Source: a virus. From it: DNA of 64,000 nucleotides. Below, in pieces: positions 1-64,000 of this stretch. The stretch lies in the UHGV virus genome UHGV-0084588. One strand, written 5' to 3'. Each line of letters starts with the position of its first letter. Positions within the stretch are counted from its first letter, which is position 1. The notes under the pieces were generated by a model. It did not search any database. It saw only the letters and a program-made list of their open reading frames with translations, and was not told where the DNA came from. Both the position numbers and the translations under genes were made by a program.

Positions 1-848
1 GCTCTGACCCCCAGCGAGGGGGTGGGGATCGGTGAGCGGTATTTTCCGGAAAAACCGAAATTCGTACCCGGGGTATTTCACCAGGGTAAAATCCCCACCT
101 GGGGGATCGGGTAGGGGTGTACCCGACCGGGGGTAAAACCCCATTCCCCTTTTTCGAACGTTAAAACCCTATGGTATGTTCGGAGGATTTGCGTGGGGTG
201 ATTTACAAATCCGACCACGAAGATTTTTCGGAGTTCAGGAGTTTACTGCTCACAGCTCAAACACGATTTCTGTCTGCGAAGATTCAGCAGAGCTCGAAGC
301 CCCCTGACCGGGTGTTGGTTTGGGGGTTGTTTTTTCGAGTGCATGGAATTTATTTCACCGTGTACTGGGAAAAACAAAACGTTCAGCCTAACACTGGAGT
401 TTGTTTTACTATGGGGTTTGAAAATCGATTTGCGAATCGAATTTACCCCGAGGGATTTTTGGAATCCCCAGAGTTCAGGTGCTCGGTACCGTTCCCCGAC
501 TTACGAGTGTTGGGGAGCCCGCGCTATCAGTGACGCGTGGACCACATGAGAAAATCCGAGTGAACCGTGGCAGCCTCTGGGAGCGACGTTGGCGAAAGGT
601 CCGTAGAACTTACCTGCGGGCAGCCGACGGTGGGATACGCTCCCAGAGGTGCGGCCAGAATGCGAATTACGACGTTGCGTCGAATGACCCTGCTCCAGGT
701 AGCGCTGGCAGTGTGATGTCCTCTAGCTTGACGGCTCGCAAAGACGAGAGGGGTGCGTACTCCCGTTGAGAAACGCCGGTACGCAGCTGAATTATTTTTT
801 ACGGAGTTTCCTGTTGGTGTGACACAAATCACGGCAGGAGATTTTAAT
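1..848. other. GC-rich non-coding region with G/C-tract repeats and a 12-bp inverted repeat (574-585 / 638-649); no convincing CDS
   Basis: Only short ORFs without RBS; repeated units such as gtacccggggta...aaatcccc and gtacccgaccgggggtaaaacccc in 1-170; perfect inverted repeat cctctgggagcg / cgctcccagagg. Confidence 0.4.
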
Positions 849-1166
849 ATGACTTTGAATAATACGTCCAACTTGTATCTGGTGCATTCCTCAGACGGCA
901 AGCGAACCATTCTGGTTCATGCTGAATCGCATCGCGAGGCTGGCGAGCTTTGGGATGGCGACGAACAAGTTACGTTGCAAGTCGATCGACTTCTGGGCGG
1001 TACTTACCAGTTCACAGGCTCTCCGGTAATCTTGGCTGAAGTTGATGGGGCTGTAGCCACTGCTGGTGTTATCAGCACGCAGTTTTTCGTGTATGTCCCT
1101 GACGGGAAAACGCCCACAGCAGACGGCTTATCGCTGCTACAGCAGGCCGATGTAGGAATTCTGTGA
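849..1166 (+). CDS. hypothetical protein (105 aa)
   Basis: ATG at 849 preceded by aggag RBS; stop overlaps start of next gene (TGATG). Confidence 0.5.
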   Translation: MTLNNTSNLYLVHSSDGKRTILVHAESHREAGELWDGDEQVTLQVDRLLGGTYQFTGSPVILAEVDGAVATAGVISTQFFVYVPDGKTPTADGLSLLQQADVGIL

Positions 1167-1666
1167 TGACCACGATTGTTTTTGACGGAAAGACGTTAGC
1201 TTGTGATGGCCAAGTCACCGTGGAAGACCGAAGCGCTGCCACGCAATACCGTAAGATTCACACGCCGCCTGAGGGTACGACGTGGAAGCTTTTGGGTGAA
1301 GACGTGAAAGCGATTGGTTTGGCAGGTGATGTCGCCGCATTGCAATCCGTGCGTCAAGAACTCACGCTTGAACGTTTCGGCGGCATCGAACGGGGTGGGG
1401 TTCGTTTTGAAACGACGTATCCCGAACAGATTGAATTTATCGTACTTGCTGTTTTGACAGACGGGCGTGTTATCGACGCCTCGAAGTGCAAAGACAACAA
1501 ATACGCCAGCTACGTGTTTGTAGAACCGCCGTATGCGATAGGCTCAGGTGCTCACTATGCCCTGGGTGCATTAGGCGCTGGCGTTGACGCCCCCACTGCG
1601 GTGGAAGTGGCGAAACGTTACGACCTGTACAGCGGTGGTCAAACGCAAACACTTAAGCTGTTTTGA
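1166..1666 (+). CDS. HslV-like / proteasome beta-type Ntn-hydrolase peptidase
   Basis: N-terminus M-TTIV...DGQ(V)T matches HslV TTIVSV...GDGQAT; Lys near position 30; AIGSGA motif matches HslV AIGSGG; about 166 aa, similar to HslV length. Confidence 0.7.
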   Translation: MTTIVFDGKTLACDGQVTVEDRSAATQYRKIHTPPEGTTWKLLGEDVKAIGLAGDVAALQSVRQELTLERFGGIERGGVRFETTYPEQIEFIVLAVLTDGRVIDASKCKDNKYASYVFVEPPYAIGSGAHYALGALGAGVDAPTAVEVAKRYDLYSGGQTQTLKLF

Positions 1667-1675
1667 TGTATAAAG

Positions 1676-1748
1676 ACCATTGAAGTTAGAGGAATTAACA
1701 CCCGACTAATAATCGGTTATTTCGCAGGTTCGAATCCTGTCATTGGTC
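1676..1748 (+). tRNA. tRNA-like element (73 nt), anticodon loop cu-AAU-aa, identity uncertain
   Basis: Canonical T-arm gcagg-TTCGAAT-cctgt, 7-bp acceptor stem with one U-U mismatch, D-stem gtta/taac with GG in loop; atypical A8 and weak anticodon stem. Confidence 0.45.
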
Positions 1749-2384
1749 TCCCGAATTAGAGCAGTCGTACAGTGGGTAGATTTTCCCGTCAGCCTTCAAC
1801 TGAGATACGTCTGCTCTGATAACTTCTGCTCTTGCTCACGGGTAGAAAGCTCCTTAAAAACGTGTAAACACCTACCGATTAAGTTCGGACTTACGTTTAG
1901 GGCCGTAGGGTCCTGGTAGCACGACTACCGAAACGGTTGTACGGTGGGAGGATATCCTCCCACCTGCATCCATCAAGAATTTAATTATTGGGTTTTCCCC
2001 TAAGTGTAACGTGAATACCCTGTAATGTGAATTGAGAGTTACGTGTTAACTCGACGGTACCGGTCGTTGATTTTTTAGTAAACCTTCATCGTCCCATGTC
2101 TGCTGCATTTGGCTGGTACTGAACTTTGTCGCTAAGCCTGGTGAGGTGGCTACACACCGAGGCTGGGGCTCGACACCCGTTAGCGGCACCCTTTTTGCGT
2201 TATTGTCAGTATTCTGAAGCTGTGTTCAGTGACAATAGCGTTTTTTATTCGCGTTGGCGTTTGTACCATTGCTGCCACTGCCTGCTGCGCCTCAACAAAC
2301 GGTCAACGCGTCCCACTAACCCACACGTCGGGGTATAGCGACGTACAACAGAACGAGTAGTAGTAACAGAACGAGGTAACAGAA
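1749..2384 (+). other. structured non-coding region with multiple hairpins
   Basis: No ORF with RBS; perfect hairpin ggtgggagg-atat-cctcccacc (1945-1966); tattgtcag...ctgacaata stem (2201-2238). Confidence 0.35.
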
Positions 2385-3032
2385 ATGCTTACAGTAAAAC
2401 GCATCATTAACGGCGACCGTGTCATCACTGTTCACGAACGTGTACGTTTAGGTGACAAAATGTCCCGTGTTTACAAAGAAGCACTTAAAATCGTTAACGG
2501 CGAAGATAATGAATTGTGTTTTGATAACGCGATTGATTTGCCGAGAAAACCGAAACAGGTAGGTTATACAGCTTTAACTGATATGTCCGTAGAGGAACAG
2601 AAAAGCACCTTGGCCAACCTGCATCCGTTTTTGCACAATGTGTCAGATTGGACCGTTGTCATTGGAGGTCGACCTATTCCAGAGGATGTACCACGTGTGG
2701 TGATCGTTAACCCACGTATGCCGTCCTTCGAAGAAAAGAATTCGCCAGTCGACGAAATTTATATTCCTGGCAATAATTTCTATTGCCGGTTTTGTGGCTT
2801 TACACAGCGTGAAATGACGTATGTGATGCCAGCTCAAGAAATCCAATTAGTCCGCGAGCTGATTAACGAAGATGGTGATACCTTCTATCAGAATCAGCTC
2901 CGTAGCGGTAAGCACTCGGTTGACGAGGCGATTGGCGTTTTACTCGTCGACGATGCTTACGAATTTTTCTATCCAGGGGATGTGGTTTACATCATGAACA
3001 ATGAAGGTAAAACCATTGATACCCTGCGATAA
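2385..3032 (+). CDS. hypothetical protein (215 aa)
   Basis: ATG with RBS cgaggtaacagaa; followed by terminator-like hairpins. Confidence 0.6.
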   Translation: MLTVKRIINGDRVITVHERVRLGDKMSRVYKEALKIVNGEDNELCFDNAIDLPRKPKQVGYTALTDMSVEEQKSTLANLHPFLHNVSDWTVVIGGRPIPEDVPRVVIVNPRMPSFEEKNSPVDEIYIPGNNFYCRFCGFTQREMTYVMPAQEIQLVRELINEDGDTFYQNQLRSGKHSVDEAIGVLLVDDAYEFFYPGDVVYIMNNEGKTIDTLR

Positions 3033-3135
3033 CCAGTTTAGCTCCGCCGAAAGCTAAAAGCCCACCCTTCGAGAACGCCCATTCTCATGCCCTGAAGGGT
3101 TTTAATCCTGTAGTTTCATTGCCGATGACAGGGAA

Positions 3136-3176
3136 CGTACCTACCTCCGAAAGGGGGTAGGTATATTCTTTTTTAT
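3136..3176 (+). terminator. rho-independent terminator
   Basis: hairpin cctacc-tccgaaaggg-ggtagg followed by T-run. Confidence 0.55.
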
Positions 3177-3187
3177 CGCAAATTTTT

Positions 3188-3205
3188 AGAGATAGATGTT
3201 ACCTG
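3188..3205 (+). promoter_or_regulatory. candidate phage promoter, ATATATTACCT-family variant (agagatagatgttacctg)
   Basis: Resembles the 27-mer at 54336 and 62590; about 50 bp upstream of CDS 3257. Confidence 0.35.
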
Positions 3206-3256
3206 TATGAACGTTGGTACTAAGCGTTTTAATTCGACTTTTTAGGAGCAGGTAAA

Positions 3257-3697
3257 ATGAAAATAGATGCCATTGAAGGTTTGATGTGTTTGGGGTATTC
3301 GTTTGATGAAGCGGCTGTTATTCGACCGTTTTTGTCACGCCATTTCTCAGTGTGGCAAGCATTACCCAATGATGGTCCGACTGGTAAATTAGTAGAACGA
3401 TTTGTTGAGCGGGTGTTGAATCGTAATCGGAATGAATTTAGTTTACGGTGGGCGGATGGGAAAGAACGCAAGCACTTAAACCCAAGCCCTTGGTGTATGT
3501 TGGTGTTTCGTTGTGATGACGAAGAATTTACGTTCCCAGCTATTGAATTTGTAAGGCGGTACGGGTTAGCAATTTACACAGAGTTAGGAACAAACGGCGC
3601 AGGTCGGGTATTAGTTTACGACCGAGGCGAGCTACGGATTAAAACGAAACAGTTGGCGGAGCTTTACCACGAGCGTCACGCCGTAGAATTAGTATAA
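3257..3697 (+). CDS. hypothetical protein (146 aa)
   Basis: ATG with RBS aggagcaggtaaa; terminator downstream. Confidence 0.6.
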   Translation: MKIDAIEGLMCLGYSFDEAAVIRPFLSRHFSVWQALPNDGPTGKLVERFVERVLNRNRNEFSLRWADGKERKHLNPSPWCMLVFRCDDEEFTFPAIEFVRRYGLAIYTELGTNGAGRVLVYDRGELRIKTKQLAELYHERHAVELV

Positions 3698-3723
3698 CTA
3701 TAAATCAGCTATAGAGGGTGATT

Positions 3724-3750
3724 AGGGGACTATACGTCCCCTTTTTTTTG
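3724..3750 (+). terminator. rho-independent terminator
   Basis: hairpin ggggac-tata-cgtcccc followed by TTTTTTTT. Confidence 0.65.
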
Positions 3751-3790
3751 ATTTTTACGGTACTGGTATGTATTTATAGGAGGTGGTACC

Positions 3791-4195
3791 GTGAACGTCG
3801 AAGAACCACATTACGATTTTTATAGTTTGTTAGAGAACAACATCTTTCCAGAACGGATTTTAGTTCGCAGTCGTTTAGACGATTTGATTCTGTATACGCT
3901 CTTGCCTATACTGGCAAATCACCCTGAGTTTAAAGCATGGCTTACTGAAATGAAATCCATTGACGAACCTGCTTTGCTACTAAACGATGAGGTTCCGGTA
4001 ATACGCACGAATTACCACCTTACGCGAACGGAGGTCCATGCGATTACCCCGAAACTAGTTAATTCGTTTATGTGTGAATTAGCCAACGGGATAAAACGTC
4101 AACAGATACCGTTAGTTGAAGCTTTCTCTGTGTTATTGGATGCGGTATACAGTTTCCAGTACCAGGCAACCAATAAGCTGTCAAATATCCATTGA
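3791..4195 (+). CDS. hypothetical protein (134 aa), GTG start
   Basis: GTG preceded by ataggaggtggtacc RBS. Confidence 0.55.
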   Translation: MNVEEPHYDFYSLLENNIFPERILVRSRLDDLILYTLLPILANHPEFKAWLTEMKSIDEPALLLNDEVPVIRTNYHLTRTEVHAITPKLVNSFMCELANGIKRQQIPLVEAFSVLLDAVYSFQYQATNKLSNIH

Positions 4196-4214
4196 GTTAT
4201 AGTGGGAGAGAAAA

Positions 4215-4595
4215 ATGAATACTACACTGCGTCCACTGGACGTGATTTTGGTGCATCCGGACGCATTGAGTAAAATTAAGATTCGGAGCCAGCTCGACGA
4301 GAAGCTGCTTTCGTCTTTGGAATGGGGTTTTGTAATGCACCCCGGTGAGTATAAAAACACGCGATACAATGATGTTCCAGAAGGTAGCGTGATAGATTGG
4401 TCTGTGCCGGAAGGGTTTGAAGATGTCGTTCAGTACATGGCTGAAATGACGGTGCCCTACACGTTACCGATTGCGGGACCTGCGGAGAATATCATTAGCC
4501 TACGCAGATTGGTGAATGCACAACCTGAAAACATCCGTAATGGGGTGGCGTGGACGACAGGAACGGCATGTCATTTGAAGAATATGTTGCAGTGA
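4215..4595 (+). CDS. hypothetical protein (126 aa)
   Basis: ATG with RBS gggagagaaaa. Confidence 0.6.
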   Translation: MNTTLRPLDVILVHPDALSKIKIRSQLDEKLLSSLEWGFVMHPGEYKNTRYNDVPEGSVIDWSVPEGFEDVVQYMAEMTVPYTLPIAGPAENIISLRRLVNAQPENIRNGVAWTTGTACHLKNMLQ

Positions 4596-4602
4596 AAGAA
4601 TA

Positions 4603-4649
4603 GTACCCACTACTCGTTTCGGAGTAGTGGGTAGGTTTTCTTTTTTTTT
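4603..4649 (+). terminator. rho-independent terminator
   Basis: hairpin acccactactc-gtttcg-gagtagtgggt followed by a long T-run. Confidence 0.7.
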
Positions 4650-4650
4650 G

Positions 4651-5463
4651 TTACGATTTGAAACGACCGCCTGACATGTAGTTGTAACGGTTGCCCGAGT
4701 CGTCGTTGTGCACCATCGCACGTTGCAGACGTGGTAAATTGTCGTTGAACATTTCACCCGCATCGGAATAGCCTTCGATGACATTTTTAAACGCACCGAA
4801 TTCCATACCATTTTCGAGACGACCAGAATCCATGTCGAAAATCATTTTGTTGTAGATATACTGTTTTGTGGCGTAAAGTGCCATATCCGCAACAACCGGA
4901 TAGAAAGCCGGTTTGATTTCGTTTAAGTCTTCGGACATTTCGAATTTAACCTGGAGTTTGGTCGCATAAACGAACATGCCGGGGTCTTTGATTTTAATAG
5001 TGTTAGGTCCAAGCTTTTTCACCTCAGGTGAAGAAATGCGCGGCATTGCGGATTGACTATCCACCACCTGTTGAGTGGAGGCTAGTACACCAGACGTTGC
5101 ACCATCTAGATAAGACCCGGCAGGTGGTAAGGTATAGGCTTGTCCTGCCACTGGCGTGACGGCCATATGGACATCAAGTATTGGACGCCCGCCGGTTTTC
5201 ATATCGTCCAGGTAATAGATACGTGAGTAATAGTCCTGGGTGTCGTTTTCAAAAGGGAGACCCTGTAAATCGATCTCAGTATACTGACCTAAACGAGAGA
5301 CTTCTGGAATTAAGTATTCTCGAAAAACCTTTTGAGTGATTTCATTATCCAACGAACTGGCAACACCAAAGTTGCGAAGATTTTGAGGTACAAAAGCCGC
5401 ACGAAGAATCGGTTCGGGAATTTCACGACGTATTCTCCGTAGACAGTAGTCGATGACGCTCAT
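4651..5463 (-). CDS. hypothetical protein (270 aa)
   Basis: Minus-strand ORF with aggag RBS upstream of ATG (reverse complement of 5464-5480). Confidence 0.55.
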   Translation of the reverse strand: MSVIDYCLRRIRREIPEPILRAAFVPQNLRNFGVASSLDNEITQKVFREYLIPEVSRLGQYTEIDLQGLPFENDTQDYYSRIYYLDDMKTGGRPILDVHMAVTPVAGQAYTLPPAGSYLDGATSGVLASTQQVVDSQSAMPRISSPEVKKLGPNTIKIKDPGMFVYATKLQVKFEMSEDLNEIKPAFYPVVADMALYATKQYIYNKMIFDMDSGRLENGMEFGAFKNVIEGYSDAGEMFNDNLPRLQRAMVHNDDSGNRYNYMSGGRFKS

Positions 5464-5584
5464 TGCGTGCTCCTAATAGGCTCTGTAAAACGGTTCATAG
5501 GATCGGGTAATAGTCCAACCCTGCCTTACTAAAAAATACACTCTGTGCCCTTCCTGTGCGCACTATACTCGAATAATTTTTGTA

Positions 5585-5597
5585 TAGATATTATCTT
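5585..5597 (+). promoter_or_regulatory. palindromic TAGATATTATCT motif (candidate promoter/operator)
   Basis: Same motif family as 13388, 13468 and 27097; 33 bp upstream of CDS 5630. Confidence 0.4.
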
Positions 5598-5629
5598 AAT
5601 GATGTTCCCTTAAAGGAGTATTAACGTTA

Positions 5630-5953
5630 ATGACGCGCGTGCTATTTGGTTTTCTGCTAGACTCTAGCCATTCAGTTCGCTATCGTCCTGAGGAGATTTT
5701 AGAAGCGATACAAGAACTGATTTTTCCGGGTGTTCACAATTTACCTGGAGATCGCTTGAAGGTGGCAGAAAGATATTTTGGTTCGGATGCGTGGTTTATG
5801 ATCAGTGCGTTGGGTCGTGACCACAATAGTCCTTTCTCTTATAAAAATGGAGTTGTGCAAACGTGGTCAAAATACACTTCAATCCAGCTACAGTTTATCA
5901 TAACTTCTGGACAGCGATGGAAAAAACATCCTACGCTTCCGCTTTGCGGATGA
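5630..5953 (+). CDS. hypothetical protein (107 aa)
   Basis: ATG preceded by conserved taaaggagtatta RBS context; stop overlaps next start (ATGA). Confidence 0.55.
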   Translation: MTRVLFGFLLDSSHSVRYRPEEILEAIQELIFPGVHNLPGDRLKVAERYFGSDAWFMISALGRDHNSPFSYKNGVVQTWSKYTSIQLQFIITSGQRWKKHPTLPLCG

Positions 5954-6489
5954 CAGTAAAAGAAAAACAGGCCGTTACTGTACAACTGATACACACAGCA
6001 TTAGAGGATATTTTTCACTCAATCCCCAGAATGCCGAATAGTCGGCTGCCGGATTTTTTAGACCAGTTCACGGATGCTTACACCCTAACGAATTTACTGG
6101 TTGCAGATGGTCGTGTAAAACCACCTAAAACAGTGAAGTGTCGTCAGGTTCTTGTCCATCGTTCAGCGTTTGGTGAAGTTGCAACAGAACAAGAGCGTGA
6201 GGTTTGTGTGCTACGTTCGAAAACATATCTCTTGGGATTGGCGTTTGATGACTGCTACGACGTTTTGTTGTGTGAGGTCGAATCTTTAGTTAGGGAAGGG
6301 TTTGAGGCTGTCGGGGAAGTTTTCAATCCTTATTTAACGGTTGAGATTGAACCACACCTTACGCCGAGAGGTCAAATTGCGATGATGGAGCTTCGTCTTG
6401 GAGAAGATATCCGATTTATCCACTACCGGAACTGTTTCCCGGATAAAAGATACGATCCGGATTACCTTACTCGATCACGTGACGTATAA
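5950..6489 (+). CDS. hypothetical protein (about 179 aa); start chosen at the ATGA overlap rather than ORF-track start 5863
   Basis: In-frame ATG at 5950 overlapping upstream stop; translational coupling pattern. Confidence 0.5.
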   Translation: MTVKEKQAVTVQLIHTALEDIFHSIPRMPNSRLPDFLDQFTDAYTLTNLLVADGRVKPPKTVKCRQVLVHRSAFGEVATEQEREVCVLRSKTYLLGLAFDDCYDVLLCEVESLVREGFEAVGEVFNPYLTVEIEPHLTPRGQIAMMELRLGEDIRFIHYRNCFPDKRYDPDYLTRSRDV

Positions 6490-6829
6490 GGCGTATCAAC
6501 GTATACTCGCGGACGAAAGGTTGTCATCGTATTCAGGGACAGATGCTGAACAGTTAAAATATGTCATACTGTCCCTACTGGAGTATCTCATTCCTAATTT
6601 TACGGAATCGGGAATGTGGGATGCTAACTGTGCTGCAACGATAGTACGGTCTTATCGACCTCGGTCTACAGAGGAAGATGTTCGTCTGATAACGTCTTAC
6701 GTCCGTGGTGCACTGTGTGAGGAAATGGGCATTCCTCCCAAAGGGTGGCGTTTTTATTATCGGATAGACGGACATTTTCTTCGTTTTATTCCAAAGAAGG
6801 TAACGGATATTTATGACGATCTTTATTGA
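6398..6829 (+). CDS. hypothetical protein; true start uncertain (possible GTG near 6479)
   Basis: ORF overlaps upstream gene by about 90 nt if started at 6398. Confidence 0.4.
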   Translation: MEKISDLSTTGTVSRIKDTIRITLLDHVTYKAYQRILADERLSSYSGTDAEQLKYVILSLLEYLIPNFTESGMWDANCAATIVRSYRPRSTEEDVRLITSYVRGALCEEMGIPPKGWRFYYRIDGHFLRFIPKKVTDIYDDLY

Positions 6830-7214
6830 GTTTCCGTGGACAACCGCAGAAATTCTGAAGGTAGTAAAACGAGCCGCCTATCTTCAATACCTGGATGTTT
6901 CGGATACAGTAGATTATTACGTAGAACAGCTCGTTAGGCTGGAGGTGTTACGTCGAAAGTATTGCATCGACGAACTTACAGTACGTGAGCTGTTTGCTGA
7001 TATTATTCGTCGGTATCCGATTGTAGAATCGGAGAGTCCGAACAGTTACTGTATTAATCAAGTTATTGAAGTTGAGCTTCTGAATTCAGTGTCGTTATGG
7101 GCGCGACTTGAAGAGGAAGTGGTCGTTTTACCGAATGAAGGTTTTCTTCTGTTCCACACAGGTTCTGGCGTTTGGCGAATGTTTACAACAGGAGGGGTAG
7201 CGTATGGGGCGTGA
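6813..7214 (+). CDS. hypothetical protein (133 aa)
   Basis: ATG overlapping upstream stop; part of a run of coupled small genes. Confidence 0.5.
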   Translation: MTIFIEFPWTTAEILKVVKRAAYLQYLDVSDTVDYYVEQLVRLEVLRRKYCIDELTVRELFADIIRRYPIVESESPNSYCINQVIEVELLNSVSLWARLEEEVVVLPNEGFLLFHTGSGVWRMFTTGGVAYGA

Positions 7215-7713
7215 GAGCTATTTTATCATACCTGACTACCAATTTATTTGCGGACCGCTGACGGAGTTTGATCCGAACGCGATATTGCGCGAAATCTGTA
7301 CCGATTTAAATACGGTACTGAATTATGTTTGGGAGTATGCGTTAACGGGGCACTTCCCGGAGTTAAATCGTTACGCGTTACAAGGAACGTTTGATTTTAT
7401 TGGACGGGAACTTAACAGCCATGGCGTTTTGTTGGAGGGTGAGCGTGCGCTGGAATATGTAAGAGCGACGCAGGAGGTAGCGAAGGCTTTTGTGACAGCG
7501 GTGTCGACGGAGCCGTACTGGTTTACACGATACGGCCAGTGGGTAGGTGCACGTTATTGTGCACAAAAGCCTGGCGCGGTAGAGTTCCTTGTAAGGTATG
7601 AACAGGTGAAGTATCCGGAATACGAGGAACCCGCTTTGTTACAACAAATGACCCCAAAATTGCAAACGCTTACAGAAATGTTGCTGGGTAATCTGGCTGG
7701 GAAGGTCTTATAA
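7204..7713 (+). CDS. hypothetical protein (169 aa)
   Basis: ATG with RBS ggagggg; stop overlaps next start (TAATG). Confidence 0.55.
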   Translation: MGRESYFIIPDYQFICGPLTEFDPNAILREICTDLNTVLNYVWEYALTGHFPELNRYALQGTFDFIGRELNSHGVLLEGERALEYVRATQEVAKAFVTAVSTEPYWFTRYGQWVGARYCAQKPGAVEFLVRYEQVKYPEYEEPALLQQMTPKLQTLTEMLLGNLAGKVL

Positions 7714-8219
7714 TGCAGTATGTTTATTACGTCGCACAAGAGGTACAAAGTTACGGCAGAACCCGTTTTTACGAAGCAGTACGGGACGTGTTAGTGGACG
7801 TTTTAGAAACGAATCGTTTAGACGTTTTCGAGCACGATATTCGGCGACTCTATGAGGATTTCGGTACCGCATACATCATTGCGGCGAAGTCCTATAATCC
7901 TGAGTTGTTAAAAGAACTGCTTACCGTCACTGCATACGACGAAAATGTTATTCCTGGCGAAACCGTAGAAAGTATCACGTTTCTTTCTACGATAGGTGAT
8001 GAAGATAGCCATCTTGCGGCAATTTGTCACGCGGCGGATATTCTACAGCGTGAGCTCCAGTCGCAGACAGGATTGGCTGCGTTAATTAATTCTATGTTTC
8101 CTGGTTCACTGACGCGTTGGATTGGGGAAACATTCAGCGATCTGGTGTTGGTCTGCTATGAAACTGTTTATGGAAATTTCGGAAGTGTATCTCCCGGAAC
8201 GCCTACATTCGCGGGTTGA
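7713..8219 (+). CDS. hypothetical protein (168 aa)
   Basis: ATG at TAATG junction. Confidence 0.55.
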   Translation: MQYVYYVAQEVQSYGRTRFYEAVRDVLVDVLETNRLDVFEHDIRRLYEDFGTAYIIAAKSYNPELLKELLTVTAYDENVIPGETVESITFLSTIGDEDSHLAAICHAADILQRELQSQTGLAALINSMFPGSLTRWIGETFSDLVLVCYETVYGNFGSVSPGTPTFAG

Positions 8220-8589
8220 GAATGCGGATATTGGTTCGGTAGCACCATATATGGCGTATTGGTTCCTGGCGAAGTACGCAGAGGAATCTGTACGTTCAGT
8301 GGTACGTCGTTTGGGTGAGGGTGAAACGTTTCTGACGTTCATCCCACCCAATCACCAATTTATTTTCACACAACTAGCACAACTGTTCTCAGTCGATGAA
8401 GTGCGTATATTCTCCCATTCTTTGTTGCAGTTTGAAATAGAAAAGGATGTGGACTATTTTCGTATCCGTAATCTGGTCGAATCACTCTGGCAACAGTCTG
8501 GGTTAACGCTGGAAGAAGGATCGAAGAAAACCAAAGTATCTTTGTTTATGAATGAGATTGGGAGTGGTTTTATTTGCATAGAGGTTTGA
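8158..8589 (+). CDS. hypothetical protein; start uncertain (8122 or 8158)
   Basis: ORF overlapping the 3' end of the upstream gene. Confidence 0.4.
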   Translation: MKLFMEISEVYLPERLHSRVENADIGSVAPYMAYWFLAKYAEESVRSVVRRLGEGETFLTFIPPNHQFIFTQLAQLFSVDEVRIFSHSLLQFEIEKDVDYFRIRNLVESLWQQSGLTLEEGSKKTKVSLFMNEIGSGFICIEV

Positions 8590-9204
8590 ATGTACAAAGT
8601 ACGGGGTGATCACTTCATCCGTCCGAACTTAGGGTTACTGGAATACGCCACAGATGGCGATTTCTATAAAGATAAGTTAGTAAGAACCCTAATGCGCTTT
8701 CGCTGTATGCGAGTGTCTTTTCCTACAACGATAGAGACGGCGGATGAAGCAACGCGGTATATCAATACCGCGATTAGCGAGTTATCGAAAGCGTGTAACT
8801 TTCCTGGCAATAAAAGGGAACTGAAAGAGTTAGACAGTTACCTGAAACGGTTAAACGATGAATACCGGCAGTGGAAATTTAACTCAATGATGGAAACCAG
8901 TTATACGGAAGACATGATTGAGGATATGCGTCCCCTTCTGGAAATCTATGAGTTATGTAAAATACAAGGCGGGTCTTCTTGGGATGTGTTGCGTGAACAC
9001 GCGATAGAAATTCTTCGCGATAATATTCTCCAGATTTACGAGAATGATTGTCTACCCGCTATCCAGCTCTTTCGTGCCGCACACAAATGTGGTATTGAGA
9101 GCCTGTGTTTAAACTTATCGTTACACGATGACCTAGGTACCGTTTCAGGCGTTTACGTTACGTTCCATCTGGACATCACAATGTTGAGGAGTGATAATGT
9201 TTGA
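8590..9204 (+). CDS. hypothetical protein (204 aa)
   Basis: ATG immediately after upstream stop (TGAATG). Confidence 0.55.
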   Translation: MYKVRGDHFIRPNLGLLEYATDGDFYKDKLVRTLMRFRCMRVSFPTTIETADEATRYINTAISELSKACNFPGNKRELKELDSYLKRLNDEYRQWKFNSMMETSYTEDMIEDMRPLLEIYELCKIQGGSSWDVLREHAIEILRDNILQIYENDCLPAIQLFRAAHKCGIESLCLNLSLHDDLGTVSGVYVTFHLDITMLRSDNV

Positions 9205-9610
9205 TTTTAGTAACATTGAACCAGGGTCTATCGTAAATATTGTTTACGATACTCCGTTAAAAGGTAATGAAACGCGAGTGCGTGTACTCGCGTCTAAAGT
9301 CGGCTATGAGTTTGCAAAAACCGCAGGCGAAGACCTGGCTGCTATCCAGAAGAACATTTATTCGTCATTAGTAGCACAACCTTCAAATGACCTCACTGCG
9401 TATAACTATATGCTGTTCCGCGACTCTACAGGTAAGGTAGGCGTTGCGGCAGATGCGTGGGTGCGCGAAGTAAGGGTAATTACCAGTTTGACAGCACGTT
9501 TTGTTGTACAGCTCGATAACAAGCAAGAGAAAGAAGACCTGGAAGCTGCGTTGGCAGCACGTGGGTTTAATGATGTGGAAATCGAGATCATTGAAAACGC
9601 TGCGGGTTAA
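9197..9610 (+). CDS. hypothetical protein (about 137 aa)
   Basis: ATG at 9197 with gaggag RBS; terminator follows. Confidence 0.55.
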   Translation: MFDFSNIEPGSIVNIVYDTPLKGNETRVRVLASKVGYEFAKTAGEDLAAIQKNIYSSLVAQPSNDLTAYNYMLFRDSTGKVGVAADAWVREVRVITSLTARFVVQLDNKQEKEDLEAALAARGFNDVEIEIIENAAG

Positions 9611-9616
9611 TCGAAA

Positions 9617-9659
9617 AATGTCCTCTCTTCGGAGAGGACATACTTCTTTCTTTTTTTTT
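9617..9659 (+). terminator. rho-independent terminator
   Basis: hairpin tgtcctctc-ttcg-gagaggaca followed by T-run. Confidence 0.7.
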
Positions 9660-9713
9660 CACGTTACCCACCCTCCTTATAGCCGAGTTAAACTGCCTTT
9701 TTAGAGGTCAGCC

Positions 9714-12026
9714 GTGGAATACATTTCTCCTTTTCGTTTAACGGTAGATGAATACCATCGTGATATTGATGTCAATGATGCCTACCGCGAACAGGTCGCG
9801 TTATACATTCATAACGTGACAGCACAAAAATACCCTTTAGAATTTTGTCGTCAGGAAGTCGATGCTCTTATTGCTCCTGGCGGTGAGTTAGCAACCGAAT
9901 CACCCGTGTGTAAGATGTGGGTGCGAAATCAGAAAACGGGCGATCGTGAGGAAAAATACACTACCGTCGATAAGCTATTTAAAACCGTCATTGACAAACA
10001 GATTATCTCCGCACCTTCGTTAACTTTTTATTTGCCCGAACACGTCAAACGTTCTAAGTTGTCTGAATTCACAGCAGCTAACGTAGCGAAACGTGCTGCG
10101 GTAAAAAAGGAAATGTTTGCAGCAGCAGCAGCGGGCAATGAAGTATTAAAGATCAACAAAAAGAACGAACAGAATGCGGTCAAGACGCTGAACAACGGTA
10201 TGTCTGGTGCATTCTCCTCTCCGTACACGATTATTTTCAACCAGTCTTCACACTCCGTACTGACGTCCACTTGCCGTACTGCAACTTCGTTCGGCAATGC
10301 TGGAAACGAACGTTTATTAGGAGGTAATCGTCATTACGATACCCCGTCACGCATTATTGATCATTTCTTATCTATCGGTACTTTAACCGATTGGAATAGC
10401 TTTAAGAAATGTATGGAGACGTATGAGCTTCATTACCCGTCGGTAGAAGAGGTGATGGAAGTTATTCACTATTCTGCTGATTTCTACTTTAAGAACGAAG
10501 AGGGGATGGAGTTCGTTGAGCATTACGTTAGTAATGTATCACCGTTGACGCGTGCCGCGTTTGTTTACATGGGTGATTTTTTCCACCTGGCTAAATACAA
10601 CGATAAGTTCATGCGCGACTTTATTGGTGCATTAATTACCCCTGAAGCGCGAGTTGATACTGAGGGCTGGACTGATACGGACTGGGTTGCTGCTGAGAAG
10701 ACCATCGATGGTGATATGCAGATTATTATCTCACAGTTCCGTACCGACGTAGTACCGATGGGTAAAGCGTTCAGTGACGTTAAGAAACTTGACGGTAATA
10801 AAAAACCCTTGCCGTGGGATCAGCAGGATGGCTATAAAGAACTAATTCGTTCCGCGCTGTTCTTACAGAAAACGATCGGTAAATACGCACTACTGATTCG
10901 TAATATTCTTACCACGAAAAACTTACCAATCAACATTGCTCGAATGCCGGATGTGGTTCGTCGTGTAGGCGTAGTATCTGATACTGACTCTACAATGATG
11001 ACTGCGCAATGGTGGGCAATCTGGTACACCGGTAAACATTACGGTGAGATAGCGACCCGCGTTTCCAATGCGATGATCTATATTGCGACACAGCACTTAC
11101 GGCATTTGATGGCGAGTATGTCAGCAAACATCGGCGTGGCGAAGGAGCGCTTGTTCCTGTATGCAATGAAGAACGAATTTAAGTTTGATTCGTTTGCATT
11201 GACTACCAAAGCAAAACATTACTTCTCACTGATTACCGGTCAGGAAGGCCAGCTGAAAAAAGATCCCGAGCTGGAAGTAAAAGGTGTGTCTTTACGCACA
11301 TCTAACATTCCTCCGATTATCATGAAGGAATTTAAGAACACTATCAAAGGGCTATGTGAAGTTGTTGCCCGTGGTGATCAGATCGAAATCATTCCGTTAC
11401 TGGAAAAGGTTGCCCAAATCGAACACACGATTATGGATTCTATTCGTTCTGGAAATCCAGGGTATTTGAAAACGACGAACATCAAGGAACGTAGCGCTTA
11501 TAACGAGAAGGATGAGAAGAACTACCATTACCATCGAATGTATAATGCTATCTTTGGTCCGAAGTTTGGTTATTTGGAAGAACCGCCGTACGATGCTGTG
11601 AAACTTCCGGTAACACTGGAAAACAAAACGAAGATTAAAGAATGGATTGACGGTATCGAAGATCCGATCATCAAGAACGGCGCATCGGCGTGGTTTGAGG
11701 AGACAAACTTCCGTAAATATAAAACATTGATTCTACCAGAACACTTGGTGGAAAACTACGGTATCCCTAAAGAGCTTATCGATATCGCAGATATCCGTCG
11801 TACTGCTTTCTCTACGGTTGAACCGTACTATCACATTCTCGAATGCTTAGGTGTGTTCATGATGGATAAAAACAGGATGAGGTTGTTGTCAGATTTCTAC
11901 GATAAAACCGAGGAGAAAGACGAACTGTATAAGGAATTAGCGGAAGTACAATACGTTAAGAAATCGGAGAGGGCAGGGGATGACGAAGAAGACGATGACG
12001 AAGAAGAGGTTTTTGACGACGAATGA
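9714..12026 (+). CDS. putative family-B DNA polymerase, C-terminal (polymerase) fragment, with acidic C-terminal tail
   Basis: Motif B-like KTLNNGMSGAF, motif C VVSDTDS, KKRY-like KAKHY; no exonuclease motifs or motif A in this ORF; GTG start with agagg RBS; B-to-C spacing is unusually long. Confidence 0.45.
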   Translation: MEYISPFRLTVDEYHRDIDVNDAYREQVALYIHNVTAQKYPLEFCRQEVDALIAPGGELATESPVCKMWVRNQKTGDREEKYTTVDKLFKTVIDKQIISAPSLTFYLPEHVKRSKLSEFTAANVAKRAAVKKEMFAAAAAGNEVLKINKKNEQNAVKTLNNGMSGAFSSPYTIIFNQSSHSVLTSTCRTATSFGNAGNERLLGGNRHYDTPSRIIDHFLSIGTLTDWNSFKKCMETYELHYPSVEEVMEVIHYSADFYFKNEEGMEFVEHYVSNVSPLTRAAFVYMGDFFHLAKYNDKFMRDFIGALITPEARVDTEGWTDTDWVAAEKTIDGDMQIIISQFRTDVVPMGKAFSDVKKLDGNKKPLPWDQQDGYKELIRSALFLQKTIGKYALLIRNILTTKNLPINIARMPDVVRRVGVVSDTDSTMMTAQWWAIWYTGKHYGEIATRVSNAMIYIATQHLRHLMASMSANIGVAKERLFLYAMKNEFKFDSFALTTKAKHYFSLITGQEGQLKKDPELEVKGVSLRTSNIPPIIMKEFKNTIKGLCEVVARGDQIEIIPLLEKVAQIEHTIMDSIRSGNPGYLKTTNIKERSAYNEKDEKNYHYHRMYNAIFGPKFGYLEEPPYDAVKLPVTLENKTKIKEWIDGIEDPIIKNGASAWFEETNFRKYKTLILPEHLVENYGIPKELIDIADIRRTAFSTVEPYYHILECLGVFMMDKNRMRLLSDFYDKTEEKDELYKELAEVQYVKKSERAGDDEEDDDEEEVFDDE

Positions 12027-12171
12027 GATTAATTCGATCCCGTGTAACGAGCGTTGGTTCCGACTGAAGCCCGTTGTCAATTTCGAAATCTATTACGATG
12101 ATCCGTTAAACGGGTGGTTAGCACACGTAACCGGACAGAATGTTTTTGTCATGGGATACGAATTACGGTAA
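11980..12171 (+). CDS. small hypothetical ORF (63 aa), doubtful
   Basis: Overlaps the acidic tail coding region of the upstream gene; no clear RBS. Confidence 0.2.
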   Translation: MTKKTMTKKRFLTTNEINSIPCNERWFRLKPVVNFEIYYDDPLNGWLAHVTGQNVFVMGYELR

Positions 12172-12258
12172 AAAGAAAGTAAACGTTGCACCAAAGTGCA
12201 ACGTTTTAACTCTATTATATGGGGATTCGAAAGAATCCTCAGCGGGGGAGAGTAAGTC

Positions 12259-13320
12259 TTAATTTTCTAATGCTTGATATAATGGTAAAATTAACTCGTG
12301 TCGGTAATAGTTTCTAGCCGACCGTGTAAGTTTTTCCAATATCTTCGCATCTTCGAATCTGGCTATACGCACCATTAAATTGGATTTGTATTTGCTCATG
12401 CTCGAGTTGTCGAACTGTAAGCAGAACAACGCCCAATACCAGTTCACGATGTTTCGATGCCAACTACCTTGAATGGTTGAGCCTGGGTCTTTAAAAAGGA
12501 TACGGTCTACCGCAGTGGTAGGGTGTGTCGGATCATCAAAGAACTGTGGAATGTGTGCCATGACCACACCAGGTAAAGGTTTACCTGCACGGAGTGCTTT
12601 ACAAACTTGCGTTGCGTGTTTAATTGAAAGTTCACGCAAAGGCGGTGTAGGAACAACACGAAGTGGCGTTTCGGGTTCGACTTCTTTACCTGTTGCGACA
12701 GCGCGATGAATATTTAAAAAAGCGATATTCATGTAGCTAGGTAGCATACGGTAAATGATGTGTCGTTGCGCGTAAACTACACGGTTAATCGGTTCGGGTT
12801 GTGTTCTGTAATATTGTTCTGCAAGAACATATTGCCAAAGTAACGCAACCAGATTGATTTCGATAATACTGATGCCTCGGGGTTTGCCGTTCCCGAGACC
12901 CCAGTTAAGATTCGTGTACTCGTGATAAAGATAAACTGCAGGTGTGTAGTCACGAAAAGACAGTTCAGGATCAATAGGACGTGCGACGAGTGAAATAATC
13001 TCATCTTGCCCTTCGATAAAGATCCCGTTGAAAACTTGACCATACTCCCCCACAGAAGTTAGGTGTAGCGCATTACCGATATCGGAAAGCTTGCGTCGAC
13101 ATGCCCACTCGATCTCTTCGTAGCTGGGTTCACCCGCATATCCGATAGCCGCTAAGATTTTGAGTACCAGATGGCCTGAAACAACACGGGTTTGAATGGA
13201 CTCTAAATAGTTGCGAATGCGCTGATTATTATTTTTTACGGCACTGACCAATTGTATAGCGGAAGGGTCTTCGAATTTACCCTTTATGGCTGCTTGGTTT
13301 AACTCGGCTTGACTGAACAT
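12259..13320 (-). CDS. hypothetical protein (353 aa)
   Basis: Minus-strand ORF with aaggag RBS; divergent from the 13529 gene. Confidence 0.6.
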   Translation of the reverse strand: MFSQAELNQAAIKGKFEDPSAIQLVSAVKNNNQRIRNYLESIQTRVVSGHLVLKILAAIGYAGEPSYEEIEWACRRKLSDIGNALHLTSVGEYGQVFNGIFIEGQDEIISLVARPIDPELSFRDYTPAVYLYHEYTNLNWGLGNGKPRGISIIEINLVALLWQYVLAEQYYRTQPEPINRVVYAQRHIIYRMLPSYMNIAFLNIHRAVATGKEVEPETPLRVVPTPPLRELSIKHATQVCKALRAGKPLPGVVMAHIPQFFDDPTHPTTAVDRILFKDPGSTIQGSWHRNIVNWYWALFCLQFDNSSMSKYKSNLMVRIARFEDAKILEKLTRSARNYYRHELILPLYQALEN

Positions 13321-13374
13321 GACTTACTCCTTGGGGTTACACATAGGAAACGGTCACAGTCTAACTCACATTGA

Positions 13375-13405
13375 AAAATATCTTAGCTAGATATTATCTA
13401 TGTGA
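13375..13405 (+). repeat. 31-bp direct repeat copy 1 containing palindromic TAGATATTATCTA
   Basis: aaaatatcttagctagatattatctatgtga, near-identical to 13455-13485. Confidence 0.8.
13388..13400. promoter_or_regulatory. candidate promoter/operator TAGATATTATCTA (perfect 6-bp inverted repeat with 1-bp spacer)
   Basis: Palindrome TAGATA-T-TATCTA in divergent intergenic region. Confidence 0.45.
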
Positions 13406-13454
13406 TGGTTCGGTAGTTAATCATTTTAAGCTATGTGTGTTTTACGTGTATTCT

Positions 13455-13485
13455 AAAATATCTTAGCTAGATATTATCTACGTGA
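13455..13485 (+). repeat. 31-bp direct repeat copy 2 containing palindromic TAGATATTATCTA
   Basis: aaaatatcttagctagatattatctacgtga, one mismatch to copy 1; 44 bp upstream of ATG 13529. Confidence 0.8.
13468..13480. promoter_or_regulatory. candidate promoter/operator TAGATATTATCTA, second copy
   Basis: Identical palindrome about 48 bp upstream of the codon-optimised gene 13529. Confidence 0.45.
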
Positions 13486-13528
13486 ACCAACACTACAATT
13501 GTATTAAACCTTATAAGGATTAAGTAAA

Positions 13529-15376
13529 ATGGCTAAAGAGTTTATTGACAATCAAAACGACGTTGTGACTGGTGCTGCTGGTTCTGCTGCAGATCCAATT
13601 CCGTCTTTCGGTGGCGCGGGAGCTGCTACTGTGGATAATACCAATGCGGCCAACGCTTTTGGTGGGATGTCTAAAAACATCTCCACTTTCGATAAAGCTT
13701 TCGGATACATGTCTTTCGTGTCCACTGCTTCTCAGTTCACTAGCCTGATTGAGAAGATGGCGGAGAAGAACACATACCTGCGTAACTTCCGTTGGGGTGT
13801 CATTGACGGCATCAACTCTGAAATGGGTTCTGCTGCATACGTGGCTGGTCCGTCCGGCGATAACCATAACGAATGGCTCTACGGCATCCTGTTCTTTGAA
13901 CATGGCCAGTCCATCCGTTTCTACGAAATCAACGGTAAAGAAAACTACTACACCCTGGCGCAGCTGTTCAGTCAAGAAGGTGTGATGAACAACATCACTA
14001 ACCAGATTGCAACTCAACACAATCTGCCGAGCGTACAGTTCATGGTAATGAACTGCGTACCGGAACTGGGTAAAACCATGAACGAAGAATGGGCTAACCA
14101 GCTCATGGGCCAGATTGCACTGGGTATCTTCGGTCGTCATTCTGGCTACCTGGGCTACCTGAAAATGACCCGTTCTGATCGCTTCACCGCGCAAGTTAGC
14201 GTAGTTGAAGAAGGTTCTGTAACTGACGTTAACGGTTCCGCACAGCGTGCTGACCTGATGGTTGTGGTTGACCATACTCGTACCGGCAACAACGATAATA
14301 ACCCGACGCTGTTCTCTTCTGAACGCCTCCAGAATTATCCGAGCGTTGCAGGTGTTGGTTACATCAACCTCCGCCATAAAGGTAAACCTCAGACTCTGAC
14401 CAACGGTACTCAGGACCTGCGTCAGCTGGAAGCCGAAGTGGTTGTTTCCCTGATGGATTCTCAGTCCTCTGGGGCAATGGCACCTATCGAGCGTCAGCTG
14501 ATTGAACTGGCCGCGTTCGCACAAATCGCCACTATCGGTGGCTGGCGTGAACGTTTCATGCAGTCGCTGAACAAAACCGATCGCCGCTTCTCCCGCGTTC
14601 TGGAGTATGTAGAATGGGGCAGCGAAAAACCTGACCTGAGCAAAATCGACGGTAACCGTGAAGTTATCGAGAAATGCCTGGACACCTTCGCTAACCCGAC
14701 TGCAGCTCTGGTGGTGAACCATCGTGCAGGTAACGGTATCGGTGGTCTGTCTACTCTCCTGAGCGAAATCGGGATGGGTAACACCAACGCACTGTACACC
14801 CTGTTCAACATCCTGGATAACATGGCCAGCAACGGTGCGACTAAGTTCAGCACTCGCTTCAAAGCACTGCTGGGCAATGTCACCAACTTCGAGTGCAAAC
14901 ACGTTGTTATTGCCGGTTGCCCGACCATCTCTGGCCAGTATTTCAGCAACAGCCAGAAACGTAGCTTCCAGGATATGGACTTGGTTTCCGCTCTGACTAA
15001 AGTGGGTGACAACCAACGCGATGCGATCGACTACATCAGTGCACAGTCCTACTCTCACCGCTATCTGAATGCGCGTGACCAGCGTCTGTACCTGCTGAAA
15101 ATGGCTGCGTCCATGTTCGGTAGCAAACAGCCGCAGGTAACGGGTGAAGCGTCTGACCTGGCGATCAATCCGTTGTTTGGTAAGGCACTGGTGGAATACA
15201 TCACCGAAAACTGCAACTTCCAGGTGAACGGTGTTACCGCAGCGAACAGCCTCACTCACTCTGTGTTTGTTAACACGGGTAATGAGAACTTCGCTCTGTC
15301 TGGTAGCGGTCCTAACGCATTTGGTAGCGATTTCGGTATGTCCTTCGCTGCAACTGACTGGCGTCCGACTTTCTAA
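13529..15376 (+). CDS. abundant 615-aa protein; candidate phage nuclear-shell (chimallin-like) protein, alternatively a major capsid protein
   Basis: Strong bias to E. coli-type optimal codons; tandem promoter repeats upstream; strong terminator downstream; lies directly upstream of the RNAP beta-prime N-terminal gene, which from memory matches the phiKZ gp54-gp55 arrangement. Confidence 0.45.
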   Translation: MAKEFIDNQNDVVTGAAGSAADPIPSFGGAGAATVDNTNAANAFGGMSKNISTFDKAFGYMSFVSTASQFTSLIEKMAEKNTYLRNFRWGVIDGINSEMGSAAYVAGPSGDNHNEWLYGILFFEHGQSIRFYEINGKENYYTLAQLFSQEGVMNNITNQIATQHNLPSVQFMVMNCVPELGKTMNEEWANQLMGQIALGIFGRHSGYLGYLKMTRSDRFTAQVSVVEEGSVTDVNGSAQRADLMVVVDHTRTGNNDNNPTLFSSERLQNYPSVAGVGYINLRHKGKPQTLTNGTQDLRQLEAEVVVSLMDSQSSGAMAPIERQLIELAAFAQIATIGGWRERFMQSLNKTDRRFSRVLEYVEWGSEKPDLSKIDGNREVIEKCLDTFANPTAALVVNHRAGNGIGGLSTLLSEIGMGNTNALYTLFNILDNMASNGATKFSTRFKALLGNVTNFECKHVVIAGCPTISGQYFSNSQKRSFQDMDLVSALTKVGDNQRDAIDYISAQSYSHRYLNARDQRLYLLKMAASMFGSKQPQVTGEASDLAINPLFGKALVEYITENCNFQVNGVTAANSLTHSVFVNTGNENFALSGSGPNAFGSDFGMSFAATDWRPTF

Positions 15377-15403
15377 TAAGTTGGTAAGTAGTAAGCAGTA
15401 GTT

Positions 15404-15447
15404 GAGGGACAGGGGAAAACCCCCTGTCCCTTCCCTCTCTTTTTTTG
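15404..15447 (+). terminator. rho-independent terminator
   Basis: hairpin gagggacagggg-aaaa-cccctgtccc followed by T-run. Confidence 0.7.
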
Positions 15448-15460
15448 TTGAGGATTCGGC

Positions 15461-16828
15461 GTGGAACATAAACTAGAATATTACGGGATTTCAGGGCGAC
15501 TAATTAGTCACGATAAAATGCTACGTGACTGTATACAAGAAGCGGAGGAAAAAGGCTACAAACCCCCGATTATTATCAATGACGTTGCTGCAACGATGGA
15601 TACCATCGAAGCGTCAGAGATGATTAACCAAATACTTCAAAACCGAATCGTTGATGAAACACTCAACTCGGCTCCTATTTGCAGTCTGACCTGCGAATCA
15701 CCTATTACCCATCGTTATAATCTTGGGTTACGTTGCCCACATTGTGGTCATGTTGTTTCTGAACATCGGATTACGTCCGAAGTTTGGCTACGTGCACCCG
15801 ATGAGATAGGTAACTTTATCAATCCACGTTTTTGGTCTCTCTTTAATGCTTTCTTTGGCTCTAAGCTGAAAAAATTTAATCGTAACAAAGTGACGGTAGA
15901 GCGTGGTTCTGATTTGCTGCTATGGCTAATCGATCCGTACTACCATCCAGAAAAGGACGAAGGAACACGTGCTCGTGTGGTGAAAAGAATCCTCAGCGAA
16001 CATGGTTTCGAACGGGGAATTCGAAACTTTATCGACCACCATCGAACCGTCTTTAATATCCTTACGTCCCCGGAAGCTTGGAAGGAGATTTATCCACCGA
16101 CGAAAAACAACCGTTATGAGAGTGAACGCGTACGCTTAGAATGGCGTGAGTTCTTTCAGGAACAATCGTTCTCATTCTTTCCAAGACACCTTCCGATTAT
16201 TTCATCGAAACTGATCGTTACAGAGGAGCGCCGACAAGGTATCTTTATCGATCCCGTTTACACCAGTGCCATCGATGCAGTAAAAAATGTGGCGTTGTTG
16301 TACACGAATGCACGTCGTATCGAACCACGATTTATTATTCGTCGCGCGATCAAAGCGAATCGACAACTTGCGTATTTCTATATTGACCATCGTCAGGAAG
16401 TGATGGAAGGTAAACCTGGGTTCTATCGGGCAAAACTCGGGTCAACGCACGTACCGTGGGGCGGACGTGTGACTATCTCTCCTATCTCTGAACCTCACGA
16501 TGCGTTGAAAGTTATTGCGCCTTGGCGTTGGTTAGTTCCGTTGGCGAGTGTTCACATTGAGAACAAGTTAGGTCGACGTGACTACACACCTCGACAGTGT
16601 GAACGAATTATTGCATTCGCGGCAATGCAGTATGTACCGTTGGTACATGAAATTATTAATGAGCTGATTAAAGAATCCCCCGGCGGATTCGGTTTAATGT
16701 TGGAAGTTCTACGTAACCCAACATTGGTTCAGCTTTCTATTCAGACATTGTTTATCTCGGCGGTACTGACAGATGTAACACAATGTTCTCTGCGTATTTC
16801 TGATCGCGTCATCAAAGCACCTAATGCT
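15461..16828 (+). CDS. RNA polymerase beta-prime-like subunit, N-terminal fragment, exon 1
   Basis: Zn-ribbon C-x4-C...C-x2-CG; GKPGFYRAKLG...GGRVTISP matches [41 protein letters not shown] matches NRAPTLHRLGIQAF; ends ...KAPNA where bacterial beta-prime has YNA|DFDGD; GTG start. Confidence 0.75.
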
Positions 16829-17178
16829 AAATACTGGCCCACTAGACGGGAAACCTCTAGTGCGTATCCCTCGAATTGCTGGGAACTCCTAAAGCTTACG
16901 ATCCCGACAGGGTGGCGAAAGTCAGAAACAATTCGTAAGATAGCCTATGCTAACCAATAATGCTAAGGGTTGAGATAATGGATAACCAGCAGCGATGAAA
17001 ATCGTTCAACGACTATCGAAAGGGTAAAACCGAGTAGAGTAGCTGCTTAGTTTAGCGGCGAAGTGGGGGAGACCTACGGGTAGCAATACCTACGGTTATG
17101 ATATAGTCTGTGCCCATGTGAAAGCATGGGAGGGTGTCATTGCACACCTGCTCCAAAAGGAATGGGGTGGACAAACAG
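16829..17178 (+). ncRNA. group I self-splicing intron (350 nt, no internal ORF) interrupting the NADFDGD motif
   Basis: Exon 1 ends in U and intron ends in G; joining gives ...APNA-DFDGDQ...; core-like elements (consensus from memory): P aattgctgggaa (16874-16885), Q aaccagcagc (16984-16993), R gttcaacgacta (17004-17015), S gatatagtc (about 17100-17108). Confidence 0.75.
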
Positions 17179-17418
17179 GATTTCGATGGCGATCAGTTAC
17201 AATGCAGATTGGCAATCGACCAGATTGAAATGGAACTGGGCATGGCTTATCGTCCAGACAACGGGTTTATGTCAAGCACGAATGTGGATGAGGTTTCGAG
17301 CTGCATGATTCTCCATAACGAGAACATCAGCAACATAAACCGTTTCTTCCAGGATACTGAAGAGGACCTGGAGGCCGGTATCGCGCTTGACTCGGAATTA
17401 TTAAAAATGGCGGGGTAA
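17179..17418 (+). CDS. RNA polymerase beta-prime-like subunit, N-terminal fragment, exon 2
   Basis: Begins DFDGDQ...; ...MSSTN matches bacterial ...MMSTNN; same frame as ORF 17134..17418, whose apparent GTG start has no spaced RBS. Confidence 0.7.
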   Translation, partial: DFDGDQLQCRLAIDQIEMELGMAYRPDNGFMSSTNVDEVSSCMILHNENISNINRFFQDTEEDLEAGIALDSELLKMAG

Positions 17419-17424
17419 TGAAAC

Positions 17425-18012
17425 ATGGGCATGTGGAACTTAGGCGGAACCATCTGGACGCGACAAACTGAAAATAGTGGGATGTATCGCTATTTCAGAG
17501 ACAATTTCGATATTAACGCCTTTGCTCCTGACATGATCGAAAGCGTTAAACGAAAATGTAATGAGTTAATTTCATTAGAGCGTTTCCGTGAGATGTATGC
17601 AGCCGCACGCAAAGTACAGCACAGCGATGCGACTGACGTTGTACGACAATTGGAGAAGATAGGACAATTCCAGTTTGCAAACGCAACCTTACAGCCGTTG
17701 CTAATGGCAATGCCGGAATATCGACAATTGTACAATAACAACATGGCGACCGGTTATGAAAACGGGTATTCGAAAATCGATAACTTCCGTGGTTCGGCGT
17801 ATATGCATACGGACGATAACTTCCGCGAAGTAACGTCGGGTATGTCCAACGAGTACGATGAAGATCGTATTTGGAACTGGGTATCCAACGAAGATCGATC
17901 CAACAAACTCACTCGTGTAGAGCAAGTTGACATGCAAATCAACTGGGCACGTATGCGGAATTTTGATTGGGAAGACGAAGATCCGTGTTCTGAACTCGGC
18001 GCTTCGTGTTAA
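17425..18012 (+). CDS. hypothetical protein (195 aa)
   Basis: ATG 6 nt after upstream stop; terminator downstream. Confidence 0.55.
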   Translation: MGMWNLGGTIWTRQTENSGMYRYFRDNFDINAFAPDMIESVKRKCNELISLERFREMYAAARKVQHSDATDVVRQLEKIGQFQFANATLQPLLMAMPEYRQLYNNNMATGYENGYSKIDNFRGSAYMHTDDNFREVTSGMSNEYDEDRIWNWVSNEDRSNKLTRVEQVDMQINWARMRNFDWEDEDPCSELGASC

Positions 18013-18018
18013 TCGAAA

Positions 18019-18050
18019 AGAAGGGGATTGGGCACCCCCTTCTTTTTTCT
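18019..18050 (+). terminator. rho-independent terminator
   Basis: hairpin gaagggg-attgggcac-ccccttc followed by TTTTTT. Confidence 0.6.
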
Positions 18051-18089
18051 TATTTACAGCAGCAGCTATCAATGTGATAGGAGTAGTAA

Positions 18090-18473
18090 ATGGCGATTGC
18101 AGTAGGCACGGTTTCTACACGCGGCTGGGCAAAAACGCCCCGCGAACGTATTCGTGAGATGATGAATCATTACACGGAAGCAGGGTATAGCCAATCGCAA
18201 ATTTATCAAGGTAATGTCCGGTCACTTGCGAAAGCGAAGCAAATGTTTGCTCAAGATCCCGACGGCTTAGCCAATCGGGTGAAAACAGACTTAACTACGC
18301 TTTACGAACATATTTTTCCTGAAGGGGTTGAAGTAGAGACAACCTGGGAATATTTACCGGATACCGATGTACGCTATCGTATCATTATCCAAGCTCGCGT
18401 TATGTCGGGTGGGGTGTGGTATGATGTGGAACGATATGTTGAAACTGAAACATCAGTTATTGAGGATGAGTAA
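18090..18473 (+). CDS. hypothetical protein (127 aa)
   Basis: ATG with taggag RBS. Confidence 0.6.
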   Translation: MAIAVGTVSTRGWAKTPRERIREMMNHYTEAGYSQSQIYQGNVRSLAKAKQMFAQDPDGLANRVKTDLTTLYEHIFPEGVEVETTWEYLPDTDVRYRIIIQARVMSGGVWYDVERYVETETSVIEDE

Positions 18474-18475
18474 GG

Positions 18476-19144
18476 ATGGATCAAGAACCGGGAAAATTTA
18501 ATGGGGTGCCCATTGAAGAACTTTCTGGCCGTGCTAAGTTTGAGTTTGAGAAACTTCTTGAAATGGAAGAGATGCTTAAACAGGGCCAGGGTGTGTGCAG
18601 CGTGTTTACTGAATCGATGTTCCGTCGACAAGGTTTACCGCTGTTGTCGGGGATGCTGGATGGTACGTTTAACGAAGATACCTGGACGGATTATGTAGGG
18701 AGCGCTTTCGTTCCGTTACAGATTGTTTCGGATTCGGATAATTCAAAACTGCTCTTTACGATCCCGCCTCTGCTTAATACCGGTCGGTCACTTCAACATG
18801 TTGACGGTCAGCCATCGCTCACCGAAGAAACAGAGATGATTCGCCAGCAAGCCGATATCATTTCCGAGGTCGGTGAACGGCAGATGTATCAGATGATCGA
18901 TTATACGCTGGATGGTATCGAACAGTTATCGTACGAAGAAAATGCACTTCGTGCAAAACAGGTTATCGATCTGTTAAACTGGATCTTCCGTCGTTATAAC
19001 GTATCAGGGCAATTACCTTATCCTGAAGGACTTGAAGAATTGTGCAACCGTATCCAAGGACGAAAGAAACCTGCAACGGCGGCACAACCTGAACAGTCCT
19101 CCCCTGCTAAGGGAAGAAGAATCATCGATGAAGAGGATTACTAA
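18476..19144 (+). CDS. hypothetical protein (222 aa)
   Basis: ATG with taagg RBS immediately after upstream stop. Confidence 0.55.
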   Translation: MDQEPGKFNGVPIEELSGRAKFEFEKLLEMEEMLKQGQGVCSVFTESMFRRQGLPLLSGMLDGTFNEDTWTDYVGSAFVPLQIVSDSDNSKLLFTIPPLLNTGRSLQHVDGQPSLTEETEMIRQQADIISEVGERQMYQMIDYTLDGIEQLSYEENALRAKQVIDLLNWIFRRYNVSGQLPYPEGLEELCNRIQGRKKPATAAQPEQSSPAKGRRIIDEEDY

Positions 19145-20276
19145 TCCGCCACCGAAACCAGTTGGCGTCAAACGCATTTTCTCAACGGGCGATGTACATT
19201 TACTGCACCGTCGTGTACCGACGTGGCATATTGTTAACGTGCTCAAGGAAACCTTAGAACGGTTCGATAATACGATTGACGCTATTTATATAGCTGGCGA
19301 TTTATTTGATGATTCCCGGCATTTGCGGCAAGAAGATTCTCAAGAAGCCATAGGGTTTTTAACCTGGTTATTGCTCTGGGCCAAACAGACGAATACCGCT
19401 ATTCGTGTCTTGGAAGGAACACCCTCCCACGATCATAAACAATCGAAAATCGTTGAAGAGTTAAATCAGGCGGTGAGTGCAGATTGTTTGTATCTGGATA
19501 AGATTGGGGTGTTTTACGACGAGGCGTTAGGAGCGACTATCGGTTGGGTCCAGGACGAGTATAAAGCCCTGGGTTCTGAGTCTATTGATGCTGCCGCAAC
19601 AGAACAGGAAATGGCTGAATTATTAGCCACGCGCGGTATACAGCAGATGGATTTCTGCTTTATGCATGGCTGCTTTCAGTTCCAAGTTCCCGTTGAGTCT
19701 ACCCGCTTTTTCCATACAGATTTTTGGGAACCGTTAGTCAAGCATTTGATTATCATCCACCACGATCATCGTAGGAAACAATTGGGTAAGATTCGTGTAC
19801 CAGGCAGCCCCGATCGCCTGGCAATGGGTGAAGAAGAGGACAAAGGCTTTGCTATTGTCGATTTCACTCCTGATTTAGCCAGGGATTATTTCTTGGTTAA
19901 TGAACGCGCTTGCCCGCAGGTTAAAATTGCTGCGGAGGAGGACTACGAATCGCAGTACGCGAAATGTCTCTCTGCGCTTGAGTATATTGATACTCATCCG
20001 TCCTCGGTAATAGGACGATTGGAAATTGAATATTATCCCGATTCTCCATTGGCGGAAGCCATTACTCGGTGGAAATCGCAATATTCATTCCATATTTCAG
20101 GTACGCGTATACGTACGCCTGAAGAGGAGCAAATTCTCGCAGCCGGTTTTGCTATCGACGCAGAGGTCGAGGAAACCATCTCTGAAGAGAATGTTGAAGC
20201 GATTTTGTTAGAAGCATTAGTGCCGTTTAAATACGATGCACAAATTGTCACTGACATTATCAGGAGCATCAAATGA
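19128..20276 (+). CDS. calcineurin-like metallophosphoesterase, Mre11/SbcD-like nuclease candidate
   Basis: Motifs GDVHLL (D-x-H), AGDLFDD (GDxxD), GTPSHD (GNHD-like) in canonical order; start taken at in-frame ATG 19128. Confidence 0.5.
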   Translation: MKRITNPPPKPVGVKRIFSTGDVHLLHRRVPTWHIVNVLKETLERFDNTIDAIYIAGDLFDDSRHLRQEDSQEAIGFLTWLLLWAKQTNTAIRVLEGTPSHDHKQSKIVEELNQAVSADCLYLDKIGVFYDEALGATIGWVQDEYKALGSESIDAAATEQEMAELLATRGIQQMDFCFMHGCFQFQVPVESTRFFHTDFWEPLVKHLIIIHHDHRRKQLGKIRVPGSPDRLAMGEEEDKGFAIVDFTPDLARDYFLVNERACPQVKIAAEEDYESQYAKCLSALEYIDTHPSSVIGRLEIEYYPDSPLAEAITRWKSQYSFHISGTRIRTPEEEQILAAGFAIDAEVEETISEENVEAILLEALVPFKYDAQIVTDIIRSIK

Positions 20277-21109
20277 CCCCAATCAGTGTTGATCGCACGT
20301 TTGGGTTTTATCAAATGTCAATTGCTACATCGTTGGCTTTTGAAGGGCTTCTCCATGAAGGAGAATATGCCGATTGGAAGGGTCCTGTCCCTATCCACAA
20401 GTATCAGGATATTTACCTGAATCTACGGACGTTGTTCCGTAACGCGTTTTACGCGTTTGAAACGAATCGTGAACGATTAACACCTGAAGTGTTGCTGGCA
20501 TCGATTGAAGAAGATATTGCTTCTATTAACGCTACCGCGAAAGCGGTAGCGCCTTCGGTGCTATGTGTCCCCTATATCTGTACGTATAAAAGTGCGAACA
20601 GAGTCTTTCCAGAAGCAGCGTTCCGTACGATCGCAGGCGGGCAGGAAAAGATGACACCTAACCAGCATCACTTTAATGCGTTAGAACACGATACGTTAAA
20701 GTTATACGGTGAAAAATATCCTGAACAATTCAAAAGCTTTGATGTGTTTCCGAAAGGACAGCACGACACGTTGATTTTAACCCATTACCCTGCCGATCTG
20801 CTGGCCTACAAAGATTTCCCGCTGTTGAATTTGTTAGAATCACACACGGGGAAAATTAAAGGTCGGTTAGAATGGTACACGAAGCTTTACGGTAAACCCG
20901 AACAGATCCCGTTTAACAAAGCGTTCCTAACGCTATTTGGCGATGGGTATATGTTCTCCCCACTTGACAGAAAGGTTCGTAAGGTGGTGTTGAATACTGC
21001 CGAGAAATACCACTGGCGACAAGATACGACCATGGATCGTATTTACAGTTGCTTGAAGTTGGTTAACGAACCCTTTGTCATTGAGTTCCTTCGTAGATTG
21101 TCTCGCTAA
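20273..21109 (+). CDS. hypothetical protein (278 aa)
   Basis: ATGA overlap with upstream gene; caggag RBS. Confidence 0.55.
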   Translation: MTPISVDRTFGFYQMSIATSLAFEGLLHEGEYADWKGPVPIHKYQDIYLNLRTLFRNAFYAFETNRERLTPEVLLASIEEDIASINATAKAVAPSVLCVPYICTYKSANRVFPEAAFRTIAGGQEKMTPNQHHFNALEHDTLKLYGEKYPEQFKSFDVFPKGQHDTLILTHYPADLLAYKDFPLLNLLESHTGKIKGRLEWYTKLYGKPEQIPFNKAFLTLFGDGYMFSPLDRKVRKVVLNTAEKYHWRQDTTMDRIYSCLKLVNEPFVIEFLRRLSR

Positions 21110-21167
21110 TTTTACAGATCGTTTTGTTAGTTTGAGCACTCCGAAAATGTAAAAATAGGATAAGTAA

Positions 21168-21812
21168 ATGGTCAATAAAAACTTCCTTAAAGAGAAATGG
21201 CTTTACCCACAGACTGAGCCGGATCAACAGGGCCGTACCCGTAAACTGGGCATTGAATTGAACGAATTCAATGGTGATGTGGAACTGATGAAATTCCACT
21301 ACTCCTTTGGTAAAGGCGAAGGTCTTTATTTCACCGCAGGCTATACTGTTTGCGTTGATATCTTTGAAACCCTGCGTACGGTGATGCAGAAACCCGAAAA
21401 AGTCGTTTTCAAATGGGAAGATGCAAAAGGTAAGAAGGCACCGGTTAGCTTACACGTAGGTCGTGATGAAAACCTGACACCGTTCTTTGCACTGAGCGGC
21501 GAGATCCCAGGGGTTGGTGCGCGTCAGAAGAAATTCTATTTCACTTATCCGAAAGGTTATCGTGTTTTCCGTAATGGACAACTGGTCTCCGATCTGGAAC
21601 TGGCAGAGCGTCAACTACGCGCGTTCCTGAAAAATGCGGATGTATTCCTGGAAGATTTCCGTGACAACTACAAACCGCGCGAGTTTAATAACGCGGGTGG
21701 TGGTAGTTACGGTCGCGGAGGTTACAATAACGGCGGCAATGGCGGCGGTTATAACAACCAGTCTGGTGCAAAAGCCCCAACACCAACTAACGATTTTGAC
21801 GATATTATTTAA
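21168..21812 (+). CDS. putative ssDNA-binding protein, or nucleic-acid-binding protein with an RGG/Gly-Tyr low-complexity linker
   Basis: C-terminal Gly-rich linker GGGSYGRGGYNNGGNGGGYNN and acidic tip NDFDDII resembling E. coli SSB tail DFDDDIPF; strongly optimised codons. Confidence 0.4.
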   Translation: MVNKNFLKEKWLYPQTEPDQQGRTRKLGIELNEFNGDVELMKFHYSFGKGEGLYFTAGYTVCVDIFETLRTVMQKPEKVVFKWEDAKGKKAPVSLHVGRDENLTPFFALSGEIPGVGARQKKFYFTYPKGYRVFRNGQLVSDLELAERQLRAFLKNADVFLEDFRDNYKPREFNNAGGGSYGRGGYNNGGNGGGYNNQSGAKAPTPTNDFDDII

Positions 21813-21831
21813 ATAACGTAAAACTATAACA

Positions 21832-21862
21832 TAGCCCCAGGATATCCTGGGGCTCTTTATCG
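21832..21862 (+). terminator. terminator-like hairpin
   Basis: agccccagg-atat-cctggggct followed by a short T-rich stretch. Confidence 0.5.
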
Positions 21863-21894
21863 TGTATGTGTGTAGAATACAGTCGAAGTTATCT

Positions 21895-21911
21895 GAGATA
21901 GATTTTATCTT
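21895..21911 (+). promoter_or_regulatory. candidate promoter/operator, TAGAT-TTT-ATCT palindromic variant
   Basis: gagatagattttatctt about 35 bp upstream of ATG 21946. Confidence 0.3.
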
Positions 21912-21945
21912 AGTGCACGACTATGCTATTCCTGGAGATTTTAAA

Positions 21946-23574
21946 ATGCGTATTGAAAAGAATCGTGACCGTTTAGTGATAAAATACGGTGAAAAGGAGG
22001 TCGCGTTTAATGGTTTCCGAAACGGACGTAAAGACGTGAATGTGCCAGACGTACGCGATAGTTTCGGACAGATCGTAACGCATGATAAAATCATGTTCAT
22101 GGAAATCGATCGTTATTGGTCAACTTTAACGCCCGAAGAGAAAAGCGAACTGTTTTCAGTTTACGAAGAATTAGAGTTGTTAGCTAATGAACCCCCAGAA
22201 GTTATTCGTGAACACGTTCCCACACTCGTCGCGAGAATTGCTAAATTTCATCACGCAGATAGATTCCGCCAGCTTTATCCACACGGCTCGGTGTGGATTC
22301 CTCAAAACGTCCACGAAACGTACGAAGAGATGTCGTCGAATTATCCAAAAGAGATGACGTATATTGTACAAGATTATTACGAACTGGTGATTTTGTCTTT
22401 GATGACAAAACCGTTTATTCCAGTATTCTTGATTTTGGACGCTTTTCCTGCAACACGTGCTTCTGTTGAGTCGAAGCGCAAAAGTGTTTATAACCTGACC
22501 TACTGCATGGAGCTATTGTCGGATACCGAGATTGCCACGCTGCCTGCCATTACAAAGTTGCGTGAGTTTTTAGTGTCGGTGATTTCGAAAGTTCAAGACG
22601 GGGGCAGTAAAGGACCCAATACTGCAAATCTTACCGTCCTGGCATCTATCTGCGGCTACGGCACGGATATGGTAGAGGAATACATCGTAGCGTTCGCTGT
22701 TATCCGTTTAATTGCGATGAAGTTAATCGGTGCCGAGCTACCACCGGGTACGATGGTTGAAAACAACATCGTGGCGGGAATGTATTTCAATATTCGACAA
22801 GAAATTGAAACTGGCTTCGCGGGAAAAATTTCCGGTCAAAACGTGATGCTAAAAGCGAATCCTGAGAAAATCATGTTCAACGGCGAGAAGGGGAAAACTT
22901 CGTCGATTGACTTGGTTCAGGCTCGGACTAAAGCACCGATGAAAGAATTCGTTCGTACCCAAGAATTCTTTAATGACTACCGTCGTGCGGTGCGTGCTTT
23001 GAATCTCGATATTGCTCCCGCAGATGTGAAAGTGCTGATAGATTCTATCAACATTAATCATCAGTATCCGTTCTACGAACTCTACGAATGGTTGGTGGCG
23101 GCAGTGATGCACCGATTTGCAGATCGTCGTACATACAAGGAAATCGACTCGGAAGCATTTAAGAACGCGATGGGTATATCCCAAGCCGTTTACATCTATT
23201 ACGGAATGCCTGAGATTGCGCAGCTGTTAAGTTGTGAGATGATCCGGGCACCGCTAAATGGCGGGTATCCTATCGAACCGATCGATAATGAGATTAAAAT
23301 AAAAACGGATAGATATTATCCACAGGCATACCGTAAGCATCGTAATACTTACGAACAGTCAACGTTGAAGGATTCTCTCAGCTTGTTGGTTCGTGAGCAT
23401 ATTGCACCGTTCAACTTCAATCTCAGGGCAACACCGGAAGCAGCCAGAATGTTACGGTGTGGGACAGTGATGTTGGACTATTCGCCTCATCCGCGACTTC
23501 AGAACATGTTAGCAGAATTTCTGTTAATTCAAAACAGAAAGAAATGTGAAGAAGTGGCATGGTTTAATCAATAA
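21946..23574 (+). CDS. hypothetical protein (about 542 aa)
   Basis: ATG at 21946 with ggag RBS, chosen over ORF-track start 21862. Confidence 0.5.
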   Translation: MRIEKNRDRLVIKYGEKEVAFNGFRNGRKDVNVPDVRDSFGQIVTHDKIMFMEIDRYWSTLTPEEKSELFSVYEELELLANEPPEVIREHVPTLVARIAKFHHADRFRQLYPHGSVWIPQNVHETYEEMSSNYPKEMTYIVQDYYELVILSLMTKPFIPVFLILDAFPATRASVESKRKSVYNLTYCMELLSDTEIATLPAITKLREFLVSVISKVQDGGSKGPNTANLTVLASICGYGTDMVEEYIVAFAVIRLIAMKLIGAELPPGTMVENNIVAGMYFNIRQEIETGFAGKISGQNVMLKANPEKIMFNGEKGKTSSIDLVQARTKAPMKEFVRTQEFFNDYRRAVRALNLDIAPADVKVLIDSININHQYPFYELYEWLVAAVMHRFADRRTYKEIDSEAFKNAMGISQAVYIYYGMPEIAQLLSCEMIRAPLNGGYPIEPIDNEIKIKTDRYYPQAYRKHRNTYEQSTLKDSLSLLVREHIAPFNFNLRATPEAARMLRCGTVMLDYSPHPRLQNMLAEFLLIQNRKKCEEVAWFNQ

Positions 23575-23604
23575 TTTTCGGCTTGACCTAAAGGAGTATT
23601 TACA

Positions 23605-25311
23605 ATGGCAATGAAACTTTTGAAACTGCAAATGTATCCGGTGTACGAAATCCCAGAGCAGATTCGTCGTCGTATCGGGTTCTTTGAATCGCAGCACGCT
23701 TTGGATGAGTTAGTGGATGTGGTCGCAGAGCACGGTGATAAAGCAACAGGTTCTCGGGCTTATCAAGAAGCCCTGGGTCAGATTGTGGGCTTCGATAATA
23801 CTCCAACCGGTATTGAACGCCCATTCATTAACGTGAGCGATAATGAATCACAGCCAATCCACTTTGCGTATAACTCTCGCGATACGGGTGTGTATAACTT
23901 CGTGGCGATTATTGTTTCGAACTCGTTAAATGACACACGGACTCAAGAAACGCGTTATGTTGTTTCTGGGTATACATCTCAGGCAGAGCGGTCTATGTTT
24001 AATCACCTGCCGGATGACATGGTTCTGTATATCAACGAAATATACGGATTACAATGTACGTATATCACCGATGCGTTTGGTGGGCGTCGTATCAACCCGG
24101 ATTCTTTCCGTCTGATAGACAACTATGTGTTGTCCAAGACACTAACTGCGGACAGTTATGTGGAACACACCATCGACGTTATTTCTACCGCGAAAGCGGC
24201 TGATATGGTACGTAAAGTGGTGAAGGCAGGCGAACAGATTGAGCTGGATAATAACACGGTTATCTCCGCTAATTGCCAGCGTGCGCCACAGTTGATGTCT
24301 AGTCAATTAACCCGACCGGAATCTTTCGTGACGGCAATCTCCAATTCCTTTATTAACACCATGGGGATTGAAACGGAGCTGAGCGCAGTAGATAGTTTCT
24401 TCGCAGGAGATCATTCTCTTGGGGTAGAATCTGAACTTAGTCAGATCGGCGTGATGCGTAACTTCAATAGTTACGAATTGGTGAAGGCGTTTAGAACAGC
24501 CATATCCAACGCCACGTCAGATATGACTAGTGGTTGGAACGTTGCGAACCGTGCAGCATTTAAACTGTGTGACTTGCGTAATGCGGTGGTTAATCCCGAA
24601 GATGTGGATGCTGCAATTGCGCACTCGCTGGCTGTCGCGGCCCGTCGTGGTTTTGGTGAAATTGAACGCACCGATGATTGGGTAGGGCGTAATAACTATT
24701 CTACTCAGGGTTCATTAGTGGCGTTTGATTTAGCCATGTTACTGGGGCCTGTGGTCACCCGTAATCTTATCGGTGAAGTGACTTTCTTCTACGATAACCG
24801 TATGGCGGATATTGCAACACCTCCTCTGCTGCAAGTGTCAAAACACAACGTTGGGGCATTAACTGAAGACGGATTACCGGATGTGTTAGCACGTCGCTTC
24901 TTAAGTGACTTACAAGGCGTATTCTTGCAAGTGACTAAACATAACCGTATTCGTTGTAAGATGACTGTAACGTGTATCGTTGGGGTGGTTTCGCGTATTG
25001 AAATCGAAATCGATGGCGAGCTGCCTGAGTATTATACACATGCGTCGTTCATGAAAGCACGTCTGCATTGCGGTACAACAACTGACCTTCAGTACACGAA
25101 CCAGTTAGCTGCAGAAACAGCACAGCTGATGAATAAAGTGGAAGAAGGGTACCAAGAATTCAACCGTGGTCAGAACCGTTCGAATATCCTGTCGAATATT
25201 CCAACTGCCCCTGTGTCTGCGCCTACAAGCCTGGGTAGTTTCGGTAGCTTTGGCGGCAGCGATATGTCAACGCCTGTGCCAGTGTCTGGCTTTGGTGCAT
25301 TCGGCGAGTAA
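23605..25311 (+). CDS. hypothetical protein (568 aa) with C-terminal FG-repeat tail
   Basis: Conserved RBS context ctaaaggagtattta; C-terminus SLGSFGSFGGSDMSTPVPVSGFGAFGE. Confidence 0.6.
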   Translation: MAMKLLKLQMYPVYEIPEQIRRRIGFFESQHALDELVDVVAEHGDKATGSRAYQEALGQIVGFDNTPTGIERPFINVSDNESQPIHFAYNSRDTGVYNFVAIIVSNSLNDTRTQETRYVVSGYTSQAERSMFNHLPDDMVLYINEIYGLQCTYITDAFGGRRINPDSFRLIDNYVLSKTLTADSYVEHTIDVISTAKAADMVRKVVKAGEQIELDNNTVISANCQRAPQLMSSQLTRPESFVTAISNSFINTMGIETELSAVDSFFAGDHSLGVESELSQIGVMRNFNSYELVKAFRTAISNATSDMTSGWNVANRAAFKLCDLRNAVVNPEDVDAAIAHSLAVAARRGFGEIERTDDWVGRNNYSTQGSLVAFDLAMLLGPVVTRNLIGEVTFFYDNRMADIATPPLLQVSKHNVGALTEDGLPDVLARRFLSDLQGVFLQVTKHNRIRCKMTVTCIVGVVSRIEIEIDGELPEYYTHASFMKARLHCGTTTDLQYTNQLAAETAQLMNKVEEGYQEFNRGQNRSNILSNIPTAPVSAPTSLGSFGSFGGSDMSTPVPVSGFGAFGE

Positions 25312-25333
25312 AAGATTAATCAAGGACTCTTAA

Positions 25334-26713
25334 ATGAAAATTATTGAATTCTATAAATCGTTTCTTAAATCACAAGGATTCGATTTTGAAAACGATTTAC
25401 TCACTCGTGACGGTGGTGAACCGGCAGAGTTTACGTACAACAAAGTGAAGCGCCGTTTGGCGCTTCCTACCCCAGCGATGATTAAGCGCGGTATGGAAGA
25501 CGATGATGGGCGTGAATGTCAGGCTTTTCATCCGCTGTGCGAATCGGTGCTGGCAGGCGAATCAGGGACAATTCGTTTTCTGAAGAAATCCATTAATGCG
25601 AACCTGTTCATTCGTTCCTTTGCATTAATCGACGCGATTCTGGAAACGGGGGCAAGTGGCAAAGCAGTACGTTCAGCTTCCTACAAGAAGTTCTTAACAG
25701 AACAGATTTGCGAAGGGATGAAAGATCCGACGTTCGACGAACGTTTGGTGAAATCCTGGGAAGCGGTGAAAGCGTTCGTCTATGGGCAATTGGAAAAAGA
25801 TAAAAAGCACAAGATCACCCAGCTTTTTATTGCATCTGATTTAGTTATCGACGGCGTGAAGTTTAACCGTGTAGCTAATTATCGGAATATGTTCGAAGAA
25901 GAATCGTTAGATGGTACTGCAATGTACTTCTCTGCGAAGCTTCAACGTAAACAAGACAAAATCATTATCCATCGTTTATTGACCACTGTGTTCGGTTGGT
26001 ATCCGAGCGTAACGGGGTCTAATGATTCGCGTCCGTATTTCGGTTGCTTAGCACGTGGTTGGGCGCAGTACGTTGTGAATTATAACAACGTCGTTAAGGG
26101 ATTGCGCGACCACACATCTTTACGTCCGTTGGAAGATGAATGGATTTCTCAGCTGGACAATATGGATATTTACGATAACGTCATTCAGACTTTACCGTAT
26201 AACACCGGCCCACGTTCTGACAGCCCTGAACGTGATACCACGGCGCATGATTTCCGTATCGATCGTGCGCAGGCTCCGCAGCAGATTCCACAAAAACGTG
26301 CGTCGGATGCAGATAAAGCGGATAAGTCCGATCCGATGGAATTCTTCCGTGCTCGTGAACGTAACATGGCCACGCATAGTCCTTATGGGAATTTGACGCC
26401 AGCGATGCAACGTTACGCCGAGCAGCACGGAACAACTAACCCTGCCAACGGTATGGTAAGTCGAATTTCTGTTGTGGATGCGTTTGGTGGAGAGCGCAAG
26501 GTGTCACCTTTCGGTGGTCAGAGTAACTTCGGTGTAGGGAATACCGGAGGTTCTTTGGCAAGTACCTTTGGCGGAGGGAATAATTCTTTCAGCGGGAATG
26601 TAGGAGGGACTAGCGCGTTTAGCACGAGTTCAGCATTTGCAACGAATAGCAGTTTTGGCGGGCAGCCGCAAAGCAGCTTCGGTGGATTTGCAACTTCGCC
26701 ATTTACGCGCTAA
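25334..26713 (+). CDS. hypothetical protein (459 aa) with about 110-aa C-terminal FG/GFG-repeat low-complexity tail
   Basis: Tail: AFGG, PFGG, NFGV, TFGGG, SFSG, SSFGG, SFGGF separated by Ser/Thr/Asn/Gly spacers. Confidence 0.6.
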   Translation: MKIIEFYKSFLKSQGFDFENDLLTRDGGEPAEFTYNKVKRRLALPTPAMIKRGMEDDDGRECQAFHPLCESVLAGESGTIRFLKKSINANLFIRSFALIDAILETGASGKAVRSASYKKFLTEQICEGMKDPTFDERLVKSWEAVKAFVYGQLEKDKKHKITQLFIASDLVIDGVKFNRVANYRNMFEEESLDGTAMYFSAKLQRKQDKIIIHRLLTTVFGWYPSVTGSNDSRPYFGCLARGWAQYVVNYNNVVKGLRDHTSLRPLEDEWISQLDNMDIYDNVIQTLPYNTGPRSDSPERDTTAHDFRIDRAQAPQQIPQKRASDADKADKSDPMEFFRARERNMATHSPYGNLTPAMQRYAEQHGTTNPANGMVSRISVVDAFGGERKVSPFGGQSNFGVGNTGGSLASTFGGGNNSFSGNVGGTSAFSTSSAFATNSSFGGQPQSSFGGFATSPFTR

Positions 26714-26719
26714 GTGAAG

Positions 26720-26752
26720 TAAAAAGAAGGGACCGAGTCCCTTCTTTTTTTA
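26720..26752. terminator. bidirectional terminator between convergent genes
   Basis: hairpin aagaagggac-cgag-tcccttctt flanked by A-run and T-run. Confidence 0.65.
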
Positions 26753-27073
26753 ATCATTACCGATGGTGCTAATAATCTCACTAACCGTTCCGACGTCGGG
26801 TACGATTAGTTGCGTGATTTCAGGGGTGAAATTCATGGGGTCTTCTAGCCCGTTTAATAGCATCATTGGATAGATAATGATATCGGCGTAACCTTTGAGT
26901 TTACAGTAGGCGTAGAAATTGTGGACCTCAGGCCAACTGTAGCGTGGGTCAACATTTTCTATTTTAGTTTTCGGGTGTTTACGCAGATAGTCTGTGTAAT
27001 CGTGCATCACTTTCCACGTCGTGGTGTAAGGCGCAGGTATGAATTCTTCTAGGGTAATAAAATTGTCTAACAT
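26750..27073 (-). CDS. hypothetical protein (107 aa), lone minus-strand gene
   Basis: Minus-strand ORF with aggaa RBS. Confidence 0.5.
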   Translation of the reverse strand: MLDNFITLEEFIPAPYTTTWKVMHDYTDYLRKHPKTKIENVDPRYSWPEVHNFYAYCKLKGYADIIIYPMMLLNGLEDPMNFTPEITQLIVPDVGTVSEIISTIGND

Positions 27074-27096
27074 AATCGTTCCTAAAATAAGTGAGA

Positions 27097-27108
27097 TAGA
27101 TATTATCC
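27097..27108 (+). promoter_or_regulatory. TAGATATTATCC motif (candidate promoter/operator)
   Basis: Same family as 5585, 13388 and 13468; about 30 bp upstream of ATG 27137. Confidence 0.4.
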
Positions 27109-27136
27109 TACTGATTCAACCTAAAGGAGTATTAAA

Positions 27137-29374
27137 ATGAAAACGCCAGTAGAGCTAATGAGCAGTGTGGCTGACCGTGAGATTAATATCACCGAAGTAT
27201 CAGGTGCAAGGGCATCGATGGTAGGCAACCATATGAAGTCTGCGGTCCCTATCGACAATCCTGAACCATCGCCACATTTTACAGGGGCAGATATAAACTA
27301 CCACGATTTTCTGTTCAATGACGTTGTAGAAGATCCCGGTAGCATCTGCCACTATATGACCAAAGACGGTCGTCAGCGCCGTGCGACATTTACACGTTAT
27401 GGTCGTCGTGGGGATTCTAAAGCGTTGGAACATGCTATCTTCTTCCGCCGTGCAGAAATGAAGGGCGGTAAAACCATGATAGATGTGTTGGAGATTAACT
27501 TCTATACTAACCACGACAACATCTTCTCATCTGAGAAACGTGAGTCGATGAAACTGCGTAGTATTTTACGTGGTGAAACCGATCAGTTGGAAAAGGATGA
27601 AATTCTTACAACAATGTCGTGTATGGTGGAAGGTGAGTACGCTGATAGCGTCGTGCTACCAACCGTTACGATTTCGCATCCTGATATTATCGAGGATTCT
27701 TACACCATCTCTGAGTACGCCGCCCAAAAGCTCCACGGCTACGGTTTGAAAATCGTTGAAAAGACGCTACGCGAAGACGAGTTTTTACTGGATACTTACG
27801 GTTATATCGATCCGAATGGTAATCGTGTCCCACGCTATTTCCCGGATGTGGGGGAAGCTATTCGTGATGATGGGCTGGTCATTGCATCACGTCGTTTCGA
27901 TGAGCTTTACGGTGCGATTGATGCGTCGCTTGGGGAAACCCAACACGTCTCCCCGTTCTTTGATAGTTGCGAATATGTGGATGCCGATCCCGTCCATTAT
28001 AAAGCACGCCTTGCGGGCGACAAAGAACTGATGGAGAGTAGCGGTACACGCATCGTCGATATCCAGGTGTGGCGTGATGAAACGTCTTGCGCGAATGGTA
28101 CCAACAATATTTCTTGTACCGAAGAGAACAAACGAGAACTGGATAAATACGCATTAGCATTGAAAGACTATTACAATGCCATTGTACGTTTCTATTTCTC
28201 GATGTCTCGTGACAAAAATATTATCTGGTCACCGAAGGCGTGTGTGCTGTTGGAAAAAGCCTTCGCTTCCGAAACGTACGAAGTCTATCACGAGTTTCGT
28301 GAAGAGATTCGCGTAGTGATTGATGAAGCGATTCGTCGTGGTGAATATGGTAAAGAAAATGTCAGTCAGCAAATTCTTTCTAAGTTGACCGCACCAGTAC
28401 AGCGTGGACTCAGCGATCCCATCAACACGTATACCATTCGTATTGCTGTTCGTTATCCGATCCCGGTAACGGTGTCGTCTAAGATTACTGACCGTTCGGG
28501 TACGAAAGGGATTGTTGGACGCGTGTTACCCGTTGAACAGATGCCGATTAACGAATTCGGTGAACGTGTTCACGTTTTACGTTCGATGAACGCTGTAATT
28601 CGTCGCTCGACTTATGCAGCACTATTCCACATGTATTGGTCAGCTGCGTCTGAGCAGTTGAAGATGCGTCTTAAACCAATGCTGGACGAAGGCCGTATCA
28701 GTGAATGTTGGGAAATCCTGATGGATTATCTGTCACGTTATAATCCTGAATGGGCCAACACACTACAGGTAACACATCCTACGGAGGATTTACAACGCGA
28801 ACTCTTTAAAGAGATTTACGATTTTACAATACGTATTTACTTGCCACATGAACTTGACGACACGCCAGTCGATATCAGTGAACGGTTGGGTGAATTTAAA
28901 CCACGTAAATCAAAACTTCTACTTACTAACTTCGACGGTAAGCAGGAATGGACAAAAGATGAATTTTACGTAGGTGGTGTGGAAACATTGCGTCTGGATA
29001 AAACAGGTCGTGAGTTTTCCAGTATCTCGTCAATGTATCTGAATTATCTGGGTACGATAGACGCATCTAACCAAGGTCGTGGCTCGTATCCGATAAACTA
29101 TAAAACGCTAAAATGGGCTGGTCCTTCGGAAGAACGACTGTTAGCGGGTTATGGTCCAGGTAACTACGAAGAAGTTCACGATAGGGCAAATAACCCTGCG
29201 GTACATCGTGAGATTTTAGTAGGGCTTTATCGATCTCAAACCCCATCTAATCCGGGTCCATTAGTAGACCGGAATAAATTCCCGTTAGGGGATTCGCAGA
29301 TTGACAGGATGATGAAAAACATCCACAACTGTGAAGGGTTTGAATTGGTGAAAATGAAAAGGGGCGATGAATAA
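27137..29374 (+). CDS. RNA polymerase beta-like subunit, C-terminal fragment
   Basis: ARASMVGNHMKSAVP matches ANRALMGANMQRQAVP; IIEDSYTISE matches YNFEDSILVSE; GTRIVDIQVWRDE matches GTVIDVQVFTRDG; DRSGTKGIVGRVLPVEQMP...SMN matches GRHGNKGVISKINPIEDMP...SRMN. Confidence 0.75.
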   Translation: MKTPVELMSSVADREINITEVSGARASMVGNHMKSAVPIDNPEPSPHFTGADINYHDFLFNDVVEDPGSICHYMTKDGRQRRATFTRYGRRGDSKALEHAIFFRRAEMKGGKTMIDVLEINFYTNHDNIFSSEKRESMKLRSILRGETDQLEKDEILTTMSCMVEGEYADSVVLPTVTISHPDIIEDSYTISEYAAQKLHGYGLKIVEKTLREDEFLLDTYGYIDPNGNRVPRYFPDVGEAIRDDGLVIASRRFDELYGAIDASLGETQHVSPFFDSCEYVDADPVHYKARLAGDKELMESSGTRIVDIQVWRDETSCANGTNNISCTEENKRELDKYALALKDYYNAIVRFYFSMSRDKNIIWSPKACVLLEKAFASETYEVYHEFREEIRVVIDEAIRRGEYGKENVSQQILSKLTAPVQRGLSDPINTYTIRIAVRYPIPVTVSSKITDRSGTKGIVGRVLPVEQMPINEFGERVHVLRSMNAVIRRSTYAALFHMYWSAASEQLKMRLKPMLDEGRISECWEILMDYLSRYNPEWANTLQVTHPTEDLQRELFKEIYDFTIRIYLPHELDDTPVDISERLGEFKPRKSKLLLTNFDGKQEWTKDEFYVGGVETLRLDKTGREFSSISSMYLNYLGTIDASNQGRGSYPINYKTLKWAGPSEERLLAGYGPGNYEEVHDRANNPAVHREILVGLYRSQTPSNPGPLVDRNKFPLGDSQIDRMMKNIHNCEGFELVKMKRGDE

Positions 29375-31473
29375 TGAAGGGCACTCCAGTTCACGTGCGT
29401 GATCTGTGTAAACTGAACTCGGATCAGGTGTGGCTATTGCGCGGCAGATATGAAGTGACGTTTGATGACGGGGTAACCTTAAACATGTCAGGACGTCACA
29501 TTAAAATCAGTTGGCCTTATTGGGGGCTAACACGATTTTATCCGCAGATCCCAATCAGTTCGCAAATGGCGTATAAACATGGCGATACCGCTACAGACGA
29601 CGCACATCTGAAGTTTATGTCATTGGCAGCTGTAGCGGCTCGTAAAGCGGGTGTGGATTTAGCAGACACCCGTTATTTATTACAGCAGCACGTTTATGCG
29701 GATGCGTTTAATTTATCGGTGAAAAATCTGTTATCGTATTGCGTCACGATTGACTACGATACGATGATGGAAATTTACCAACACCGAAACTTTACGCAGA
29801 TTCATCAGTGGGCACAAATGTATCCTACTGGGTACGACGAAGAAGGTCGGGATATGGTTGAGGAAGCGTATCTTCTTATCGAAGATATCTTCAAAGACCC
29901 ACAACTTTGTTTAAACCCCGTGGTGATGTCGGTCTTGGATAAGACCATCAAAATGAACCAGGTTCTTCAGGCGTATATACGCGGGAAAACATCGGAGATT
30001 GATTCTCGTGTTTATTCTAACCAGGTATGGGAAGGTTTCTTCACGGGCCTACATTCTGTAATTAGCCGTCTGAAAGAAGCAGGTGCAACGTCACGTTCTC
30101 ACCTGTATAACACCGATAAAATCGCTGATGCGGAATATGCGTCACGTAAGCTACAGTTAGCAGCTAACGTGTTAATGTATTTCGAATACGACGATTGTGG
30201 TACGCATCACGTTCATCGTCACACGTTTACAGAAAGTAAACTGGAGCGTAAGAAGTACGATGCGATGGTGGGAATGCGTTATCGTTTTGAAGGTGTGGGT
30301 GGCCCGTGGCTACGATTCGAGAAAGGGGAGTTTGAGAAAGTCTTAGGCAAACCTATTGAGTTTCGTACCGCGATGTGTTGTAAGGGGATGGCACGTCAAA
30401 GCATTTGTGCAACCTGCATGGGTGATTTGATTTATAACCTTTCGCCGGGAACGTCCCCAGGTCACTTGGCCTCAACCTCGATATCTGAAAAGGGTACACA
30501 GGGGATTCTCTCAACGAAACACTTGGACTTCTTACGCTATCTGCTGAATCTGGTGCTGACTCCAAGAATGCGGGATTATCTTGGTGAGTATAAACACAAC
30601 TCCGTAAAAGGATTGAGTTTACGGGAGAAACCGCAGTACGGTAATTGGGATGAATACCAACTCGTTATTTCTGATGAAGTTTATTCTGAAATCAGCCAAA
30701 TCGCGTATCATGACGATTTGGAAGTGATCGACGAAACGGCATTGCCGGAGATTAACGAACTGACCTTTTTGCGGTTGGATGAAGCTGGGAATGTGTTGGC
30801 TGAAGATCCCATTGACGTCCGTATGGGGGTTTGTGGTAACTTCTCGAAAGCCTTCTTGCATTTCTTCTTGAAGCAGCGTGATAACATTACATTCCCGTCG
30901 AAGAAACTGGTACGGATTCCCCTGAAAGGATGGAAACCGAGTTGGCCGATACTAATTTATACGAATCGGTCTGAATCTATGGCGGAGTTTGTAGCAGGGT
31001 TAGAATTGAAACTTCGTTCGGTTGCGTCTGATAAATCGGATACTTTCGAACAGTTCTCTGATGACTCAATGCGTTTGAGCAAGAAGTCGGGTAAGGTAAA
31101 ACCAACGACACTGGTTCAGATGCGCGGTGCTACGGAGAAACAATGTACGCACGCGTTATTTGATGTGTTTAAATATATCCAACGTAAGCTCGGTGGTATT
31201 CCGATGACACACATCGCGATTATGCTGGCGATATCACGCGTTGAATCACCGACCAATCCTTTCCCGGCGGTTGGGTTTGATAGTGAAGATGCTGATGTGA
31301 TGGATGGCAAACGTTTCGAGGATCACAACACGTTGATTGCGATGCGTTCAGCTGTACCGATGTTGTTATTCGAAGGCCAACAGAAAAACCTGGACAACGT
31401 GCGTTTCTACACGTCGCGTAAACGTCCGGCGTCGTTATACGACAATACGGTGGCCGCGACTATCATTGAGTAA
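29374..31473 (+). CDS. RNA polymerase beta-prime-like subunit, C-terminal fragment
   Basis: FEYDDCGTHH matches VTEDDCGTHEG; CATCMGDL...SISEKGTQGILSTKHL matches CAHCYGRDL...SIGEPGTQLTMRTFH; TAATG overlap with the beta gene. Confidence 0.7.
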   Translation: MKGTPVHVRDLCKLNSDQVWLLRGRYEVTFDDGVTLNMSGRHIKISWPYWGLTRFYPQIPISSQMAYKHGDTATDDAHLKFMSLAAVAARKAGVDLADTRYLLQQHVYADAFNLSVKNLLSYCVTIDYDTMMEIYQHRNFTQIHQWAQMYPTGYDEEGRDMVEEAYLLIEDIFKDPQLCLNPVVMSVLDKTIKMNQVLQAYIRGKTSEIDSRVYSNQVWEGFFTGLHSVISRLKEAGATSRSHLYNTDKIADAEYASRKLQLAANVLMYFEYDDCGTHHVHRHTFTESKLERKKYDAMVGMRYRFEGVGGPWLRFEKGEFEKVLGKPIEFRTAMCCKGMARQSICATCMGDLIYNLSPGTSPGHLASTSISEKGTQGILSTKHLDFLRYLLNLVLTPRMRDYLGEYKHNSVKGLSLREKPQYGNWDEYQLVISDEVYSEISQIAYHDDLEVIDETALPEINELTFLRLDEAGNVLAEDPIDVRMGVCGNFSKAFLHFFLKQRDNITFPSKKLVRIPLKGWKPSWPILIYTNRSESMAEFVAGLELKLRSVASDKSDTFEQFSDDSMRLSKKSGKVKPTTLVQMRGATEKQCTHALFDVFKYIQRKLGGIPMTHIAIMLAISRVESPTNPFPAVGFDSEDADVMDGKRFEDHNTLIAMRSAVPMLLFEGQQKNLDNVRFYTSRKRPASLYDNTVAATIIE

Positions 31474-31475
31474 AC

Positions 31476-31503
31476 GAGAGGGGCCTGCGCCCCTCTTTTT
31501 TTG
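31476..31503 (+). terminator. rho-independent terminator
   Basis: hairpin gagaggggc-ctgc-gcccctct followed by T-run. Confidence 0.7.
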
Positions 31504-31515
31504 TAAGAGGGGAGC

Positions 31516-33225
31516 ATGTACGAATTCCACATGACCTTTACGAGTATGGGCGTGAGGGTCGAAGTCCCTTGTCGGCCCATAGAGTCGGCAATTTTAAAGT
31601 GGGCAGAAGAGAATATGCACGCCCCGAAAATGGGCAAACAATACGGAAGAATCATCACCGAACGTGGCGATCCGTATTACGCACATATTCCTTCTATCCG
31701 TACCTTTATATTCCACCGGAATTTTTCCGAACGTTTACGAATCATTATTAACCGAACGGCCGCTGAGTTTGCAATTGACTTCAAACTCTACGAGCACCAC
31801 TTAACCCAGGGAACACCTTACCGTTGTACGTTTGAAAACTATGGCTTTAAGATGATAGAAGAAGATGAATCGTCGCGCTTCTTTTATCAGAACGGCGTTG
31901 TAGAAACGGCGTGCCAGCCGAACCGGCTGCAAACCATCTTTGAGATTGGTACAGGGATGGGTAAGTCGAAGACGAACATGAAAGTGATGGTTCGTAAAGG
32001 GGTAAGAACGTTATTGATCCATCGACCCACGTACATTTCTAAATGGTTATTCGACTTAACGGAAGATCCCACCGGACTTCGTGAATCGAAAGAAGACGTC
32101 TTGGTTATACAGGGCGTACAAGCGGTCTACGAAGCGCTAGAAATGGGTGAAAGTGGTGAGTTGGATAAACGTGGCATCAAAGTTATTATCGTCTCTACAG
32201 TGACGCTACAGCGGTTTTTGAAAGAGTATATCAATACCGCCGCGACTAATCCGGTGAATATCGACGATTTCTATAACACGTTAGGTGTTGGGTTTTTATC
32301 GATGGATGAAGTGCATGAACATTTCCACTTGGTGTACATGGCTGGAATTATGTTGAATCCGCCACCCTCTGTTGAAATGTCGGCTACACTCCAACCGGGT
32401 GAATCGAAAGCGTTCTTGGCAGAACGGTATAAAGAACGTTTCCCACAAGAGGCACGTATCACCATTCCGATTATTCCTGCGGTACACGTGAAAGCGTTGT
32501 ATTACCGGATTGAGAATAAACGGTTTGCGTGGTGGGCATCGAAAATGACCCCGTACAACCACAAACTATTTGAAGGGAAGTTGATTAGCGAAAACCTTCA
32601 TCAGTCGTACGCGGATATGGTCTGGGATGTAATAGAACGCACGTATCTGGCAGGGTATCAACCTGGTCAGAAAGTGTTGGTGTTGTTTGCAACTGTCGCG
32701 ATGTGCGAGTTCTTTACGGAGTATGTGCGAGAGAAGCTTGCACAATCCGATAAGTTCCACGCTTTGATGGTTGCGAAATATAACGCAGGAGATTCGTATG
32801 ACGACTTCATTCAAGCGGATTTCTCTATTTCAACACCAGGGAAAGCGGGTACTGCGGTTGACAAACCGGGGTTGGTTCACATGTACATTACCACCCCTGT
32901 GGAAGACCAGCAGTTAAACCGTCAGATGGCCGGACGCCCACGTAAGATCCTCCACAACGACTGGGGTGAACTCGATCCCGTTGTGTGGTTATTCCATTCT
33001 TACTCGATACCGAAGCATTGTAATTACTTGAATGCGCGTCAAAAATCACTGAGTGATTCTGTGTTGTCGTTTAAGATAGCCACCTCACCGTATATTGTAA
33101 GGAAAGCTGATGTTACTACCGCCGCAGCCAACAGAGCCAACCGCGCCGTATGCCGGTCTGAACTTAGCAAGTTTTCTCGAAAAAGTTTTAAAGGCGTATC
33201 CCGACGTTTTAGACGTCGTAAATAA
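31516..33225 (+). CDS. SF2 (DEAH-type) helicase/ATPase
   Basis: Walker A GTGMGKSKT, Walker B/motif II DEVH, motif III SAT, motif VI QMAGRPRK in canonical order; 3' end overlaps next ORF so true stop region is uncertain. Confidence 0.65.
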   Translation: MYEFHMTFTSMGVRVEVPCRPIESAILKWAEENMHAPKMGKQYGRIITERGDPYYAHIPSIRTFIFHRNFSERLRIIINRTAAEFAIDFKLYEHHLTQGTPYRCTFENYGFKMIEEDESSRFFYQNGVVETACQPNRLQTIFEIGTGMGKSKTNMKVMVRKGVRTLLIHRPTYISKWLFDLTEDPTGLRESKEDVLVIQGVQAVYEALEMGESGELDKRGIKVIIVSTVTLQRFLKEYINTAATNPVNIDDFYNTLGVGFLSMDEVHEHFHLVYMAGIMLNPPPSVEMSATLQPGESKAFLAERYKERFPQEARITIPIIPAVHVKALYYRIENKRFAWWASKMTPYNHKLFEGKLISENLHQSYADMVWDVIERTYLAGYQPGQKVLVLFATVAMCEFFTEYVREKLAQSDKFHALMVAKYNAGDSYDDFIQADFSISTPGKAGTAVDKPGLVHMYITTPVEDQQLNRQMAGRPRKILHNDWGELDPVVWLFHSYSIPKHCNYLNARQKSLSDSVLSFKIATSPYIVRKADVTTAAANRANRAVCRSELSKFSRKSFKGVSRRFRRRK

Positions 33226-33493
33226 ACTCTGCACTGATCCTGTAATGGGTGGCGCATTTCACTATTACATGGTGAATGAACACTTCGCAGGAATGCAGAT
33301 TTTCCAACGTGGTAAATGTTATTACATCACACGTAACTCCAGTATTCGTAATACCTCGTCTTATGAATTGTACAGCTGGGTTCTGTGGTCTGAAAACCCC
33401 GCAGGTAACGTAGACCAAAACCCGAAAGTGGCTTATCGGTTATACTCCGAGAAATGGCACAGTTGGGTAACCGTTCCTCATGATAACGGTTAA
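33110..33493 (+). CDS. hypothetical protein (127 aa)
   Basis: ATG with aagga RBS; overlaps the helicase 3' end by about 115 nt. Confidence 0.45.
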   Translation: MLLPPQPTEPTAPYAGLNLASFLEKVLKAYPDVLDVVNKLCTDPVMGGAFHYYMVNEHFAGMQIFQRGKCYYITRNSSIRNTSSYELYSWVLWSENPAGNVDQNPKVAYRLYSEKWHSWVTVPHDNG

Positions 33494-33504
33494 AAAGAAC
33501 AGAA

Positions 33505-33538
33505 CGGGTGTATAATGTGTACACCCTTTCTTTTTTTG
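33505..33538 (+). terminator. rho-independent terminator
   Basis: hairpin gggtgta-taatgt-gtacaccc followed by T-run. Confidence 0.65.
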
Positions 33539-33555
33539 CTAAAGGAATATAAAAA

Positions 33556-34128
33556 ATGTCACGTCGTAAAAAGAAACCCGCTTATAACCCACGTGCTCTG
33601 GCGAAGAAAACCCTTCGTGAAAGCGTGAAGAACGTGTATAAACTGGTCATTCTGTTCGAAGACCAAATGAAAATTTTGGCTGAGCGTATCGACAAAGAAC
33701 GCGAGATTCTGGACGCGCTGCAAGAACCAGAATATAAAGAATTTGCCATTAACGCGTTAGATGAAGCGAAAGCGGCTTTCGTGGGTCTGATGGCAGAGGG
33801 GAAAGAAAAGCTGGGTGCCAAATTGATTGCGATCGATGAAGTGGCAACCAAAACCAAAACGATGTTGGAAAGCACGAATTGGTCCAACGTCAAAGAGCAA
33901 TATGAACTGGATACTTTGCTGGTGACTAACCTGGAAACTGATGCGATGTTCCTGGGTAAAGATATCCAGGGTGCCGCGATTGAGATCTTGTCACTGTACA
34001 ATAGTCGCGCCGATTTCGTAAAACGTGCAATGCAGCAAGGTAGCACGTTCGCTGAAGCGTACGAACTTCTACAGCAGGCCGAGCAGGCTGTAAAACAACC
34101 AGACACCGTCGTTGAAGCAGAGGGTTAA
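33556..34128 (+). CDS. hypothetical coiled-coil protein (190 aa), basic N-terminus
   Basis: ATG with aaagga RBS; Lys/Glu/Ala-rich heptad-like sequence. Confidence 0.55.
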   Translation: MSRRKKKPAYNPRALAKKTLRESVKNVYKLVILFEDQMKILAERIDKEREILDALQEPEYKEFAINALDEAKAAFVGLMAEGKEKLGAKLIAIDEVATKTKTMLESTNWSNVKEQYELDTLLVTNLETDAMFLGKDIQGAAIEILSLYNSRADFVKRAMQQGSTFAEAYELLQQAEQAVKQPDTVVEAEG

Positions 34129-34131
34129 TTA

Positions 34132-36090
34132 ATGTCAGATACTTTAGACCAACGCCCAGGCAATGGGCGTCGTCGGGCTCAGGAAGACGCACCTCATGTC
34201 GTCGTGCCCGAGGTTGACTTGTCTACGATGTCCGCCGACGATGGGATTATGGCAATCAAGCGCAGTAATCCCCAATTTTCATTCGCTCAAGCAGAAGAGA
34301 TGTATCACAATCTCGTAAAAGCGAAACCTGCTGAAGAACCCGTTCTACCTAAACCGGTTTATGAAGAAGAACCTGCTCCGGTAGTGACAATTACCGAGCC
34401 TGAACCCGTTGTCGTTGAGCCAGTTATTCAGCAAACTGGTGCTGCCCCTGCCGCACACAAACCTGAGCCTGCGGTAGAAAAGAAAGTCGAAGAACCTTAC
34501 GTTCCTCAGGCGATTGAAGGTTCGCAGATTGCCGCTGATCACGAACCTGAAGCGTCACCGGCAGTGAAAGAACAACCGGCTGAACACCATGTGAATTTCG
34601 GTACGCAAGCACCGCACGAAGAGATCAGTGAATTGCCCGAAGACGACCCAGGTCGGGTTCTGACAGAGTTCAATACACTGATTGGTTTACGTGAAGACCC
34701 TAATCTCATCGGTAGCGAGCTGAAGAAATTCTTTTCCAGCGTTCCGCGTGGTAATGACGGTCGACTCCTGTTTAAATCGGAAGAACAGCGTGACCTGTAC
34801 GAGCGTTTGTATCGTGCATTGAACATGATGCCGCCGCGTTTACAAAACCAACAGCAAGCGTTCGATGGTGCATTGTCTCGTGAAGATACCGCCTGGGAAC
34901 AGCGTGTGCAGTTGCCGGGAATGTCTAAGCCGGTCGGCTTCATTACACCGCGTAACAGCCAGCACACTGGTGCTATTGCGGCACTTCGTCGTCGCCGTAA
35001 ATCAGGTATCCCTAACTGGGTATGGCTACCCGCAACAGGCATCTTTGTAGGTTTCCGTGCACCATTAGAACGCGAAATCTGCGATTTTGATATTCAGCTG
35101 ACCCTGGAAACTGCAAAAATCGGTATGCAGACTTACGGCCTGATGTTATCCGCGTCTTCAGGTATCTATTTAAGCCATATGGTTGAATTTGCGTTACGCT
35201 TCGTCACCGACTGCACGTTGGATTGCGAAGGGAACGACATGAAGACCGTGCTGTTGGATACTATCGATCTTGCGGATTATTGGCTGTTGCTGATTGGCGT
35301 GATGCAAGCGAAATATCCGGGTGGTTTGCCGTGGACGTTAATCTGTGGTCATGAGGGTTGCGGCTATCAGGAAGATATTCGCCTGAACCTGGCCCGTTGT
35401 ATCCGCATGGGTACGTCACTTTACACAGATATGCAGCGTAGCCTGTGGGCCCAGCAGCGTGGTAAAGAAGACGTTACGATCAGTCGTTTGGAACAACGTA
35501 AGTTTGTTGAAGAACATCTGAAAGATCCGTCTGCGACATTCGTAAGCGACGGCATTACCGTTAAATTCGGTCGTTCGACGTTAGGCAAGTTCTTTGACAA
35601 TACGGAACGTTGGGTCGAAGAGAACAACACCGCGTCCACATCTGCGTTGGCTGAGAAAGGTACCGAACGCGAGCGTGAAGATCATCTCCGTCTCATTACC
35701 GAAGCACGTCGCCTAACACGTTATGCGTATATGGTGGAATCCATTACAGTAACTGAAGAAGTTGTGCAGGACGATGAAGTTCGTGAGGTAAGCACCACAG
35801 AAACGGATACCGATAAGATTATCCAGATTCTGGAGGAGCTGTCTTCCGATCGTCATTATGTGTATGAGTTTGAGGCGGCTGCGGCGAACTATAACGAACG
35901 TAGTCGTTTGGCGGTGTTCGGATATATGGGACAGAAATGTCCGTCGTGCGGCAAAACGCATGAAGGCGAGAAAGAAGGCACTTACCGTGGTATCGTGACG
36001 ATCTCACCGGACCGCGTTTTTTTCGAGCTATCTCGAGTGGTGTCCGAGATTCAGCGGTATCTGAGGGATCAATACGCCGTTATTGGCTAG
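34132..36090 (+). CDS. hypothetical protein (652 aa) with Pro/Glu-rich low-complexity N-terminal region and C-terminal CxxC cluster
   Basis: PEPVVVEPV / EEPAPVV repeats; C-terminal CPSCGKTHEG. Confidence 0.55.
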   Translation: MSDTLDQRPGNGRRRAQEDAPHVVVPEVDLSTMSADDGIMAIKRSNPQFSFAQAEEMYHNLVKAKPAEEPVLPKPVYEEEPAPVVTITEPEPVVVEPVIQQTGAAPAAHKPEPAVEKKVEEPYVPQAIEGSQIAADHEPEASPAVKEQPAEHHVNFGTQAPHEEISELPEDDPGRVLTEFNTLIGLREDPNLIGSELKKFFSSVPRGNDGRLLFKSEEQRDLYERLYRALNMMPPRLQNQQQAFDGALSREDTAWEQRVQLPGMSKPVGFITPRNSQHTGAIAALRRRRKSGIPNWVWLPATGIFVGFRAPLEREICDFDIQLTLETAKIGMQTYGLMLSASSGIYLSHMVEFALRFVTDCTLDCEGNDMKTVLLDTIDLADYWLLLIGVMQAKYPGGLPWTLICGHEGCGYQEDIRLNLARCIRMGTSLYTDMQRSLWAQQRGKEDVTISRLEQRKFVEEHLKDPSATFVSDGITVKFGRSTLGKFFDNTERWVEENNTASTSALAEKGTEREREDHLRLITEARRLTRYAYMVESITVTEEVVQDDEVREVSTTETDTDKIIQILEELSSDRHYVYEFEAAAANYNERSRLAVFGYMGQKCPSCGKTHEGEKEGTYRGIVTISPDRVFFELSRVVSEIQRYLRDQYAVIG

Positions 36091-36206
36091 ACCCGAACGA
36101 GATTCCTTCGGATCACGTCATTAATACGCTTAAGCTTGATACCACCTCACTGTTCAAACAACGTAGCACGCGCCCGATAACTTATCAGGAAGCCCACGAT
36201 GAGCTT

Positions 36207-36512
36207 TTGGGTGCGTACGATTTATCGGTCGGACTAGATACCGGGACGAGACATGTTGGCTTATCAGATTTCGAAAACCCCGAATATGGGAGTTTGTATG
36301 AAATCTGGATGGAAGTGTATCTGCGCGAGCAGATAGGTGAGCATTTCAGAATGACCTTCGACGAGTGGTTAAATCGACCACGGTGGGAGATTTTGATGAT
36401 GCTCCGTGTGCTTAATCGTCGTAAAGCTGCGATTAAGAAAGTCATGAGTGACGTTACTGCCGGTGATCCAGAGCTACAAGGTTTGGAGAAAGAACTTAAG
36501 CTGAAAAATTAA
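36207..36512 (+). CDS. small hypothetical ORF, TTG start or later start; doubtful
   Basis: No ATG with good RBS at the 5' end. Confidence 0.3.
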   Translation: MGAYDLSVGLDTGTRHVGLSDFENPEYGSLYEIWMEVYLREQIGEHFRMTFDEWLNRPRWEILMMLRVLNRRKAAIKKVMSDVTAGDPELQGLEKELKLKN

Positions 36513-36514
36513 GT

Positions 36515-36558
36515 ATAAGGGAGTCGTAAAGACTCCCTTAGCTTTTTCTTTTTTTTTC
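36515..36558 (+). terminator. rho-independent terminator
   Basis: hairpin taagggagtc-gtaaa-gactccctta followed by a long T-run. Confidence 0.7.
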
Positions 36559-36593
36559 GCTTTTGGTATGAACCCCTTGTATTGGAAAAGGCT

Positions 36594-37448
36594 ATGATTG
36601 ACATTTATACCGATTACGCCGCCGTTCTTACCGTCAATCGTGCGGAAGAACGTGCTGCGCCTTTCCTGGACTTAGTAACGCTGTGCATGGATTACGGTTA
36701 CGATGTTGCGTTAAGCGATGTGTATTGGCAACCGTCGTCTGATCCTGCCGACGAAACCGTAAGACTGGAAGGGATTATTGTAAAATGCGCAGTGGCGTTA
36801 GGTAACCGTTTAGGCGTTGCTTTAAACCCACAAGAAGTTTTCCGTAAACCGAAAGAGACCGTACGTATTCTAGACGGCATTACGTCTAAATTCGAAGAGT
36901 TCGAAGACACCGATACGTTATACGGTCTTGTGATGTCTGGAGAAACGCCAGAGTTTATCCTGGAAAGTATCTGCCGTTACGTGTACGGTGACGATAATAT
37001 CCATTTTGAAGATTTGGTCATTCGTGTTTCACCCCGTGTAATGACAGTGATGCGTAATTATCTCTCAGCTATGGTTGTGGATGAGCAACTCGCTGTAGGT
37101 AACGATGTACGTCTGACGCGTATTGCAGAATACTTGCGTCTTTATCCGCAAAATCCCTCTGCGTTCGTATTCTTAAACTTACCTGAAGATCCTGATTTGA
37201 CGGTTGTCCAACAATCGTTAGTCTTTGACGTCGAGGATTACAGCGAAACAGAATTGCTCGAGATGTATACGGTAGGACTTTCGATTATCGATAACGATGA
37301 CTTCGATGACGCGTATGCTGATCTTTCGACGAACTTAGAGAAACTTAATAATGATGGGTTACAACCCATTACTGTTTTACAACCTGCTTTAAAAAGCCTA
37401 CGGGTGATTTATCGGGTTGAGGAGGCAGAGCACGATGACGAGGTTTGA
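36594..37448 (+). CDS. hypothetical protein (about 284 aa)
   Basis: ATG at 36594 with ggaaaagg RBS (ORF track begins at TTG 36582). Confidence 0.5.
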   Translation: MIDIYTDYAAVLTVNRAEERAAPFLDLVTLCMDYGYDVALSDVYWQPSSDPADETVRLEGIIVKCAVALGNRLGVALNPQEVFRKPKETVRILDGITSKFEEFEDTDTLYGLVMSGETPEFILESICRYVYGDDNIHFEDLVIRVSPRVMTVMRNYLSAMVVDEQLAVGNDVRLTRIAEYLRLYPQNPSAFVFLNLPEDPDLTVVQQSLVFDVEDYSETELLEMYTVGLSIIDNDDFDDAYADLSTNLEKLNNDGLQPITVLQPALKSLRVIYRVEEAEHDDEV

Positions 37449-38736
37449 GTTCTTAGTAGCGGCATGTAAAGCCGAAGCATGGCGTCGCTTGGTTTGGCGC
37501 ATTGCTATCTTTAACATGTCGGTGTTTCCAACTGGGCGTGAAGAACCCGAAGCGTTTGATATTACGTACATTGACGGCTTACCGCATTATTACGCTGTAG
37601 AAGACGGCAAGGGCAGTTGGGAACCGATTACCGACGGTGTAAAGGATCAGGAGCTGTTTATCCCTGAAGAACAGTTCGAACTCCGTCCCGACGACTATCC
37701 CGGTCTAGAAGGTCCTATCCCCACGACAGTAGGGCGATACGTTTTTAACTGGATTGTTATCTGGTATGCTTTTGGTACACGTTTACCTTATCTGGCGATT
37801 TCACAAAACCCGTTGGAATACCGCAAAGAGATGCATCGGCGCTGTTTAGACCATGAATCCGATGAGCCAGAAAACGAAGGTGCGATTCGTCCGAGTATGA
37901 TTGAACGCTTTGTAAGCGGCTTACACGAACTCGCTCCTCTCACGTCAGGTATTGCACCAACCGGTACGTTACGAAGCCTTACGGTGCATCCTGATGCGTA
38001 TAAAATTCGCGATGCGTTGCTGTTGAAGCATAAGGATGAATTAGACGATCCTGCCGTTATCGTTAAGATTGAAAAAGCGTTGGATGAGTTAGACAAAGAG
38101 TGGTTGTCAGGTGACCAATCTATTGAGTTTTATAACTCGCCGAAATCACGGATGCGTCGTCGTAAATTAATGTTGATGTACGGTATTGAGTCGTCTTTTC
38201 AGGAAGGGGGACATTACACGCTCATTCCGAACGCGTTAGTTGAAGTTGATAAGGCGGGGATGGAAAACCTGGTTGCGAAATTCAACTCTATCCGTGAAGG
38301 TTCATTCTCTCGTGGTGCAGAAACAGCGAAAGGGGGTGAGCAGGTACGTATTATCCAGATGATTTTCCAGAACCATCGAATCGTCCCTGGTGACTGTGGA
38401 ACGAAACTAACGTATCCGGTTGTGATTACCGAAGATAACGTAAAACGTTACGTTGGGATGAATGCGATGGTTAATGGTAAACTGACGCCACTGACTGAGG
38501 AATATTTAAAGCAGCAGTTAGGTAAGGTGGTGCGGTTACGCCGACCCATCTTATGTCAGTATGGCCACATCGACACCTGCACAGCGTGTTCGTCAGCGAA
38601 TAAAGGGGAAGAACCTCGTGCAATCGCTGCGGATATATCCTCGGCGTTCTCTAACGTTATGTCCGTGGCAATGGCCGCGATGCACGGTAAAGAGACTGTG
38701 GTACACGAATTTAATCCATCGATCCACATTACGTAA
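37435..38736 (+). CDS. second RNA polymerase beta-prime-like C-terminal fragment (paralog of 29374-31473)
   Basis: SFQEG...REGSFSRGAETAKGG matches NFREG...HGARKGLADTALKTANSG; IVPGDCGT matches VVTEDDCGT; CTACSSANKGEEPRAIAADISSAF matches CAHCYG...NKGEAIGVIAAQSIGE; same 65-aa DCGT-to-CxxC spacing as 29374. Confidence 0.55.
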   Translation: MTRFEFLVAACKAEAWRRLVWRIAIFNMSVFPTGREEPEAFDITYIDGLPHYYAVEDGKGSWEPITDGVKDQELFIPEEQFELRPDDYPGLEGPIPTTVGRYVFNWIVIWYAFGTRLPYLAISQNPLEYRKEMHRRCLDHESDEPENEGAIRPSMIERFVSGLHELAPLTSGIAPTGTLRSLTVHPDAYKIRDALLLKHKDELDDPAVIVKIEKALDELDKEWLSGDQSIEFYNSPKSRMRRRKLMLMYGIESSFQEGGHYTLIPNALVEVDKAGMENLVAKFNSIREGSFSRGAETAKGGEQVRIIQMIFQNHRIVPGDCGTKLTYPVVITEDNVKRYVGMNAMVNGKLTPLTEEYLKQQLGKVVRLRRPILCQYGHIDTCTACSSANKGEEPRAIAADISSAFSNVMSVAMAAMHGKETVVHEFNPSIHIT

Positions 38737-38749
38737 GGATTATTAGCCA

Positions 38750-39259
38750 ATGGCAACTAAAGATATTACGACACAAGACGAGCGTACGTCAGCTGTAAGA
38801 CGTGCTGAGGAAAATACGGTAAATTACAGCCAAGATGACGCGTACCAGGTGCGACTTATTGCTACTCAGCTCGATGAGGCTGGCGCGGCAATTAGCCAAA
38901 ATAAACCGAAAGATACTCCAGAAGCTGACGATGCTTTCCGTAAGCTGCATCAATCGTTCCGTTCGTTATTTGAACTACGCGGTCAGGCGTTCATTGATGC
39001 TTTCAACGTGTTCGTTGAAGCTGCAATTAAACACAAGCGCGGTATCTTCTACTATCCGAATGTAAACTACCATTTAGATTGGTTTTACGATTCCGCCGAA
39101 CGTGAAACATACGTCGTGTTCATCAATATGTTAGTACGTTTCGCAAATTCCCAGGATAAAGCAAATTTCGCTCAGCGTGACAACGTTGGACGTTTGGTAC
39201 AACGTGTGACCGATCCAGAGCTGCAACACTTACTGGCTTACTGCTTCAACGCGGCATAA
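38750..39259 (+). CDS. hypothetical protein (169 aa)
   Basis: ATG with aagga RBS. Confidence 0.55.
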   Translation: MATKDITTQDERTSAVRRAEENTVNYSQDDAYQVRLIATQLDEAGAAISQNKPKDTPEADDAFRKLHQSFRSLFELRGQAFIDAFNVFVEAAIKHKRGIFYYPNVNYHLDWFYDSAERETYVVFINMLVRFANSQDKANFAQRDNVGRLVQRVTDPELQHLLAYCFNAA

Positions 39260-39261
39260 AA

Positions 39262-39309
39262 GTATTACCCTACTCCCATCGGGAGTAGGGTAACGTTTAT
39301 TTTTTTTTA
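39262..39309. terminator. bidirectional terminator; hairpin nearly identical to 44622-44669
   Basis: ttaccctactccc-atc-gggagtagggtaa flanked by A/T runs, between convergent genes. Confidence 0.7.
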
Positions 39310-41088
39310 CTTTGCGGCTTTGATGTATTCAAAAGGATCGGTAATTGCTTCTCCTTGTCGACGTAGAAAGGCTTCTAAGACGTCGTTTTTATCGGGTAAT
39401 AGGAAGAAATCTGTCGCGATCTCCATTGCGTTAACGCGACCTGCAGTAAGGTTAATACCGACGCGACGCCGTACTTCTTCAGGAACACCGTGAATGCTTA
39501 ATAACTCGATTAACGTCGTCTCACGAGACTGGTTCATCATGTTTGTTGCGGATGGGTATGCCTGGGTTAAGTCAGCATCTGCGGTTTGACCACGGAAAGC
39601 CGTGTAGAAATCATCAACCTCCTTGATGATGTTTCGTAGGCCATTCTCTGCGTTCATACACGCGGTCAATGTAACAATCCAACCGTCTGTCCCAATGACT
39701 TCATTGTCAAAATCGTTACGCATCGCGCTACCCACACAGCCGATAACCAGACCTTGTTCGTAGAGGTAGTACGTGTACGCAATACAGATTCGCTTCGGCA
39801 GTGAAGGGAAGATATCGTACATCGAATAACCTGCCAACACTGAAATAGCAGAAGACAGATCGTTCGTCTTTTTATCAAGCAGAACAATCATCAGGTTATC
39901 GAAGATGTTATAAACGCAGTATTCTAACGGGAAATCTTTCTGTGCCTTTAAGTGCCATTCCAATTTTTCCTCGTAGGGTAAATCCGGTAAGTCTAACTTG
40001 TTTAAACCCAACTCGGTTTCCAGTATCGCGTTAAGTTTGTAAGAAGGACGTTGCCCTTCGTGTACACGCAATGAACGGAATAGACACATCGCATCTACAC
40101 AGTAGAATGACGCCGTACAATAAAGAATGTGCCACTGCTGTGAAGGTGCTTTTGTTAGTGACTTTGATTCCGTTTTCTTCGATGCTTCGTCTTTCTTAAA
40201 GTAGACACGACGGTACTGTTTCGGCACGTCTGGATGACAGAAGACGTCTTCCGGTGGAATGCCCGCTGCTTCTAAAGCTTCTAACATACGTGAAATATCG
40301 AACTCGTGGTTCCATGCGACAAGTAAGTCAGGGAGACGAGGGTGAATTTCCTCAAACATCCGTTGAATACAACAGCCCGAATTGAGACATTCGTAAACGA
40401 AGATTTTGTAACCGTCGATAACGTTTTTGTATTTAACGATAGGATTGTCGTTCTCGTCTTTTCCACGAAAAGCGATTTTAGAAAGCAATTCCTGAGCACG
40501 ATTGACGAGTCGCGCTTCAAAGTTTTCGCGTCCGCAGCGTGTGACGTAGTCTTTCGTAGCAAAGAAATGAATCTCGTCGTCTAAAACAAAACTCATAATC
40601 CAGGGGTCTCGAGATTTGTCTTCTTCTCGAGTTTCCACGTCGTATACACAGATGCGGTTGGGTGAAACAGCATTAGGCCATTTACGCATGTACTTTTCTT
40701 TAATCCAGCTCGTAATGGGCAAATCGGCCCAGTAAACAAACGGTGAAGTACAAACTTGGCGGAGTGGTTTCTTTTTGTCGGGAAAACGAATCCCCAAACC
40801 CATCTGTATGGTTGAGGACATCATTACATCCGTTGTTAAATATTCCTGACACTTACTACGTTCCTCGTATTCCTTCTTTTCCTTGTGGTTACGATGTTGT
40901 GGTAAAGTAATGTAGATGGGACGTTTCAGATTTTCACGCATGACAATTCGTGGGATATATCTGCCATCTTTAGTATGGACGACCTCCTTTATGAGCACGA
41001 AGTCGTTTTCTTTCTGCTGATCGGTTGCGTAAGAAACAAACTTGCACTCCTTGGCAATAACGTCTTCCGGTGCGTAATAGTTATTCAT
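39307..41088 (-). CDS. putative family-B DNA polymerase, N-terminal fragment (3'-5' exonuclease domain plus motif A)
   Basis: Exo I YDVETRE, Exo II AWNHEFD, Exo III-like FYCVDA, motif A-like DLTQAYPSA in canonical order; start at internal ATG 41088 with RBS. Confidence 0.45.
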   Translation of the reverse strand: MNNYYAPEDVIAKECKFVSYATDQQKENDFVLIKEVVHTKDGRYIPRIVMRENLKRPIYITLPQHRNHKEKKEYEERSKCQEYLTTDVMMSSTIQMGLGIRFPDKKKPLRQVCTSPFVYWADLPITSWIKEKYMRKWPNAVSPNRICVYDVETREEDKSRDPWIMSFVLDDEIHFFATKDYVTRCGRENFEARLVNRAQELLSKIAFRGKDENDNPIVKYKNVIDGYKIFVYECLNSGCCIQRMFEEIHPRLPDLLVAWNHEFDISRMLEALEAAGIPPEDVFCHPDVPKQYRRVYFKKDEASKKTESKSLTKAPSQQWHILYCTASFYCVDAMCLFRSLRVHEGQRPSYKLNAILETELGLNKLDLPDLPYEEKLEWHLKAQKDFPLEYCVYNIFDNLMIVLLDKKTNDLSSAISVLAGYSMYDIFPSLPKRICIAYTYYLYEQGLVIGCVGSAMRNDFDNEVIGTDGWIVTLTACMNAENGLRNIIKEVDDFYTAFRGQTADADLTQAYPSATNMMNQSRETTLIELLSIHGVPEEVRRRVGINLTAGRVNAMEIATDFFLLPDKNDVLEAFLRRQGEAITDPFEYIKAAK

Positions 41089-41159
41089 GATTTCACTCTC
41101 AAATCTAGCGGCTGCTATACTGATTTGTGGGTAATGTAATTTCTCAAAAGGAAACACAA

Positions 41160-42494
41160 ATGGGATATTGGCAAAATCACATTGCATCAGTTGCGGATGC
41201 AAAGGTTGTAGCCGCAGAATCGATTAAATTCCAAGACAAAAAGAAGCTGGCAGAATTGGCTGATGTTATTGCTAAGTTTCGTGGGGCAGGCGATTTCAGT
41301 CCTGCGGGCTACGAAAGTGCCGGGGTTTCGGATTGGGTATTTAAGAATATCGGCATTACGATTCACTTTAAGAACGGTGGCGAACTGGGTCTTGCTGACG
41401 TTGCTTTTGCAGGTGTAGAACCACCGAAATTGGATGCAAACAGCCCAATCATCGCATCGATGACTCGTGCACTGTACGCAGGTAACAAAGACCTGGATAT
41501 GTACAGTAAGTTCATCAAAGAAAACGAGTTAAACACAACAATCGATGACAGCAGTGCAAAAATCAGTGGTGACCTGAGCAAAGTGGGTTCTCCGCTTTAC
41601 CTTACCCCGGTGCTGCTGGAAAAACTAAACTTGACCGATTTGGAGATCGCTTCGGTGATTCTTCACGAGGTGGGTCACATCTACTATTATTTCCGTACGC
41701 TGATGCGCACTGTAGTGACTGATTTGCTGGCAGATGCTGCGGCTAACCGCATTATGGAAACGGAAGACCAAACTGTCCGCCTGCGTATCGTTAAAGACGT
41801 GGAAAAGATGCTGAACACGAAAGTGAATCAGCCGGAAACGATTTGTACTGAGTACAAAAAAGAAAACGTCTATATGCACTTAGTCACACAGCTGTTATTA
41901 GATCGTCCGTACATTAGCGGCAGTCAAGGTTTTGCTAACAGGACATGGGAACGTGCTGCGGATGATTTTGCTTCCCGCTTTGGCGGCGCTCCTTATCTGG
42001 CCTCGGCACTGTATAAAATGGAAACCAGCCCGTTCTATTTGCTGCGGAACTCAGCGTATATGAACATGGGTGTCCATTTGACACTAGAGCTTTTCCGCGT
42101 GACCGCACTGATAGTTTCTTCTACGATTCCAATTATTCCAGTGATCTCTGTGACATTCGGAATGATCTTAAATGACCCGGATAACACCATTTACGATCCG
42201 CCGCAGCAGCGTTTTGAGGCGATGCGTCGTACACTCGTTGAAGAACTCAATACGATTAAAGACAAGAATACGAAAGCTGCTAACGAACAACGTAAACGTA
42301 TTCTGGATGGTATTGCGGTTATCGACAAGTTGTTAGAAACGGTAAAAGACAAAGATAATCTGTATCAGTTTATCTGGAATACCTTGACGCCGAAGGGTCG
42401 TCGTTCACGTGCTGCTGTGGACTATCAGCGTGCAATCGGGAAGTACATGTCGAATGACCTTCGTATTGCTTCAGCCATGTTTAATGTCGAATAA
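41160..42494 (+). CDS. hypothetical protein with HExxH zinc-metallopeptidase-like motif
   Basis: ILHEVGHIYYY; ATG at 41160 with aaagga RBS. Confidence 0.4.
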   Translation: MGYWQNHIASVADAKVVAAESIKFQDKKKLAELADVIAKFRGAGDFSPAGYESAGVSDWVFKNIGITIHFKNGGELGLADVAFAGVEPPKLDANSPIIASMTRALYAGNKDLDMYSKFIKENELNTTIDDSSAKISGDLSKVGSPLYLTPVLLEKLNLTDLEIASVILHEVGHIYYYFRTLMRTVVTDLLADAAANRIMETEDQTVRLRIVKDVEKMLNTKVNQPETICTEYKKENVYMHLVTQLLLDRPYISGSQGFANRTWERAADDFASRFGGAPYLASALYKMETSPFYLLRNSAYMNMGVHLTLELFRVTALIVSSTIPIIPVISVTFGMILNDPDNTIYDPPQQRFEAMRRTLVEELNTIKDKNTKAANEQRKRILDGIAVIDKLLETVKDKDNLYQFIWNTLTPKGRRSRAAVDYQRAIGKYMSNDLRIASAMFNVE

Positions 42495-42508
42495 GTAAAG
42501 GTAAAATC

Positions 42509-42952
42509 ATGACGCATAAAGTTTCTTTAAACTCCTTAGTTCTGGACTTTAAACGTACGAACGAGGGTAAGGGAGTACAGGCACAGCGTGCTCTGACTGG
42601 CCTGGTTGCATTCACACTGGCGTATAACGCCGATATGCCCGATAATGGACCGCTGGGAGCGAATGAGGTAGCACAACTTAAACTTCGTCCGCTGATGAAA
42701 AACGTTGTGTCCGATGTGAATGAACTCTATTGTGTCGACCTGGGCAGCATCGAAGATTTGACCGTTGGGCTATTCTGCAACCGTTACGACAGTGCTTGGG
42801 GCGGTCGTCGCGCTATTGAGAATTTCTCTGTTCGTGAGATTTTCAATGAAGCGCTGGGCGATGATGTATGGGATACCGTTAACCTGTGGCTGGAACGCTT
42901 CATGGAAACGGTGAAATTCTATATGGATGAAACGCGAGGCAAACTGGTATGA
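42509..42952 (+). CDS. hypothetical protein (147 aa)
   Basis: ATG with RBS; ATGA overlap with next gene. Confidence 0.55.
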   Translation: MTHKVSLNSLVLDFKRTNEGKGVQAQRALTGLVAFTLAYNADMPDNGPLGANEVAQLKLRPLMKNVVSDVNELYCVDLGSIEDLTVGLFCNRYDSAWGGRRAIENFSVREIFNEALGDDVWDTVNLWLERFMETVKFYMDETRGKLV

Positions 42953-44619
42953 GCATGGAGATGATGGCAAACATTGCGCAACCGCAGTGGAAACTCGATG
43001 AACTTCCTGCGTTATTAGAACAACGTATGGAAGAACGAATCGATTCTGTTAGCCAACTCAATCTCTACATGCAGCGTAATGAAGCAGACCTGATCTACGG
43101 TTCTCGTCTTATCGCACAGATTGAAGCGATTCTGCGTGAAATCCGTAAAGCAGGATTGAACCGTGATGTTGCTGTAGCGACTGAATCTTTGCGTCCTGGC
43201 ACGATCCCGAAGGCTGTACAAAGTGTACTGACGTCGAATTATTCCAAAACACACCAGAAAGAAACGGTGGTGGCGTTAGAGTCTTACGCTAATTTCGGTA
43301 AGATTAGCCTTATCGTGATGGTGATGATGGGGATAATGAAAATCCTCAGTTGGATTATCAGCAACGCTGTTCCTTTTGCGGGCGCTGCGAACATTGACGG
43401 GAACGACTATCGCGAGAAACTGGAAGAGAAGTTGGCCGATGTTCCTTTCACAGAGCGCTTGAAAACTACTGTACTGAAAGAAGTTTATCTGGTACTGTCA
43501 AAAGGTTTGAAAGACAGCGAGTTAAGCAACCTGGAGTTATCTCTTTCACTGGCCGACGATGTTTTCGTGAACATGGAAGCTGAAGAGTTTCTAAATAAAC
43601 TCGCCGCCGCGTTAGGGAAATCGCCGTTTATCGATACGTTTAAGAACCACCTTAAACGACGTCAGAATGAGCTGCAGGTTATTCAGGATCTGCTAGATAC
43701 GCTGCTACGGACGAACATCGGTTACGGTGTATTTGACTTCGGGGTTGCTGAGGAAGTCTATAATGGCTTGCCACCTGATGTGAAACGTGCTGGGGTGAAC
43801 ATTCCGTCAGATATTCAGTTCAACTTAATGAGCACGATTCTTGACAGTTTTGGCGGCGCGCTTCAGGACTTAGACCAGTCGCTGAAAGACATCAAAACTT
43901 ACTACCTGTCAAATAACCCGAAGGTAGGGACGTCGCAAGAGAACCAAGTTGCTGCGGTGCATCTGGTCCGTGCGTTAGGTGAGATCAACGGTCGAATCGA
44001 ATATTCTGCTACGGAGTTCGGTCGACAGAAAGGTAGCCCGGGCCCAATTTTGCGTGTGAAAGACAAGGTTGAGCTTCTCGGTTATACCACACGTGAATTA
44101 GACAACGGTTGGATGATTGCATCAATCGGCGCTAACTCTTTCTTTGGCTCCACAACAAACCTGGAGATGATGCGCCAGGAGTTGAGCTTAAGTAACGGCG
44201 ACTATCGTGAGCTGTTAGCATGTCTGATTACGCTGGCACGTAGTGGTATCTCGGACGGTGTGGCGAATACTGCGCTGGACAAGTATAAGGTGTTGGAAAA
44301 ACGTGTCGATCAGGTTGTAAAAACGCTGAAAGAGATGGCGCGTCAGTCACGTTCTGGTGTTGACACTGAGAAATGGCAGGCGATGGAACAGGCGTTTAAA
44401 GACCAGGTGACGCGAGGGGAAAATTTTAACCTTCACGGTCGTGAATTGACCACGATGATGGTGTTAAACCCTGACCGTAATGTCTGGGATTCTGTTGCGC
44501 ACAGTGCAAACATGATTAACATGTGGTGCAAGGCTGCAGGGTCTATGGCAACGGTGTTGAAACGCGCCAAGTCCAACCCACTTGTAAAAGGCGGGAAGTT
44601 CAATAAATTAGTTGATTAA
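42949..44619 (+). CDS. hypothetical protein (556 aa) with one predicted transmembrane segment
   Basis: Hydrophobic stretch ISLIVMVMMGIMKILSWIISNAVPFAGAA. Confidence 0.5.
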   Translation: MSMEMMANIAQPQWKLDELPALLEQRMEERIDSVSQLNLYMQRNEADLIYGSRLIAQIEAILREIRKAGLNRDVAVATESLRPGTIPKAVQSVLTSNYSKTHQKETVVALESYANFGKISLIVMVMMGIMKILSWIISNAVPFAGAANIDGNDYREKLEEKLADVPFTERLKTTVLKEVYLVLSKGLKDSELSNLELSLSLADDVFVNMEAEEFLNKLAAALGKSPFIDTFKNHLKRRQNELQVIQDLLDTLLRTNIGYGVFDFGVAEEVYNGLPPDVKRAGVNIPSDIQFNLMSTILDSFGGALQDLDQSLKDIKTYYLSNNPKVGTSQENQVAAVHLVRALGEINGRIEYSATEFGRQKGSPGPILRVKDKVELLGYTTRELDNGWMIASIGANSFFGSTTNLEMMRQELSLSNGDYRELLACLITLARSGISDGVANTALDKYKVLEKRVDQVVKTLKEMARQSRSGVDTEKWQAMEQAFKDQVTRGENFNLHGRELTTMMVLNPDRNVWDSVAHSANMINMWCKAAGSMATVLKRAKSNPLVKGGKFNKLVD

Positions 44620-44621
44620 AA

Positions 44622-44669
44622 AAGATTACCCTACTCCTCCGGGAGTAGGGTAACTTTTATTATTTTTTC
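44622..44669. terminator. bidirectional terminator; hairpin nearly identical to 39262-39309
   Basis: ttaccctactcc-tcc-gggagtagggtaa flanked by A/T runs. Confidence 0.7.
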
Positions 44670-47624
44670 TTAATCGGCGGTAGTATCGTGGCGGTTATAA
44701 ACAATAACGATATCGTCTTTAAGCCCGATGTCGCCGCTGGCCTCAATGTCCAGCTTTTTACCTATAGTTGCTCTTGATGCTTCTGAGACAACGGTAAAGA
44801 GACGCATGTCTTTATCTGGCCCCATAGCATCGAGTTCAACACCGATAATAGACGCATCGAGGGTTTCACTCAACGCATTACCGATTTCTGTTGCAGAGAT
44901 TGTTAGATGGCTACCCAAGTAATCGTTGATAACCTGAGAAGTTTTCTTACGAATCTGCGTTAAGAGCTCGGTGTTATTGCGGTTAGCAGCTGTTAGGTAA
45001 TAGCGTACTGTGAATTGGTTTTCCGCAGGGACAGGTGTTACTACCCCGTCCTCTGTACGAGCGTCGATATACCCCATTGTTGTAATCGGCACAAAGTAAC
45101 CTTCGGTGCGTTCTAACAACATAGGCTTCAAAGTCGGGAGTATTACCGTGACGTAGTTAACGATGTTTTCGATAACTTCATTCAGATACGATTTTGCAGA
45201 AGGTGTCGTCGCGAATTTATATCGCGCATCGAACACTGCCATCTCACTCCGGAATTTGATAGAACGTGACTTCGCAATTTTCGGATTACCAAACTCGTCT
45301 TTAACTAAGTCGCCTTCACGATGTAGGACGATCTGTTCTCCAGCTTCGTCGAGTTTAGGATCGCCTTTACGATGCTCGTACGTAATCTGAAGTGGTGGAG
45401 TGCGGCCTGCATCGTAAGTATAGATTGGTACACCATTCTCATCGCGTTTAACAACATCGATCTCCCACGTTGCCATCACGTCTTGTTCGTAATACTGGTA
45501 GTTAATGCTGTCAGTAACAGCACGCGCTTTACGCCAGTAGTACGTCATTGCCTTACCCAATTCGATTTTGAAAATTTCATGGGTAATACCAATCGCGTCA
45601 CGTGATGGGGCAGTGATTAACGCATCCATTTCCGCACGTTCGTAATTGCCAGGGTAGTAACCCGTGCAGCCGTAGAACAGGTTGAAATCTGTTGTCAGTG
45701 GTACAGGCGTTTCCGTTGGCGTGCTACTACTAATACGCGTATTCGTTAGTACCAATTCGTCATTACGGTCAACGTCCAGGTTGGTTTCCAGTAGGAACTC
45801 CCATACACGTTCGCTACCCTGCTTACCGACTAACGTACCGTTGATGTACGCTAAAGTATTGTCTGCGTTACGCGGACGGAACGATAGCTGCGCAAAAACT
45901 TGGTCGTCAGTCAGTGCTTGATAAGGTGCCTCCGACTTCGTTACGGTACGCAAAACATAACCGGCTTCGGTCTTTTCGATAGTGTAGTCAGCCGTTACCA
46001 CACTGAGTTCCGTACTTACGTTAGTAGCAATAAAGCGTTTGGAGTTTAACGTCGGTTTATCTAATTGATAAATACGAACGTCGATGGCTTTATTGTTGAT
46101 ATCCACAACGTAATGGAATGGCGTAAAGAGATAACGATTAGCGTTGGCCGCGTTAATCAAATCTTCTTTACGCATGGTTTTTGCTAAGACCGTCATTTCA
46201 GCATCAACCGTCAGGCTGGTGTCGGTGAATCGATAAAGCGTATCAGGAAGAATCGTCAAGCGATTACCGTTAACCTTTACCGTCGGCAGATTAACCAATT
46301 CATTCCAGGAGAAATAGAACGGTGCCGTGATTGTCCCGATGGGAGAACTGACATTGGGAATTGTCGAATCGAGCATCGGTGCCGTTAAGAAGTATGTACG
46401 GCTAGTAACATAGTCGTTTGGTTTCGACAACGTTAGGCCGTAATCGGAAACCGTTGCTTCTAATTGCTTCTCCGTAACAGGGAGTTTTCGTGCACCTACA
46501 GCGTTATTGACCACACGTGTACGCAAGTCTTCGAACGTGAGCTGGCTACGACCACCTGATAACATTTTACCCGCTTTTGCAGCCATCTGTTTGATGGAAA
46601 AACTCTTAATCGGGTTAACGTAGTTTTCGTCGTACTCACCGTTTAAATCACGCAATGTGAACGTGTACTCATCAGACGGATAAGCCGAGATATCGACACT
46701 CAAAGGCCCTAAGGTCGTGTAGATATCCATACGAATTTCGCCACTTACCAAATTCTTCGCCATGTAGATCGAAGGGATGGTACACCGTATAACACCGTCA
46801 CCGACCTGAATCAACGCCGTTGGGGTGTTGGGGTCGTAAACGTCACGACTGTGCGTATGTTGAATTTCAACCCACTTGTTATCGTTGGTTGATTTCATCC
46901 ACACCCTTACGTAGAAAAATTTGTTAGTGTAGTGGCGGGTCATGACAAAGGTATTTTTCCCCGCAACGGTGTCACTTTCGTTCTTCACCGCATACTGCAT
47001 GACGGGGATATGGATTGCCAGCAGTTGTGAAGCCGTGGTGTTAGACGATGTCAATTCCCAGTCCAGTGCATTCGTCGAGACAGGAGAAATAGGTGACTGT
47101 GTTTCGGTAATCCATAGAACCTGAAAAGCTGGGTTTTCATTGGTGCCGTAAGGAAGTACCCTGATTTCAATCGGGTATTGGATGGCGAAGGTGTAACCTG
47201 AAACCGTGAAAATTGTGTCTCGTGGGATAACAACCTTACGCACACCCGCTATTTGCAAAGGGTACGCCTTGGAGATTAAACTGTCAACATCGATTAATAA
47301 CAACAACTCGGTGGTCGAAGGTTGGGCGAACACATCAACATAGTCTACATCGGACATATGTCGGAACAGGTCATCGTACGTTTGCGCCATCGATGGAAAA
47401 GTCTTTGGTACCGATTCTTGCAAACCCATGAGCGTCGCATGACCTAACATTGTCCCCATTTCCGCCAAGTAAACAACAGGGTCTGTTGGGTCACGTAACA
47501 GTATTTGGCCTTCGGCGTCTTCTACATCCAGAAGCTGATTCAAGAGCAGTGTTTGCATCGCTGCCGGATGGTGGGCAAACAACAGTATGTTCTTTGCCAA
47601 AGTATCGTAAGTCGTAGAACTCAT
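44670..47624 (-). CDS. large hypothetical protein (984 aa); possibly a virion structural protein
   Basis: Long minus-strand ORF, ATGA-coupled to the upstream minus gene; no recognisable enzymatic motifs. Confidence 0.55.
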   Translation of the reverse strand: MSSTTYDTLAKNILLFAHHPAAMQTLLLNQLLDVEDAEGQILLRDPTDPVVYLAEMGTMLGHATLMGLQESVPKTFPSMAQTYDDLFRHMSDVDYVDVFAQPSTTELLLLIDVDSLISKAYPLQIAGVRKVVIPRDTIFTVSGYTFAIQYPIEIRVLPYGTNENPAFQVLWITETQSPISPVSTNALDWELTSSNTTASQLLAIHIPVMQYAVKNESDTVAGKNTFVMTRHYTNKFFYVRVWMKSTNDNKWVEIQHTHSRDVYDPNTPTALIQVGDGVIRCTIPSIYMAKNLVSGEIRMDIYTTLGPLSVDISAYPSDEYTFTLRDLNGEYDENYVNPIKSFSIKQMAAKAGKMLSGGRSQLTFEDLRTRVVNNAVGARKLPVTEKQLEATVSDYGLTLSKPNDYVTSRTYFLTAPMLDSTIPNVSSPIGTITAPFYFSWNELVNLPTVKVNGNRLTILPDTLYRFTDTSLTVDAEMTVLAKTMRKEDLINAANANRYLFTPFHYVVDINNKAIDVRIYQLDKPTLNSKRFIATNVSTELSVVTADYTIEKTEAGYVLRTVTKSEAPYQALTDDQVFAQLSFRPRNADNTLAYINGTLVGKQGSERVWEFLLETNLDVDRNDELVLTNTRISSSTPTETPVPLTTDFNLFYGCTGYYPGNYERAEMDALITAPSRDAIGITHEIFKIELGKAMTYYWRKARAVTDSINYQYYEQDVMATWEIDVVKRDENGVPIYTYDAGRTPPLQITYEHRKGDPKLDEAGEQIVLHREGDLVKDEFGNPKIAKSRSIKFRSEMAVFDARYKFATTPSAKSYLNEVIENIVNYVTVILPTLKPMLLERTEGYFVPITTMGYIDARTEDGVVTPVPAENQFTVRYYLTAANRNNTELLTQIRKKTSQVINDYLGSHLTISATEIGNALSETLDASIIGVELDAMGPDKDMRLFTVVSEASRATIGKKLDIEASGDIGLKDDIVIVYNRHDTTAD

Positions 47625-48922
47625 CAGTTATTACCCGTCGGTAGTGAAGCGGCATTAGCGTTATCTAGTAATCCCGCTTTCTTGAGAATATGTTGGTAGT
47701 CTGCTTGGTAAACATACCAGGTAAGTTTGCGTCGTACGGAATCGATGTGTGGATAACCGTAATAGTTGAATAACGGCAGTAGTTGTGGCGCGATGGGCAC
47801 TAATTGATCACTGGCAATCGGGATAAAGTTGCCCGACTGGATAGAACCAGGTTGCGGTAACATATCCGGATTAAAAATGGAGACGGTGCGGTTAAACATT
47901 TCCATGTATAACGGATCGTTAAACCGCGCACCGATAGCTTGCCAGTTAATAGTAATCGTAACGTCATCGTTTAACTGCGGTTTGGAGTTATCAACGTTCG
48001 CCATTTGACCCGCGTTATCGTTCATTGGCCACGCGACACAAATCGTCCAGAAACGGGTGATGTTTCCCAGAGCATCGTAACGCATCCCGTAAATTCGTGA
48101 CTGATAATCGATTCTGCGTTGAATGGAGTTGCGCATCTTCGGACGGAATTTACCCATCTTCACGCCAGACATATACTCTAGCCACACGCCCATCATTTTC
48201 ATTAACGGGTCACCATAAGGGTTGTTTAATGACATGCTGATGGAAAAGCTATTGTTAACTTCGTGGGTAGAGTCAACCATCCCCCATTGTTCACGCATTA
48301 AACCTTCACTTGCCATCCAGTTATCAATCGATTGATCGGGTGCACCACTAAGGCTGATCAGTTGCGTACTGAGTATTGGTATGAACGCTTGTAGATTATC
48401 GAATTTTACTTGAGGCATAAACGGCGTACCTAAGCGATTCTTTCGTCTACCGTTTTCCATAGGTGCGTCTGTAAACCCGAGTTCAAAATCAGGGTCAAGC
48501 GCAGCTAAAATCGAATAATCTATGGAGTCCTTTGGCTGCATTGCCATGTTCGACATTTTACGTGACTTAGCAATGTTGTCGTAGCACAGGTTAAAATCGG
48601 GCCGGGTAATAAAAGTTAGTCCACCATATTCTCGGTTGATTGGCGTGGGGTTAGACGCCATCATATGGTTGAACCCCATGTAGGGGTTGGTCAAACGCTG
48701 CGCAGCAAGACCCAAACCTACAGTAAGACGGATACGATCGTTCCATGCCGTAAGTTCAGTATTAGCGTCGTAAGGCGTCGGAGGGTTAGCATTACTAATC
48801 CGTCCGTCGAAATATCCTGCGACCGAAGGCACCGCGTCCGCGTTATTCGGATTGTGGAGAGAATCGTCGTAGTCAGTATTCGGGTCATACCCCGGATCGT
48901 TCTTATCTGTCTCGTCACTCAT
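47624..48922 (-). CDS. hypothetical protein (432 aa), first gene of a minus-strand pair
   Basis: ATG with ggag RBS (reverse complement), divergent from 48949. Confidence 0.55.
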   Translation of the reverse strand: MSDETDKNDPGYDPNTDYDDSLHNPNNADAVPSVAGYFDGRISNANPPTPYDANTELTAWNDRIRLTVGLGLAAQRLTNPYMGFNHMMASNPTPINREYGGLTFITRPDFNLCYDNIAKSRKMSNMAMQPKDSIDYSILAALDPDFELGFTDAPMENGRRKNRLGTPFMPQVKFDNLQAFIPILSTQLISLSGAPDQSIDNWMASEGLMREQWGMVDSTHEVNNSFSISMSLNNPYGDPLMKMMGVWLEYMSGVKMGKFRPKMRNSIQRRIDYQSRIYGMRYDALGNITRFWTICVAWPMNDNAGQMANVDNSKPQLNDDVTITINWQAIGARFNDPLYMEMFNRTVSIFNPDMLPQPGSIQSGNFIPIASDQLVPIAPQLLPLFNYYGYPHIDSVRRKLTWYVYQADYQHILKKAGLLDNANAASLPTGNN

Positions 48923-48948
48923 CTTTAACTCCGGAGTTCATTAGGAAA

Positions 48949-50055
48949 ATGTTAGAAAAAACGTTTGAGACAAGCGTTGTCTCTTTCCTCTCCAGACTTC
49001 CCATGCTGTTTCGTTCGCGTGCGGAGTCGATGGAGGAATTTAACTCAGTGCTCTATAACGAGCACATTACCTTAGTCGAACAAAGCCTGCTGGGTTTAGA
49101 TTACCTTCCGGGAATTCTGGAGAAAATCCAAATTTTGCTGGCAGGAAACCAATTAACGGCTATCTCACTGTTAACCGGTGTACCGGATGTTGACATTATC
49201 GGTACCCTGGATCAGGTCAGCACACGTCGTAGTGCGCTTGATAACGCAGTCCGCACCGGTTCCCGCTTAGCAGCGCTTGCAGTCGGCGAATCTGCCCGTT
49301 ATGGTTTACCATCATACGATAAAATCGGCATTGCAGTCGGCGAATCTGCCCGACGGGTCGCCCAGGAATCAAAAGGTTCGGTCAGTGGCGGGAAAGGTGA
49401 TCCGATTAAACAGCTTTTCGATCAAGAAGGGTTGTCCAACGGGAAGATGTTCTCAGTAACATTCGAACGTGACGGTAATAAAGTCGAACTCCCAATGCGC
49501 CTACGTTTGGATGTGAAATCCTTACCGACCGAACAAATTGAAACGCTGATTGCGTTCAGTGACCAGACGAAAACATTCTGGGAACGCTGGCTGCGTGCAC
49601 GTGTTGGCGCGTTGAGTTACGTAAAAGACATCGCGTTCTGTAACGACCTGGTAGAAGAATATCGTAAGAACCGTTATCGCGATAAGTCCGGTTATTACCG
49701 TAAGATGATGGAGAAGAAGAACGGTAACTGGTTGTCTGGTTTGCTGTCTCTGGCACCGTCTATCAATAACGCTTCTTCCGTCATGGTGGTCTCTCAAGAC
49801 ACAATCGACGGCTTGACCGCACAGCTAGGTGGCGAATTCGACGATTTCAATATTCGTCAACGTGTATTCAAAGACACCCTGACTGTCTACTATGTTGTTG
49901 TGGACACCACCTGGAATCGTGTCACTATTTATACCCGTGGTCAGAATGGCTCTCAGGAACTCGATAAATCTGACTTTAGTAAATCGAAGTCTGGTAGCGC
50001 CGATGTGAATAAAATCATCGAAGCGTATCGCTCTGGCGCTCAGCCAGTTCTTTAA
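48949..50055 (+). CDS. hypothetical protein (368 aa) with internal AVGESAR direct repeat
   Basis: ATG with agga RBS; 21-bp direct repeat gcagtcggcgaatctgcccg at about 49277 and 49331. Confidence 0.55.
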   Translation: MLEKTFETSVVSFLSRLPMLFRSRAESMEEFNSVLYNEHITLVEQSLLGLDYLPGILEKIQILLAGNQLTAISLLTGVPDVDIIGTLDQVSTRRSALDNAVRTGSRLAALAVGESARYGLPSYDKIGIAVGESARRVAQESKGSVSGGKGDPIKQLFDQEGLSNGKMFSVTFERDGNKVELPMRLRLDVKSLPTEQIETLIAFSDQTKTFWERWLRARVGALSYVKDIAFCNDLVEEYRKNRYRDKSGYYRKMMEKKNGNWLSGLLSLAPSINNASSVMVVSQDTIDGLTAQLGGEFDDFNIRQRVFKDTLTVYYVVVDTTWNRVTIYTRGQNGSQELDKSDFSKSKSGSADVNKIIEAYRSGAQPVL

Positions 50056-50065
50056 GGGGTAAGGC

Positions 50066-51001
50066 ATGGCAATCCCGAATATGCTCGCTATGTTGTTGCC
50101 GAGCTTTGAAGCAACAAACTTGAAAAACCAGCTCTCATCAAACTGTGATGCGATTGGTGAACAACTTTTACCGCGTTTCCAGTCTCTGCAAGAGCTGGTA
50201 GCGTCGAAAGAAGGCAAGCCGTTTAAATCGAAAACGGTGCAGGACATGTCGGATGATTTGGTTAAGTACCTGCGGAATTCCGGTCTGGAAGCCAAAGGTC
50301 TCCGTAATCCTTCGATGCTGGAATACATCGTTGCCTCGATGGAAAACACGCTACAATTGCGTTCTTTCTTAGACCAATGTATTACACGTGACATTGGTAA
50401 AGCGTTAGTCACGTCTTCAATGACGTTTAATAAATTAACGGTGCTCAGACTGCTTGACCTGATTGATTTCTTTACAGGCTACAGTGCCACCTTACTTAAC
50501 TACGTAACCGCAGAAGAAATAGCCGCCGTAGAAGGCTCGAATATTGAAGTAAAAGGCGTCGGTCCGAATGACCTTCAATACCTCAATACTCGTTCTATTT
50601 CTTACTGCATTGCTGTCCGTGTGCTGGCAACGCCGCTGAATAAACTGAAAGCGGATTATGCGGAAATTCCTGAAGCGATCTTTAACGACGAAACTTACGG
50701 TGAGTTGGCGCAACAGTTCGGTTCGAGCTCCGTTGACCCACTGGGAATGAGCAGTGTACCGTTCCCAATCTCACTGATACTGCGCGTACGTTTAAATATC
50801 GCTGAACGGCAGATGGATAAGTACGACGAGTGTGTAGAAGCGGCGAAAGCGGCGGAACTGCGTATCTTACTTTACAAAAAGCAAGTCGCAGAAGGTAAGG
50901 GTGATGCCCACATTGAGAAACTGATTGAAATCAGTGAAAAGCATCTGATGGAACTCAAGCACAAGCGTGAGCGTCTTGAAAAGAAATACGGTTTAGCGTA
51001 A
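50066..51001 (+). CDS. hypothetical protein (311 aa)
   Basis: ATG with taagg RBS. Confidence 0.55.
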   Translation: MAIPNMLAMLLPSFEATNLKNQLSSNCDAIGEQLLPRFQSLQELVASKEGKPFKSKTVQDMSDDLVKYLRNSGLEAKGLRNPSMLEYIVASMENTLQLRSFLDQCITRDIGKALVTSSMTFNKLTVLRLLDLIDFFTGYSATLLNYVTAEEIAAVEGSNIEVKGVGPNDLQYLNTRSISYCIAVRVLATPLNKLKADYAEIPEAIFNDETYGELAQQFGSSSVDPLGMSSVPFPISLILRVRLNIAERQMDKYDECVEAAKAAELRILLYKKQVAEGKGDAHIEKLIEISEKHLMELKHKRERLEKKYGLA

Positions 51002-51018
51002 ACCGTTAGGAGAGGCGA

Positions 51019-51579
51019 ATGTTTGAGCACGATAGTCCAGAATTTAATGTTGCTGTAGAGCGCATTAAATCCTACATGTCGATTTTATCGAAAAACCCAA
51101 TCGACACACACGATGACGAAGTTATTCACAAAACGCTGGAAGCCGCCGCCGTTGTTTTACCGTATTTTCGTCTGATGGCTGCGGATTCTTTGCAGCAAGT
51201 ATTATATGACGAATATCCGCAGGTCGGATTTACCTTTAATACGTTTTATAACGAAAGCGTAGCCTTCCTGCTGGATGGTAAGCGACGTAATGTGACGTTA
51301 GGGCAGTGGTCGACTTTGCTGTCGTCGTATATGAACGATGTTCGTAACACGAAGAATGTTGAACAGACGGGTGCATTAGGCTCGCGTCTGTTAGCTGCTG
51401 CGTTTGGTCGCCGAGGTACTGTACGTAATATGGGCTCCGCTCACCAATCCATTGAGTGTAGCAAACGTCTTTTATCTTATGCAGACCATGAACTGCTGGC
51501 ACGCTGGATGACACGCCCGAACGGGTTGTCCGACATGATCTCGTCGTTAGCAGTGTTTTTGAAAATCGCACGTCCCTAA
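51019..51579 (+). CDS. hypothetical protein (186 aa)
   Basis: ATG with aggagagg RBS. Confidence 0.55.
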   Translation: MFEHDSPEFNVAVERIKSYMSILSKNPIDTHDDEVIHKTLEAAAVVLPYFRLMAADSLQQVLYDEYPQVGFTFNTFYNESVAFLLDGKRRNVTLGQWSTLLSSYMNDVRNTKNVEQTGALGSRLLAAAFGRRGTVRNMGSAHQSIECSKRLLSYADHELLARWMTRPNGLSDMISSLAVFLKIARP

Positions 51580-51610
51580 GGGGGCCCCTCATTCTAGGGG
51601 CGTGTAATTG

Positions 51611-51622
51611 GGTTATATAACC
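51611..51622. promoter_or_regulatory. perfect 12-bp palindrome GGTTATATAACC (candidate promoter/operator)
   Basis: 17 bp upstream of ATG 51639; AT core TATATAAC resembles the TATATTAC element. Confidence 0.3.
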
Positions 51623-51638
51623 AAAGGAAATAAACGAA

Positions 51639-52910
51639 ATGGCAAATTTCGCAAAAACTCGCGCCGCTCGTGAATCGATGGAAGCGGCCGATGAAGTAAT
51701 CGACGGTATCAGCAACGTTGAACCGGCAGAAGAGAACCTGGACGTCCAACTTGCGGACGTTGCATCTATCGACGGTCAGCTCGATCAGCTGGAAACCGAC
51801 GGTGAAACCCTGGCTGCCGATACCGAGCGTACTGAAGACGCTATCGAACAGGCGGAAGAAGCCGTTGCTAACGGTGAAGAAATGCCGGAAGAAGCGGTTG
51901 CCCTGCACGAAGTGGCACAGGAATCCATCGCACGTCGTTGGTGCCTGGAACGTACTAAACTGGCTCGCGAATCCTATCGTCGTGGTCGTGGTATGACTGC
52001 TGCTGCCCAGGAAGGTTGGAAAGAAACCCTGAAAGATCTTTACGATCGTTTCATTCAGTTCTGTAAAGAAGTGATTGCGAAGATCAAAGACCTGAAACTG
52101 AAATATTTCAACGTCGGTAAGACTGCACAGAAACGTGCGAAGAAATATCAGGAAATGCTGCGTAAGCTGGGCAAACAGAAGAAAGATGAGATCTCCGGTG
52201 GCTTTATCACCAAGCTGTCCATCGAAGGTAAATTCGATGCTGCTGGCTCCATCGCTATTGCGAAAGAAGTTACCGCTGGTAAAGCTAAAGGTTCCATCAG
52301 TGTTCTGGAAAAACAAGCTGGCGAAGCTGTAACTGCTGTTGCCAAAGGTGACGATGACGCATTCAAAGCGATGCGTGGCGATCAGCCGGTAGAACTGTTT
52401 GGTAAAGCTGCGTCTAAACTGCGCTCTCTGCCGAACTTTGAAAAAGGTGATGCGTCTAAACTGCTGGCTCTGCCGGGTAACGCATACGTCCAGGCTGGTA
52501 CTAAAGAACTGGCTGGCGGCCACAAGTTCACCGCAATTGCATTCATGAGCACTGGCGACGCTTCTGACGATAAAGACGTGAAAACTCCGTCTGTTTCTGA
52601 AATGGCTGGTGCTGCTTCTGCTCTGGAAGCGATCGGTAAAGGCTTCGAAGCTGTACTGAAAGATTTCCGTGCTTATGACGCCGAAATCGTGAAGCTGCAA
52701 CAGGCTGCTGAGAAAGCTGCTAACGCGCTGAACAACGAAAAAGACGAAAGCAAATGGGATGGCCTGCGTAACGCACGTCAAGCTGCTGATTGGTCTGTTA
52801 AGAACTACCAGACCCTGAACCGCGCCGTTAGCTATGTTGCTAACACCGTTATTAGCGGTCTGAACGGCTACCTGGGTGCTGGTATCGGTGCTTACGAAAA
52901 GTCTAAATAA
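51639..52910 (+). CDS. abundant acidic protein, paralog A (423 aa); function unknown
   Basis: Strongly optimised codons; shares N-terminus MANF..ARESME, internal RKLGKQKKDEISGGFI and C-terminus GLNGYLGAGIGAYEKSK with 52993. Confidence 0.65.
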   Translation: MANFAKTRAARESMEAADEVIDGISNVEPAEENLDVQLADVASIDGQLDQLETDGETLAADTERTEDAIEQAEEAVANGEEMPEEAVALHEVAQESIARRWCLERTKLARESYRRGRGMTAAAQEGWKETLKDLYDRFIQFCKEVIAKIKDLKLKYFNVGKTAQKRAKKYQEMLRKLGKQKKDEISGGFITKLSIEGKFDAAGSIAIAKEVTAGKAKGSISVLEKQAGEAVTAVAKGDDDAFKAMRGDQPVELFGKAASKLRSLPNFEKGDASKLLALPGNAYVQAGTKELAGGHKFTAIAFMSTGDASDDKDVKTPSVSEMAGAASALEAIGKGFEAVLKDFRAYDAEIVKLQQAAEKAANALNNEKDESKWDGLRNARQAADWSVKNYQTLNRAVSYVANTVISGLNGYLGAGIGAYEKSK

Positions 52911-52992
52911 TAATTTAGATTCGTAGTTCCGTACAGTTCTTGAAATAAATCATCAGGGGAACAACGCGTTCCCCTTAGAGGAAAAGCTTAAA

Positions 52993-54258
52993 ATGGCGAA
53001 TTTCTACAAAAACAAAATTGCTCGTGAGTCTATGGAGTCTACCGCTACTGTAGTTCCAGACGGCATCGAACTGCCAGCAGAATCCGTAGAAGGTACTCTG
53101 GCCGATATCGAGCATGACACCAAACCGATCGAAGCCCTGGACGCTGACGCTGAACTGCTGGCAGAAGACGGCGACGAAACTGACGCTCAGCTGGATGTTC
53201 TGGATGAAGCTCAGGCCGCTGCTGACGGTGAAGGTGCTGGCGAAGACGGCGAAGACCCGATGGACGCCGAAGAAGATATGCCGGACGACGCTGCGACCGC
53301 GCTGGACGTTGCTCAGGAATCTATCCGTTCTCGTTGGAACTTCGAACACCGTTCTTCTGTTGCTCACGAATCTTACGGTTCTCGTAACCGTCGCCAGGTG
53401 GCTCGTGAATCCCTGTGGGAAGACATTAAAGCCTTCCTGGGCCGTATTCTCGATTGGCTGAAAGAACAAGGCCGTAAACTGAAAGATCGCTGGCTGAAAT
53501 TCCACAACCAGGGTAAATCTATCCAGGCGCGTGCTAAGAAATACGATGAAGTTATTCGTAAGCTGGGCAAACAGAAGAAAGATGAGATCTCTGGTGGCTT
53601 CATCAAGTCTCTGTCTATCGATGGCAAGTTCGTCGGTGATAATATTCCGAAACTGAAAGGTATCCTTAACCAGGTTTCCACATTCTATAGCGCTAAGATG
53701 CCTGCCATGGCCTCTAAAGCTGCTGAAGTGGTTTCCGATGTTACCAAAGGTAACGGTGTTAAAGTTGAAAAACTGAAAGCCGACTTTACCGAACTGTCCA
53801 AACAAGACAGTCTCCAAAACTTCAAACTCGGTAACATGGCAGTGAAAACCGAGTATGACAACGAAGGCGGCTTCAGCTCCACTTTTGTTGAAGCTGAAAA
53901 TAGCGTTGAAACTAGCGTGAAAACTCCGTCTGTTGGCGAACTGGCTAAAATCAATGCTCTCTTCAACGAAGTGGGTAAACAGATCGAGAAGAACGTTCAG
54001 GATTATCGTAAAGTCGAAAGCGCGCGGAAAACTTTTGAAGATAATATCGATAAGCTCCTGAAAGAAGTCGATAAAGTTAAGATCGACGAAAAACCGGAAC
54101 TGACCGAAGGTGTACGTGCTGCCCGTCGTTTCATCACCAGCGTTAACCAGGGCCTGTCTCTGGGTGAGAAGGTTATTGCTTCTACTCAGAAACACCTGGC
54201 CGGTGGTCTGAACGGCTACCTGAGTGCTGGTATCGGCGCTTACGAAAAATCTAAATAA
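52993..54258 (+). CDS. abundant acidic protein, paralog B (421 aa); function unknown
   Basis: Same conserved blocks as paralog A; acidic D/E-rich N-terminal region. Confidence 0.65.
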   Translation: MANFYKNKIARESMESTATVVPDGIELPAESVEGTLADIEHDTKPIEALDADAELLAEDGDETDAQLDVLDEAQAAADGEGAGEDGEDPMDAEEDMPDDAATALDVAQESIRSRWNFEHRSSVAHESYGSRNRRQVARESLWEDIKAFLGRILDWLKEQGRKLKDRWLKFHNQGKSIQARAKKYDEVIRKLGKQKKDEISGGFIKSLSIDGKFVGDNIPKLKGILNQVSTFYSAKMPAMASKAAEVVSDVTKGNGVKVEKLKADFTELSKQDSLQNFKLGNMAVKTEYDNEGGFSSTFVEAENSVETSVKTPSVGELAKINALFNEVGKQIEKNVQDYRKVESARKTFEDNIDKLLKEVDKVKIDEKPELTEGVRAARRFITSVNQGLSLGEKVIASTQKHLAGGLNGYLSAGIGAYEKSK

Positions 54259-54275
54259 TCTCTGATTGTTTAGTA

Positions 54276-54323
54276 AGAGAACCACCCTGTAATGGGGTGG
54301 TTCTCTCTTTTCTTTTTTTTTTC
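54276..54323 (+). terminator. rho-independent terminator
   Basis: hairpin gagaaccaccc-tgtaat-ggggtggttctc followed by a long T-run. Confidence 0.75.
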
Positions 54324-54335
54324 GATTAAAAACAA

Positions 54336-54362
54336 TTTCAGATATATATTACCTAGGTGAGA
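54336..54362 (+). promoter_or_regulatory. candidate strong phage promoter, 27-mer TTTCAGATATATATTACCTAGGTGAGA
   Basis: Identical 27-mer at 62590-62616; contains TATATTAC; about 50 bp upstream of ATG 54413. Confidence 0.55.
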
Positions 54363-54412
54363 TTACACAGTAATCTCTTTACGACTTGTTTATTACGTTT
54401 AGGAGAAATATC

Positions 54413-55054
54413 ATGAGCCGCATTAATTTAACTGATTTCGTTGATGGTGTTGTGTCTATGGAGAAAGGCACCGTTACGATGGTGGCACCGAATAGTAAAG
54501 TTGTTATTTTAAATCCGGTAGAACTGATTTCTATTTCTACCTGGTTGCGTTTACTTTCTGATAAGAAACCTAAAGACCAAGCGAAGGGCGGGTTGTTAGT
54601 AGGTCCACGCGAGTTTGTTTTCAAAGACATAACCCAAGATAAACTGGACAGTATTGCTAAAGAACTGAACGGCAAGCATAAAACCCGCGACATCGGGAGT
54701 ACCGAACATGACGGTGTAACGTACCATGCATTTCTTGATAGTCACGTAGCATTGCGTGAAAAAGAAAATGGGGTGTACGAATCAGTTTGTTTCTTTCATT
54801 TAATCGCACCAACAGAAAACGATGCTGTGTATGGCACTGTTGAAAAATCGGCGGAAGCTGTTATGGAAACGGTGTCAGAACTTGTAGAAGGGATGAAAAG
54901 AATCCCACGTGTGTTGAAGGTTACTGATGGTGCTATCGATTGTTTTAAATTATTGCCCTTAATAGCTAGTAAAGAATACGAAGTTGAGAACACGTTTGGG
55001 CTATTCGAAATTAGTCTTTCGGAAGCAGTTGTTACTTTCTTCGAAGCTTTATAA
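54413..55054 (+). CDS. hypothetical protein (213 aa)
   Basis: ATG at 54413 with aggag RBS downstream of the conserved 27-mer. Confidence 0.55.
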   Translation: MSRINLTDFVDGVVSMEKGTVTMVAPNSKVVILNPVELISISTWLRLLSDKKPKDQAKGGLLVGPREFVFKDITQDKLDSIAKELNGKHKTRDIGSTEHDGVTYHAFLDSHVALREKENGVYESVCFFHLIAPTENDAVYGTVEKSAEAVMETVSELVEGMKRIPRVLKVTDGAIDCFKLLPLIASKEYEVENTFGLFEISLSEAVVTFFEAL

Positions 55055-55055
55055 T

Positions 55056-55089
55056 CAGAAAGCCCTCCGTAGAGGGCTTTATTTTTTCG
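55056..55089 (+). terminator. rho-independent terminator
   Basis: hairpin agaaagccctc-cgta-gagggcttt followed by T-run. Confidence 0.6.
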
Positions 55090-55107
55090 ACCTTTAGGAG
55101 AATAGAA

Positions 55108-55659
55108 ATGAACAAATTTAATATCTTAGACGCTGAAGTCGTATCTGAAACCAGCCTACAGCAGGAAATTTTCCGCATTCAGTTTGGCGATAAAACCCTT
55201 ATCGTCCCACGACCGGTAATGATTGGACTGGCTATTTTTATTAACTGCGCGCATTGTAATGGTTCTCAACTTTCCACGCTCACTTACGGCAATTACGAAT
55301 TCTATATTCCAGAGCACCTGGAATATAATCGTTTCATCGCTTTACGTCCGTTCTACAAGTTTATGTTAGACGCAGGTTATTCTACACTGACGAAAACATA
55401 CATTCGTGATTATTCGAAGCTGGAAACGTTCTATCGTCGTCGTAGTTATCGTGTTCCTGAGCCTATTGACGGTTTTCAAACCCGTGTTGTATTACTTAAA
55501 CCGCTAGAAAAAGAACTGGCTTGCTATAAACTTGATATTGAGCAGAAGTTACTGCGTGAGGATTTGTTGAATTTATACAACCAACTTTCAGTTGTACCGA
55601 AAGCCACAGTAGAAAACATTCTACCTGATTACGGAATTAGACAATATCAGGAAGGTTAA
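55108..55659 (+). CDS. hypothetical protein (183 aa)
   Basis: ATG with taggag RBS. Confidence 0.55.
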   Translation: MNKFNILDAEVVSETSLQQEIFRIQFGDKTLIVPRPVMIGLAIFINCAHCNGSQLSTLTYGNYEFYIPEHLEYNRFIALRPFYKFMLDAGYSTLTKTYIRDYSKLETFYRRRSYRVPEPIDGFQTRVVLLKPLEKELACYKLDIEQKLLREDLLNLYNQLSVVPKATVENILPDYGIRQYQEG

Positions 55660-55660
55660 A

Positions 55661-55966
55661 ATGAAACTCAAAGCCGATGCGATATGTGTTGTTAAGTTGC
55701 CGGAAAGTAATGTGGTGTACTGCGTAAAACGGCTGGACATCCGATTACTGATACCGAGACTTAATGAACCTGGTTGGAATGGGGATTTGATGATTCCACT
55801 GATCAGACCACTTCCTACGAACGATGGTAATATAACGCATTTGCACATGGAAGCCAAAGGGCGGTACATCACCGTTTACCATTTGGCCGATCAGTACAAA
55901 ACGAGTCGGTATACCCGAAGGGATTTTATACGGCATTTAAGGGGCTCACTGGAGATAGAGAAATGA
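55661..55966 (+). CDS. hypothetical protein (101 aa)
   Basis: ATG 2 nt after upstream stop; ATGA overlap with DHFR gene. Confidence 0.5.
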   Translation: MKLKADAICVVKLPESNVVYCVKRLDIRLLIPRLNEPGWNGDLMIPLIRPLPTNDGNITHLHMEAKGRYITVYHLADQYKTSRYTRRDFIRHLRGSLEIEK

Positions 55967-56499
55967 CAATTACAGTTTCGATGATAGCTGCTGCTGGGTT
56001 GAATAACGAAATTGGGAAAGACAATAAACTACCGTGGCGTATTCCCGACGACTTAAAGAATTTTAAGGCACTTACATCAGGTAAAGTTATCGTGATGGGA
56101 AGCAAGACATGGGAATCGTTAGGGTATAAACCCCTACCCAATCGTCACCACGTTGTGTTAACGAGAAGACCTGGTGGTGTGCCAGAAATCGATGGGGTGC
56201 TTAACCTTAAGGGTGAAATGGGTTCGATTATTGAATTCCTCAAAACCGAGGTTGAGAAAAAGGGTTATCCTAAGGAAATCTTTATTATCGGTGGCGCAGA
56301 AATTTACCATCAGGCGTTACCTTACGTGGATAAGATTTACTTGTCACGTGTGGAGGTTAAAGTTGATGGTGCAGATGCGTTCTTTCCTGAAATCGATCGT
56401 AGCAAGTTTGGACTGGTTTATAACTTAACACACGCTTCCAAACCGGATAGCGATGTTCCACGTTGGCATTATCAGATTTGGAAAAGAGATGGGCACTGA
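55963..56499 (+). CDS. folA: dihydrofolate reductase
   Basis: SMIAAAGLNNEIGKDNKLPWRIPDDLKNFKALTSGKVIVMGSKTWESLGYKPLPNRHHVVLTR matches the DHFR N-terminal signature; 178 aa. Confidence 0.9.
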   Translation: MTITVSMIAAAGLNNEIGKDNKLPWRIPDDLKNFKALTSGKVIVMGSKTWESLGYKPLPNRHHVVLTRRPGGVPEIDGVLNLKGEMGSIIEFLKTEVEKKGYPKEIFIIGGAEIYHQALPYVDKIYLSRVEVKVDGADAFFPEIDRSKFGLVYNLTHASKPDSDVPRWHYQIWKRDGH

Positions 56500-56785
56500 G
56501 TTTGCAACCTTAGAAAAGCTCTTTTTAGGTAGCGTTGCGAAAAGGAAAATAGCGCGCTTCTCTTGGTATCCTTCCCCTGCAAAACACGCGTTCATACGTC
56601 GTTTACATCAAGAGAAAAGTGTCAGGCTGGTCTTGATAGTGTTGTTCGAAAACAGCCGTGGGTTGTTGATTAACAACCACCGTTTTGCGGCAGAGATTTG
56701 GGCAACCACATCTGGGGGCGAGGAAGCGTCTGTTGGCTTCGCTAACGACGAGATTATCTTTGAAGGTATACCTTATCTGTTATAG
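56489..56785 (+). CDS. hypothetical protein (about 98 aa)
   Basis: ATG at 56489 with RBS, overlapping the DHFR stop. Confidence 0.4.
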   Translation: MGTEFATLEKLFLGSVAKRKIARFSWYPSPAKHAFIRRLHQEKSVRLVLIVLFENSRGLLINNHRFAAEIWATTSGGEEASVGFANDEIIFEGIPYLL

Positions 56786-56798
56786 GTAGTTTAAACGT

Positions 56799-56833
56799 AA
56801 AAGGGGACTTCGGTTCCCTTTTATTTTTTTTTC
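56799..56833 (+). terminator. rho-independent terminator
   Basis: hairpin aaggggac-ttcg-gttccctt followed by a long T-run. Confidence 0.65.
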
Positions 56834-56874
56834 ATTTCGCGCCTGTGATATGACTATAACGAAGGAACAAGCCA

Positions 56875-58383
56875 ATGCAACAGTATTTTGAAATTCCGTC
56901 GTTAGACGCGACCATTCGCAAACCAATAATCGATGGTGTTATACAACGTGTACTTAATGAGTCTGGTATCGATACAGCAGCGGTTGTTTTCCTCGATGAA
57001 TTCAATAGCGCCCATCAACCAGATTCCACGTTAGGTGACGGTACTGATGTAGAGTACAGTTCACCTGAAAAGGTTTACGTTGAAGTAGAAGAAGAACGCG
57101 ATGAGTGGGCAAGAATCAACCGTCAGGTTGGTCAGCAGGCTGAACCGTACTTCTTTGAGAACCATGTCGATCAGGTACGCGCCTGGCCCGTTAGAACGAT
57201 GTATAACGTAACAGTAACGTTACGACGTACCAGTGCCTCACGTGATGAGTTATTGCGCTGGACGAACCGTTTAGACTCGTTAGTGGACATGGGTCGTTAT
57301 TCGACCATGACGGAGTCAGAAGCGTTCTATTATATCCCTAAACCTGCTTTAAAATTGTTGAATGCCTGCTACGTTGCTGCGGGAACGCGAGTACCAACGT
57401 TTGGCGATTTTAAAGCCTATTTGAAAGCGTATTTTACGCCCGATGTATTTCGCGCAGCTAATGTTGCTGGCGGTCAGGAAACCATTGCGGTACGTTACGC
57501 ACCTACGCGTTTAGAAACGGTATATGATGTTCAAACACCGGCCTGGGATAAAGATGAAAACCGCTGGGAAGCAACGTTCGTTATCCGTTTCTCTTATCAG
57601 CGTCCTGAGGAGATTGTGGTTTCGTATCCGTATATCATCAATCAGACACCACTGCCTGATGAATATTGGCCGGAGATAGATCCTCCGTGGGTATCTAACG
57701 AGGAGTTAGTTTACCGCCATCCTCAGCAACGCAATCTGGATTCGACCTGGTGGATTAACGAAACTCGTCAGTATATTCGTCTCCCGTATTTGTTATCCCC
57801 CACGGAACAGTTCCATCGTACACACTCTCCGCTTAAAGATAAACTCTTACCGATTTTTGGTACAGATGTTGTTTTTGAACCGGACAACATGTTATCGCCG
57901 AAGGTGATGTCTACGGAAGATTTACCCTACGAGTGGAACGAAGCGTTGCTGCCGTATATCGAACATTGTCGTGCGATAGACCCGACAGGACAGACGGGCG
58001 TATTCCGTGTCGAGCTGTTCGAAGAGGGACAGATTATCGAACCGCGTTTCTACCATTGGGAAGGAAATACGTTTTCGCTTAAAGGTCGTGACCTGAAAGT
58101 AAATAAGGGTTATTACTTAACCGAATCGGTTATGTTTGACTGGCGTGGAATGAACCTCTGGCCATTACAGTTATATCCGCAGGCAGCGAAAGTGTTAATT
58201 GAATGGTTGTTCCCGAAATGGGACGTTCCTGATTGGTGGTGGGATAAGCCGGTGTTACCGCCGAGTGTTATCGATGACATTAATAAACTGATTCCGAACG
58301 TAGAAGCCCGTGTGTTACTGACGATGCTGAACTCGACCATTATTACCATGCGAGGAACAGAGAATGCTCAAAGCGAAGCGTGA
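56875..58383 (+). CDS. hypothetical protein (502 aa)
   Basis: ATG with gaagga RBS; first of a run of coupled genes. Confidence 0.6.
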   Translation: MQQYFEIPSLDATIRKPIIDGVIQRVLNESGIDTAAVVFLDEFNSAHQPDSTLGDGTDVEYSSPEKVYVEVEEERDEWARINRQVGQQAEPYFFENHVDQVRAWPVRTMYNVTVTLRRTSASRDELLRWTNRLDSLVDMGRYSTMTESEAFYYIPKPALKLLNACYVAAGTRVPTFGDFKAYLKAYFTPDVFRAANVAGGQETIAVRYAPTRLETVYDVQTPAWDKDENRWEATFVIRFSYQRPEEIVVSYPYIINQTPLPDEYWPEIDPPWVSNEELVYRHPQQRNLDSTWWINETRQYIRLPYLLSPTEQFHRTHSPLKDKLLPIFGTDVVFEPDNMLSPKVMSTEDLPYEWNEALLPYIEHCRAIDPTGQTGVFRVELFEEGQIIEPRFYHWEGNTFSLKGRDLKVNKGYYLTESVMFDWRGMNLWPLQLYPQAAKVLIEWLFPKWDVPDWWWDKPVLPPSVIDDINKLIPNVEARVLLTMLNSTIITMRGTENAQSEA

Positions 58384-59734
58384 TAAACCGTCTTCTTTCG
58401 AACCGGTGGAACGCCCGATACCTGAGTTGAATAAACCGCAAGACGGCGTGAAGGAAACCACGAACGTGGTGACACAGCCGACCCGTACAACGGTGACGGA
58501 TTTAGAGCGTATACCGAAGCAGTACCTGATGAAATACCTGGAAGGGTCTTCCTGGACTGTTGATTTCTTTAACTTCTTGAAAGGACGTAACGACGCGAAG
58601 AAATTCTTCGATTCGAAGGTGCTTACGCCTGACCAACAAGTAGAGAAAATCATCGGGTTAGAATTGCGTGTCACTACACCGTTAGATCGTTCTCAGGACA
58701 CAACAAACAAAACGTTCACCATGTCCGGTGCCGCAACAATGGCGAACTCGGTGATTCCCAATGAAGGGTGTTTTTTCGTTGCCCCGATTGGAGACGGACG
58801 GTTTGCGTTGTTCAACGTCACTAACGTCGTGCGGATGTCCAATAACAAAATTGCAACGTATAACATCGAGTATACATTGCTGTTTGAAGTTGATCCGGGC
58901 GTTGCAGAAACCATTCGTCGCTGTACGGTTCGTGAGTATTATTACGTTTCTGAACGTGCCTGGACGGGCGGTGATACGTTACTGACACCGAAAGAATACC
59001 GTGCGTTTTTGAAAGTTGTTGATGCTATTGCGGATATTGAACAGACTTACGTAAAACGGTTTTACGATGGGGAAACGGCAACGTTGCTTTTCCCCCACGA
59101 TCGTCACAGCGATGGGTTGCGTAGTCGCGCGTATTACGATGTGTTCTTGGCACAGTTTGTACGCTCTGTAGGCTTACGGACCGTCGGTAAAGATATTCAA
59201 ATCTACCCGCACCCACCAATGCGTGTGGAAGATATTGAAACGGTCTGGACAGCATTGTTAAATCAATCGCCAACGTTCTTAGCGGATTACAAACGTGATT
59301 CCAGTGTCTGGCAGGTAAAAACCTTCCGCACGATGCAGCATCGGAATTCTGTGACCTGGTCATTAATTTCGGATACCCGATTCTTTACCGATGAATTAAA
59401 ACCGGGTTATGGGATGGCACAACGTTTTCCTGGACAGTGGCCGAAGTGGACGGAGTTTGAACCGGTTGAAGTGGAGAACTATCGGGGTAACGAAGGCGAA
59501 TCGATCCCTGCGTTTTTACCGCTGACCTACAAGCCGTATTTGTTAAGCCCAACGTTTTACGAGGGCTCGTACAGTTCGTTATTAGAATACGGTTTATATC
59601 TCTATCTGAATAAGCGACCACTGTCGACGGTAATTGCGTTGCGGTTGTTTGAAGAAGTTTACCGTTTGCCGAAGGATGCGCAATTCTATTACATCCCGAT
59701 GGTGTATTTGTTGTTACGGTATGCGAGGGATTAA
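58364..59734 (+). CDS. hypothetical protein (456 aa)
   Basis: ATG with gaggaacagag RBS, overlapping upstream gene by 20 nt. Confidence 0.55.
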   Translation: MLKAKRDKPSSFEPVERPIPELNKPQDGVKETTNVVTQPTRTTVTDLERIPKQYLMKYLEGSSWTVDFFNFLKGRNDAKKFFDSKVLTPDQQVEKIIGLELRVTTPLDRSQDTTNKTFTMSGAATMANSVIPNEGCFFVAPIGDGRFALFNVTNVVRMSNNKIATYNIEYTLLFEVDPGVAETIRRCTVREYYYVSERAWTGGDTLLTPKEYRAFLKVVDAIADIEQTYVKRFYDGETATLLFPHDRHSDGLRSRAYYDVFLAQFVRSVGLRTVGKDIQIYPHPPMRVEDIETVWTALLNQSPTFLADYKRDSSVWQVKTFRTMQHRNSVTWSLISDTRFFTDELKPGYGMAQRFPGQWPKWTEFEPVEVENYRGNEGESIPAFLPLTYKPYLLSPTFYEGSYSSLLEYGLYLYLNKRPLSTVIALRLFEEVYRLPKDAQFYYIPMVYLLLRYARD

Positions 59735-59735
59735 C

Positions 59736-60275
59736 GTGGCTGAAAAACGTAGCGCAGCATTTATGCTGTTTCACAAGTGGGTAGGATGGCGTGTTCCTGA
59801 ATGGACGACGATTTCAACGTATATGTCTCAGGAACATGGGTTGTTCTTACCGGAAGACGAGAAAAAAGCACGCGCGATACTGCTAAATAAAAAGACCGTA
59901 TACATGCGACCTTTCGAAGTTGCGGTTTATGCAGAAACGGGTGCGGCATTAGACGTCCACGACCCACATGACGGGATTATCGTGTACGGGTATATCATGG
60001 AGCACTTAGCCGATTGGCTAAACTACATGCAGACCCCACACTTAACAACACGTAAAGTCCCTATGGAGGGCTTACGTCAGTTTAATGCGTTAGCGCGTAA
60101 ACTGTTCCCGGTAGCGAACCGTTACGGTTACTTTAAGAAACCTGAAGTAACCATGGTGGTTTCCGTACAAGCGTTATTTGGCGAAGTCCGATTGGAAACA
60201 GAACGGCATCAGTTCAACGATACGATTATGCACCGTATTGAACAGATATACCGTAGACGTGGAGGAATTCTGTAA
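59736..60275 (+). CDS. hypothetical protein (about 180 aa), GTG start
   Basis: In-frame GTG directly after upstream stop with gagg RBS; ORF-track start 59634 would overlap by 100 nt. Confidence 0.45.
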   Translation: MAEKRSAAFMLFHKWVGWRVPEWTTISTYMSQEHGLFLPEDEKKARAILLNKKTVYMRPFEVAVYAETGAALDVHDPHDGIIVYGYIMEHLADWLNYMQTPHLTTRKVPMEGLRQFNALARKLFPVANRYGYFKKPEVTMVVSVQALFGEVRLETERHQFNDTIMHRIEQIYRRRGGIL

Positions 60276-61594
60276 TGTCGTTTGGTCGGTTACAGAACAT
60301 AGCAAACGTGCACATTGCACAAGCGGCGGGATTACCGGCCATCGACTACGTACCCCTTATTACAGTTCGTGGGGTGACGATCGACGTTTACAAAACCATG
60401 TCGATAATCCATGCCAGTAATTTCGCTCAGGATTTAACGACTATCACACATCTCAGTGTGGTAATTCCACTGAGCCAGCAACGTATTCTTACGTCGTCGG
60501 CAGAAGGGGATTTATCAGTTAAAATCCTGATGCGGACAATGAACAAGAAAACCATTGCTCAACTGAACTACCGAGGAATCGTGGTTAACAATCACGATCC
60601 CGATATGGAATCGCCCACGATGTTCTTGGGTGAGTCTGACCAAAAAGGGTTGGGCGTGGTGACGTTGGAACTGATGGACGAATCGATGTGGTTCCTTCGC
60701 TGTCGGCAGGTAGGAGGGATTTACCACGAAACAGACGGATTAAGTGTCGTTCGTGCATTGCTTGCTGATACGTTACCTACTGGGGATGCACCAGAAGGTC
60801 AGTTGGTTGGTGTGGAATACGAGGAAGAAGAACAACAGCCTTATCGTGACATTTTGATTCCCGATTCGCAAAGTTTTCTTTCGGTTTTCGATTTCATTCA
60901 GAACCGTTACGGTGTGTATAGCCAAGGATTAGGTGTCTTCTTGTATAAACACCGTTGGCATATCTTTCAACCGTGGGATTCTAAGAAATTCTCTACGGCG
61001 AAAAAGAAACTGGTGGTAATTAACCTTCCAAGAGAGAAAGTTGCCTATTTAGATAAAACGTGCCACATTGCAGGTGACGTCATTTATCTGATTTGTGGTG
61101 GCGATGTTCACACCTTCGAAGACAAAGACGCCCTTGCGCTAAATCAGGGAACGGGTTACCGCGTGGGTTCAATCCGTGCCTTAGATGGACGTGCAAGTTC
61201 TTTCTCTCCAGGCGATGTTTCGGCAACGACGTCAGATTCGTTTGTTTCAGCAGCAGACCCTACACAGTACCCTGGTGGTGTTGTTAATGCGCCTATTGAT
61301 CCAAACGAGCACTTCAGCGACACGGATAAGCCCCGTCGTTCTAAGTTGGCTGCCGCCAGAGGGACACTGACCGCAACGACCTGGAACCGTTCAGCGTATG
61401 GCTTATTGCAGCCGGGTATGGCAGTAAAATATCTGTATGCGAATAATTACGGTGTATACACTCGTTATGGGACGTTGGTTGGTGAAGTTTTCCAAGCTGC
61501 TGTTGATGGCGGTTCGATGGCGTCCCCACAATTCAATACCATTAGTCAATTGACGTTGTGGTTGACTAATGAAAAATTTACAACCGCTACGTAA
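60275..61594 (+). CDS. hypothetical protein (439 aa)
   Basis: TAATG junction; ggagg RBS. Confidence 0.6.
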   Translation: MSFGRLQNIANVHIAQAAGLPAIDYVPLITVRGVTIDVYKTMSIIHASNFAQDLTTITHLSVVIPLSQQRILTSSAEGDLSVKILMRTMNKKTIAQLNYRGIVVNNHDPDMESPTMFLGESDQKGLGVVTLELMDESMWFLRCRQVGGIYHETDGLSVVRALLADTLPTGDAPEGQLVGVEYEEEEQQPYRDILIPDSQSFLSVFDFIQNRYGVYSQGLGVFLYKHRWHIFQPWDSKKFSTAKKKLVVINLPREKVAYLDKTCHIAGDVIYLICGGDVHTFEDKDALALNQGTGYRVGSIRALDGRASSFSPGDVSATTSDSFVSAADPTQYPGGVVNAPIDPNEHFSDTDKPRRSKLAAARGTLTATTWNRSAYGLLQPGMAVKYLYANNYGVYTRYGTLVGEVFQAAVDGGSMASPQFNTISQLTLWLTNEKFTTAT

Positions 61595-61626
61595 ATTATG
61601 TTGTCCGTAACCTAAAGGATTTGTTA

Positions 61627-62427
61627 ATGAGTAATCTACTTACTTTCAGAATGTCTGGCCAAACGTTAATCCAAATCGACAAGTTCGAAGAAGAGAATTT
61701 TTCGAAACCGTCGAAGTTGTTAGAACGTTGCCTTAATGTTATTCCTGGTGGCGAACAACGCCAGTTGGATTACATCATGGCGTCCAGTGCTGACAAAACG
61801 ATTTCTGTTATTTATACCGTAGACGGTGTACAGAATTGTCGCTTATTACCAATCGAAGAAAAAGGGACGTTAGGTCACTTGTTGTTCCTGCACGCGATCA
61901 CAACTGCTGTGGTGTCTGGTGCTTTAGAAGCGCAATACGGCTTTGCTTATTGTTACTTCTATGCTCAGAAATTGGCTGCAGCGGTTACCCCAGGGCAACA
62001 GGAAACCTATCCTCAGTATATTGAACGTATTCTCCCTTCACACTTTAGTGAGTCGGAAGACTATGACTTCAATGCGTTTCGTTTTACCGTAGTGGGTGAA
62101 GCCCGCGATCCTGAATACACAACAGCGGTTCGTGCGGTGGTGCGCTATTCTGTGATTTCTACAGACAGCGGTACATCAAATAACTTTAATGAAGTGTACC
62201 CGGTCTTGCAGTTAGGTCCTTATGTGACTTTCAACAGCTACGTACCATTCAGTTGCCAGCTTGTGGGTCCGCAGGATAACGATTCTATTCTCCCTGTTGC
62301 GGAAGAAAAGTCATTGTTTATTCGCGAATCTGTAGAAGCTATTAGCGATAAGCGCTTTATGATTTCTTCGAAGACGGGCATTAGCGATCCTGAAATCGCT
62401 GTAATGGATAAGATGCAAGGTCTGTAA
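61627..62427 (+). CDS. hypothetical protein (about 267 aa)
   Basis: ATG at 61627 with aaagga RBS. Confidence 0.55.
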   Translation: MSNLLTFRMSGQTLIQIDKFEEENFSKPSKLLERCLNVIPGGEQRQLDYIMASSADKTISVIYTVDGVQNCRLLPIEEKGTLGHLLFLHAITTAVVSGALEAQYGFAYCYFYAQKLAAAVTPGQQETYPQYIERILPSHFSESEDYDFNAFRFTVVGEARDPEYTTAVRAVVRYSVISTDSGTSNNFNEVYPVLQLGPYVTFNSYVPFSCQLVGPQDNDSILPVAEEKSLFIRESVEAISDKRFMISSKTGISDPEIAVMDKMQGL

Positions 62428-62429
62428 AA

Positions 62430-62472
62430 ACTTCCCGTTACCTCTGTGGGTAACGGGAATACCTTTTATTTA
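62430..62472 (+). terminator. terminator-like hairpin
   Basis: cttcccgttacc-tctgtg-ggtaacgggaa followed by a T-rich stretch. Confidence 0.55.
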
Positions 62473-62589
62473 TCGCTAAACGCCACGCAGAAGTCATTTC
62501 ACCATTAAGGCGACTAATTACCCTTTAAAAAGAAAATCGCGTTAGAATGCGTTTTAGAGCGTTCTAGAGGGTATATGGATTCAAAAAGA

Positions 62590-62616
62590 TTTCAGATATA
62601 TATTACCTAGGTGAGA
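62590..62616 (+). promoter_or_regulatory. candidate strong phage promoter, 27-mer TTTCAGATATATATTACCTAGGTGAGA (second copy)
   Basis: Identical to 54336-54362; about 47 bp upstream of ATG 62663. Confidence 0.55.
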
Positions 62617-62662
62617 GTTTACGTAATACTCATTTATCGAATACCTAATTAGGAGTTATATC

Positions 62663-62806
62663 ATGATTTCTGTAAAACACAAAAAAGCTATCTTCGCTGT
62701 TGTTATCGCTGTTGTTCTGGGTTGCCTGTACCTGGACATCGACAAAGGCTACGACACTTGCATCGACAACGGTAATTCCGTTGCACAGTGCACTGGTCGT
62801 GGTTAA
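62663..62806 (+). CDS. small membrane protein (47 aa), not in the ORF track
   Basis: taggag RBS 7 nt upstream of ATG; MISVKHKKAIFAVVIAVVLGCLYLDIDKGYDTCIDNGNSVAQCTGRG; optimised codons; own promoter and terminator. Confidence 0.6.
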   Translation: MISVKHKKAIFAVVIAVVLGCLYLDIDKGYDTCIDNGNSVAQCTGRG

Positions 62807-62810
62807 TGTA

Positions 62811-62843
62811 TAAGGCACCTTCGGGTGCCCTTAATTTTTTTAT
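62811..62843 (+). terminator. rho-independent terminator
   Basis: hairpin aaggcacc-ttcg-ggtgcctt followed by TTTTTTT. Confidence 0.7.
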
Positions 62844-62860
62844 TAATTGGAGCATAAAAG

Positions 62861-63676
62861 ATGATTACTATTAAAGATTATTTTCCGCGTGGGCTGAGCA
62901 ATGAAAACTTCGTTCCAACTGAAGACATTGCCATCGTTGCAGAGTCTAACGATAAGTCTTTTAAACTCTACTTGAGTACAGCAGCAGGAAAATCTACTCT
63001 TATCCTTCGTGAACCTGAAGTGATAAGCATCTGCTCGTTTGGGGGCGGTGTAGAAGGAACGATTAACTGGTTGAAATCCAGAATGCATCGTTTACTTATC
63101 GTGAATACCGATCCTACGATTCGATTACAGCAATTGAAATCGTTGAATGAAGTTATCGTCGGATTATTGGAACACGAAACGTTCGGTAGTGCTGAGATTG
63201 CGGAAGCGATTAAATCTGTAGAACTGATCGAGTGGAGTGATATCGAATACGAACGTGCTGCGTTATTCGCAATGTACGGTGACGATAATCCCGTTGTGTT
63301 TGCACAAACGTTGGATAATGTTACCGTGACGGCGCGCGTATTGTTCGGCTTGCAACGTGTTGAGTTTGAACTGAAACACGTTTATGTAAGTAATACTCCA
63401 GAGATGGTGGAAACGTTGACTCGTGCGTTCGCTTACCCGTTAGACGGAGAATGGGAACAGCAGATTAATGAAGCGTTAGGCGCAATGCTGTTCTTAGCAG
63501 GCACACTAAGGAAAGAAGAGAAATTAGAAGGTCGTGTCTACCCAGAATACGATTTTGTTTGTGAAGAATGTGGAGCACAGTATCAAATACGTGTTCCTTT
63601 AACCGGCCTGACAATCCCGAAAGCCAACGTGGAATGTAAAGAATGTGGCCATGTTCAATACGTAGCGACTAAATAA
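62861..63676 (+). CDS. hypothetical protein (271 aa) with C-terminal zinc-ribbon
   Basis: CEECG...x17...CKECG; ATG with ggagcataaaag RBS. Confidence 0.6.
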   Translation: MITIKDYFPRGLSNENFVPTEDIAIVAESNDKSFKLYLSTAAGKSTLILREPEVISICSFGGGVEGTINWLKSRMHRLLIVNTDPTIRLQQLKSLNEVIVGLLEHETFGSAEIAEAIKSVELIEWSDIEYERAALFAMYGDDNPVVFAQTLDNVTVTARVLFGLQRVEFELKHVYVSNTPEMVETLTRAFAYPLDGEWEQQINEALGAMLFLAGTLRKEEKLEGRVYPEYDFVCEECGAQYQIRVPLTGLTIPKANVECKECGHVQYVATK

Positions 63677-63679
63677 AAG

Positions 63680-63730
63680 CAACCCCTAATCCCGAAAAGG
63701 ATTAGGGGTACACTTTATTTATTTTCGCAA
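63680..63730 (+). terminator. rho-independent terminator
   Basis: hairpin acccctaatcc-cgaaaa-ggattaggggt followed by a T-rich stretch. Confidence 0.65.
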
Positions 63731-63769
63731 ATTTCACTGAAAAGAGGAGTGAACACTACTAACTAATAA

Positions 63770-63885
63770 AGGAGGGGCTGTTCCAGCAGCCCCTCCTCCT
63801 CGCTTTAACTTTTCGAAAGAGAAGTTAAAGCAGTAGGGACTGTATAGGCAGTCCCTACTTAGGCGGCTAACGAACTGTTAGCCTA
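63770..63885 (+). other. cluster of four consecutive stable hairpins in an intergenic region
   Basis: aggaggggctg/cagcccctcct; gctttaactt/aagttaaagc (10 bp); gtagggactg/cagtccctac; ggctaac/gttagcc. Confidence 0.4.
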
Positions 63886-63913
63886 ACATTAAGACACTAA
63901 GTGAGGTATCAAA

Positions 63914-64000
63914 ATGCCTGATTTACGTAAGGAAGTTTTAAAGCAAACGAAATTATCACAGCTTAGGGAAAGTGAGTTCAAGGCACACATAAACGACTAT
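63914..64000 (+). CDS. hypothetical protein, 5' partial (continues beyond window)
   Basis: ATG with gtgagg RBS; open to window end. Confidence 0.45.
   Translation, partial: MPDLRKEVLKQTKLSQLRESEFKAHINDY

Follow-up and report, generated by a model that had tools for sequence, protein, structure and literature searches.

Two distant genes of a phiKZ-like jumbo phage very probably encode the two subunits of one family-B DNA polymerase

Layout of the two half-genes

The window, i.e. the whole 64-kb stretch of DNA that was analysed, belongs to a jumbo phage of the phiKZ-like (chimallivirus) type, near Salmonella phage SPN3US and the Erwinia Machinavirus phages. A sequence-only reading had placed two ORFs at 9714-12026 (+) and 39307-41088 (-), about 27 kb apart, and had proposed that together they form one family-B DNA polymerase (PolB) gene split between motifs A and B. 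Both ORFs were present at these places (Table 1). They are separated by 27.3 kb and by more than 20 genes, including those for RNA polymerase, SbcD, a helicase, and many other proteins. On the minus strand the longest mechanical ORF reaches a TTG at 41202, but since homologues of the N half are nearly all 543-624 aa long (one has 698 aa) and the alignment begins at the ATG at 41088, 39307-41088 is the correct gene. No other PolB-like ORF was detectable in the 64-kb window, which carries one copy of each half.

Both half-ORFs are intact and have ribosome-binding sites and terminators, and the two half-genes seem to be transcribed as separate units. The hairpin beyond the N-half gene is common to this gene and the convergent gene 38750-39259. 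The same promoter-like motif stands before both halves, which would permit coordinated expression, and the two halves are presumably co-regulated. The small SH3-fold protein (SH3DP) gene lies directly upstream of the C half; this neighbourhood of SH3DP with a divergent polymerase has been described (Iyer et al. 2021).

Table 1. Features of the two polymerase half-genes and their surroundings, in window coordinates
Feature	Position	Strand	Details
SH3DP gene, upstream of C half	9191..9610	+	PF20287, E 1.1e-30; phrog_3235
Terminator-like hairpin and T-run, gap between SH3DP and polymerase genes	9618..9641	+	10-bp stem, 5 GC pairs, T-rich tail
Promoter-like motif TTACCCAC-N6-TATAG	9664..9682	+	36 nt upstream of C-half GTG start
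DNAP-C orthologue gene, C-terminal polymerase subunit	9714..12026	+	770 aa
N-terminal junction domain, residues 1-95, alpha/beta	9714..9998	+	pLDDT 85-96
Motif B, K157-T-L-N-N-G-M-S-G165	10182..10208	+	Invariant 76/76; aligned to Pol zeta and RB69 K560-LLINSLYG
Helical insert, ~200 residues (about 205-410)	10326..10943	+	Palm helix 1 to motif C
Motif C, S422-D423-T-D425-S426	10977..10991	+	Invariant 76/76
KxY, K499-A-K501-H-Y503	11208..11222	+	K501 and Y503 invariant; aligned to RB69 KKRY 705-708
R-L-L-S-D-F-Y motif (723-729) and acidic tail (730-770)	11880..12023	+	Motif conserved family-wide
Terminator-like hairpin	39264..39294	-	14-bp stem, just 3' of N-half gene
DNAP-N orthologue gene, N-terminal polymerase subunit	39307..41088	-	593 aa
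N519-x-S-x-E-T-T and helical C-terminal tail	39310..39534	-	N519 and T524 invariant
Motif A, D504-A-D506-L-T-Q-A-Y511-P512-S513	39550..39579	-	Aligned to RB69 406-431
Exo III, Y393-N-I-F-D397	39898..39912	-	Invariant 67/67; aligned to RB69 YNIID
Exo II, N260-H-E-F-D264	40297..40311	-	N 65/67, D 67/67; aligned to RB69 Exo II
Exo I, D150-V-E152	40633..40641	-	Invariant 67/67; aligned to RB69 D114-I-E116
Promoter-like motif TTACCCAC-N7-TATAG	41115..41134	-	31 nt upstream of N-half ATG 41088

The N-terminal half

The N half matched phrog_3011 over its full length (E 1.6e-249). In a profile-profile comparison with hhalign it gave one collinear alignment to residues 106-432 of RB69 gp43 (probability 97.4%, E 1.3e-11), and an hmmsearch against PDB sequences gave the same placement on RB69. 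All three Exo motifs and motif A (D411, Y416, and NISPET) lie within the aligned RB69 stretch. In the N half, an N-terminal domain and a 3'-5' exonuclease domain are accompanied by the first segment of the palm, which bears motif A. Conservation was counted over 67 diverse homologues, and the Exo and motif A residues were invariant in 65-67 of them. The canonical order of Exo I, Exo II, Exo III, and motif A that had been read in this ORF thus stands. As had also been reported, motifs B and C were not found in the minus-strand ORF, nor were exonuclease motifs or motif A found in the plus-strand ORF.

In motif A, D504, D506, Y511, and P512 are each invariant in all 67 homologues. By the RB69 alignment, D506 is equivalent to D411 and Y511 to the steric-gate residue Y416. 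Downstream of motif A, N519-x-S-x-E-T-T is the counterpart of RB69 NISPET. In the predicted model of the isolated protein, the motif A segment (residues 463-530) had a pLDDT below 50 despite its conservation, and the family-specific tail (residues 527-593) was helical with a pLDDT of 56-75. We propose that the C-terminal helical tail may be a docking element onto the C-terminal subunit.

The C-terminal half

The C half matched Pfam PF20286, "Divergent Family B DNA polymerase" (E 3.5e-279), and phrog_2927 (E 0), both over its full length, while its score against PF00136 (21.2 bits) was under the gathering score of 23 bits. Judged by the E-values for PF20286, phrog_2927, and phrog_3011, the family assignment is far beyond chance. 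With Pol zeta, the C half aligned over the pre-finger strand, the fingers, and motif B, and with RB69 it aligned over the KKRY region. Its parts are a junction domain, fingers, the remaining palm (interrupted by a helical insert), the thumb, and an acidic tail.

The predicted model of the junction domain contains H20-35, H42-53, E65-71, E78-84, and H85-95. This domain has no aligned RB69 counterpart, and alignments to known PolBs start at about residue 87. Motif B, a variant of the canonical Kx3NSxYG, is at the end of the second of two predicted finger helices (H115-139 and H143-165). The motif C hairpin was barely formed in the isolated model (pLDDT 66). Conservation was counted over 76 homologues, and motif B, motif C (SDTDS), and KxY, which had been tentatively assigned to this ORF, were either invariant throughout or invariant at their key residues.

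The spacing between motifs B and C had been noted as unusually long, and this had left the assignment in doubt. The spacing is real (about 258 residues, versus about 50 in RB69 gp43), but it is due to a conserved insert that is all-helical in the predicted model (H211 to H398) and includes the invariant D288 and N296, so the doubt is resolved. A long helical insert in divDNApol has already been described (Iyer et al. 2021).

The acidic tail reported at the end of this ORF was confirmed, with 21 Asp/Glu among its 41 residues. It directly follows the conserved RLLSDFY at the end of the thumb, which has been noted as a clamp-binding-like motif (Kazlauskas and Venclovas 2011). The tail was present only in SPN3US/Machinavirus-like relatives.

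The invariant D288 also bears on whether the two proteins could be independent enzymes, i.e. a stand-alone C-half polymerase using its own D226 or D288 and a loosely associated exonuclease similar to E. coli epsilon. Kazlauskas and Venclovas (2011) marked EL D229 and D398, both in the C-half ORF, as active-site aspartates, and Iyer et al. (2021) described a stand-alone exonuclease encoded elsewhere. However, the residue equivalent to EL D229 is D226, which is Asp in only 64 of the 76 homologues and Asn in 10, and which is downstream of motif B within the helical insert. D288 is at a helix-helix junction and not at a palm strand end in the predicted model. Meanwhile, the N half has a textbook invariant motif A, collinear with D411, Y416, and NISPET of RB69, and the A-B-C motif order is preserved only with motif A on the N half. 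Moreover, the core complex of PhiKZ is a stable 1:1 complex (PMC13648687). We therefore consider two independent enzymes very unlikely.

Conservation and distribution of the split

Among GenBank phage records, the C half was found in 299 and the N half in 300, with near-identical genus distributions, and each half was almost always at one place per record. No match spanned both halves among these ~300 records, and a fusion-length protein was absent among the best 150 representatives drawn from 1725 matches. The phage is of another genus-level lineage than PhiKZ (SPN3US/Seoulvirus-Machinavirus-like), with about 75-80% amino-acid identity to the nearest GenBank phages, and close relatives have the same gene layout. 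The window proteins are about 34% identical to the phiKZ-type Pseudomonas phage proteins over 94-95% of their length.

A polB gene might instead have been broken recently by a rearrangement or a mobile element, leaving a pseudogene, or might only appear broken through an assembly artefact. T4-like phages in which gp43 was fractured into gp43A/43B by a homing-endonuclease insertion are known, and phiKZ-like genomes are known to be heavily rearranged. But the identical split recurs across ~300 phage genomes, where identity falls to about 25% while the catalytic residues stay invariant; the two intact, separately equipped ORFs are far apart on opposite strands and do not flank a homing endonuclease. 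A recent accident is thus extremely improbable.

Comparison with known polymerases

A split subunit polymerase is a known hallmark of phiKZ-like phages (Iyer et al. 2021; Kazlauskas and Venclovas 2011). Like PhiKZ, the phage studied here has the same two protein families encoded by separate genes, in a setting with pieces of a split multisubunit RNA polymerase and phiKZ_IP head proteins, while its C half differs from the phiKZ-type proteins in having the extra tail of ~41 residues. A preprint on PhiKZ describes DNAP-N and DNAP-C as a stable, active 1:1 complex with a 2.1 Å cryo-EM structure, and a third subunit, Rhc, with an RNase H domain and a clamp-like domain (Basu et al., bioRxiv 2026, PMC13648687). 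Within the 64-kb window, neither Pfam/PHROG scans, which covered most of the larger ORFs, nor a phmmer search with E. coli RNase HI revealed an Rhc orthologue or another RNase H-like ORF.

Points in common with PF20286 divDNApol/PolBr-PhiKZ are the full-length match, the long insert of helices that precedes motif C, and an SH3DP gene directly upstream. For both Iyer et al. (2021) and Kazlauskas and Venclovas (2011), the C half was the polymerase and the second ORF encoded a separate exonuclease, whereas the present alignments place motif A on the exonuclease half. Motif A was probably mis-assigned to the C half in the 2011 paper.

RB69/T4 gp43 matched both halves best, by structure as well as by profile, and its motifs follow one another in the same order (Exo I-III, A, B, C, KxY). 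It differs in being a single chain and in using the gp45 ring clamp, and it has neither the 200-residue helical insert nor the junction domains. Two-gene PolBs that reconstitute one enzyme also occur in some T4-like Aeromonas phages (gp43A/gp43B), Methanothermobacter thermautotrophicus, and Nanoarchaeum equitans; these breaks are confined to particular lineages and affect PolBs that are otherwise canonical. In the T4-like phages, gp43A and gp43B are separated by 2-3 kb, in one case including a homing endonuclease gene, and are much closer than the halves described here.

The N. equitans PolB is joined by protein trans-splicing through a split intein. Together with cyanobacterial DnaE, it is a precedent for a process in which the present halves would be ligated after translation, or their transcripts trans-spliced, to give one mature polypeptide, and both proteins are indeed extended at the junction, the N half by 67 aa and the C half by 95 aa. 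However, no Hint/intein domain was found in either protein (Pfam, E up to 1). Known C-inteins are much shorter than 95 residues and known N-inteins longer than 67 aa, while the 95 residues of the C-half junction domain form a confidently predicted alpha/beta fold and the N-half tail has only 67 aa. The junction sequences are also conserved family-wide as parts of the mature proteins, and PhiKZ gives a complex of two subunits rather than a ligated chain (PMC13648687). Ligation into one chain is thus hardly credible.

One polymerase from two subunits

The two ORFs show the features of PolB membership, namely Exo I-III, motifs A, B, and C, KxY, and the PolB fold. We are highly confident that the replicative family-B DNA polymerase of this phage is made of two obligatory subunits encoded by these ORFs and orthologous to DNAP-N and DNAP-C of PhiKZ. 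The RB69 and Pol zeta alignments support the proposed split between motifs A and B. The N subunit would provide the N-terminal domain and, for proofreading, the DEDD 3'-5' exonuclease, together with the first strand-helix of the palm, where D506 of motif A would be the metal ligand and Y511 the sugar steric gate. The C subunit would provide the fingers with motif B, the remaining palm with D423/D425 and KxY, the ~200-residue insert, and the thumb. The break would be inside the palm at about RB69 residues 432-455, and therefore an active site would form only in the 1:1 heterodimer. Two extra elements probably hold the halves together: the helices at the C-terminus of the N subunit and, in the C subunit, the 95-residue N-terminal domain. 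The only segments that are conserved yet of low confidence in the isolated models are 463-530 of the N half and, in the C half, the motif C hairpin and 165-180 (the end of motif B, pLDDT below 50). In an intact PolB palm these parts are packed against each other, which supports the heterodimer indirectly.

It is possible, though rather doubtful, that the acidic tail is a lineage-specific regulatory module and that both halves are under one dedicated promoter class. By mimicking DNA, the tail might gate the binding of DNA or Rhc. Acidic tails serve as tethers in T7 gp4 and gp2.5, and by analogy this tail might link the C subunit to the phage's single-strand-binding protein or helicase. The promoter class, T-run-ACG-N14/15-TATAGC, may drive both halves and set their 1:1 supply. 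In PhiKZ, the Rhc binding place adjoins the thumb end that carries the clamp-binding-like RLLSDFY peptide.

We infer that the polymerase of this phage has a composite active site. A two-piece polymerase of this kind is already known as the standard replicase of phiKZ-like (nucleus-forming) giant phages and is ordinary for the virus family.

The two polymerase genes and their motifs

A family-B DNA polymerase (PolB) split between motifs A and B had been proposed for this phage from the sequence alone, and both open reading frames are present as described. The plus-strand protein (C half, the orthologue of PhiKZ DNAP-C) has a GTG start and an AGAGG ribosome-binding site. The minus-strand protein (N half, the orthologue of PhiKZ DNAP-N) starts at an ATG; mechanical ORF calling placed the start at a TTG (41202), but this was rejected because homologues align from the ATG at 41088. 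Nearly all aligned N half homologues are 543-624 aa long, and one has 698 aa.

Every motif of the sequence-only reading was found, and the motifs are invariant across diverse homologues. Those of the N half are each kept in 65-67 of 67 sequences (down to 26% identity), and those of the C half are invariant in all 76 sequences compared (down to 34% identity). The acidic tail of the C half is real, with Asp or Glu at 21 of its 41 residues. The long spacing between motifs B and C is also real: it is about 258 residues in the C half versus about 50 in gp43 of phage RB69, the canonical single-chain replicase that serves here as the reference for numbering. In the predicted structure, this gap is taken up by an insert made of helices only (H211 to H398), and a helical insert before motif C has already been described as a hallmark of the family (Iyer et al. 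2021).

Features of the window, with nucleotide coordinates, strand, and residues or remarks
Feature	Coordinates	Strand	Residues or remarks
C half	9714-12026	+	770 aa
Motif B			C half, K157-TLNNGMS-G165
Motif C			C half, S422-DTD-S426
KxY			C half, K501/Y503
Equivalent of EL D229	10389-10391	+	C half, D226
GDxxHLAKYN block	10575-10601	+	C half, G287-D288...N296
Acidic tail	11901-12023	+	C half, 730-770
N half	39307-41088	-	593 aa
Exo I			N half, D150/E152
Exo II			N half, N260/D264
Exo III			N half, Y393/D397
Motif A			N half, D504-A-D506-LTQA-Y511-P512-S, then N519-x-S-x-E-T-T
Promoter-like motif, C half	9664-9682	+	
Promoter-like motif, N half	41115-41134	-	
Related site	2315-2339	+	precedes gene 2385-3032
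Related site	3757-3779	+	precedes gene 3791-4195
SH3DP	9191-9610	+	PF20287; immediately upstream of C half
Terminator-like hairpin and T-run	9618-9641		strong; between SH3DP and C half
Overlapping ORF	13520-15469	-	649 aa
Overlapping ORF	13529-15376	+	phrog_8316, E 1.2e-232
RNA polymerase beta/beta' piece	15461-16960	+	one of four
RNA polymerase beta/beta' piece	27137-29374	+	one of four
RNA polymerase beta/beta' piece	29374-31473	+	one of four
RNA polymerase beta/beta' piece	37417-38736	+	one of four
SbcD	19032-20276		
SF2 helicase	31516-33225		
Tail-tube protein	47624-48922	-	
phiKZ_IP internal head protein	51639-52910		
phiKZ_IP internal head protein	52993-54258		

Family assignment

The assignment to PolB held in Pfam for the C half, and in PHROG but not in Pfam for the N half. 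Residues 11-729 of the C half matched PF20286 (Divergent Family B DNA polymerase; E 3.5e-279). The C half also matched phrog_2927, and its match to the fingers region of PF00136 was below threshold. The N half had no match in the Pfam search and matched phrog_3011, a DNA polymerase family, with E 1.6e-249.

Single-sequence searches of solved structures gave no match for either half, and profiles were needed. The N-half family profile gave a single continuous alignment to RB69 gp43 (columns 145-523 to gp43 106-432; probability 97.4%, E 1.3e-11), which spans Exo I, II, and III, motif A (gp43 D411 and Y416), and the NISPET segment. An hmmsearch of the N half against PDB sequences gave the same picture. 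The C-half family profile aligned to residues 1021-1099 of Pol zeta, covering the pre-finger strand, the finger helices, and motif B, and to the KKRY region of RB69 (706-755). With hhalign against the single RB69 sequence, the C-half profile recovered the KKRY region only, at low probability (18%). The fingers and motif B were assigned from the Pol zeta hmmsearch match, the sub-threshold PF00136 match, and a pairwise alignment that placed K157-TLNNGMSG of the C half on RB69 K560-LLINSLYG.

In many GenBank records of relatives, one or both halves are labelled "hypothetical protein", and these annotations can be improved. In phage JN03 (MT799840, locus 701-854), the annotated start of the C-half gene is about 51 codons downstream of the point where the tblastn match to the window protein begins. 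Both this start and the labels are probably annotation errors in public records.

Position of the split and location of motif A

The N half ends about 70 residues past its NISPET equivalent. In the C half, PolB-like sequence starts at residue ~87-100 with an element that corresponds to the SPNG strand just before the fingers. Therefore, the break falls at about RB69 residues 432-455. These RB69-based alignments agree with the proposed split between motifs A and B, inside the palm.

In the discovery paper, Kazlauskas and Venclovas (2011) marked both catalytic aspartates of Pseudomonas phage EL (D229 and D398) in the C-half ORF. When we checked the EL protein (NC_007623, 1036-3138), its D398 proved to be the second Asp in DTD, while EL D229 maps to D226 of the C half. 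This residue was rejected as the motif A aspartate, since it lies past motif B, within the helical insert, and varies (Asp in 64 and Asn in 10 of 76 homologues). The older literature was probably mistaken in choosing EL D229. The helical insert also contains a GDxxHLAKYN block, in which D288 and N296 are found in 76 of 76 homologues. The likeness of this block to motif A is superficial: D288 is at a helix-helix junction, not at the end of a palm strand, and the block is in the wrong place. Since neither D226 nor D288 is suitable, motif A is assigned to the N half, the sole assignment in which the order A-B-C is preserved and the motif is fully invariant. Where motif A lies, and the fact that it does not vary, contradict an older reading, in which a stand-alone polymerase is accompanied by a free exonuclease.

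A fused alignment of N(131-593) and C(1-735) was dropped, as MAFFT stacked N-half homologues on C-half columns at 12% identity. Structure models were made of each half in isolation. Two conserved segments had pLDDT below 50 in these models, residues 463-530 of the N half (motif A) and 165-180 of the C half (just past motif B), while the motif C hairpin had a pLDDT of 66 with strands barely formed. In an intact PolB palm, these segments are packed together, which gives an independent hint that is suggestive only. Sequence and model evidence place the break within the palm and motif A on the subunit that has the exonuclease; this revises the motif A assignment of 2011 and implies that neither subunit would polymerise alone.

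Conservation of the split

By tblastn, 299 phage records contain the C half and 300 the N half. The two are distributed almost identically over genera, with equal numbers for both halves in phages of Pseudomonas (81/81), Erwinia (62/62), Vibrio (23/23), Serratia (21/21), and Aeromonas (20/20). There were 301 places in all for the C half and 304 for the N half, almost always one per record, and no match in these records spanned both halves. Across genomes, the identity of the two halves to the window moves together (ChrisDB 75/76%, FLC9 35/35%, FishSpeaker 28/28%). The layout of the window recurs in close relatives: in ChrisDB the C half lies on the plus strand (12.6 kb) and the N half on the minus strand (42.6 kb), and JN03 is similar. 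A profile search of 1.84 billion representatives gave 1725 N-half relatives, of which the best 150 have 489-894 aa, and thus none of these 150 is long enough for a fusion. The longer representatives, including P0215 (894 aa), had no Pfam polymerase match that would indicate a fused polymerase domain. In the 64-kb window each half occurs once, and there is no further PolB-like ORF.

Recent breakage, or a fracture by a homing endonuclease of the kind known from some T4-like phages, is contradicted here, as the split is conserved across the whole family and the halves are 27 kb apart on opposite strands. Joining of the halves by split-intein trans-splicing is also contradicted: Pfam gave no Hint/intein signal in either half, the junction domains are folded and conserved, and PhiKZ is reported to give a two-subunit complex (Basu et al., bioRxiv 1 October 2026, PMC13648687).

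Upstream motif and acidic tail

A promoter-like motif (TTACCCAC-N6/7-TATAGC) is 31-36 nt 5' of both start codons. The exact form occurs at just these two sites in the window, a post hoc count that is circular, as these very sites had supplied the pattern. With mismatches tolerated, the pattern showed no excess over shuffles in the window. JN03 and ChrisDB partly keep the motif for both genes (T-run-ACG-N14/15-TATAG[C/G]). Two related sites precede other genes of the window. The shared motif may represent a phage promoter class that co-regulates both halves, and each half looks monocistronic, with terminator-like hairpins flanking it.

The acidic tail follows the conserved C-terminal RLLSDFY motif. 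It was found only in the SPN3US/Seoulvirus/Machinavirus-like clade, while in many other clades the protein stops no more than a few residues past RLLSDFY.

Phage lineage and gene neighbourhood

Among GenBank entries, both ORFs are closest to those of jumbo phages of Salmonella and Erwinia, for example SPN3US, JN03, and ChrisDB (about 74% nucleotide and 75-80% amino-acid identity). The surrounding genes are a typical phiKZ-like (chimallivirus) set. Four genes for pieces of a multisubunit RNA polymerase (phrog_2987, 3295, 3015, and 2962) are interspersed with the polymerase halves, and they form a second split enzyme typical of phiKZ-like phages. SH3DP, a small SH3-fold protein, accompanies the polymerase and is a possible polymerase accessory according to the literature. 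Since a hairpin separates its gene from the C half, the two genes may not be co-transcribed in the window. Of two long ORFs that overlap on opposite strands, the one on the plus strand alone matches a PHROG family, and the minus-strand one is probably a shadow ORF.

A proposed heterodimeric replicase

In the reading that fits the evidence best, the PolB is an obligate heterodimer whose active site is composite. Motif A and the proofreading exonuclease would come from the N subunit, and the C subunit would supply the thumb as well as KxY and motifs B and C. Likely docking elements are the C-terminal helices of the N subunit, which are specific to the family, and an N-terminal domain of 95 residues in the C subunit. 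For the family, this has gone beyond inference: in PhiKZ, Basu et al. (2026) report that DNAP-N and DNAP-C make up the core polymerase as a stable 1:1 complex, solved at 2.1 Å. They also describe a third subunit, Rhc, which combines RNase H with a clamp-like domain, binds beside the thumb, and stimulates synthesis. No Rhc candidate emerged from Pfam and PHROG scans of 46 ORFs in the window, nor from a phmmer search there with E. coli RNase HI. Rhc is presumably encoded elsewhere in the ~240 kb genome.

The word "split" was probably first used in accounts of phages OBP (Cornelissen et al. 2012) and 201phi2-1 (Thomas et al. 2008). The polymerase described here is a new, SPN3US-like-lineage member of an already described and now experimentally characterised system (Kazlauskas and Venclovas 2011; Thomas et al. 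2016, which quotes "split subunit DNA polymerase"; Iyer et al. 2021; PF20286/PF20287; Basu et al. 2026). Since the enzyme is the known replicase of nucleus-forming jumbo phages, it adds no new biology. It confirms that a genuine split enzyme can be recognised from motifs in raw sequence. For work on chimallivirus replication, the shared promoter-like motif and the acidic tail of this clade are inexpensive leads.

Follow-up and report, generated by a model that had tools for sequence, protein, structure and literature searches.

A probable chimallin gene behind two candidate early promoters in a jumbo phage genome of the Asesino/SPN3US branch

Introduction

Chimallin (ChmA) is a jumbo-phage protein that is assembled into a nucleus-like shell around the phage DNA. 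Its lattice is square, with a spacing of roughly 11.5-13.5 nm, and the phages counted as chimalliviruses are those whose genomes carry two multisubunit RNA polymerases. The closest described systems to the locus reported here are found in the phages Asesino and SPN3US. GFP-tagged Asesino gp039 was seen to form a ring that surrounds the phage DNA (PMC11724907). For SPN3US, gp244 has been described as a diverged homologue of chimallin, to which the 13.5-nm square lattice observed in lysates of this phage was linked (PMC9365700). The solved chimallins used for comparison were 201phi2-1 gp105 (7SQQ-7SQS, 8IGG), Goslar gp189 (7SQT-7SQV) and phiPA3 PhuN (8FNE). According to the literature, the GNAT catalytic residues are missing from the published chimallins.

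Here we describe an ORF from a 64,000-nucleotide stretch of the virus genome UHGV-0084588, called the window below. We put the probability at about 93% that this ORF encodes chimallin, the principal protein of the phage nucleus, in a jumbo phage of the Asesino/SPN3US branch of the Chimalliviridae.

Results

Gene order and coding sequence

The locus is built up as follows:

12259..13320, minus strand: conserved divergent neighbour, 353 aa, phrog_3938, recognised by homology to Asesino gp38
13516..13520, plus strand: Shine-Dalgarno AAGGA, 8 nt 5' of the chmA ATG, read from the sequence
13529..15376, plus strand: chmA coding sequence (probable chimallin, major phage-nucleus shell protein), 615 aa
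15461..17418, plus strand: non-virion RNA polymerase (nvRNAP) beta'-N gene, phrog_2987, E 2e-158
15461-16828, plus strand: exon 1 of the nvRNAP beta'-N gene
16829-17178, plus strand: group I intron of the nvRNAP beta'-N gene
17179-17418, plus strand: exon 2 of the nvRNAP beta'-N gene

The ORF starts with ATG and encodes a protein of 67.2 kDa with a pI of 5.5. Its best match in a deposited phage is Asesino gp039 (52.7% identity over 91% of the length by tblastn), and SPN3US gp244 (ACQ60_gp244) is about 51% identical over 92%. As in the window, the Asesino gene has the gp38 homologue upstream and the nvRNAP beta'1 gene (gp040) downstream, and the synteny of SPN3US, a phage of a different genus, is identical. 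By position as well as by sequence, the two genes are orthologues of the ORF. About half of the residues differ from those of Asesino, and the N-terminal tails cannot be aligned. The 353-aa neighbour is 69% identical to Asesino gp38 and 61% to its SPN3US equivalent; its similarity to Goslar gp190, which occupies the same position, is weak (24% over 164 aa).

The nvRNAP beta'-N gene, 62-68% identical to its relatives, lies directly downstream of the ORF, as had been proposed. The order of chmA followed by nvRNAP beta'-N is common to KEN19, PCH45, Goslar, SPN3US and Asesino. The phiKZ gp54/gp55-type arrangement, which the original prediction had named, was found again in a phiKZ-like genome, where a gene annotated as 'nuclear shell protein' immediately precedes that of nvRNAP beta', and likewise in Goslar (gp189/gp188). 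Further RNAP beta-type genes are located at about 26.7-33 kb of the window, and together with chmA beside nvRNAP beta'-N they give the genomic setting of a chimallivirus.

A 350-nt group I intron (Rfam RF00028, 61.4 bits), which the original prediction had not noticed, splits the NADFDGD motif of the nvRNAP beta'-N gene. The junction (VIKAPNA/DFDGDQ) was fixed by the intron-less allele L004, and the corresponding gene of Asesino has no intron.

The AAGGA sequence upstream of chmA is the same in all 5 aligned upstream regions, and among 14 relatives M1 is invariant and K3 nearly invariant. The codon bias of the gene is high (Fop 0.79, Nc 35.7; rank 2 in the window). The claim that it is the most codon-optimised long gene is correct for the window ORFs of more than 450 aa but not overall, since the 423-aa internal-head-protein gene (51639-52910) exceeds it (Fop 0.805, Nc 31.4). 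In comparison with a near-identical metagenome allele, 26 synonymous and 2 non-synonymous differences were counted; both amino-acid differences from L004 (S19A, M47I) sit in the N-terminal tail, and the metagenome protein P0001 is identical to the window protein at 613 of its 615 residues.

Relatives and predicted fold of the protein

The tblastn matches came from 62 phage genomes, all of them SPN3US- or Asesino-like, with a single place in each genome. Megablast of the chmA locus against deposited phages gave no match, and when 24 kb (9000-33000) was used, patches of about 72-76% DNA identity were obtained, none of them over chmA. The Pfam scan of the ORF returned no match, only a sub-threshold Cellsynth_D; PF25677 is listed for three relatives in a precomputed table, which the local Pfam scan did not reproduce. 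The PHROG match of the ORF is 8316, labelled 'unknown function', and is not a head family.

Neither phmmer with the single ORF nor a 14-sequence family profile retrieved anything relevant from the PDB sequences, and pairwise BLASTP against the Goslar, KEN19 and PCH45 chimallins yielded noise only. By hhalign the family and these three chimallins were collinear over 375 columns, but weakly (E 0.012, probability 3.5%). The failure of such shallow searches fits the figure of roughly 10% identity given in the literature. A deeper, 29-sequence profile (A5), run against all PDB sequences, matched chimallins only: phiPA3 PhuN with an E-value of 4.2e-15 and 201phi2-1 with 4.4e-5 and 4.9e-5. The 201phi2-1 alignments run nearly end to end and the PhuN alignment stops short of the C-terminal tail. 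In a search of 1.8 billion proteins, bridging sequences were found that match both the family of the window protein and Goslar gp189.

In the second AF2 model of the protein (pLDDT 79.9, pTM 0.82, core near 90) two domains could be distinguished, flanked by tails in which the following segments were delimited:

13529..13678, plus strand: disordered Ala/Gly/Asn-rich N-terminal tail, residues 1-50, bearing PSFGG and NAFGG
13679..13720, plus strand: putative NTS, residues 51-64 (ISTFDKAFGYMSFV), from conservation and profile alignment
13721..14203, plus strand: predicted N-terminal alpha/beta domain of the core, residues 65-225
14204..15229, plus strand: predicted C-terminal GNAT-like domain of the core, residues 226-567
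15251..15304, plus strand: putative CTS1, residues 575-592 (LTHSVFVNTGNENFALSG), candidate inter-tetramer docking segment
15320..15373, plus strand: putative CTS2, residues 598-615 (FGSDFGMSFAATDWRPTF), bearing the C-terminal FG motifs

The predicted two-domain core (N-terminal alpha/beta and GNAT-like C-terminal) superposes on the solved chimallins. The best 9 Foldseek matches in the PDB were all chimallins (E 1.9e-21 to 1e-17, target-normalised TM 0.67-0.73), and the next match had an E-value of 0.14. Identity to the solved chimallins in the structural alignments is 13-16%, a relationship that pairwise search does not detect. The sequence and structure comparisons that the original prediction had recommended, namely the A5 profile against the PDB and Foldseek with the predicted fold, thus both led to chimallins only. 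The HK97 capsid fold, named there as the outcome that would speak against a shell protein, was absent among the listed structural matches of both models.

Since single-sequence and shallow-profile links to the solved chimallins are absent, the protein is assigned to the family by its fold, by the deeper profile and by the Asesino orthologue. Asesino/SPN3US orthology, the deep profile, the predicted fold and synteny all agree with the chimallin-like identity suggested earlier.

Terminal segments and FG motifs

The N-terminal tail has a pLDDT of 31-41 and a column conservation of 0.36, as against 0.64-0.71 in the core; 201phi2-1 chimallin does not need the corresponding tail (residues 1-47) to be incorporated into the shell (PMC9365700). 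The three segments next to or beyond the core (51-64, 575-592 and 598-615) are conserved, yet disordered or of low confidence in the monomer model. In the putative NTS, 93% of the relatives have F58 and 86% have G59, and the profile alignment places the segment approximately opposite the NTS region of 201phi2-1 (native residues 48-61). Residues 575-592 show the highest conservation outside the core (0.80) and align approximately with the CTS1 region of 201phi2-1. Residues 598-615, with the family consensus GSDFGLGV...SF.L and a conservation of 0.53, were aligned to the C-terminal end of the 201phi2-1 chimallin. By analogy with the solved lattices, the NTS would dock within the tetramer and the CTS segments between tetramers.

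The FG-type strings quoted in the original prediction are all present at the termini, and FG dipeptides are in excess in the 615 residues (8 observed, 3.1 expected, shuffle p about 0.007). They do not make up a nucleoporin-like feature, being few and mostly unconserved. Only 2 are found in the 50-residue N-terminal tail (PSFGG and NAFGG), both common solely to the window protein and its closest relative, and this pair is restricted to the lineage of the window when compared with Asesino. The conserved positions are FG58 in the putative NTS, FG201 in the folded core and F550, also in the core. A nucleoporin-like FG-repeat barrier protein was ruled out on FG count and conservation. The conserved FG motifs of the tails appear to fall in segments which align, approximately, with the lattice-forming NTS and CTS of the solved chimallins.

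Upstream repeat and downstream terminator

The ORF is preceded by two direct copies of a repeat and followed by a hairpin:

13370..13405, plus strand: candidate early (virion-RNAP type) promoter copy 1, consisting of an A-tract, the AGCTAGATATTATC core and GTGA
13450..13485, plus strand: candidate early promoter copy 2, assigned on the same basis, with its start 80 nt after that of copy 1
15404..15447, plus strand: intrinsic terminator with a 12-bp GC-rich stem, 5-nt loop and T-rich tail, found by scan

The repeat is exact over 26 nt (13375-13400 and 13455-13480), for which no match was obtained in any shuffle, and extends to 36 nt at 92% identity (13370-13405 and 13450-13485). It had been described as a tandem 31-bp repeat; since the start-to-start spacing is 80 nt, the copies are dispersed and not tandem, and the length of the unit has to be corrected as well. 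Both copies fit the predicted early-promoter consensus published for N1M2, OBP, 201phi2-1 and phiKZ (PMC7058600, Table 2). When up to one mismatch was allowed, AGNTAKATATTAYC was found at 8 sites in the window (0.19 expected), all on the plus strand and all oriented with the downstream genes, and a candidate early-promoter consensus of the clade could be written as an A-tract, AGnTA(G/T)ATATTA(T/C)C and GTGA. A scan for sigma-70 promoters gave fewer sites than in shuffled sequences and none that was well placed, so host-type promoters do not explain the expression of the gene. The repeat is thus best read as two copies of the chimallivirus early (virion-RNAP) promoter, whose use and timing we infer from the sequence. 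Since the early motif sits about 10 nt upstream of the transcription start (PMC7598289, PMC11512511), transcription would start near 13402-13405 from copy 1 and near 13482-13485 from copy 2, the latter giving a 5' UTR of about 45 nt.

In Asesino, SPN3US and L003 both promoter copies before chmA are kept, while the stretch that separates them is not conserved in Asesino and SPN3US; the dual motif is thus common to the window, Asesino, SPN3US and the 71% relative of the window. In contrast to the two copies of the window, Goslar and the phiKZ-like KEN19 have a single one, 79 nt 5' of the chmA ATG.

The hairpin (15404-15432) has 8 GC pairs in its 12-bp stem and is followed by a T-rich tail to about 15447. 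Its predicted folding energy is -27 kcal/mol (z -4.0), and none of 200 shuffled sequences was as stable. L003, Asesino and SPN3US have retained the hairpin, and the substitutions in its stem appear, as read by eye, to be paired. The strong terminator postulated after the ORF is present.

Discussion

That the ORF encodes the major capsid protein with an HK97 fold, abundant and hence codon-optimised, is a reading to which we give practically no credence. It agrees with the size and the strong codon bias of the gene only, whereas the predicted fold matches solved chimallins and nothing else; it was rejected on the fold, and the PHROG match is not that of a head protein. Very improbable, too, is a paralogue that has the chimallin fold but serves another purpose, for example as a minor constituent of the shell or as an active enzyme or toxin of the GNAT type. 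A paralogue would be hard to reconcile with the single place per genome seen in 62 of the 62 relatives, with the syntenic chmA position of the ORF beside nvRNAP beta'-N and with the shell ring formed by the Asesino orthologue. Against an enzymatic role stand the absence of a Pfam acetyltransferase match and, as far as the residues of the published proteins go, the lack of the GNAT catalytic residues in them. The window protein differs from GNAT toxins of the kind of E. coli AtaT in having no acetyltransferase signature at the sequence level; its GNAT-like domain is part of a probable lattice protein and is unlikely to be a member of the AtaT-type family.

As regards the upstream repeat, instead of two promoters the duplicated palindrome could also represent the operator of a regulator that binds DNA as a dimer, or a site of recombination or replication. 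TAGATA-T-TATCTA is indeed a perfect 6-1-6 palindrome, as had been noted, and its presence in both copies has the classic look of a repressor operator. However, the other motif sites in the window are not palindromic (TAGATATTATCCA, TATATATTACCTA) and retain the asymmetric flanks, the A-tract upstream and GTGA downstream, in the orientation of the downstream genes. The palindrome therefore looks incidental. In addition, the motif matches the consensus predicted before early genes of related jumbo phages, and Goslar and the phiKZ-like phage have the non-palindromic TATATTAC version before chmA. We consider the operator unlikely and retain the early-promoter assignment.

On the chimallin reading, the core of the protein would consist of an N-terminal alpha/beta domain and a catalytically dead-looking GNAT-like domain, as in the homologous 201phi2-1 and Goslar proteins. 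The N-terminal segment around FDKAFGY would join the cores into tetramers, and two C-terminal segments (NSxFxNxGxExFxLSG and GSDFGxxx) would link the tetramers into a flexible square lattice. By analogy with its relatives the protein is expected to localise to the shell, a single layer that would enclose the replicating phage DNA and exclude host nucleases. The virion RNA polymerase, which enters together with the DNA, would initiate at the two early promoters 80 nt apart, and the chmA mRNA would be monocistronic, with a strong Shine-Dalgarno sequence and host-optimal codons, and would end at the strong intrinsic terminator. Because promoters, Shine-Dalgarno sequence, codons and terminator occur together, early and very abundant synthesis of chimallin may be supposed.

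Two further ideas are put forward as doubtful ones: that the dual promoter is an adaptation of the clade and not a redundancy and, separately, that the FG-bearing N-terminal tail contacts import/export factors. Two virion-RNAP start sites might raise or stage the chimallin output, for example in phages without a PhuZ spindle such as Asesino. The lineage-specific tail, which is the sole part that differs between near-identical alleles, might make its contacts at the shell surface.

The assignment leaves the knowledge of the phage nucleus itself unchanged and is an ordinary addition to the known chimallin family. With the chimallin call, the window can be attributed to a jumbo phage that forms a nucleus and to which none of the deposited phage genomes is close, the best protein identity being 53% and the DNA patches 72-76%. 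It gives a confident chmA annotation for a family of 'unknown function' in PHROGs that is unmatched by Pfam. The early-promoter consensus of the clade can be used for the annotation of early genes, and a pair of early promoters upstream of chmA has been retained in at least three genera.

The chmA gene codes for a chimallin

The chmA product belongs to the already known family of chimallins (ChmA), and we put the probability that it is the principal protein of the phage-nucleus shell at about 0.93.

13529-15376 (+): chmA ORF, ATG start, 615 aa, 67.2 kDa, pI 5.5, from the sequence

The Pfam scan of the product gave no match, phmmer against the PDB returned nothing, and PHROG 8316, which it matches with E 1e-232, is labelled 'unknown function'. 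PF25677 is given in a precomputed table for three relatives (P0004, P0010 and P0012); with the local Pfam copy it was reproduced neither for these nor for the chmA product. By tblastn exactly one locus per genome was found in 62 deposited phages, all of them SPN3US- or Asesino-like enterobacterial jumbo phages. The top match was gp39 of Erwinia phage Asesino (52.7% identity, 91% of the query), and SPN3US ACQ60_gp244 was approx. 51% identical; both are annotated as 'hypothetical protein'. The Asesino ChmA homologue is gp039, and a GFP-gp039 ring surrounds the DAPI-bright DNA (PMC11724907). SPN3US gp244, approx. 10% identical to the 201phi2-1 chimallin, has been named as a diverged homologue of the chimallins (PMC9365700).

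The link to the chimallins was detected neither by a 14-sequence profile against the PDB nor by pairwise BLASTP against the Goslar, KEN19 and PCH45 chimallins, and hhalign of the family against the same three gave E 0.012, which was counted as a failure. A profile search of 1.8 billion proteins yielded 24 matches, typically of 580-655 aa, and distant representatives were added to the alignment. Against 177,635 PDB sequences the 29-sequence profile found chimallins only (PhuN, E 4.2e-15; 201phi2-1, E 4.4e-5 and 4.9e-5), the 201phi2-1 alignments spanning the N-terminal segment through the C-terminal tail. Intermediate sequences match Goslar gp189 as well as the family of the chmA ORF.

A first AlphaFold2 model, built on the 14-sequence alignment, was of mediocre quality (pLDDT 62) and even so matched chimallins only. 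With the enlarged alignment pLDDT rose to 79.9 (pTM 0.82), with a core (approx. residues 64-573) near 90 and disorder at residues 1-50, 59-63 and 574-600. Foldseek against the PDB gave nine matches below E 0.001, all chimallins (201phi2-1, Goslar and phiPA3 PhuN; E 1.9e-21 to 1e-17, target-normalised TM 0.67-0.73), and the tenth match had only E 0.14. The original prediction had kept a major capsid protein as the alternative, with a predicted HK97 fold set beforehand as an outcome that would refute the shell gene. Since HK97-fold proteins are absent among the listed Foldseek matches, the capsid protein was ruled out. The chimallin-like shell gene that was predicted is borne out by the orthology to Asesino gp39, the 29-sequence profile and the chimallin-only Foldseek matches.

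Reading frame, codon usage and terminator

13520-15469 (-): antisense ORF, 649 aa, overlapping all of chmA
51639-52910 (+): internal head protein homologue, 423 aa (phrog_2497, E 1e-147), top codon bias in the window (Fop 0.805, Nc 31.4)
15404-15432 (+): intrinsic terminator, 12-bp stem then T-rich tail, fold -27 kcal/mol, z -4.0

The start codon of chmA is supported by the alignment with 14 relatives, in which M1 is invariant and K3 nearly so; a Shine-Dalgarno AAGGA is placed 8 nt before the ATG. Since homology is found on the plus strand only, the antisense ORF was treated as a shadow of chmA; it is most likely no gene in its own right but the stop-free mirror of one with strong codon bias. 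The bias is indeed high (Fop 0.79, Nc 35.7), but chmA, which had been called the most codon-optimised long gene, ranks second in the window, after the internal head protein gene; it comes first only among ORFs of more than 450 aa. The latter is likewise shadowed by a long antisense ORF (51594-52781). The strong terminator described after chmA is present, and its hairpin is also kept in Asesino and SPN3US, with stem substitutions that, read by eye, are apparently paired.

FG motifs and the terminal tails

Every FG string quoted for the termini is present, and the product holds 8 FG dipeptides versus 3.1 expected (p ~0.007). PSFGG and NAFGG belong to the N-tail, which is disordered and poorly conserved, and only the closest relative has them too; no support was seen for a nucleoporin-like FG barrier. 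The near-identical metagenome allele differs by 26 synonymous changes and two amino acids, S19A and M47I, both in the N-tail. The conserved tail motifs are FDxAFG (residues 54-59), NSLFxNxGxExFxLSG (~574-592) and GSDFG (~599-603), and the profile alignment places them roughly at the NTS, CTS1 and CTS2 tail segments of the 201phi2-1 chimallin, which dock on neighbour protomers and are required for self-assembly in vitro (PMC9365700). Because of this correspondence, we infer that the FG-bearing termini may serve lattice formation.

Putative early promoters upstream of chmA

13375-13400 and 13455-13480 (+): direct repeat copies, 26 nt exact, 80 nt apart
3190, 13385, 13465, 21896, 23307, 27094, 54340 and 62594 (+): starts of AGNTAKATATTAYC sites, motif scan

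The repeat extends to 36 nt at 92% identity; with copies standing 80 nt apart it is not the tandem repeat that had been described. Its element (A-tract, TCTTAGCTAGATATTATCTA, GTGA) agrees with the predicted early-promoter consensus of related jumbo phages, namely TBYAWWWWWTTTCARRYAKATATTATYWAAGTGWA in N1M2, similar ones in OBP and 201phi2-1, and TATATTAC in phiKZ (PMC7058600 Table 2). In these phages early promoters, marked by an AT-rich motif of ~10 nt centred near -10, are attributed to the virion RNA polymerase, vRNAP (PMC7598289; PMC11512511).

With at most one mismatch AGNTAKATATTAYC occurs at 8 sites in the window, all on the plus strand, versus 0.19 expected; most lie directly 5' of plus-strand genes, and 23307 falls within the listed ORF 21862-23574. 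The motif across the sites reads AGnTA(G/T)ATATTA(T/C)C. A weaker site lies near 5585 (+), and those at 54340 and 62594 have in common a longer identical form, TTTCAGATATATATTACCTAGGTGAGA. The 21896 site points to a start of ORF 21862-23574 further downstream than listed; in L003, a 71% relative, 542 aa are called versus 570 aa here.

Both copies before chmA are kept in Asesino, SPN3US and L003, the second copy in L003 having the variant core TATATGTTATC, while the spacer between them differs from genus to genus. In Goslar and in the phiKZ-like genome there is one copy, 79 nt 5' of the chmA ATG. The TAGATA-T-TATCTA palindrome does belong to the repeat, as described, but it is absent from the other motif sites of the window; an operator was therefore set aside and we read the palindrome as probably incidental to the promoter core. 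For the promoter part alone, we consider it quite likely that the repeat represents two vRNAP promoters; by analogy, the start sites for chmA would lie near 13403 and 13483.

Gene neighbourhood and the intron of the polymerase gene

12259-13320 (-): divergent neighbour of chmA, 353 aa, phrog_3938 (unknown function), conserved position
16829-17178 (+): group I intron, 350 nt, in the nvRNAP beta'-N gene 15461-17418 (Rfam RF00028, 61.4 bits)

Directly 3' of chmA lies the gene of the non-virion RNA polymerase (nvRNAP) beta'-N (phrog_2987, E 2e-158); Asesino gp040 is nvRNAP beta'1 (PMC11724907). The suggested phiKZ gp54/gp55-type arrangement is real: the same order is found in PCH45, SPN3US, Asesino, Goslar (gp189 then gp188) and the phiKZ-like genome, in which 'nuclear shell protein' is the annotation of the first gene of the pair. 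The divergent phrog_3938 gene forms a conserved pair with chmA, being in the same place in Asesino (69%), SPN3US (61%) and, weakly, Goslar (gp190, 24% over 164 aa).

For the polymerase gene, ORF callers give a 499-aa ORF and a fragment of 94 aa (83 aa in L003). The metagenome contig L004, aligned with window 12052-21501, has no intron and an uninterrupted 533-aa ORF. This allele defines the splice junction: U is the last base of the 5' exon and G that of the intron, and splicing would give VIKAPNA|DFDGDQ, which places the insertion within the catalytic NADFDGD motif. Since L004 is near-identical (97.9% DNA identity on one side, 99.6% on the other) and the exon flanks of the insertion site are identical, the comparison indicates that the intron was recently gained or precisely lost between the two alleles. 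L003 carries a related intron in or at its RNAP-subunit gene, and so do several SPN3US-like phages (SaP7, Proteus phage 7, EC001, JN03 and Lh1B), where the introns are ~70% identical and the RNAP-subunit genes annotated as such. In Goslar the equivalent gene is gp188, and the annotation directly 3' of it shows an Intron_gpI feature and a NUMOD1/HNH-domain gene. The intron belongs to a mobile type that is already known, and no homing-endonuclease ORF lies inside it.

Elsewhere in the window, ARAGORN calls a tRNA-Ile gene with anticodon AAT at 1675-1751 (+), where the Rfam tRNA call is modest (38.3 bits); this anticodon is unusual in bacteria and phages.

Proposed role of ChmA

The phage itself is undescribed: deposited genomes reach DNA identities of at most ~76% even in the best-matching patches, and the closest sequences are the 9.1-kb ENA metagenome contig L004 (~98-99.6% DNA identity) and a Logan contig (71% ChmA identity). 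The conserved dual early promoter before chmA is a modest new detail. In the mechanism that we propose, the two vRNAP promoters would cause ChmA to be made early and in abundance, its molecules would swap tails to form a flexible square lattice, and this lattice would shield the phage DNA during replication.

Follow-up and report, generated by a model that had tools for sequence, protein, structure and literature searches.

A small group I intron within the catalytic-motif codons of a predicted non-virion RNA polymerase gene of an uncultured chimallivirus

Multisubunit RNA polymerase (RNAP) genes lie in pieces between positions 15,461 and 38,736 of UHGV-0084588, and the locus raises the question of which phage carries them, how many enzymes they represent, and how a subunit whose coding sequence is broken inside its catalytic motif could be made. 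The window, meaning the whole stretch of 64,000 nucleotides that was analysed, belongs, as judged from its sequence, to a nucleus-forming jumbo phage, an uncultured chimallivirus in the lineage of Asesino and SPN3US. We consider it very probable that this chimallivirus carries, within the window, four of the five non-virion RNAP (nvRNAP) subunits together with the beta' middle fragment of the virion RNAP (vRNAP), and that its nvRNAP beta'-N gene is self-spliced via a group I intron. This small intron, within the catalytic motif of one RNAP piece, is the sole unexpected feature of the region. Genes were assigned as follows, with virion or non-virion membership predicted by orthology only:

13529..15376, + strand: ChmA (chimallin, nuclear shell protein) homologue, with 50% full-length identity to Asesino gp39
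15461..16828, + strand: nvRNAP beta'-N exon 1, with a GTG start; tblastn with Asesino gp40 and SPN3US gp23 extends to 16834
16829..17178, + strand: group I intron, 350 nt, ORF-less (Rfam RF00028)
17179..17418, + strand: nvRNAP beta'-N exon 2, opening with DFDGDQLQ (catalytic aspartates) and ending at the stop codon
21862..23574, + strand: homologue of phiKZ gp68, the fifth (non-beta/beta') nvRNAP subunit; phmmer against 7ogp_B (PHIKZ068), 2.3e-10
27137..29374, + strand: nvRNAP beta-C, 745 aa, matching 7ogp_C (phiKZ gp71-73) at 3.4e-30
29374..31473, + strand: nvRNAP beta'-C, 699 aa, matching 7ogp_D (phiKZ gp74) at 3.5e-32 over nearly its full length
37435..38736, + strand: vRNAP beta' middle fragment, 433 aa, orthologue of SPN3US gp42 (74% identity)

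Gene order across the window follows that of Erwinia phage Asesino and Salmonella phage SPN3US, and within its gp65-gp73 block it was collinear with phiKZ as well. The nearest relatives belong to the genera Erskinevirus (Asesino) and Seoulvirus (SPN3US) and not to Phikzvirus. The product of 13529-15376, directly upstream of the beta'-N gene (the phiKZ equivalent being gp54/gp55), matched phrog_8316 at 1.2e-232 and gave no match in a direct PDB sequence search; Vibrio and Photobacterium phages share this order and have the upstream gene labelled 'nuclear shell protein'. Experiments have established that Asesino forms a chimallin nucleus, its gp039 was identified as ChmA by GFP localisation, and its gp040, the nvRNAP beta'1 subunit, localises to the nucleus (PMC11724907). 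The ChmA homologue upstream is context in favour of a nucleus-forming phage.

The initial annotation had given beta'-N as a single gene at 15461-17418. This stretch is not one continuous ORF, because a group I intron occupies 16829-17178; the coordinates of the other three polymerase pieces were correct. In the genomic frame, translation from 15461 stops at 16960 (stop codon 16958-16960), and the coding sequence resumes only downstream. Exon 1 ends ...SDRVIKAPNA, contributing the NA of the NADFDGD motif, and the junction was placed after GCT 16826-16828 by DNA comparison with intron-less homologues, so that the intron lies between the A and D codons. Boundaries were set from these homologues together with the phiKZ gp55 alignment across the junction, and the intron is exactly the 350 nt missing from Asesino and SPN3US. 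Its termini are canonical, with the 5' splice site after U16828 and G17178 as omega-G. The RF00028 match (61.4 bits, E = 3.8e-13; gathering cut-off 50 bits) spanned 16819-17130. Since the Rfam alignment ends 48 nt short of the inferred 3' splice site, that boundary was derived from homology and not from the Rfam model; the final 48 nt are conserved and fold as P9.1 and P9.2. The predicted pairings are listed below.

16826-16829 (GCU|A) with 16835-16838 (UGGC): P1
16840-16862: P2
16867-16872 with 17065-17071: P3
16877-16882 with 16986-16991: P4
16992-17005: P6
17011-17015 with 17104-17108: P7
17072-17097: P8
17113-17130: P9
17132-17149: P9.1
17150-17168: P9.2

Across seven related introns, 93.4% pairing was retained over the 82 pairs of this fold versus 36-44% when slid, and compensatory changes were present at 40 pairs versus 8-14 when slid, covariation that supports the fold. 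P1 is short, at 3-4 bp, and covaries with the exon: in the window, VB_ZK_P1 and EL the exon has GCU and the guide GGC, and in EC001 and SaP7 the exon has GGU and the guide GCC. The pre-mRNA would self-splice by guanosine attack after U16828, and exon ligation after G17178 would give a beta'-N subunit of 535 aa, reading ...KAPNA|DFDGDQL, with the motif restored exactly in frame. The spliced product matched phrog_2987 at 8.8e-164, was 68% identical to Asesino gp40 over 532 aa, and aligned with phiKZ gp55/56.1 (7ogp_A) at 6.8e-39 right across KAPNADFDGDQL, in which 12 of 12 residues are the same in the two proteins. These features point to splicing of the beta'-N pre-mRNA in vivo.

If the gene were left unspliced, 15461-16960 and 17134-17418 would encode separate polypeptides, breaking the polymerase into one more fragment. 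Each piece is an open frame and has a candidate start codon (for the second, a GTG at 17134, in frame with exon 2), and GenBank records of EC001, SaP7 and other relatives list two proteins, for instance 'beta subunit 1' and 'beta subunit 2' in EC001; in phiKZ, a long-read transcriptome study did not see the predicted introns spliced under the conditions used (PMC10914365). Such an arrangement would, however, cut the universally conserved NADFDGD loop; the first piece would gain 44 unrelated residues and the second 15, and the RNA between the exons is a group I ribozyme whose pairs covary. Relatives that lack the intron encode beta'-N as a single uninterrupted protein, and in the phiKZ structure entry the chain is given as a fusion of PHIKZ055 and PHIKZ056.1. 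We therefore regard separate polypeptides as improbable. Still less credible is a pseudogene disrupted by an insertion, which would leave the non-virion polymerase defective or dependent on another copy: the genomic frame does contain a premature stop at 16958-16960, and the sequence derives from a metagenome assembly, but the insert is bounded precisely as a group I intron and its core is intact, the exons on either side are conserved (at the identity given above) and otherwise lesion-free, the same insert is present in many viable cultured phages (including EC001, JN03, SPLA3, VB_ZK_P1 and EL), and a second beta'-N copy was not found within the window.

With beta'-N read as a spliced gene, the four stretches proposed initially as RNAP fragments do encode them, far beyond chance: each matched a PHROG family annotated 'RNA polymerase beta subunit', the remaining three being beta-C (phrog_3295, 7.4e-251), beta'-C (phrog_3015, 1.4e-223) and 37435-38736 (phrog_2962, 4.9e-169). 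The proposed comparison with the phiKZ polymerase likewise bore out, through the matches to nvRNAP chains given above. Beta-C further matched AR9 nvRNAP chain C (3.9e-14) and bacterial beta (~2e-5), and was 76% identical to Asesino gp51 and 70% to SPN3US gp34. The beta'-C start overlaps the beta-C stop codon; its product matched AR9 chain D at 2.8e-4 and was 75% identical to SPN3US gp35, which was assigned as nvRNAP beta' (beta'-C) by Thomas et al. (PMC5105663). Pfam models, suggested as a check, were informative for beta-C (RNA_pol_Rpb2_6, 24.3 bits against a curated cut-off of 23.4), the only RNAP domain to score above its cut-off.

Two features were overlooked in the initial annotation, the intron at 16829-17178 and a fifth RNAP-related gene at 21862-23574. 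The product of the latter aligned with 7ogp_B by phmmer over residues 73-481 against 37-433 and was 67% identical to Asesino gp47, and the gene matched the phiKZ gp68 locus by tblastn (6.9e-9) in collinear order. The phiKZ nvRNAP consists of gp55/56.1, gp68, gp71-73, gp74 and gp123 (PDB 7OGP), and homologues of four of these five are in the window. The nvRNAP beta-N subunit, represented in Asesino by gp94 (homologous to phiKZ gp123, 4e-17), is absent from the window, as first noted: tblastn with gp94 gave no match. By sequence the window thus holds four of five nvRNAP subunits and just one of five vRNAP subunits, not two and two.

That one vRNAP piece, the 433-aa fragment, contains the bridge helix, DCGT and the CxxC zinc site, and is 79% identical to Asesino gp59. 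It gave no Pfam match and no PDB match in a single-sequence search. Its family profile, in turn, matched bacterial beta' residues 735-905 (1.4e-5) and phiKZ gp74 (8.8e-5), and structure prediction agreed with an RNAP fold (AlphaFold pLDDT 83.8; top Foldseek matches all RNAP beta' chains, E = 5e-8 to 1e-6). The 433-aa and 699-aa proteins are taken as paralogues because of profile cross-matches at ~1e-7 and their common match to beta'; the equal 65-aa spacing earlier reported for them was an error, DCGT and CxxC being 71 aa apart in the longer protein and 62 aa apart in the shorter. SPN3US gp42 (431 aa), the vRNAP beta' middle piece, was detected in virions by mass spectrometry and is lost along with other vRNAP subunits in the 241(am11) mutant (PMC5105663), and by analogy the 433-aa protein is probably packaged in the virion. 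It is very unlikely that a single set is represented, whether because one enzyme uses both beta'-C-like ORFs as duplicates or because one of them is not an RNAP gene: direct BLASTP between them was not significant (E = 0.9) and 37435-38736 lacks the Pfam and PDB matches noted, but chimalliviruses including SPN3US and Asesino have a separate orthologue of each at a conserved position, gp42, unlike gp35, is a virion protein co-dependent with the other vRNAP subunits (PMC5105663), and 37435-38736 maps to the bridge helix and zinc site of beta' in both the profile and the fold searches.

The initial proposal, that a phiKZ-like nucleus-forming jumbo phage here encodes divergent, split subunits of both a virion and a non-virion RNAP, is upheld by orthology. 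The window pieces are collinear with SPN3US gp23, gp34, gp35 and gp42 and with Asesino gp40, gp51, gp52 and gp59, and the roles of the RNAP proteins in these two phages come from proteomics, genetics and localisation (PMC5105663; PMC11724907). If the two enzymes act as they do in phiKZ, SPN3US and Asesino, the virion RNAP would be packaged in the head, enter the cell along with the injected DNA and transcribe early genes; the non-virion enzyme would be produced from early transcripts, enter the phage nucleus and there transcribe middle and late genes.

SPN3US and Asesino share with the window the order and orientation of ChmA, nvRNAP beta'-N, SbcD, gp68-like, beta-C and beta'-C (nvRNAP), helicase and vRNAP beta'M, with 67-79% protein identity. 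Their nucleotide identity to the window is only ~68-72%, so the window phage, known from a ~225-kb metagenome contig, is distinct and uncultured; they also differ in that their beta'-N gene is uninterrupted, and ChmA is far more diverged than the polymerase subunits. The window homologues of four phiKZ nvRNAP subunits are in the phiKZ order. Their identity to the phiKZ proteins is ~20-27%, the phiKZ beta-C gene is intron-split (gp71/gp73 with gp72) where that of the window is continuous, and the gp123 homologue is not inside the window.

Related introns at this site or at most 3 nt away are present in phiKZ, EL, Seoulvirus and Vibrio phages, some with an HNH endonuclease gene, and the intron also occurs, 88.5% and 73.7% identical, in two more uncultured relatives. 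In phiKZ (gene 55/gp56 (HNH)/56.1) and Pseudomonas phage EL, as in the window, a group I intron lies in the NADFDGD codons of the nvRNAP beta'-N gene. The EL intron is at the exact same site (NA|DFDGD) and aligns with that of the window; the phiKZ intron lies 3 nt upstream (N|A) and contains an HNH/NUMOD endonuclease gene, and those of Vibrio and Photobacterium phages lie 3 nt downstream (NAD|FDGD). Related introns at the site used in the window, as in EL, SaP7 and phiKp_32, have an I-HmuI-like HNH/NUMOD endonuclease gene inside the P1 loop, whereas the window intron has no ORF. T4-type (td-like) introns are likewise placed at a catalytic-site codon of an essential gene, and core stretches are 95% identical over ~39 nt to intron-bearing regions of T4-like phages; the P2 hairpin presumably resembles that of td, and the window intron may belong to subgroup IA2. 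Their host genes serve nucleotide metabolism, whereas the host gene here encodes a multisubunit RNAP subunit. A further parallel is the PhiPA3 gp210 group I intron, which also adjoins conserved aspartates of an RNAP subunit in a jumbo phage; it interrupts a gene of the vRNAP, the other polymerase, and encodes a competition-mediating HNH endonuclease, whereas the window intron lies in nvRNAP and has no endonuclease gene (Birkholz et al. 2024, PMC11620839).

The window belongs to an uncultured phage of the Asesino/SPN3US lineage, since its gene order is collinear with the annotated maps of both phages and no fewer than nine contigs from metagenomes or run assemblies, up to 224,911 bp long among those listed, carry the exact 699-aa protein encoded at 29374-31473. 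Megablast of 27137-31473 returned Erwinia phage Asesino as the sole match (71.7% identity over 98% of the query), and a more sensitive search with 15461-17418 returned Asesino, SPN3US and many Seoulvirus and Erwinia jumbo phages at 64-69% identity. In nucleus-forming jumbo phages, transcription of the genome is carried out by two multisubunit RNA polymerases (RNAPs), both fragmented and independent of sigma factors, here termed the non-virion (nvRNAP) and virion (vRNAP) enzymes. The window adds one more uncultured member to this well-described group and reveals no new principle. Two ORFs about 27 kb apart on opposite strands, 9714-12026 (+) and 39307-41202 (-), are each 79% identical to a different Asesino 'DNA polymerase' gene (gp35, gp61), so that the DNA polymerase also seems, by sequence, to be encoded in two pieces. 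ARAGORN called a single tRNA at 1675-1751 (+), a tRNA-Ile whose anticodon, AAT, is unusual (Rfam tRNA, 38.3 bits), and the corresponding region of Asesino holds a cluster of about 13 tRNAs, tRNA-Ile(aat) included.

Four stretches had been read as RNAP fragments in the initial annotation, and all four fell into PHROG families described as 'RNA polymerase beta subunit'. Open frames were confirmed by ORF listing at 27137-29374 (745 aa), 29374-31473 (699 aa) and 37417/37435-38736 (439/433 aa), so those three sets of coordinates stand; 15461-17418, which had been taken as one ORF, is interrupted by a group I intron.

RNAP fragments in the window, with identity to Asesino and SPN3US proteins, PHROG family and phiKZ nvRNAP chain (PDB 7ogp) matched, each match with its E-value.
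15461-17418, beta'-N (spliced): Asesino gp40, 68%; SPN3US gp23, 67%; phrog_2987, 8.8e-164; phiKZ gp55/56.1 (7ogp_A), 6.8e-39
27137-29374, beta-C: Asesino gp51, 76%; SPN3US gp34, 70%; phrog_3295, 7.4e-251; phiKZ gp71-73 (7ogp_C), 3.4e-30
29374-31473, beta'-C: Asesino gp52, 75%; SPN3US gp35, 75%; phrog_3015, 1.4e-223; phiKZ gp74 (7ogp_D), 3.5e-32
37435-38736, beta' middle: Asesino gp59, 79%; SPN3US gp42, 74%; phrog_2962, 4.9e-169; no match in PDB single-sequence search

Recognition by RNAP domain profiles, as had been anticipated, held strongly for PHROGs and weakly for Pfam: across all pieces, RNA_pol_Rpb2_6 on beta-C was the one Pfam model above cut-off, and Pfam by itself would under-call these genes. 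Beta-C also matched AR9 nvRNAP chain C, and bacterial beta at about 2e-5, and the alignment of beta'-C to 7ogp_D ran from residues 8-684 against 8-662. The catalytic loop NADFDGD of the double-psi beta-barrel was present in beta'-N only once 16829-17178 had been removed. The initial annotation overlooked this intron and a further subunit gene at 21862-23574, a homologue of phiKZ gp68, the fifth, phage-specific nvRNAP subunit (7ogp_B, 2.3e-10), which is collinear in position with phiKZ and 67% identical to Asesino gp47; for annotation, this gene belongs in the nvRNAP set. Four of the five nvRNAP subunits thus lie inside the window. The fifth, beta-N, had been reported as missing from it, and indeed Asesino gp94, the homologue of phiKZ gp123 (beta-N; 4e-17), gave no tblastn match in the window. 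By synteny the gene is expected beyond position 64000, so its lack here reflects the limit of the window and is no evidence of absence from the phage.

Polymerase sets were assigned from the literature on orthologues. SPN3US gp35 is the nvRNAP beta' and gp77 the nvRNAP beta-N (PMC5105663), and Asesino gp040 is nvRNAP beta'1, located in the phage nucleus (PMC11724907). By this analogy 15461-17418, 27137-29374 and 29374-31473 are assigned to the nvRNAP. Absence from virions, nucleus entry and transcription of middle and late genes are known for phiKZ nvRNAP and Asesino gp040 (PMC11724907), and by orthology the enzyme of the window would likewise be absent from virions, enter the nucleus and transcribe middle and late genes.

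The protein at 37435-38736 (433 aa) is assigned on the same grounds to the vRNAP, as the beta' middle piece orthologous to SPN3US gp42. The SPN3US vRNAP comprises gp241 (beta-N), gp218 (beta-C), gp240 (beta'-N), gp42 (beta' middle, 431 aa) and gp244 (beta'-C), all five of which are virion proteins and are lost in a gp241 amber mutant (PMC5105663); gp42 was found in the virion by mass spectrometry (PMC5105663), and the 433-aa protein is predicted to be packaged in the capsid in the same way. Given the lack of a single-sequence PDB match, it could be placed only through a family profile and a predicted structure. The profile (64 homologues gathered, 39 aligned) matched bacterial beta' residues 735-905, which hold the bridge helix, DCGT and the zinc-site cysteines, at 1.4e-5, and phiKZ gp74 at 8.8e-5. 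An AlphaFold model (mean pLDDT 83.8) returned RNAP beta' chains exclusively among the best 50 Foldseek matches, including the AR9 and phiKZ nvRNAP beta'-C chains (E = 5e-8 to 2e-6), with low TM-scores of 0.3-0.4 that are attributed to the modelling of a fragment outside its complex. No further RNAP piece was found among the ORFs run through PHROGs and Pfam (about 13-39 kb of the window), and the other four vRNAP pieces of SPN3US have gene numbers far from this region.

The two beta'-C-like proteins had been proposed as paralogues representing two polymerase sets, partly on a shared 65-aa spacing between DCGT and the CxxC block. The spacings are in fact 71 and 62 residues, and direct BLASTP of the 699-aa against the 433-aa protein was not significant (E = 0.9), so the motif-spacing argument cannot carry paralogy. 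The central idea is nonetheless right, as the orthologue literature, the profile and the fold indicate; the finding is real and its interpretation correct in outline.

Attribution to a phiKZ-like nucleus-forming phage was supported by the gene just upstream of beta'-N, at 13529-15376, whose product aligns with Asesino gp39 along its entire length at 50% identity. In cells infected with Asesino, this protein (gp039) is the chimallin (ChmA) of which the nuclear shell is made (PMC11724907). Comparison by sequence of the window protein with solved chimallin structures gave no direct match, and its identity was settled via Asesino. The order of shell-protein gene followed by beta'-N is common to phiKZ and to Vibrio and Photobacterium phages, and with the ChmA homology it supports the nucleus-forming reading at the level of sequence. 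The ChmA homologue is much more diverged from Asesino than are the flanking polymerase, DNA polymerase and gp68-like proteins (67-79%). A 649-codon open frame at 13520-15469 (-) covers the entire chimallin gene on the opposite strand, where the sequence is locally GC-richer (0.49 vs about 0.45). It is not conserved: in Asesino the antisense strand stays free of stops for at most 318 codons, so the frame is probably a shadow ORF.

The interruption of beta'-N was delimited from the reading frame and from relatives. The frame opening at GTG 15461 ends at 16960, and a separate 94-codon frame at 17134-17418 holds DFDGDQ. Rfam RF00028 (group I) matched 16819-17130 at 61.4 bits against a gathering score of 50, over the full model (1-253); at a permissive threshold, one tRNA was the only other Rfam match in the whole window, with no further introns. 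Asesino gp40 and SPN3US gp23 are uninterrupted and read ...SDRVIKMANGDFDGDQF... at this point. The end of exon 1, GTC ATC AAA GCA CCT AAT GCT (V I K A P N A), lines up codon by codon with ATG GCG AAC GGT of Asesino, and the frame resumes at 17179 with GAT TTC GAT GGC GAT. The intron is therefore placed by sequence at 16829-17178 (350 nt); U16828 is the nucleotide ahead of the 5' splice site, and the intron ends on G17178. Removal of exactly these 350 nt restores the frame and reproduces NADFDGD at the junction, and the resulting 535-aa product aligns with phiKZ gp55/56.1 across the junction, with KAPNADFDGDQL identical. A 3' splice site at the Rfam end, 17130, was rejected as it would add 16 residues before DFDGD, and a brute-force listing of in-frame splice pairs, with the actual 3' site outside its range, was uninformative. 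MAFFT alignment of the window with intron-less DNA misplaced the 5' exon; the junction was therefore read by eye and confirmed by the phiKZ protein alignment.

Splice-site elements of group I type were found at both ends. In P1, GCU and the A that follows across the splice site pair with UGGC, so that the U at the 5' splice site is paired with a G of the internal guide, and the guide changes together with the codon of the host gene: exon GCU is matched by guide GGC in the window, VB_ZK_P1 and EL, and exon GGU by guide GCC in EC001 and SaP7. The 48 nt past 17130 hold two conserved hairpins, P9.1 and P9.2, and the conserved 3' tail GGACAAACAG, inside which G17178 is conserved and after which the splice site falls. 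In an alignment of seven introns, RNAalifold recovered P2-P6, P8, P9, P9.1 and P9.2, and P7 was added as a pseudoknot. Over the 82 pairs in 19 helices, 93.4% of cells held a standard pair and 40 pairs were changed on both sides, compared with 36-44% and 8-14, respectively, when partners were slid by 1-3 columns; because the structure was derived from the same alignment, this contrast is somewhat inflated, and the margin is still large. None of 500 shuffles attained the observed values. P7, the guanosine-binding helix, shows a U-A to C-G swap, and the conserved P3-P9 core is backed by covariation. The minimum-free-energy fold of the intron alone, with a z of only -2.25, reproduced most helices and not P7, as expected because the core is pseudoknotted. 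No endonuclease ORF of 40 aa or more was found within 16829-17178, apart from the exon 1 read-through and short overlapping frames. The beta'-N gene is, on this sequence evidence, a single intron-containing gene whose splicing we infer; the main caveat is that the phiKZ introns showed no splicing in one long-read study (PMC10914365).

The same intron occupies the same site in several members of the Seoulvirus SPN3US species (EC001, JN03, Lh1B, SPLA3, SPLA5c and 1252), SPN3US itself being without it, in SaP7 and Proteus phage 7, where about 1 kb is added, in Raoultella phage VB_ZK_P1 and Klebsiella phage phiKp_32, whose beta'-N is only about 22% identical to that of the window, and in Pseudomonas phage EL. 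Copies with 88.5% and 73.7% identity also occur in two more uncultured IMG/VR contigs. In SaP7, phiKp_32 and EL the P1 loop, which a 9-18 bp stem closes, holds an ORF with HNH_3 and NUMOD1 (I-HmuI-like) domains, and the phiKZ intron likewise has an HNH_3/NUMOD1 ORF; the copy in the window has none. In the GenBank records of EC001, SaP7, VB_ZK_P1 and phiKp_32, beta'-N appears as two unrelated CDSs or as hypothetical proteins, and neither the intron nor its HNH endonuclease gene is annotated. Several GenBank phages with two 'beta subunit' or 'hypothetical' CDSs carry this same single intron-containing gene, which is of value for annotation. In Salmonella phage SPFM1, part of the intron core has a match (about 2001-2231 of the locus; 82.5% identity over 28% of the query) that lies elsewhere in the genome, beside small CDSs labelled 'RNA polymerase beta subunit 3', and this suggests a related intron in another RNAP gene.

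In VB_ZK_P1 (locus 2507-3194) and phiKp_32 (about 1425-3180), two stretches apparently have to be removed to keep the beta'-N frame open. The first is an intron of the window type after ..FNA; past a 12-nt exon GATTTTGACGGT (D F D G) comes the second, a 311-nt insert followed by GAT ACC ATG (D T M). This second insert is bounded by U and G, as group I introns are, and is 77-79% identical over 93 nt to unannotated stretches of Aeromonas jumbo phages; that of VB_ZK_P1 had no match in Rfam, even at E <= 1.

Of most interest is that intron insertion sites cluster inside one catalytic motif. Within the NADFDGD codons of beta'-N lie at least three points of group I insertion, spaced 3 nt from one another: between N and A in phiKZ, between A and D in the window (16826-17181), EL, Seoulvirus and the Klebsiella and Raoultella phages, and between D and F (NAD/FDGD) in Vibrio phage 2 TSL-2019 and Photobacterium phage PDCC-1, which carry a related intron (locus 1962-2353). 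Such clustering, among phages in which the host gene shares only about 22% identity, points to mobile introns homing to an invariant sequence, and may offer a useful system for intron-mediated competition between jumbo phages. A bolder reading, which we consider unlikely, is that the 15 nt encoding NADFDGD are a battleground for mobile introns, on which the intron of the window would be protective or would gate the appearance of the polymerase. Disruption of the target site by an ORF-less intron could shield the phage from the HNH endonucleases of co-infecting relatives; alternatively, splicing, which in the phage compartment proceeds apart from translation, could determine when the middle/late polymerase appears. 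On the battleground reading, the ORF-less intron may be more than a decayed parasite.

Among known systems, phiKZ has a group I intron in the same gene (Rfam, 75.6 bits; locus 13165-14546) with the HNH gene gp56, located 3 nt upstream of the site in the window, and the Vibrio and Photobacterium introns lie 3 nt downstream. Two sources (PMC10914365, PMC13282480) state that group I introns with endonucleases were predicted for phiKZ genes 56, 72 and 179 in the original genome description, and that the EL introns were already known. The intron of the window is a new member of this family, and the part played by the PhiPA3 gp210 intron in phage-phage competition (PMC11620839) is the model for the role proposed for it.
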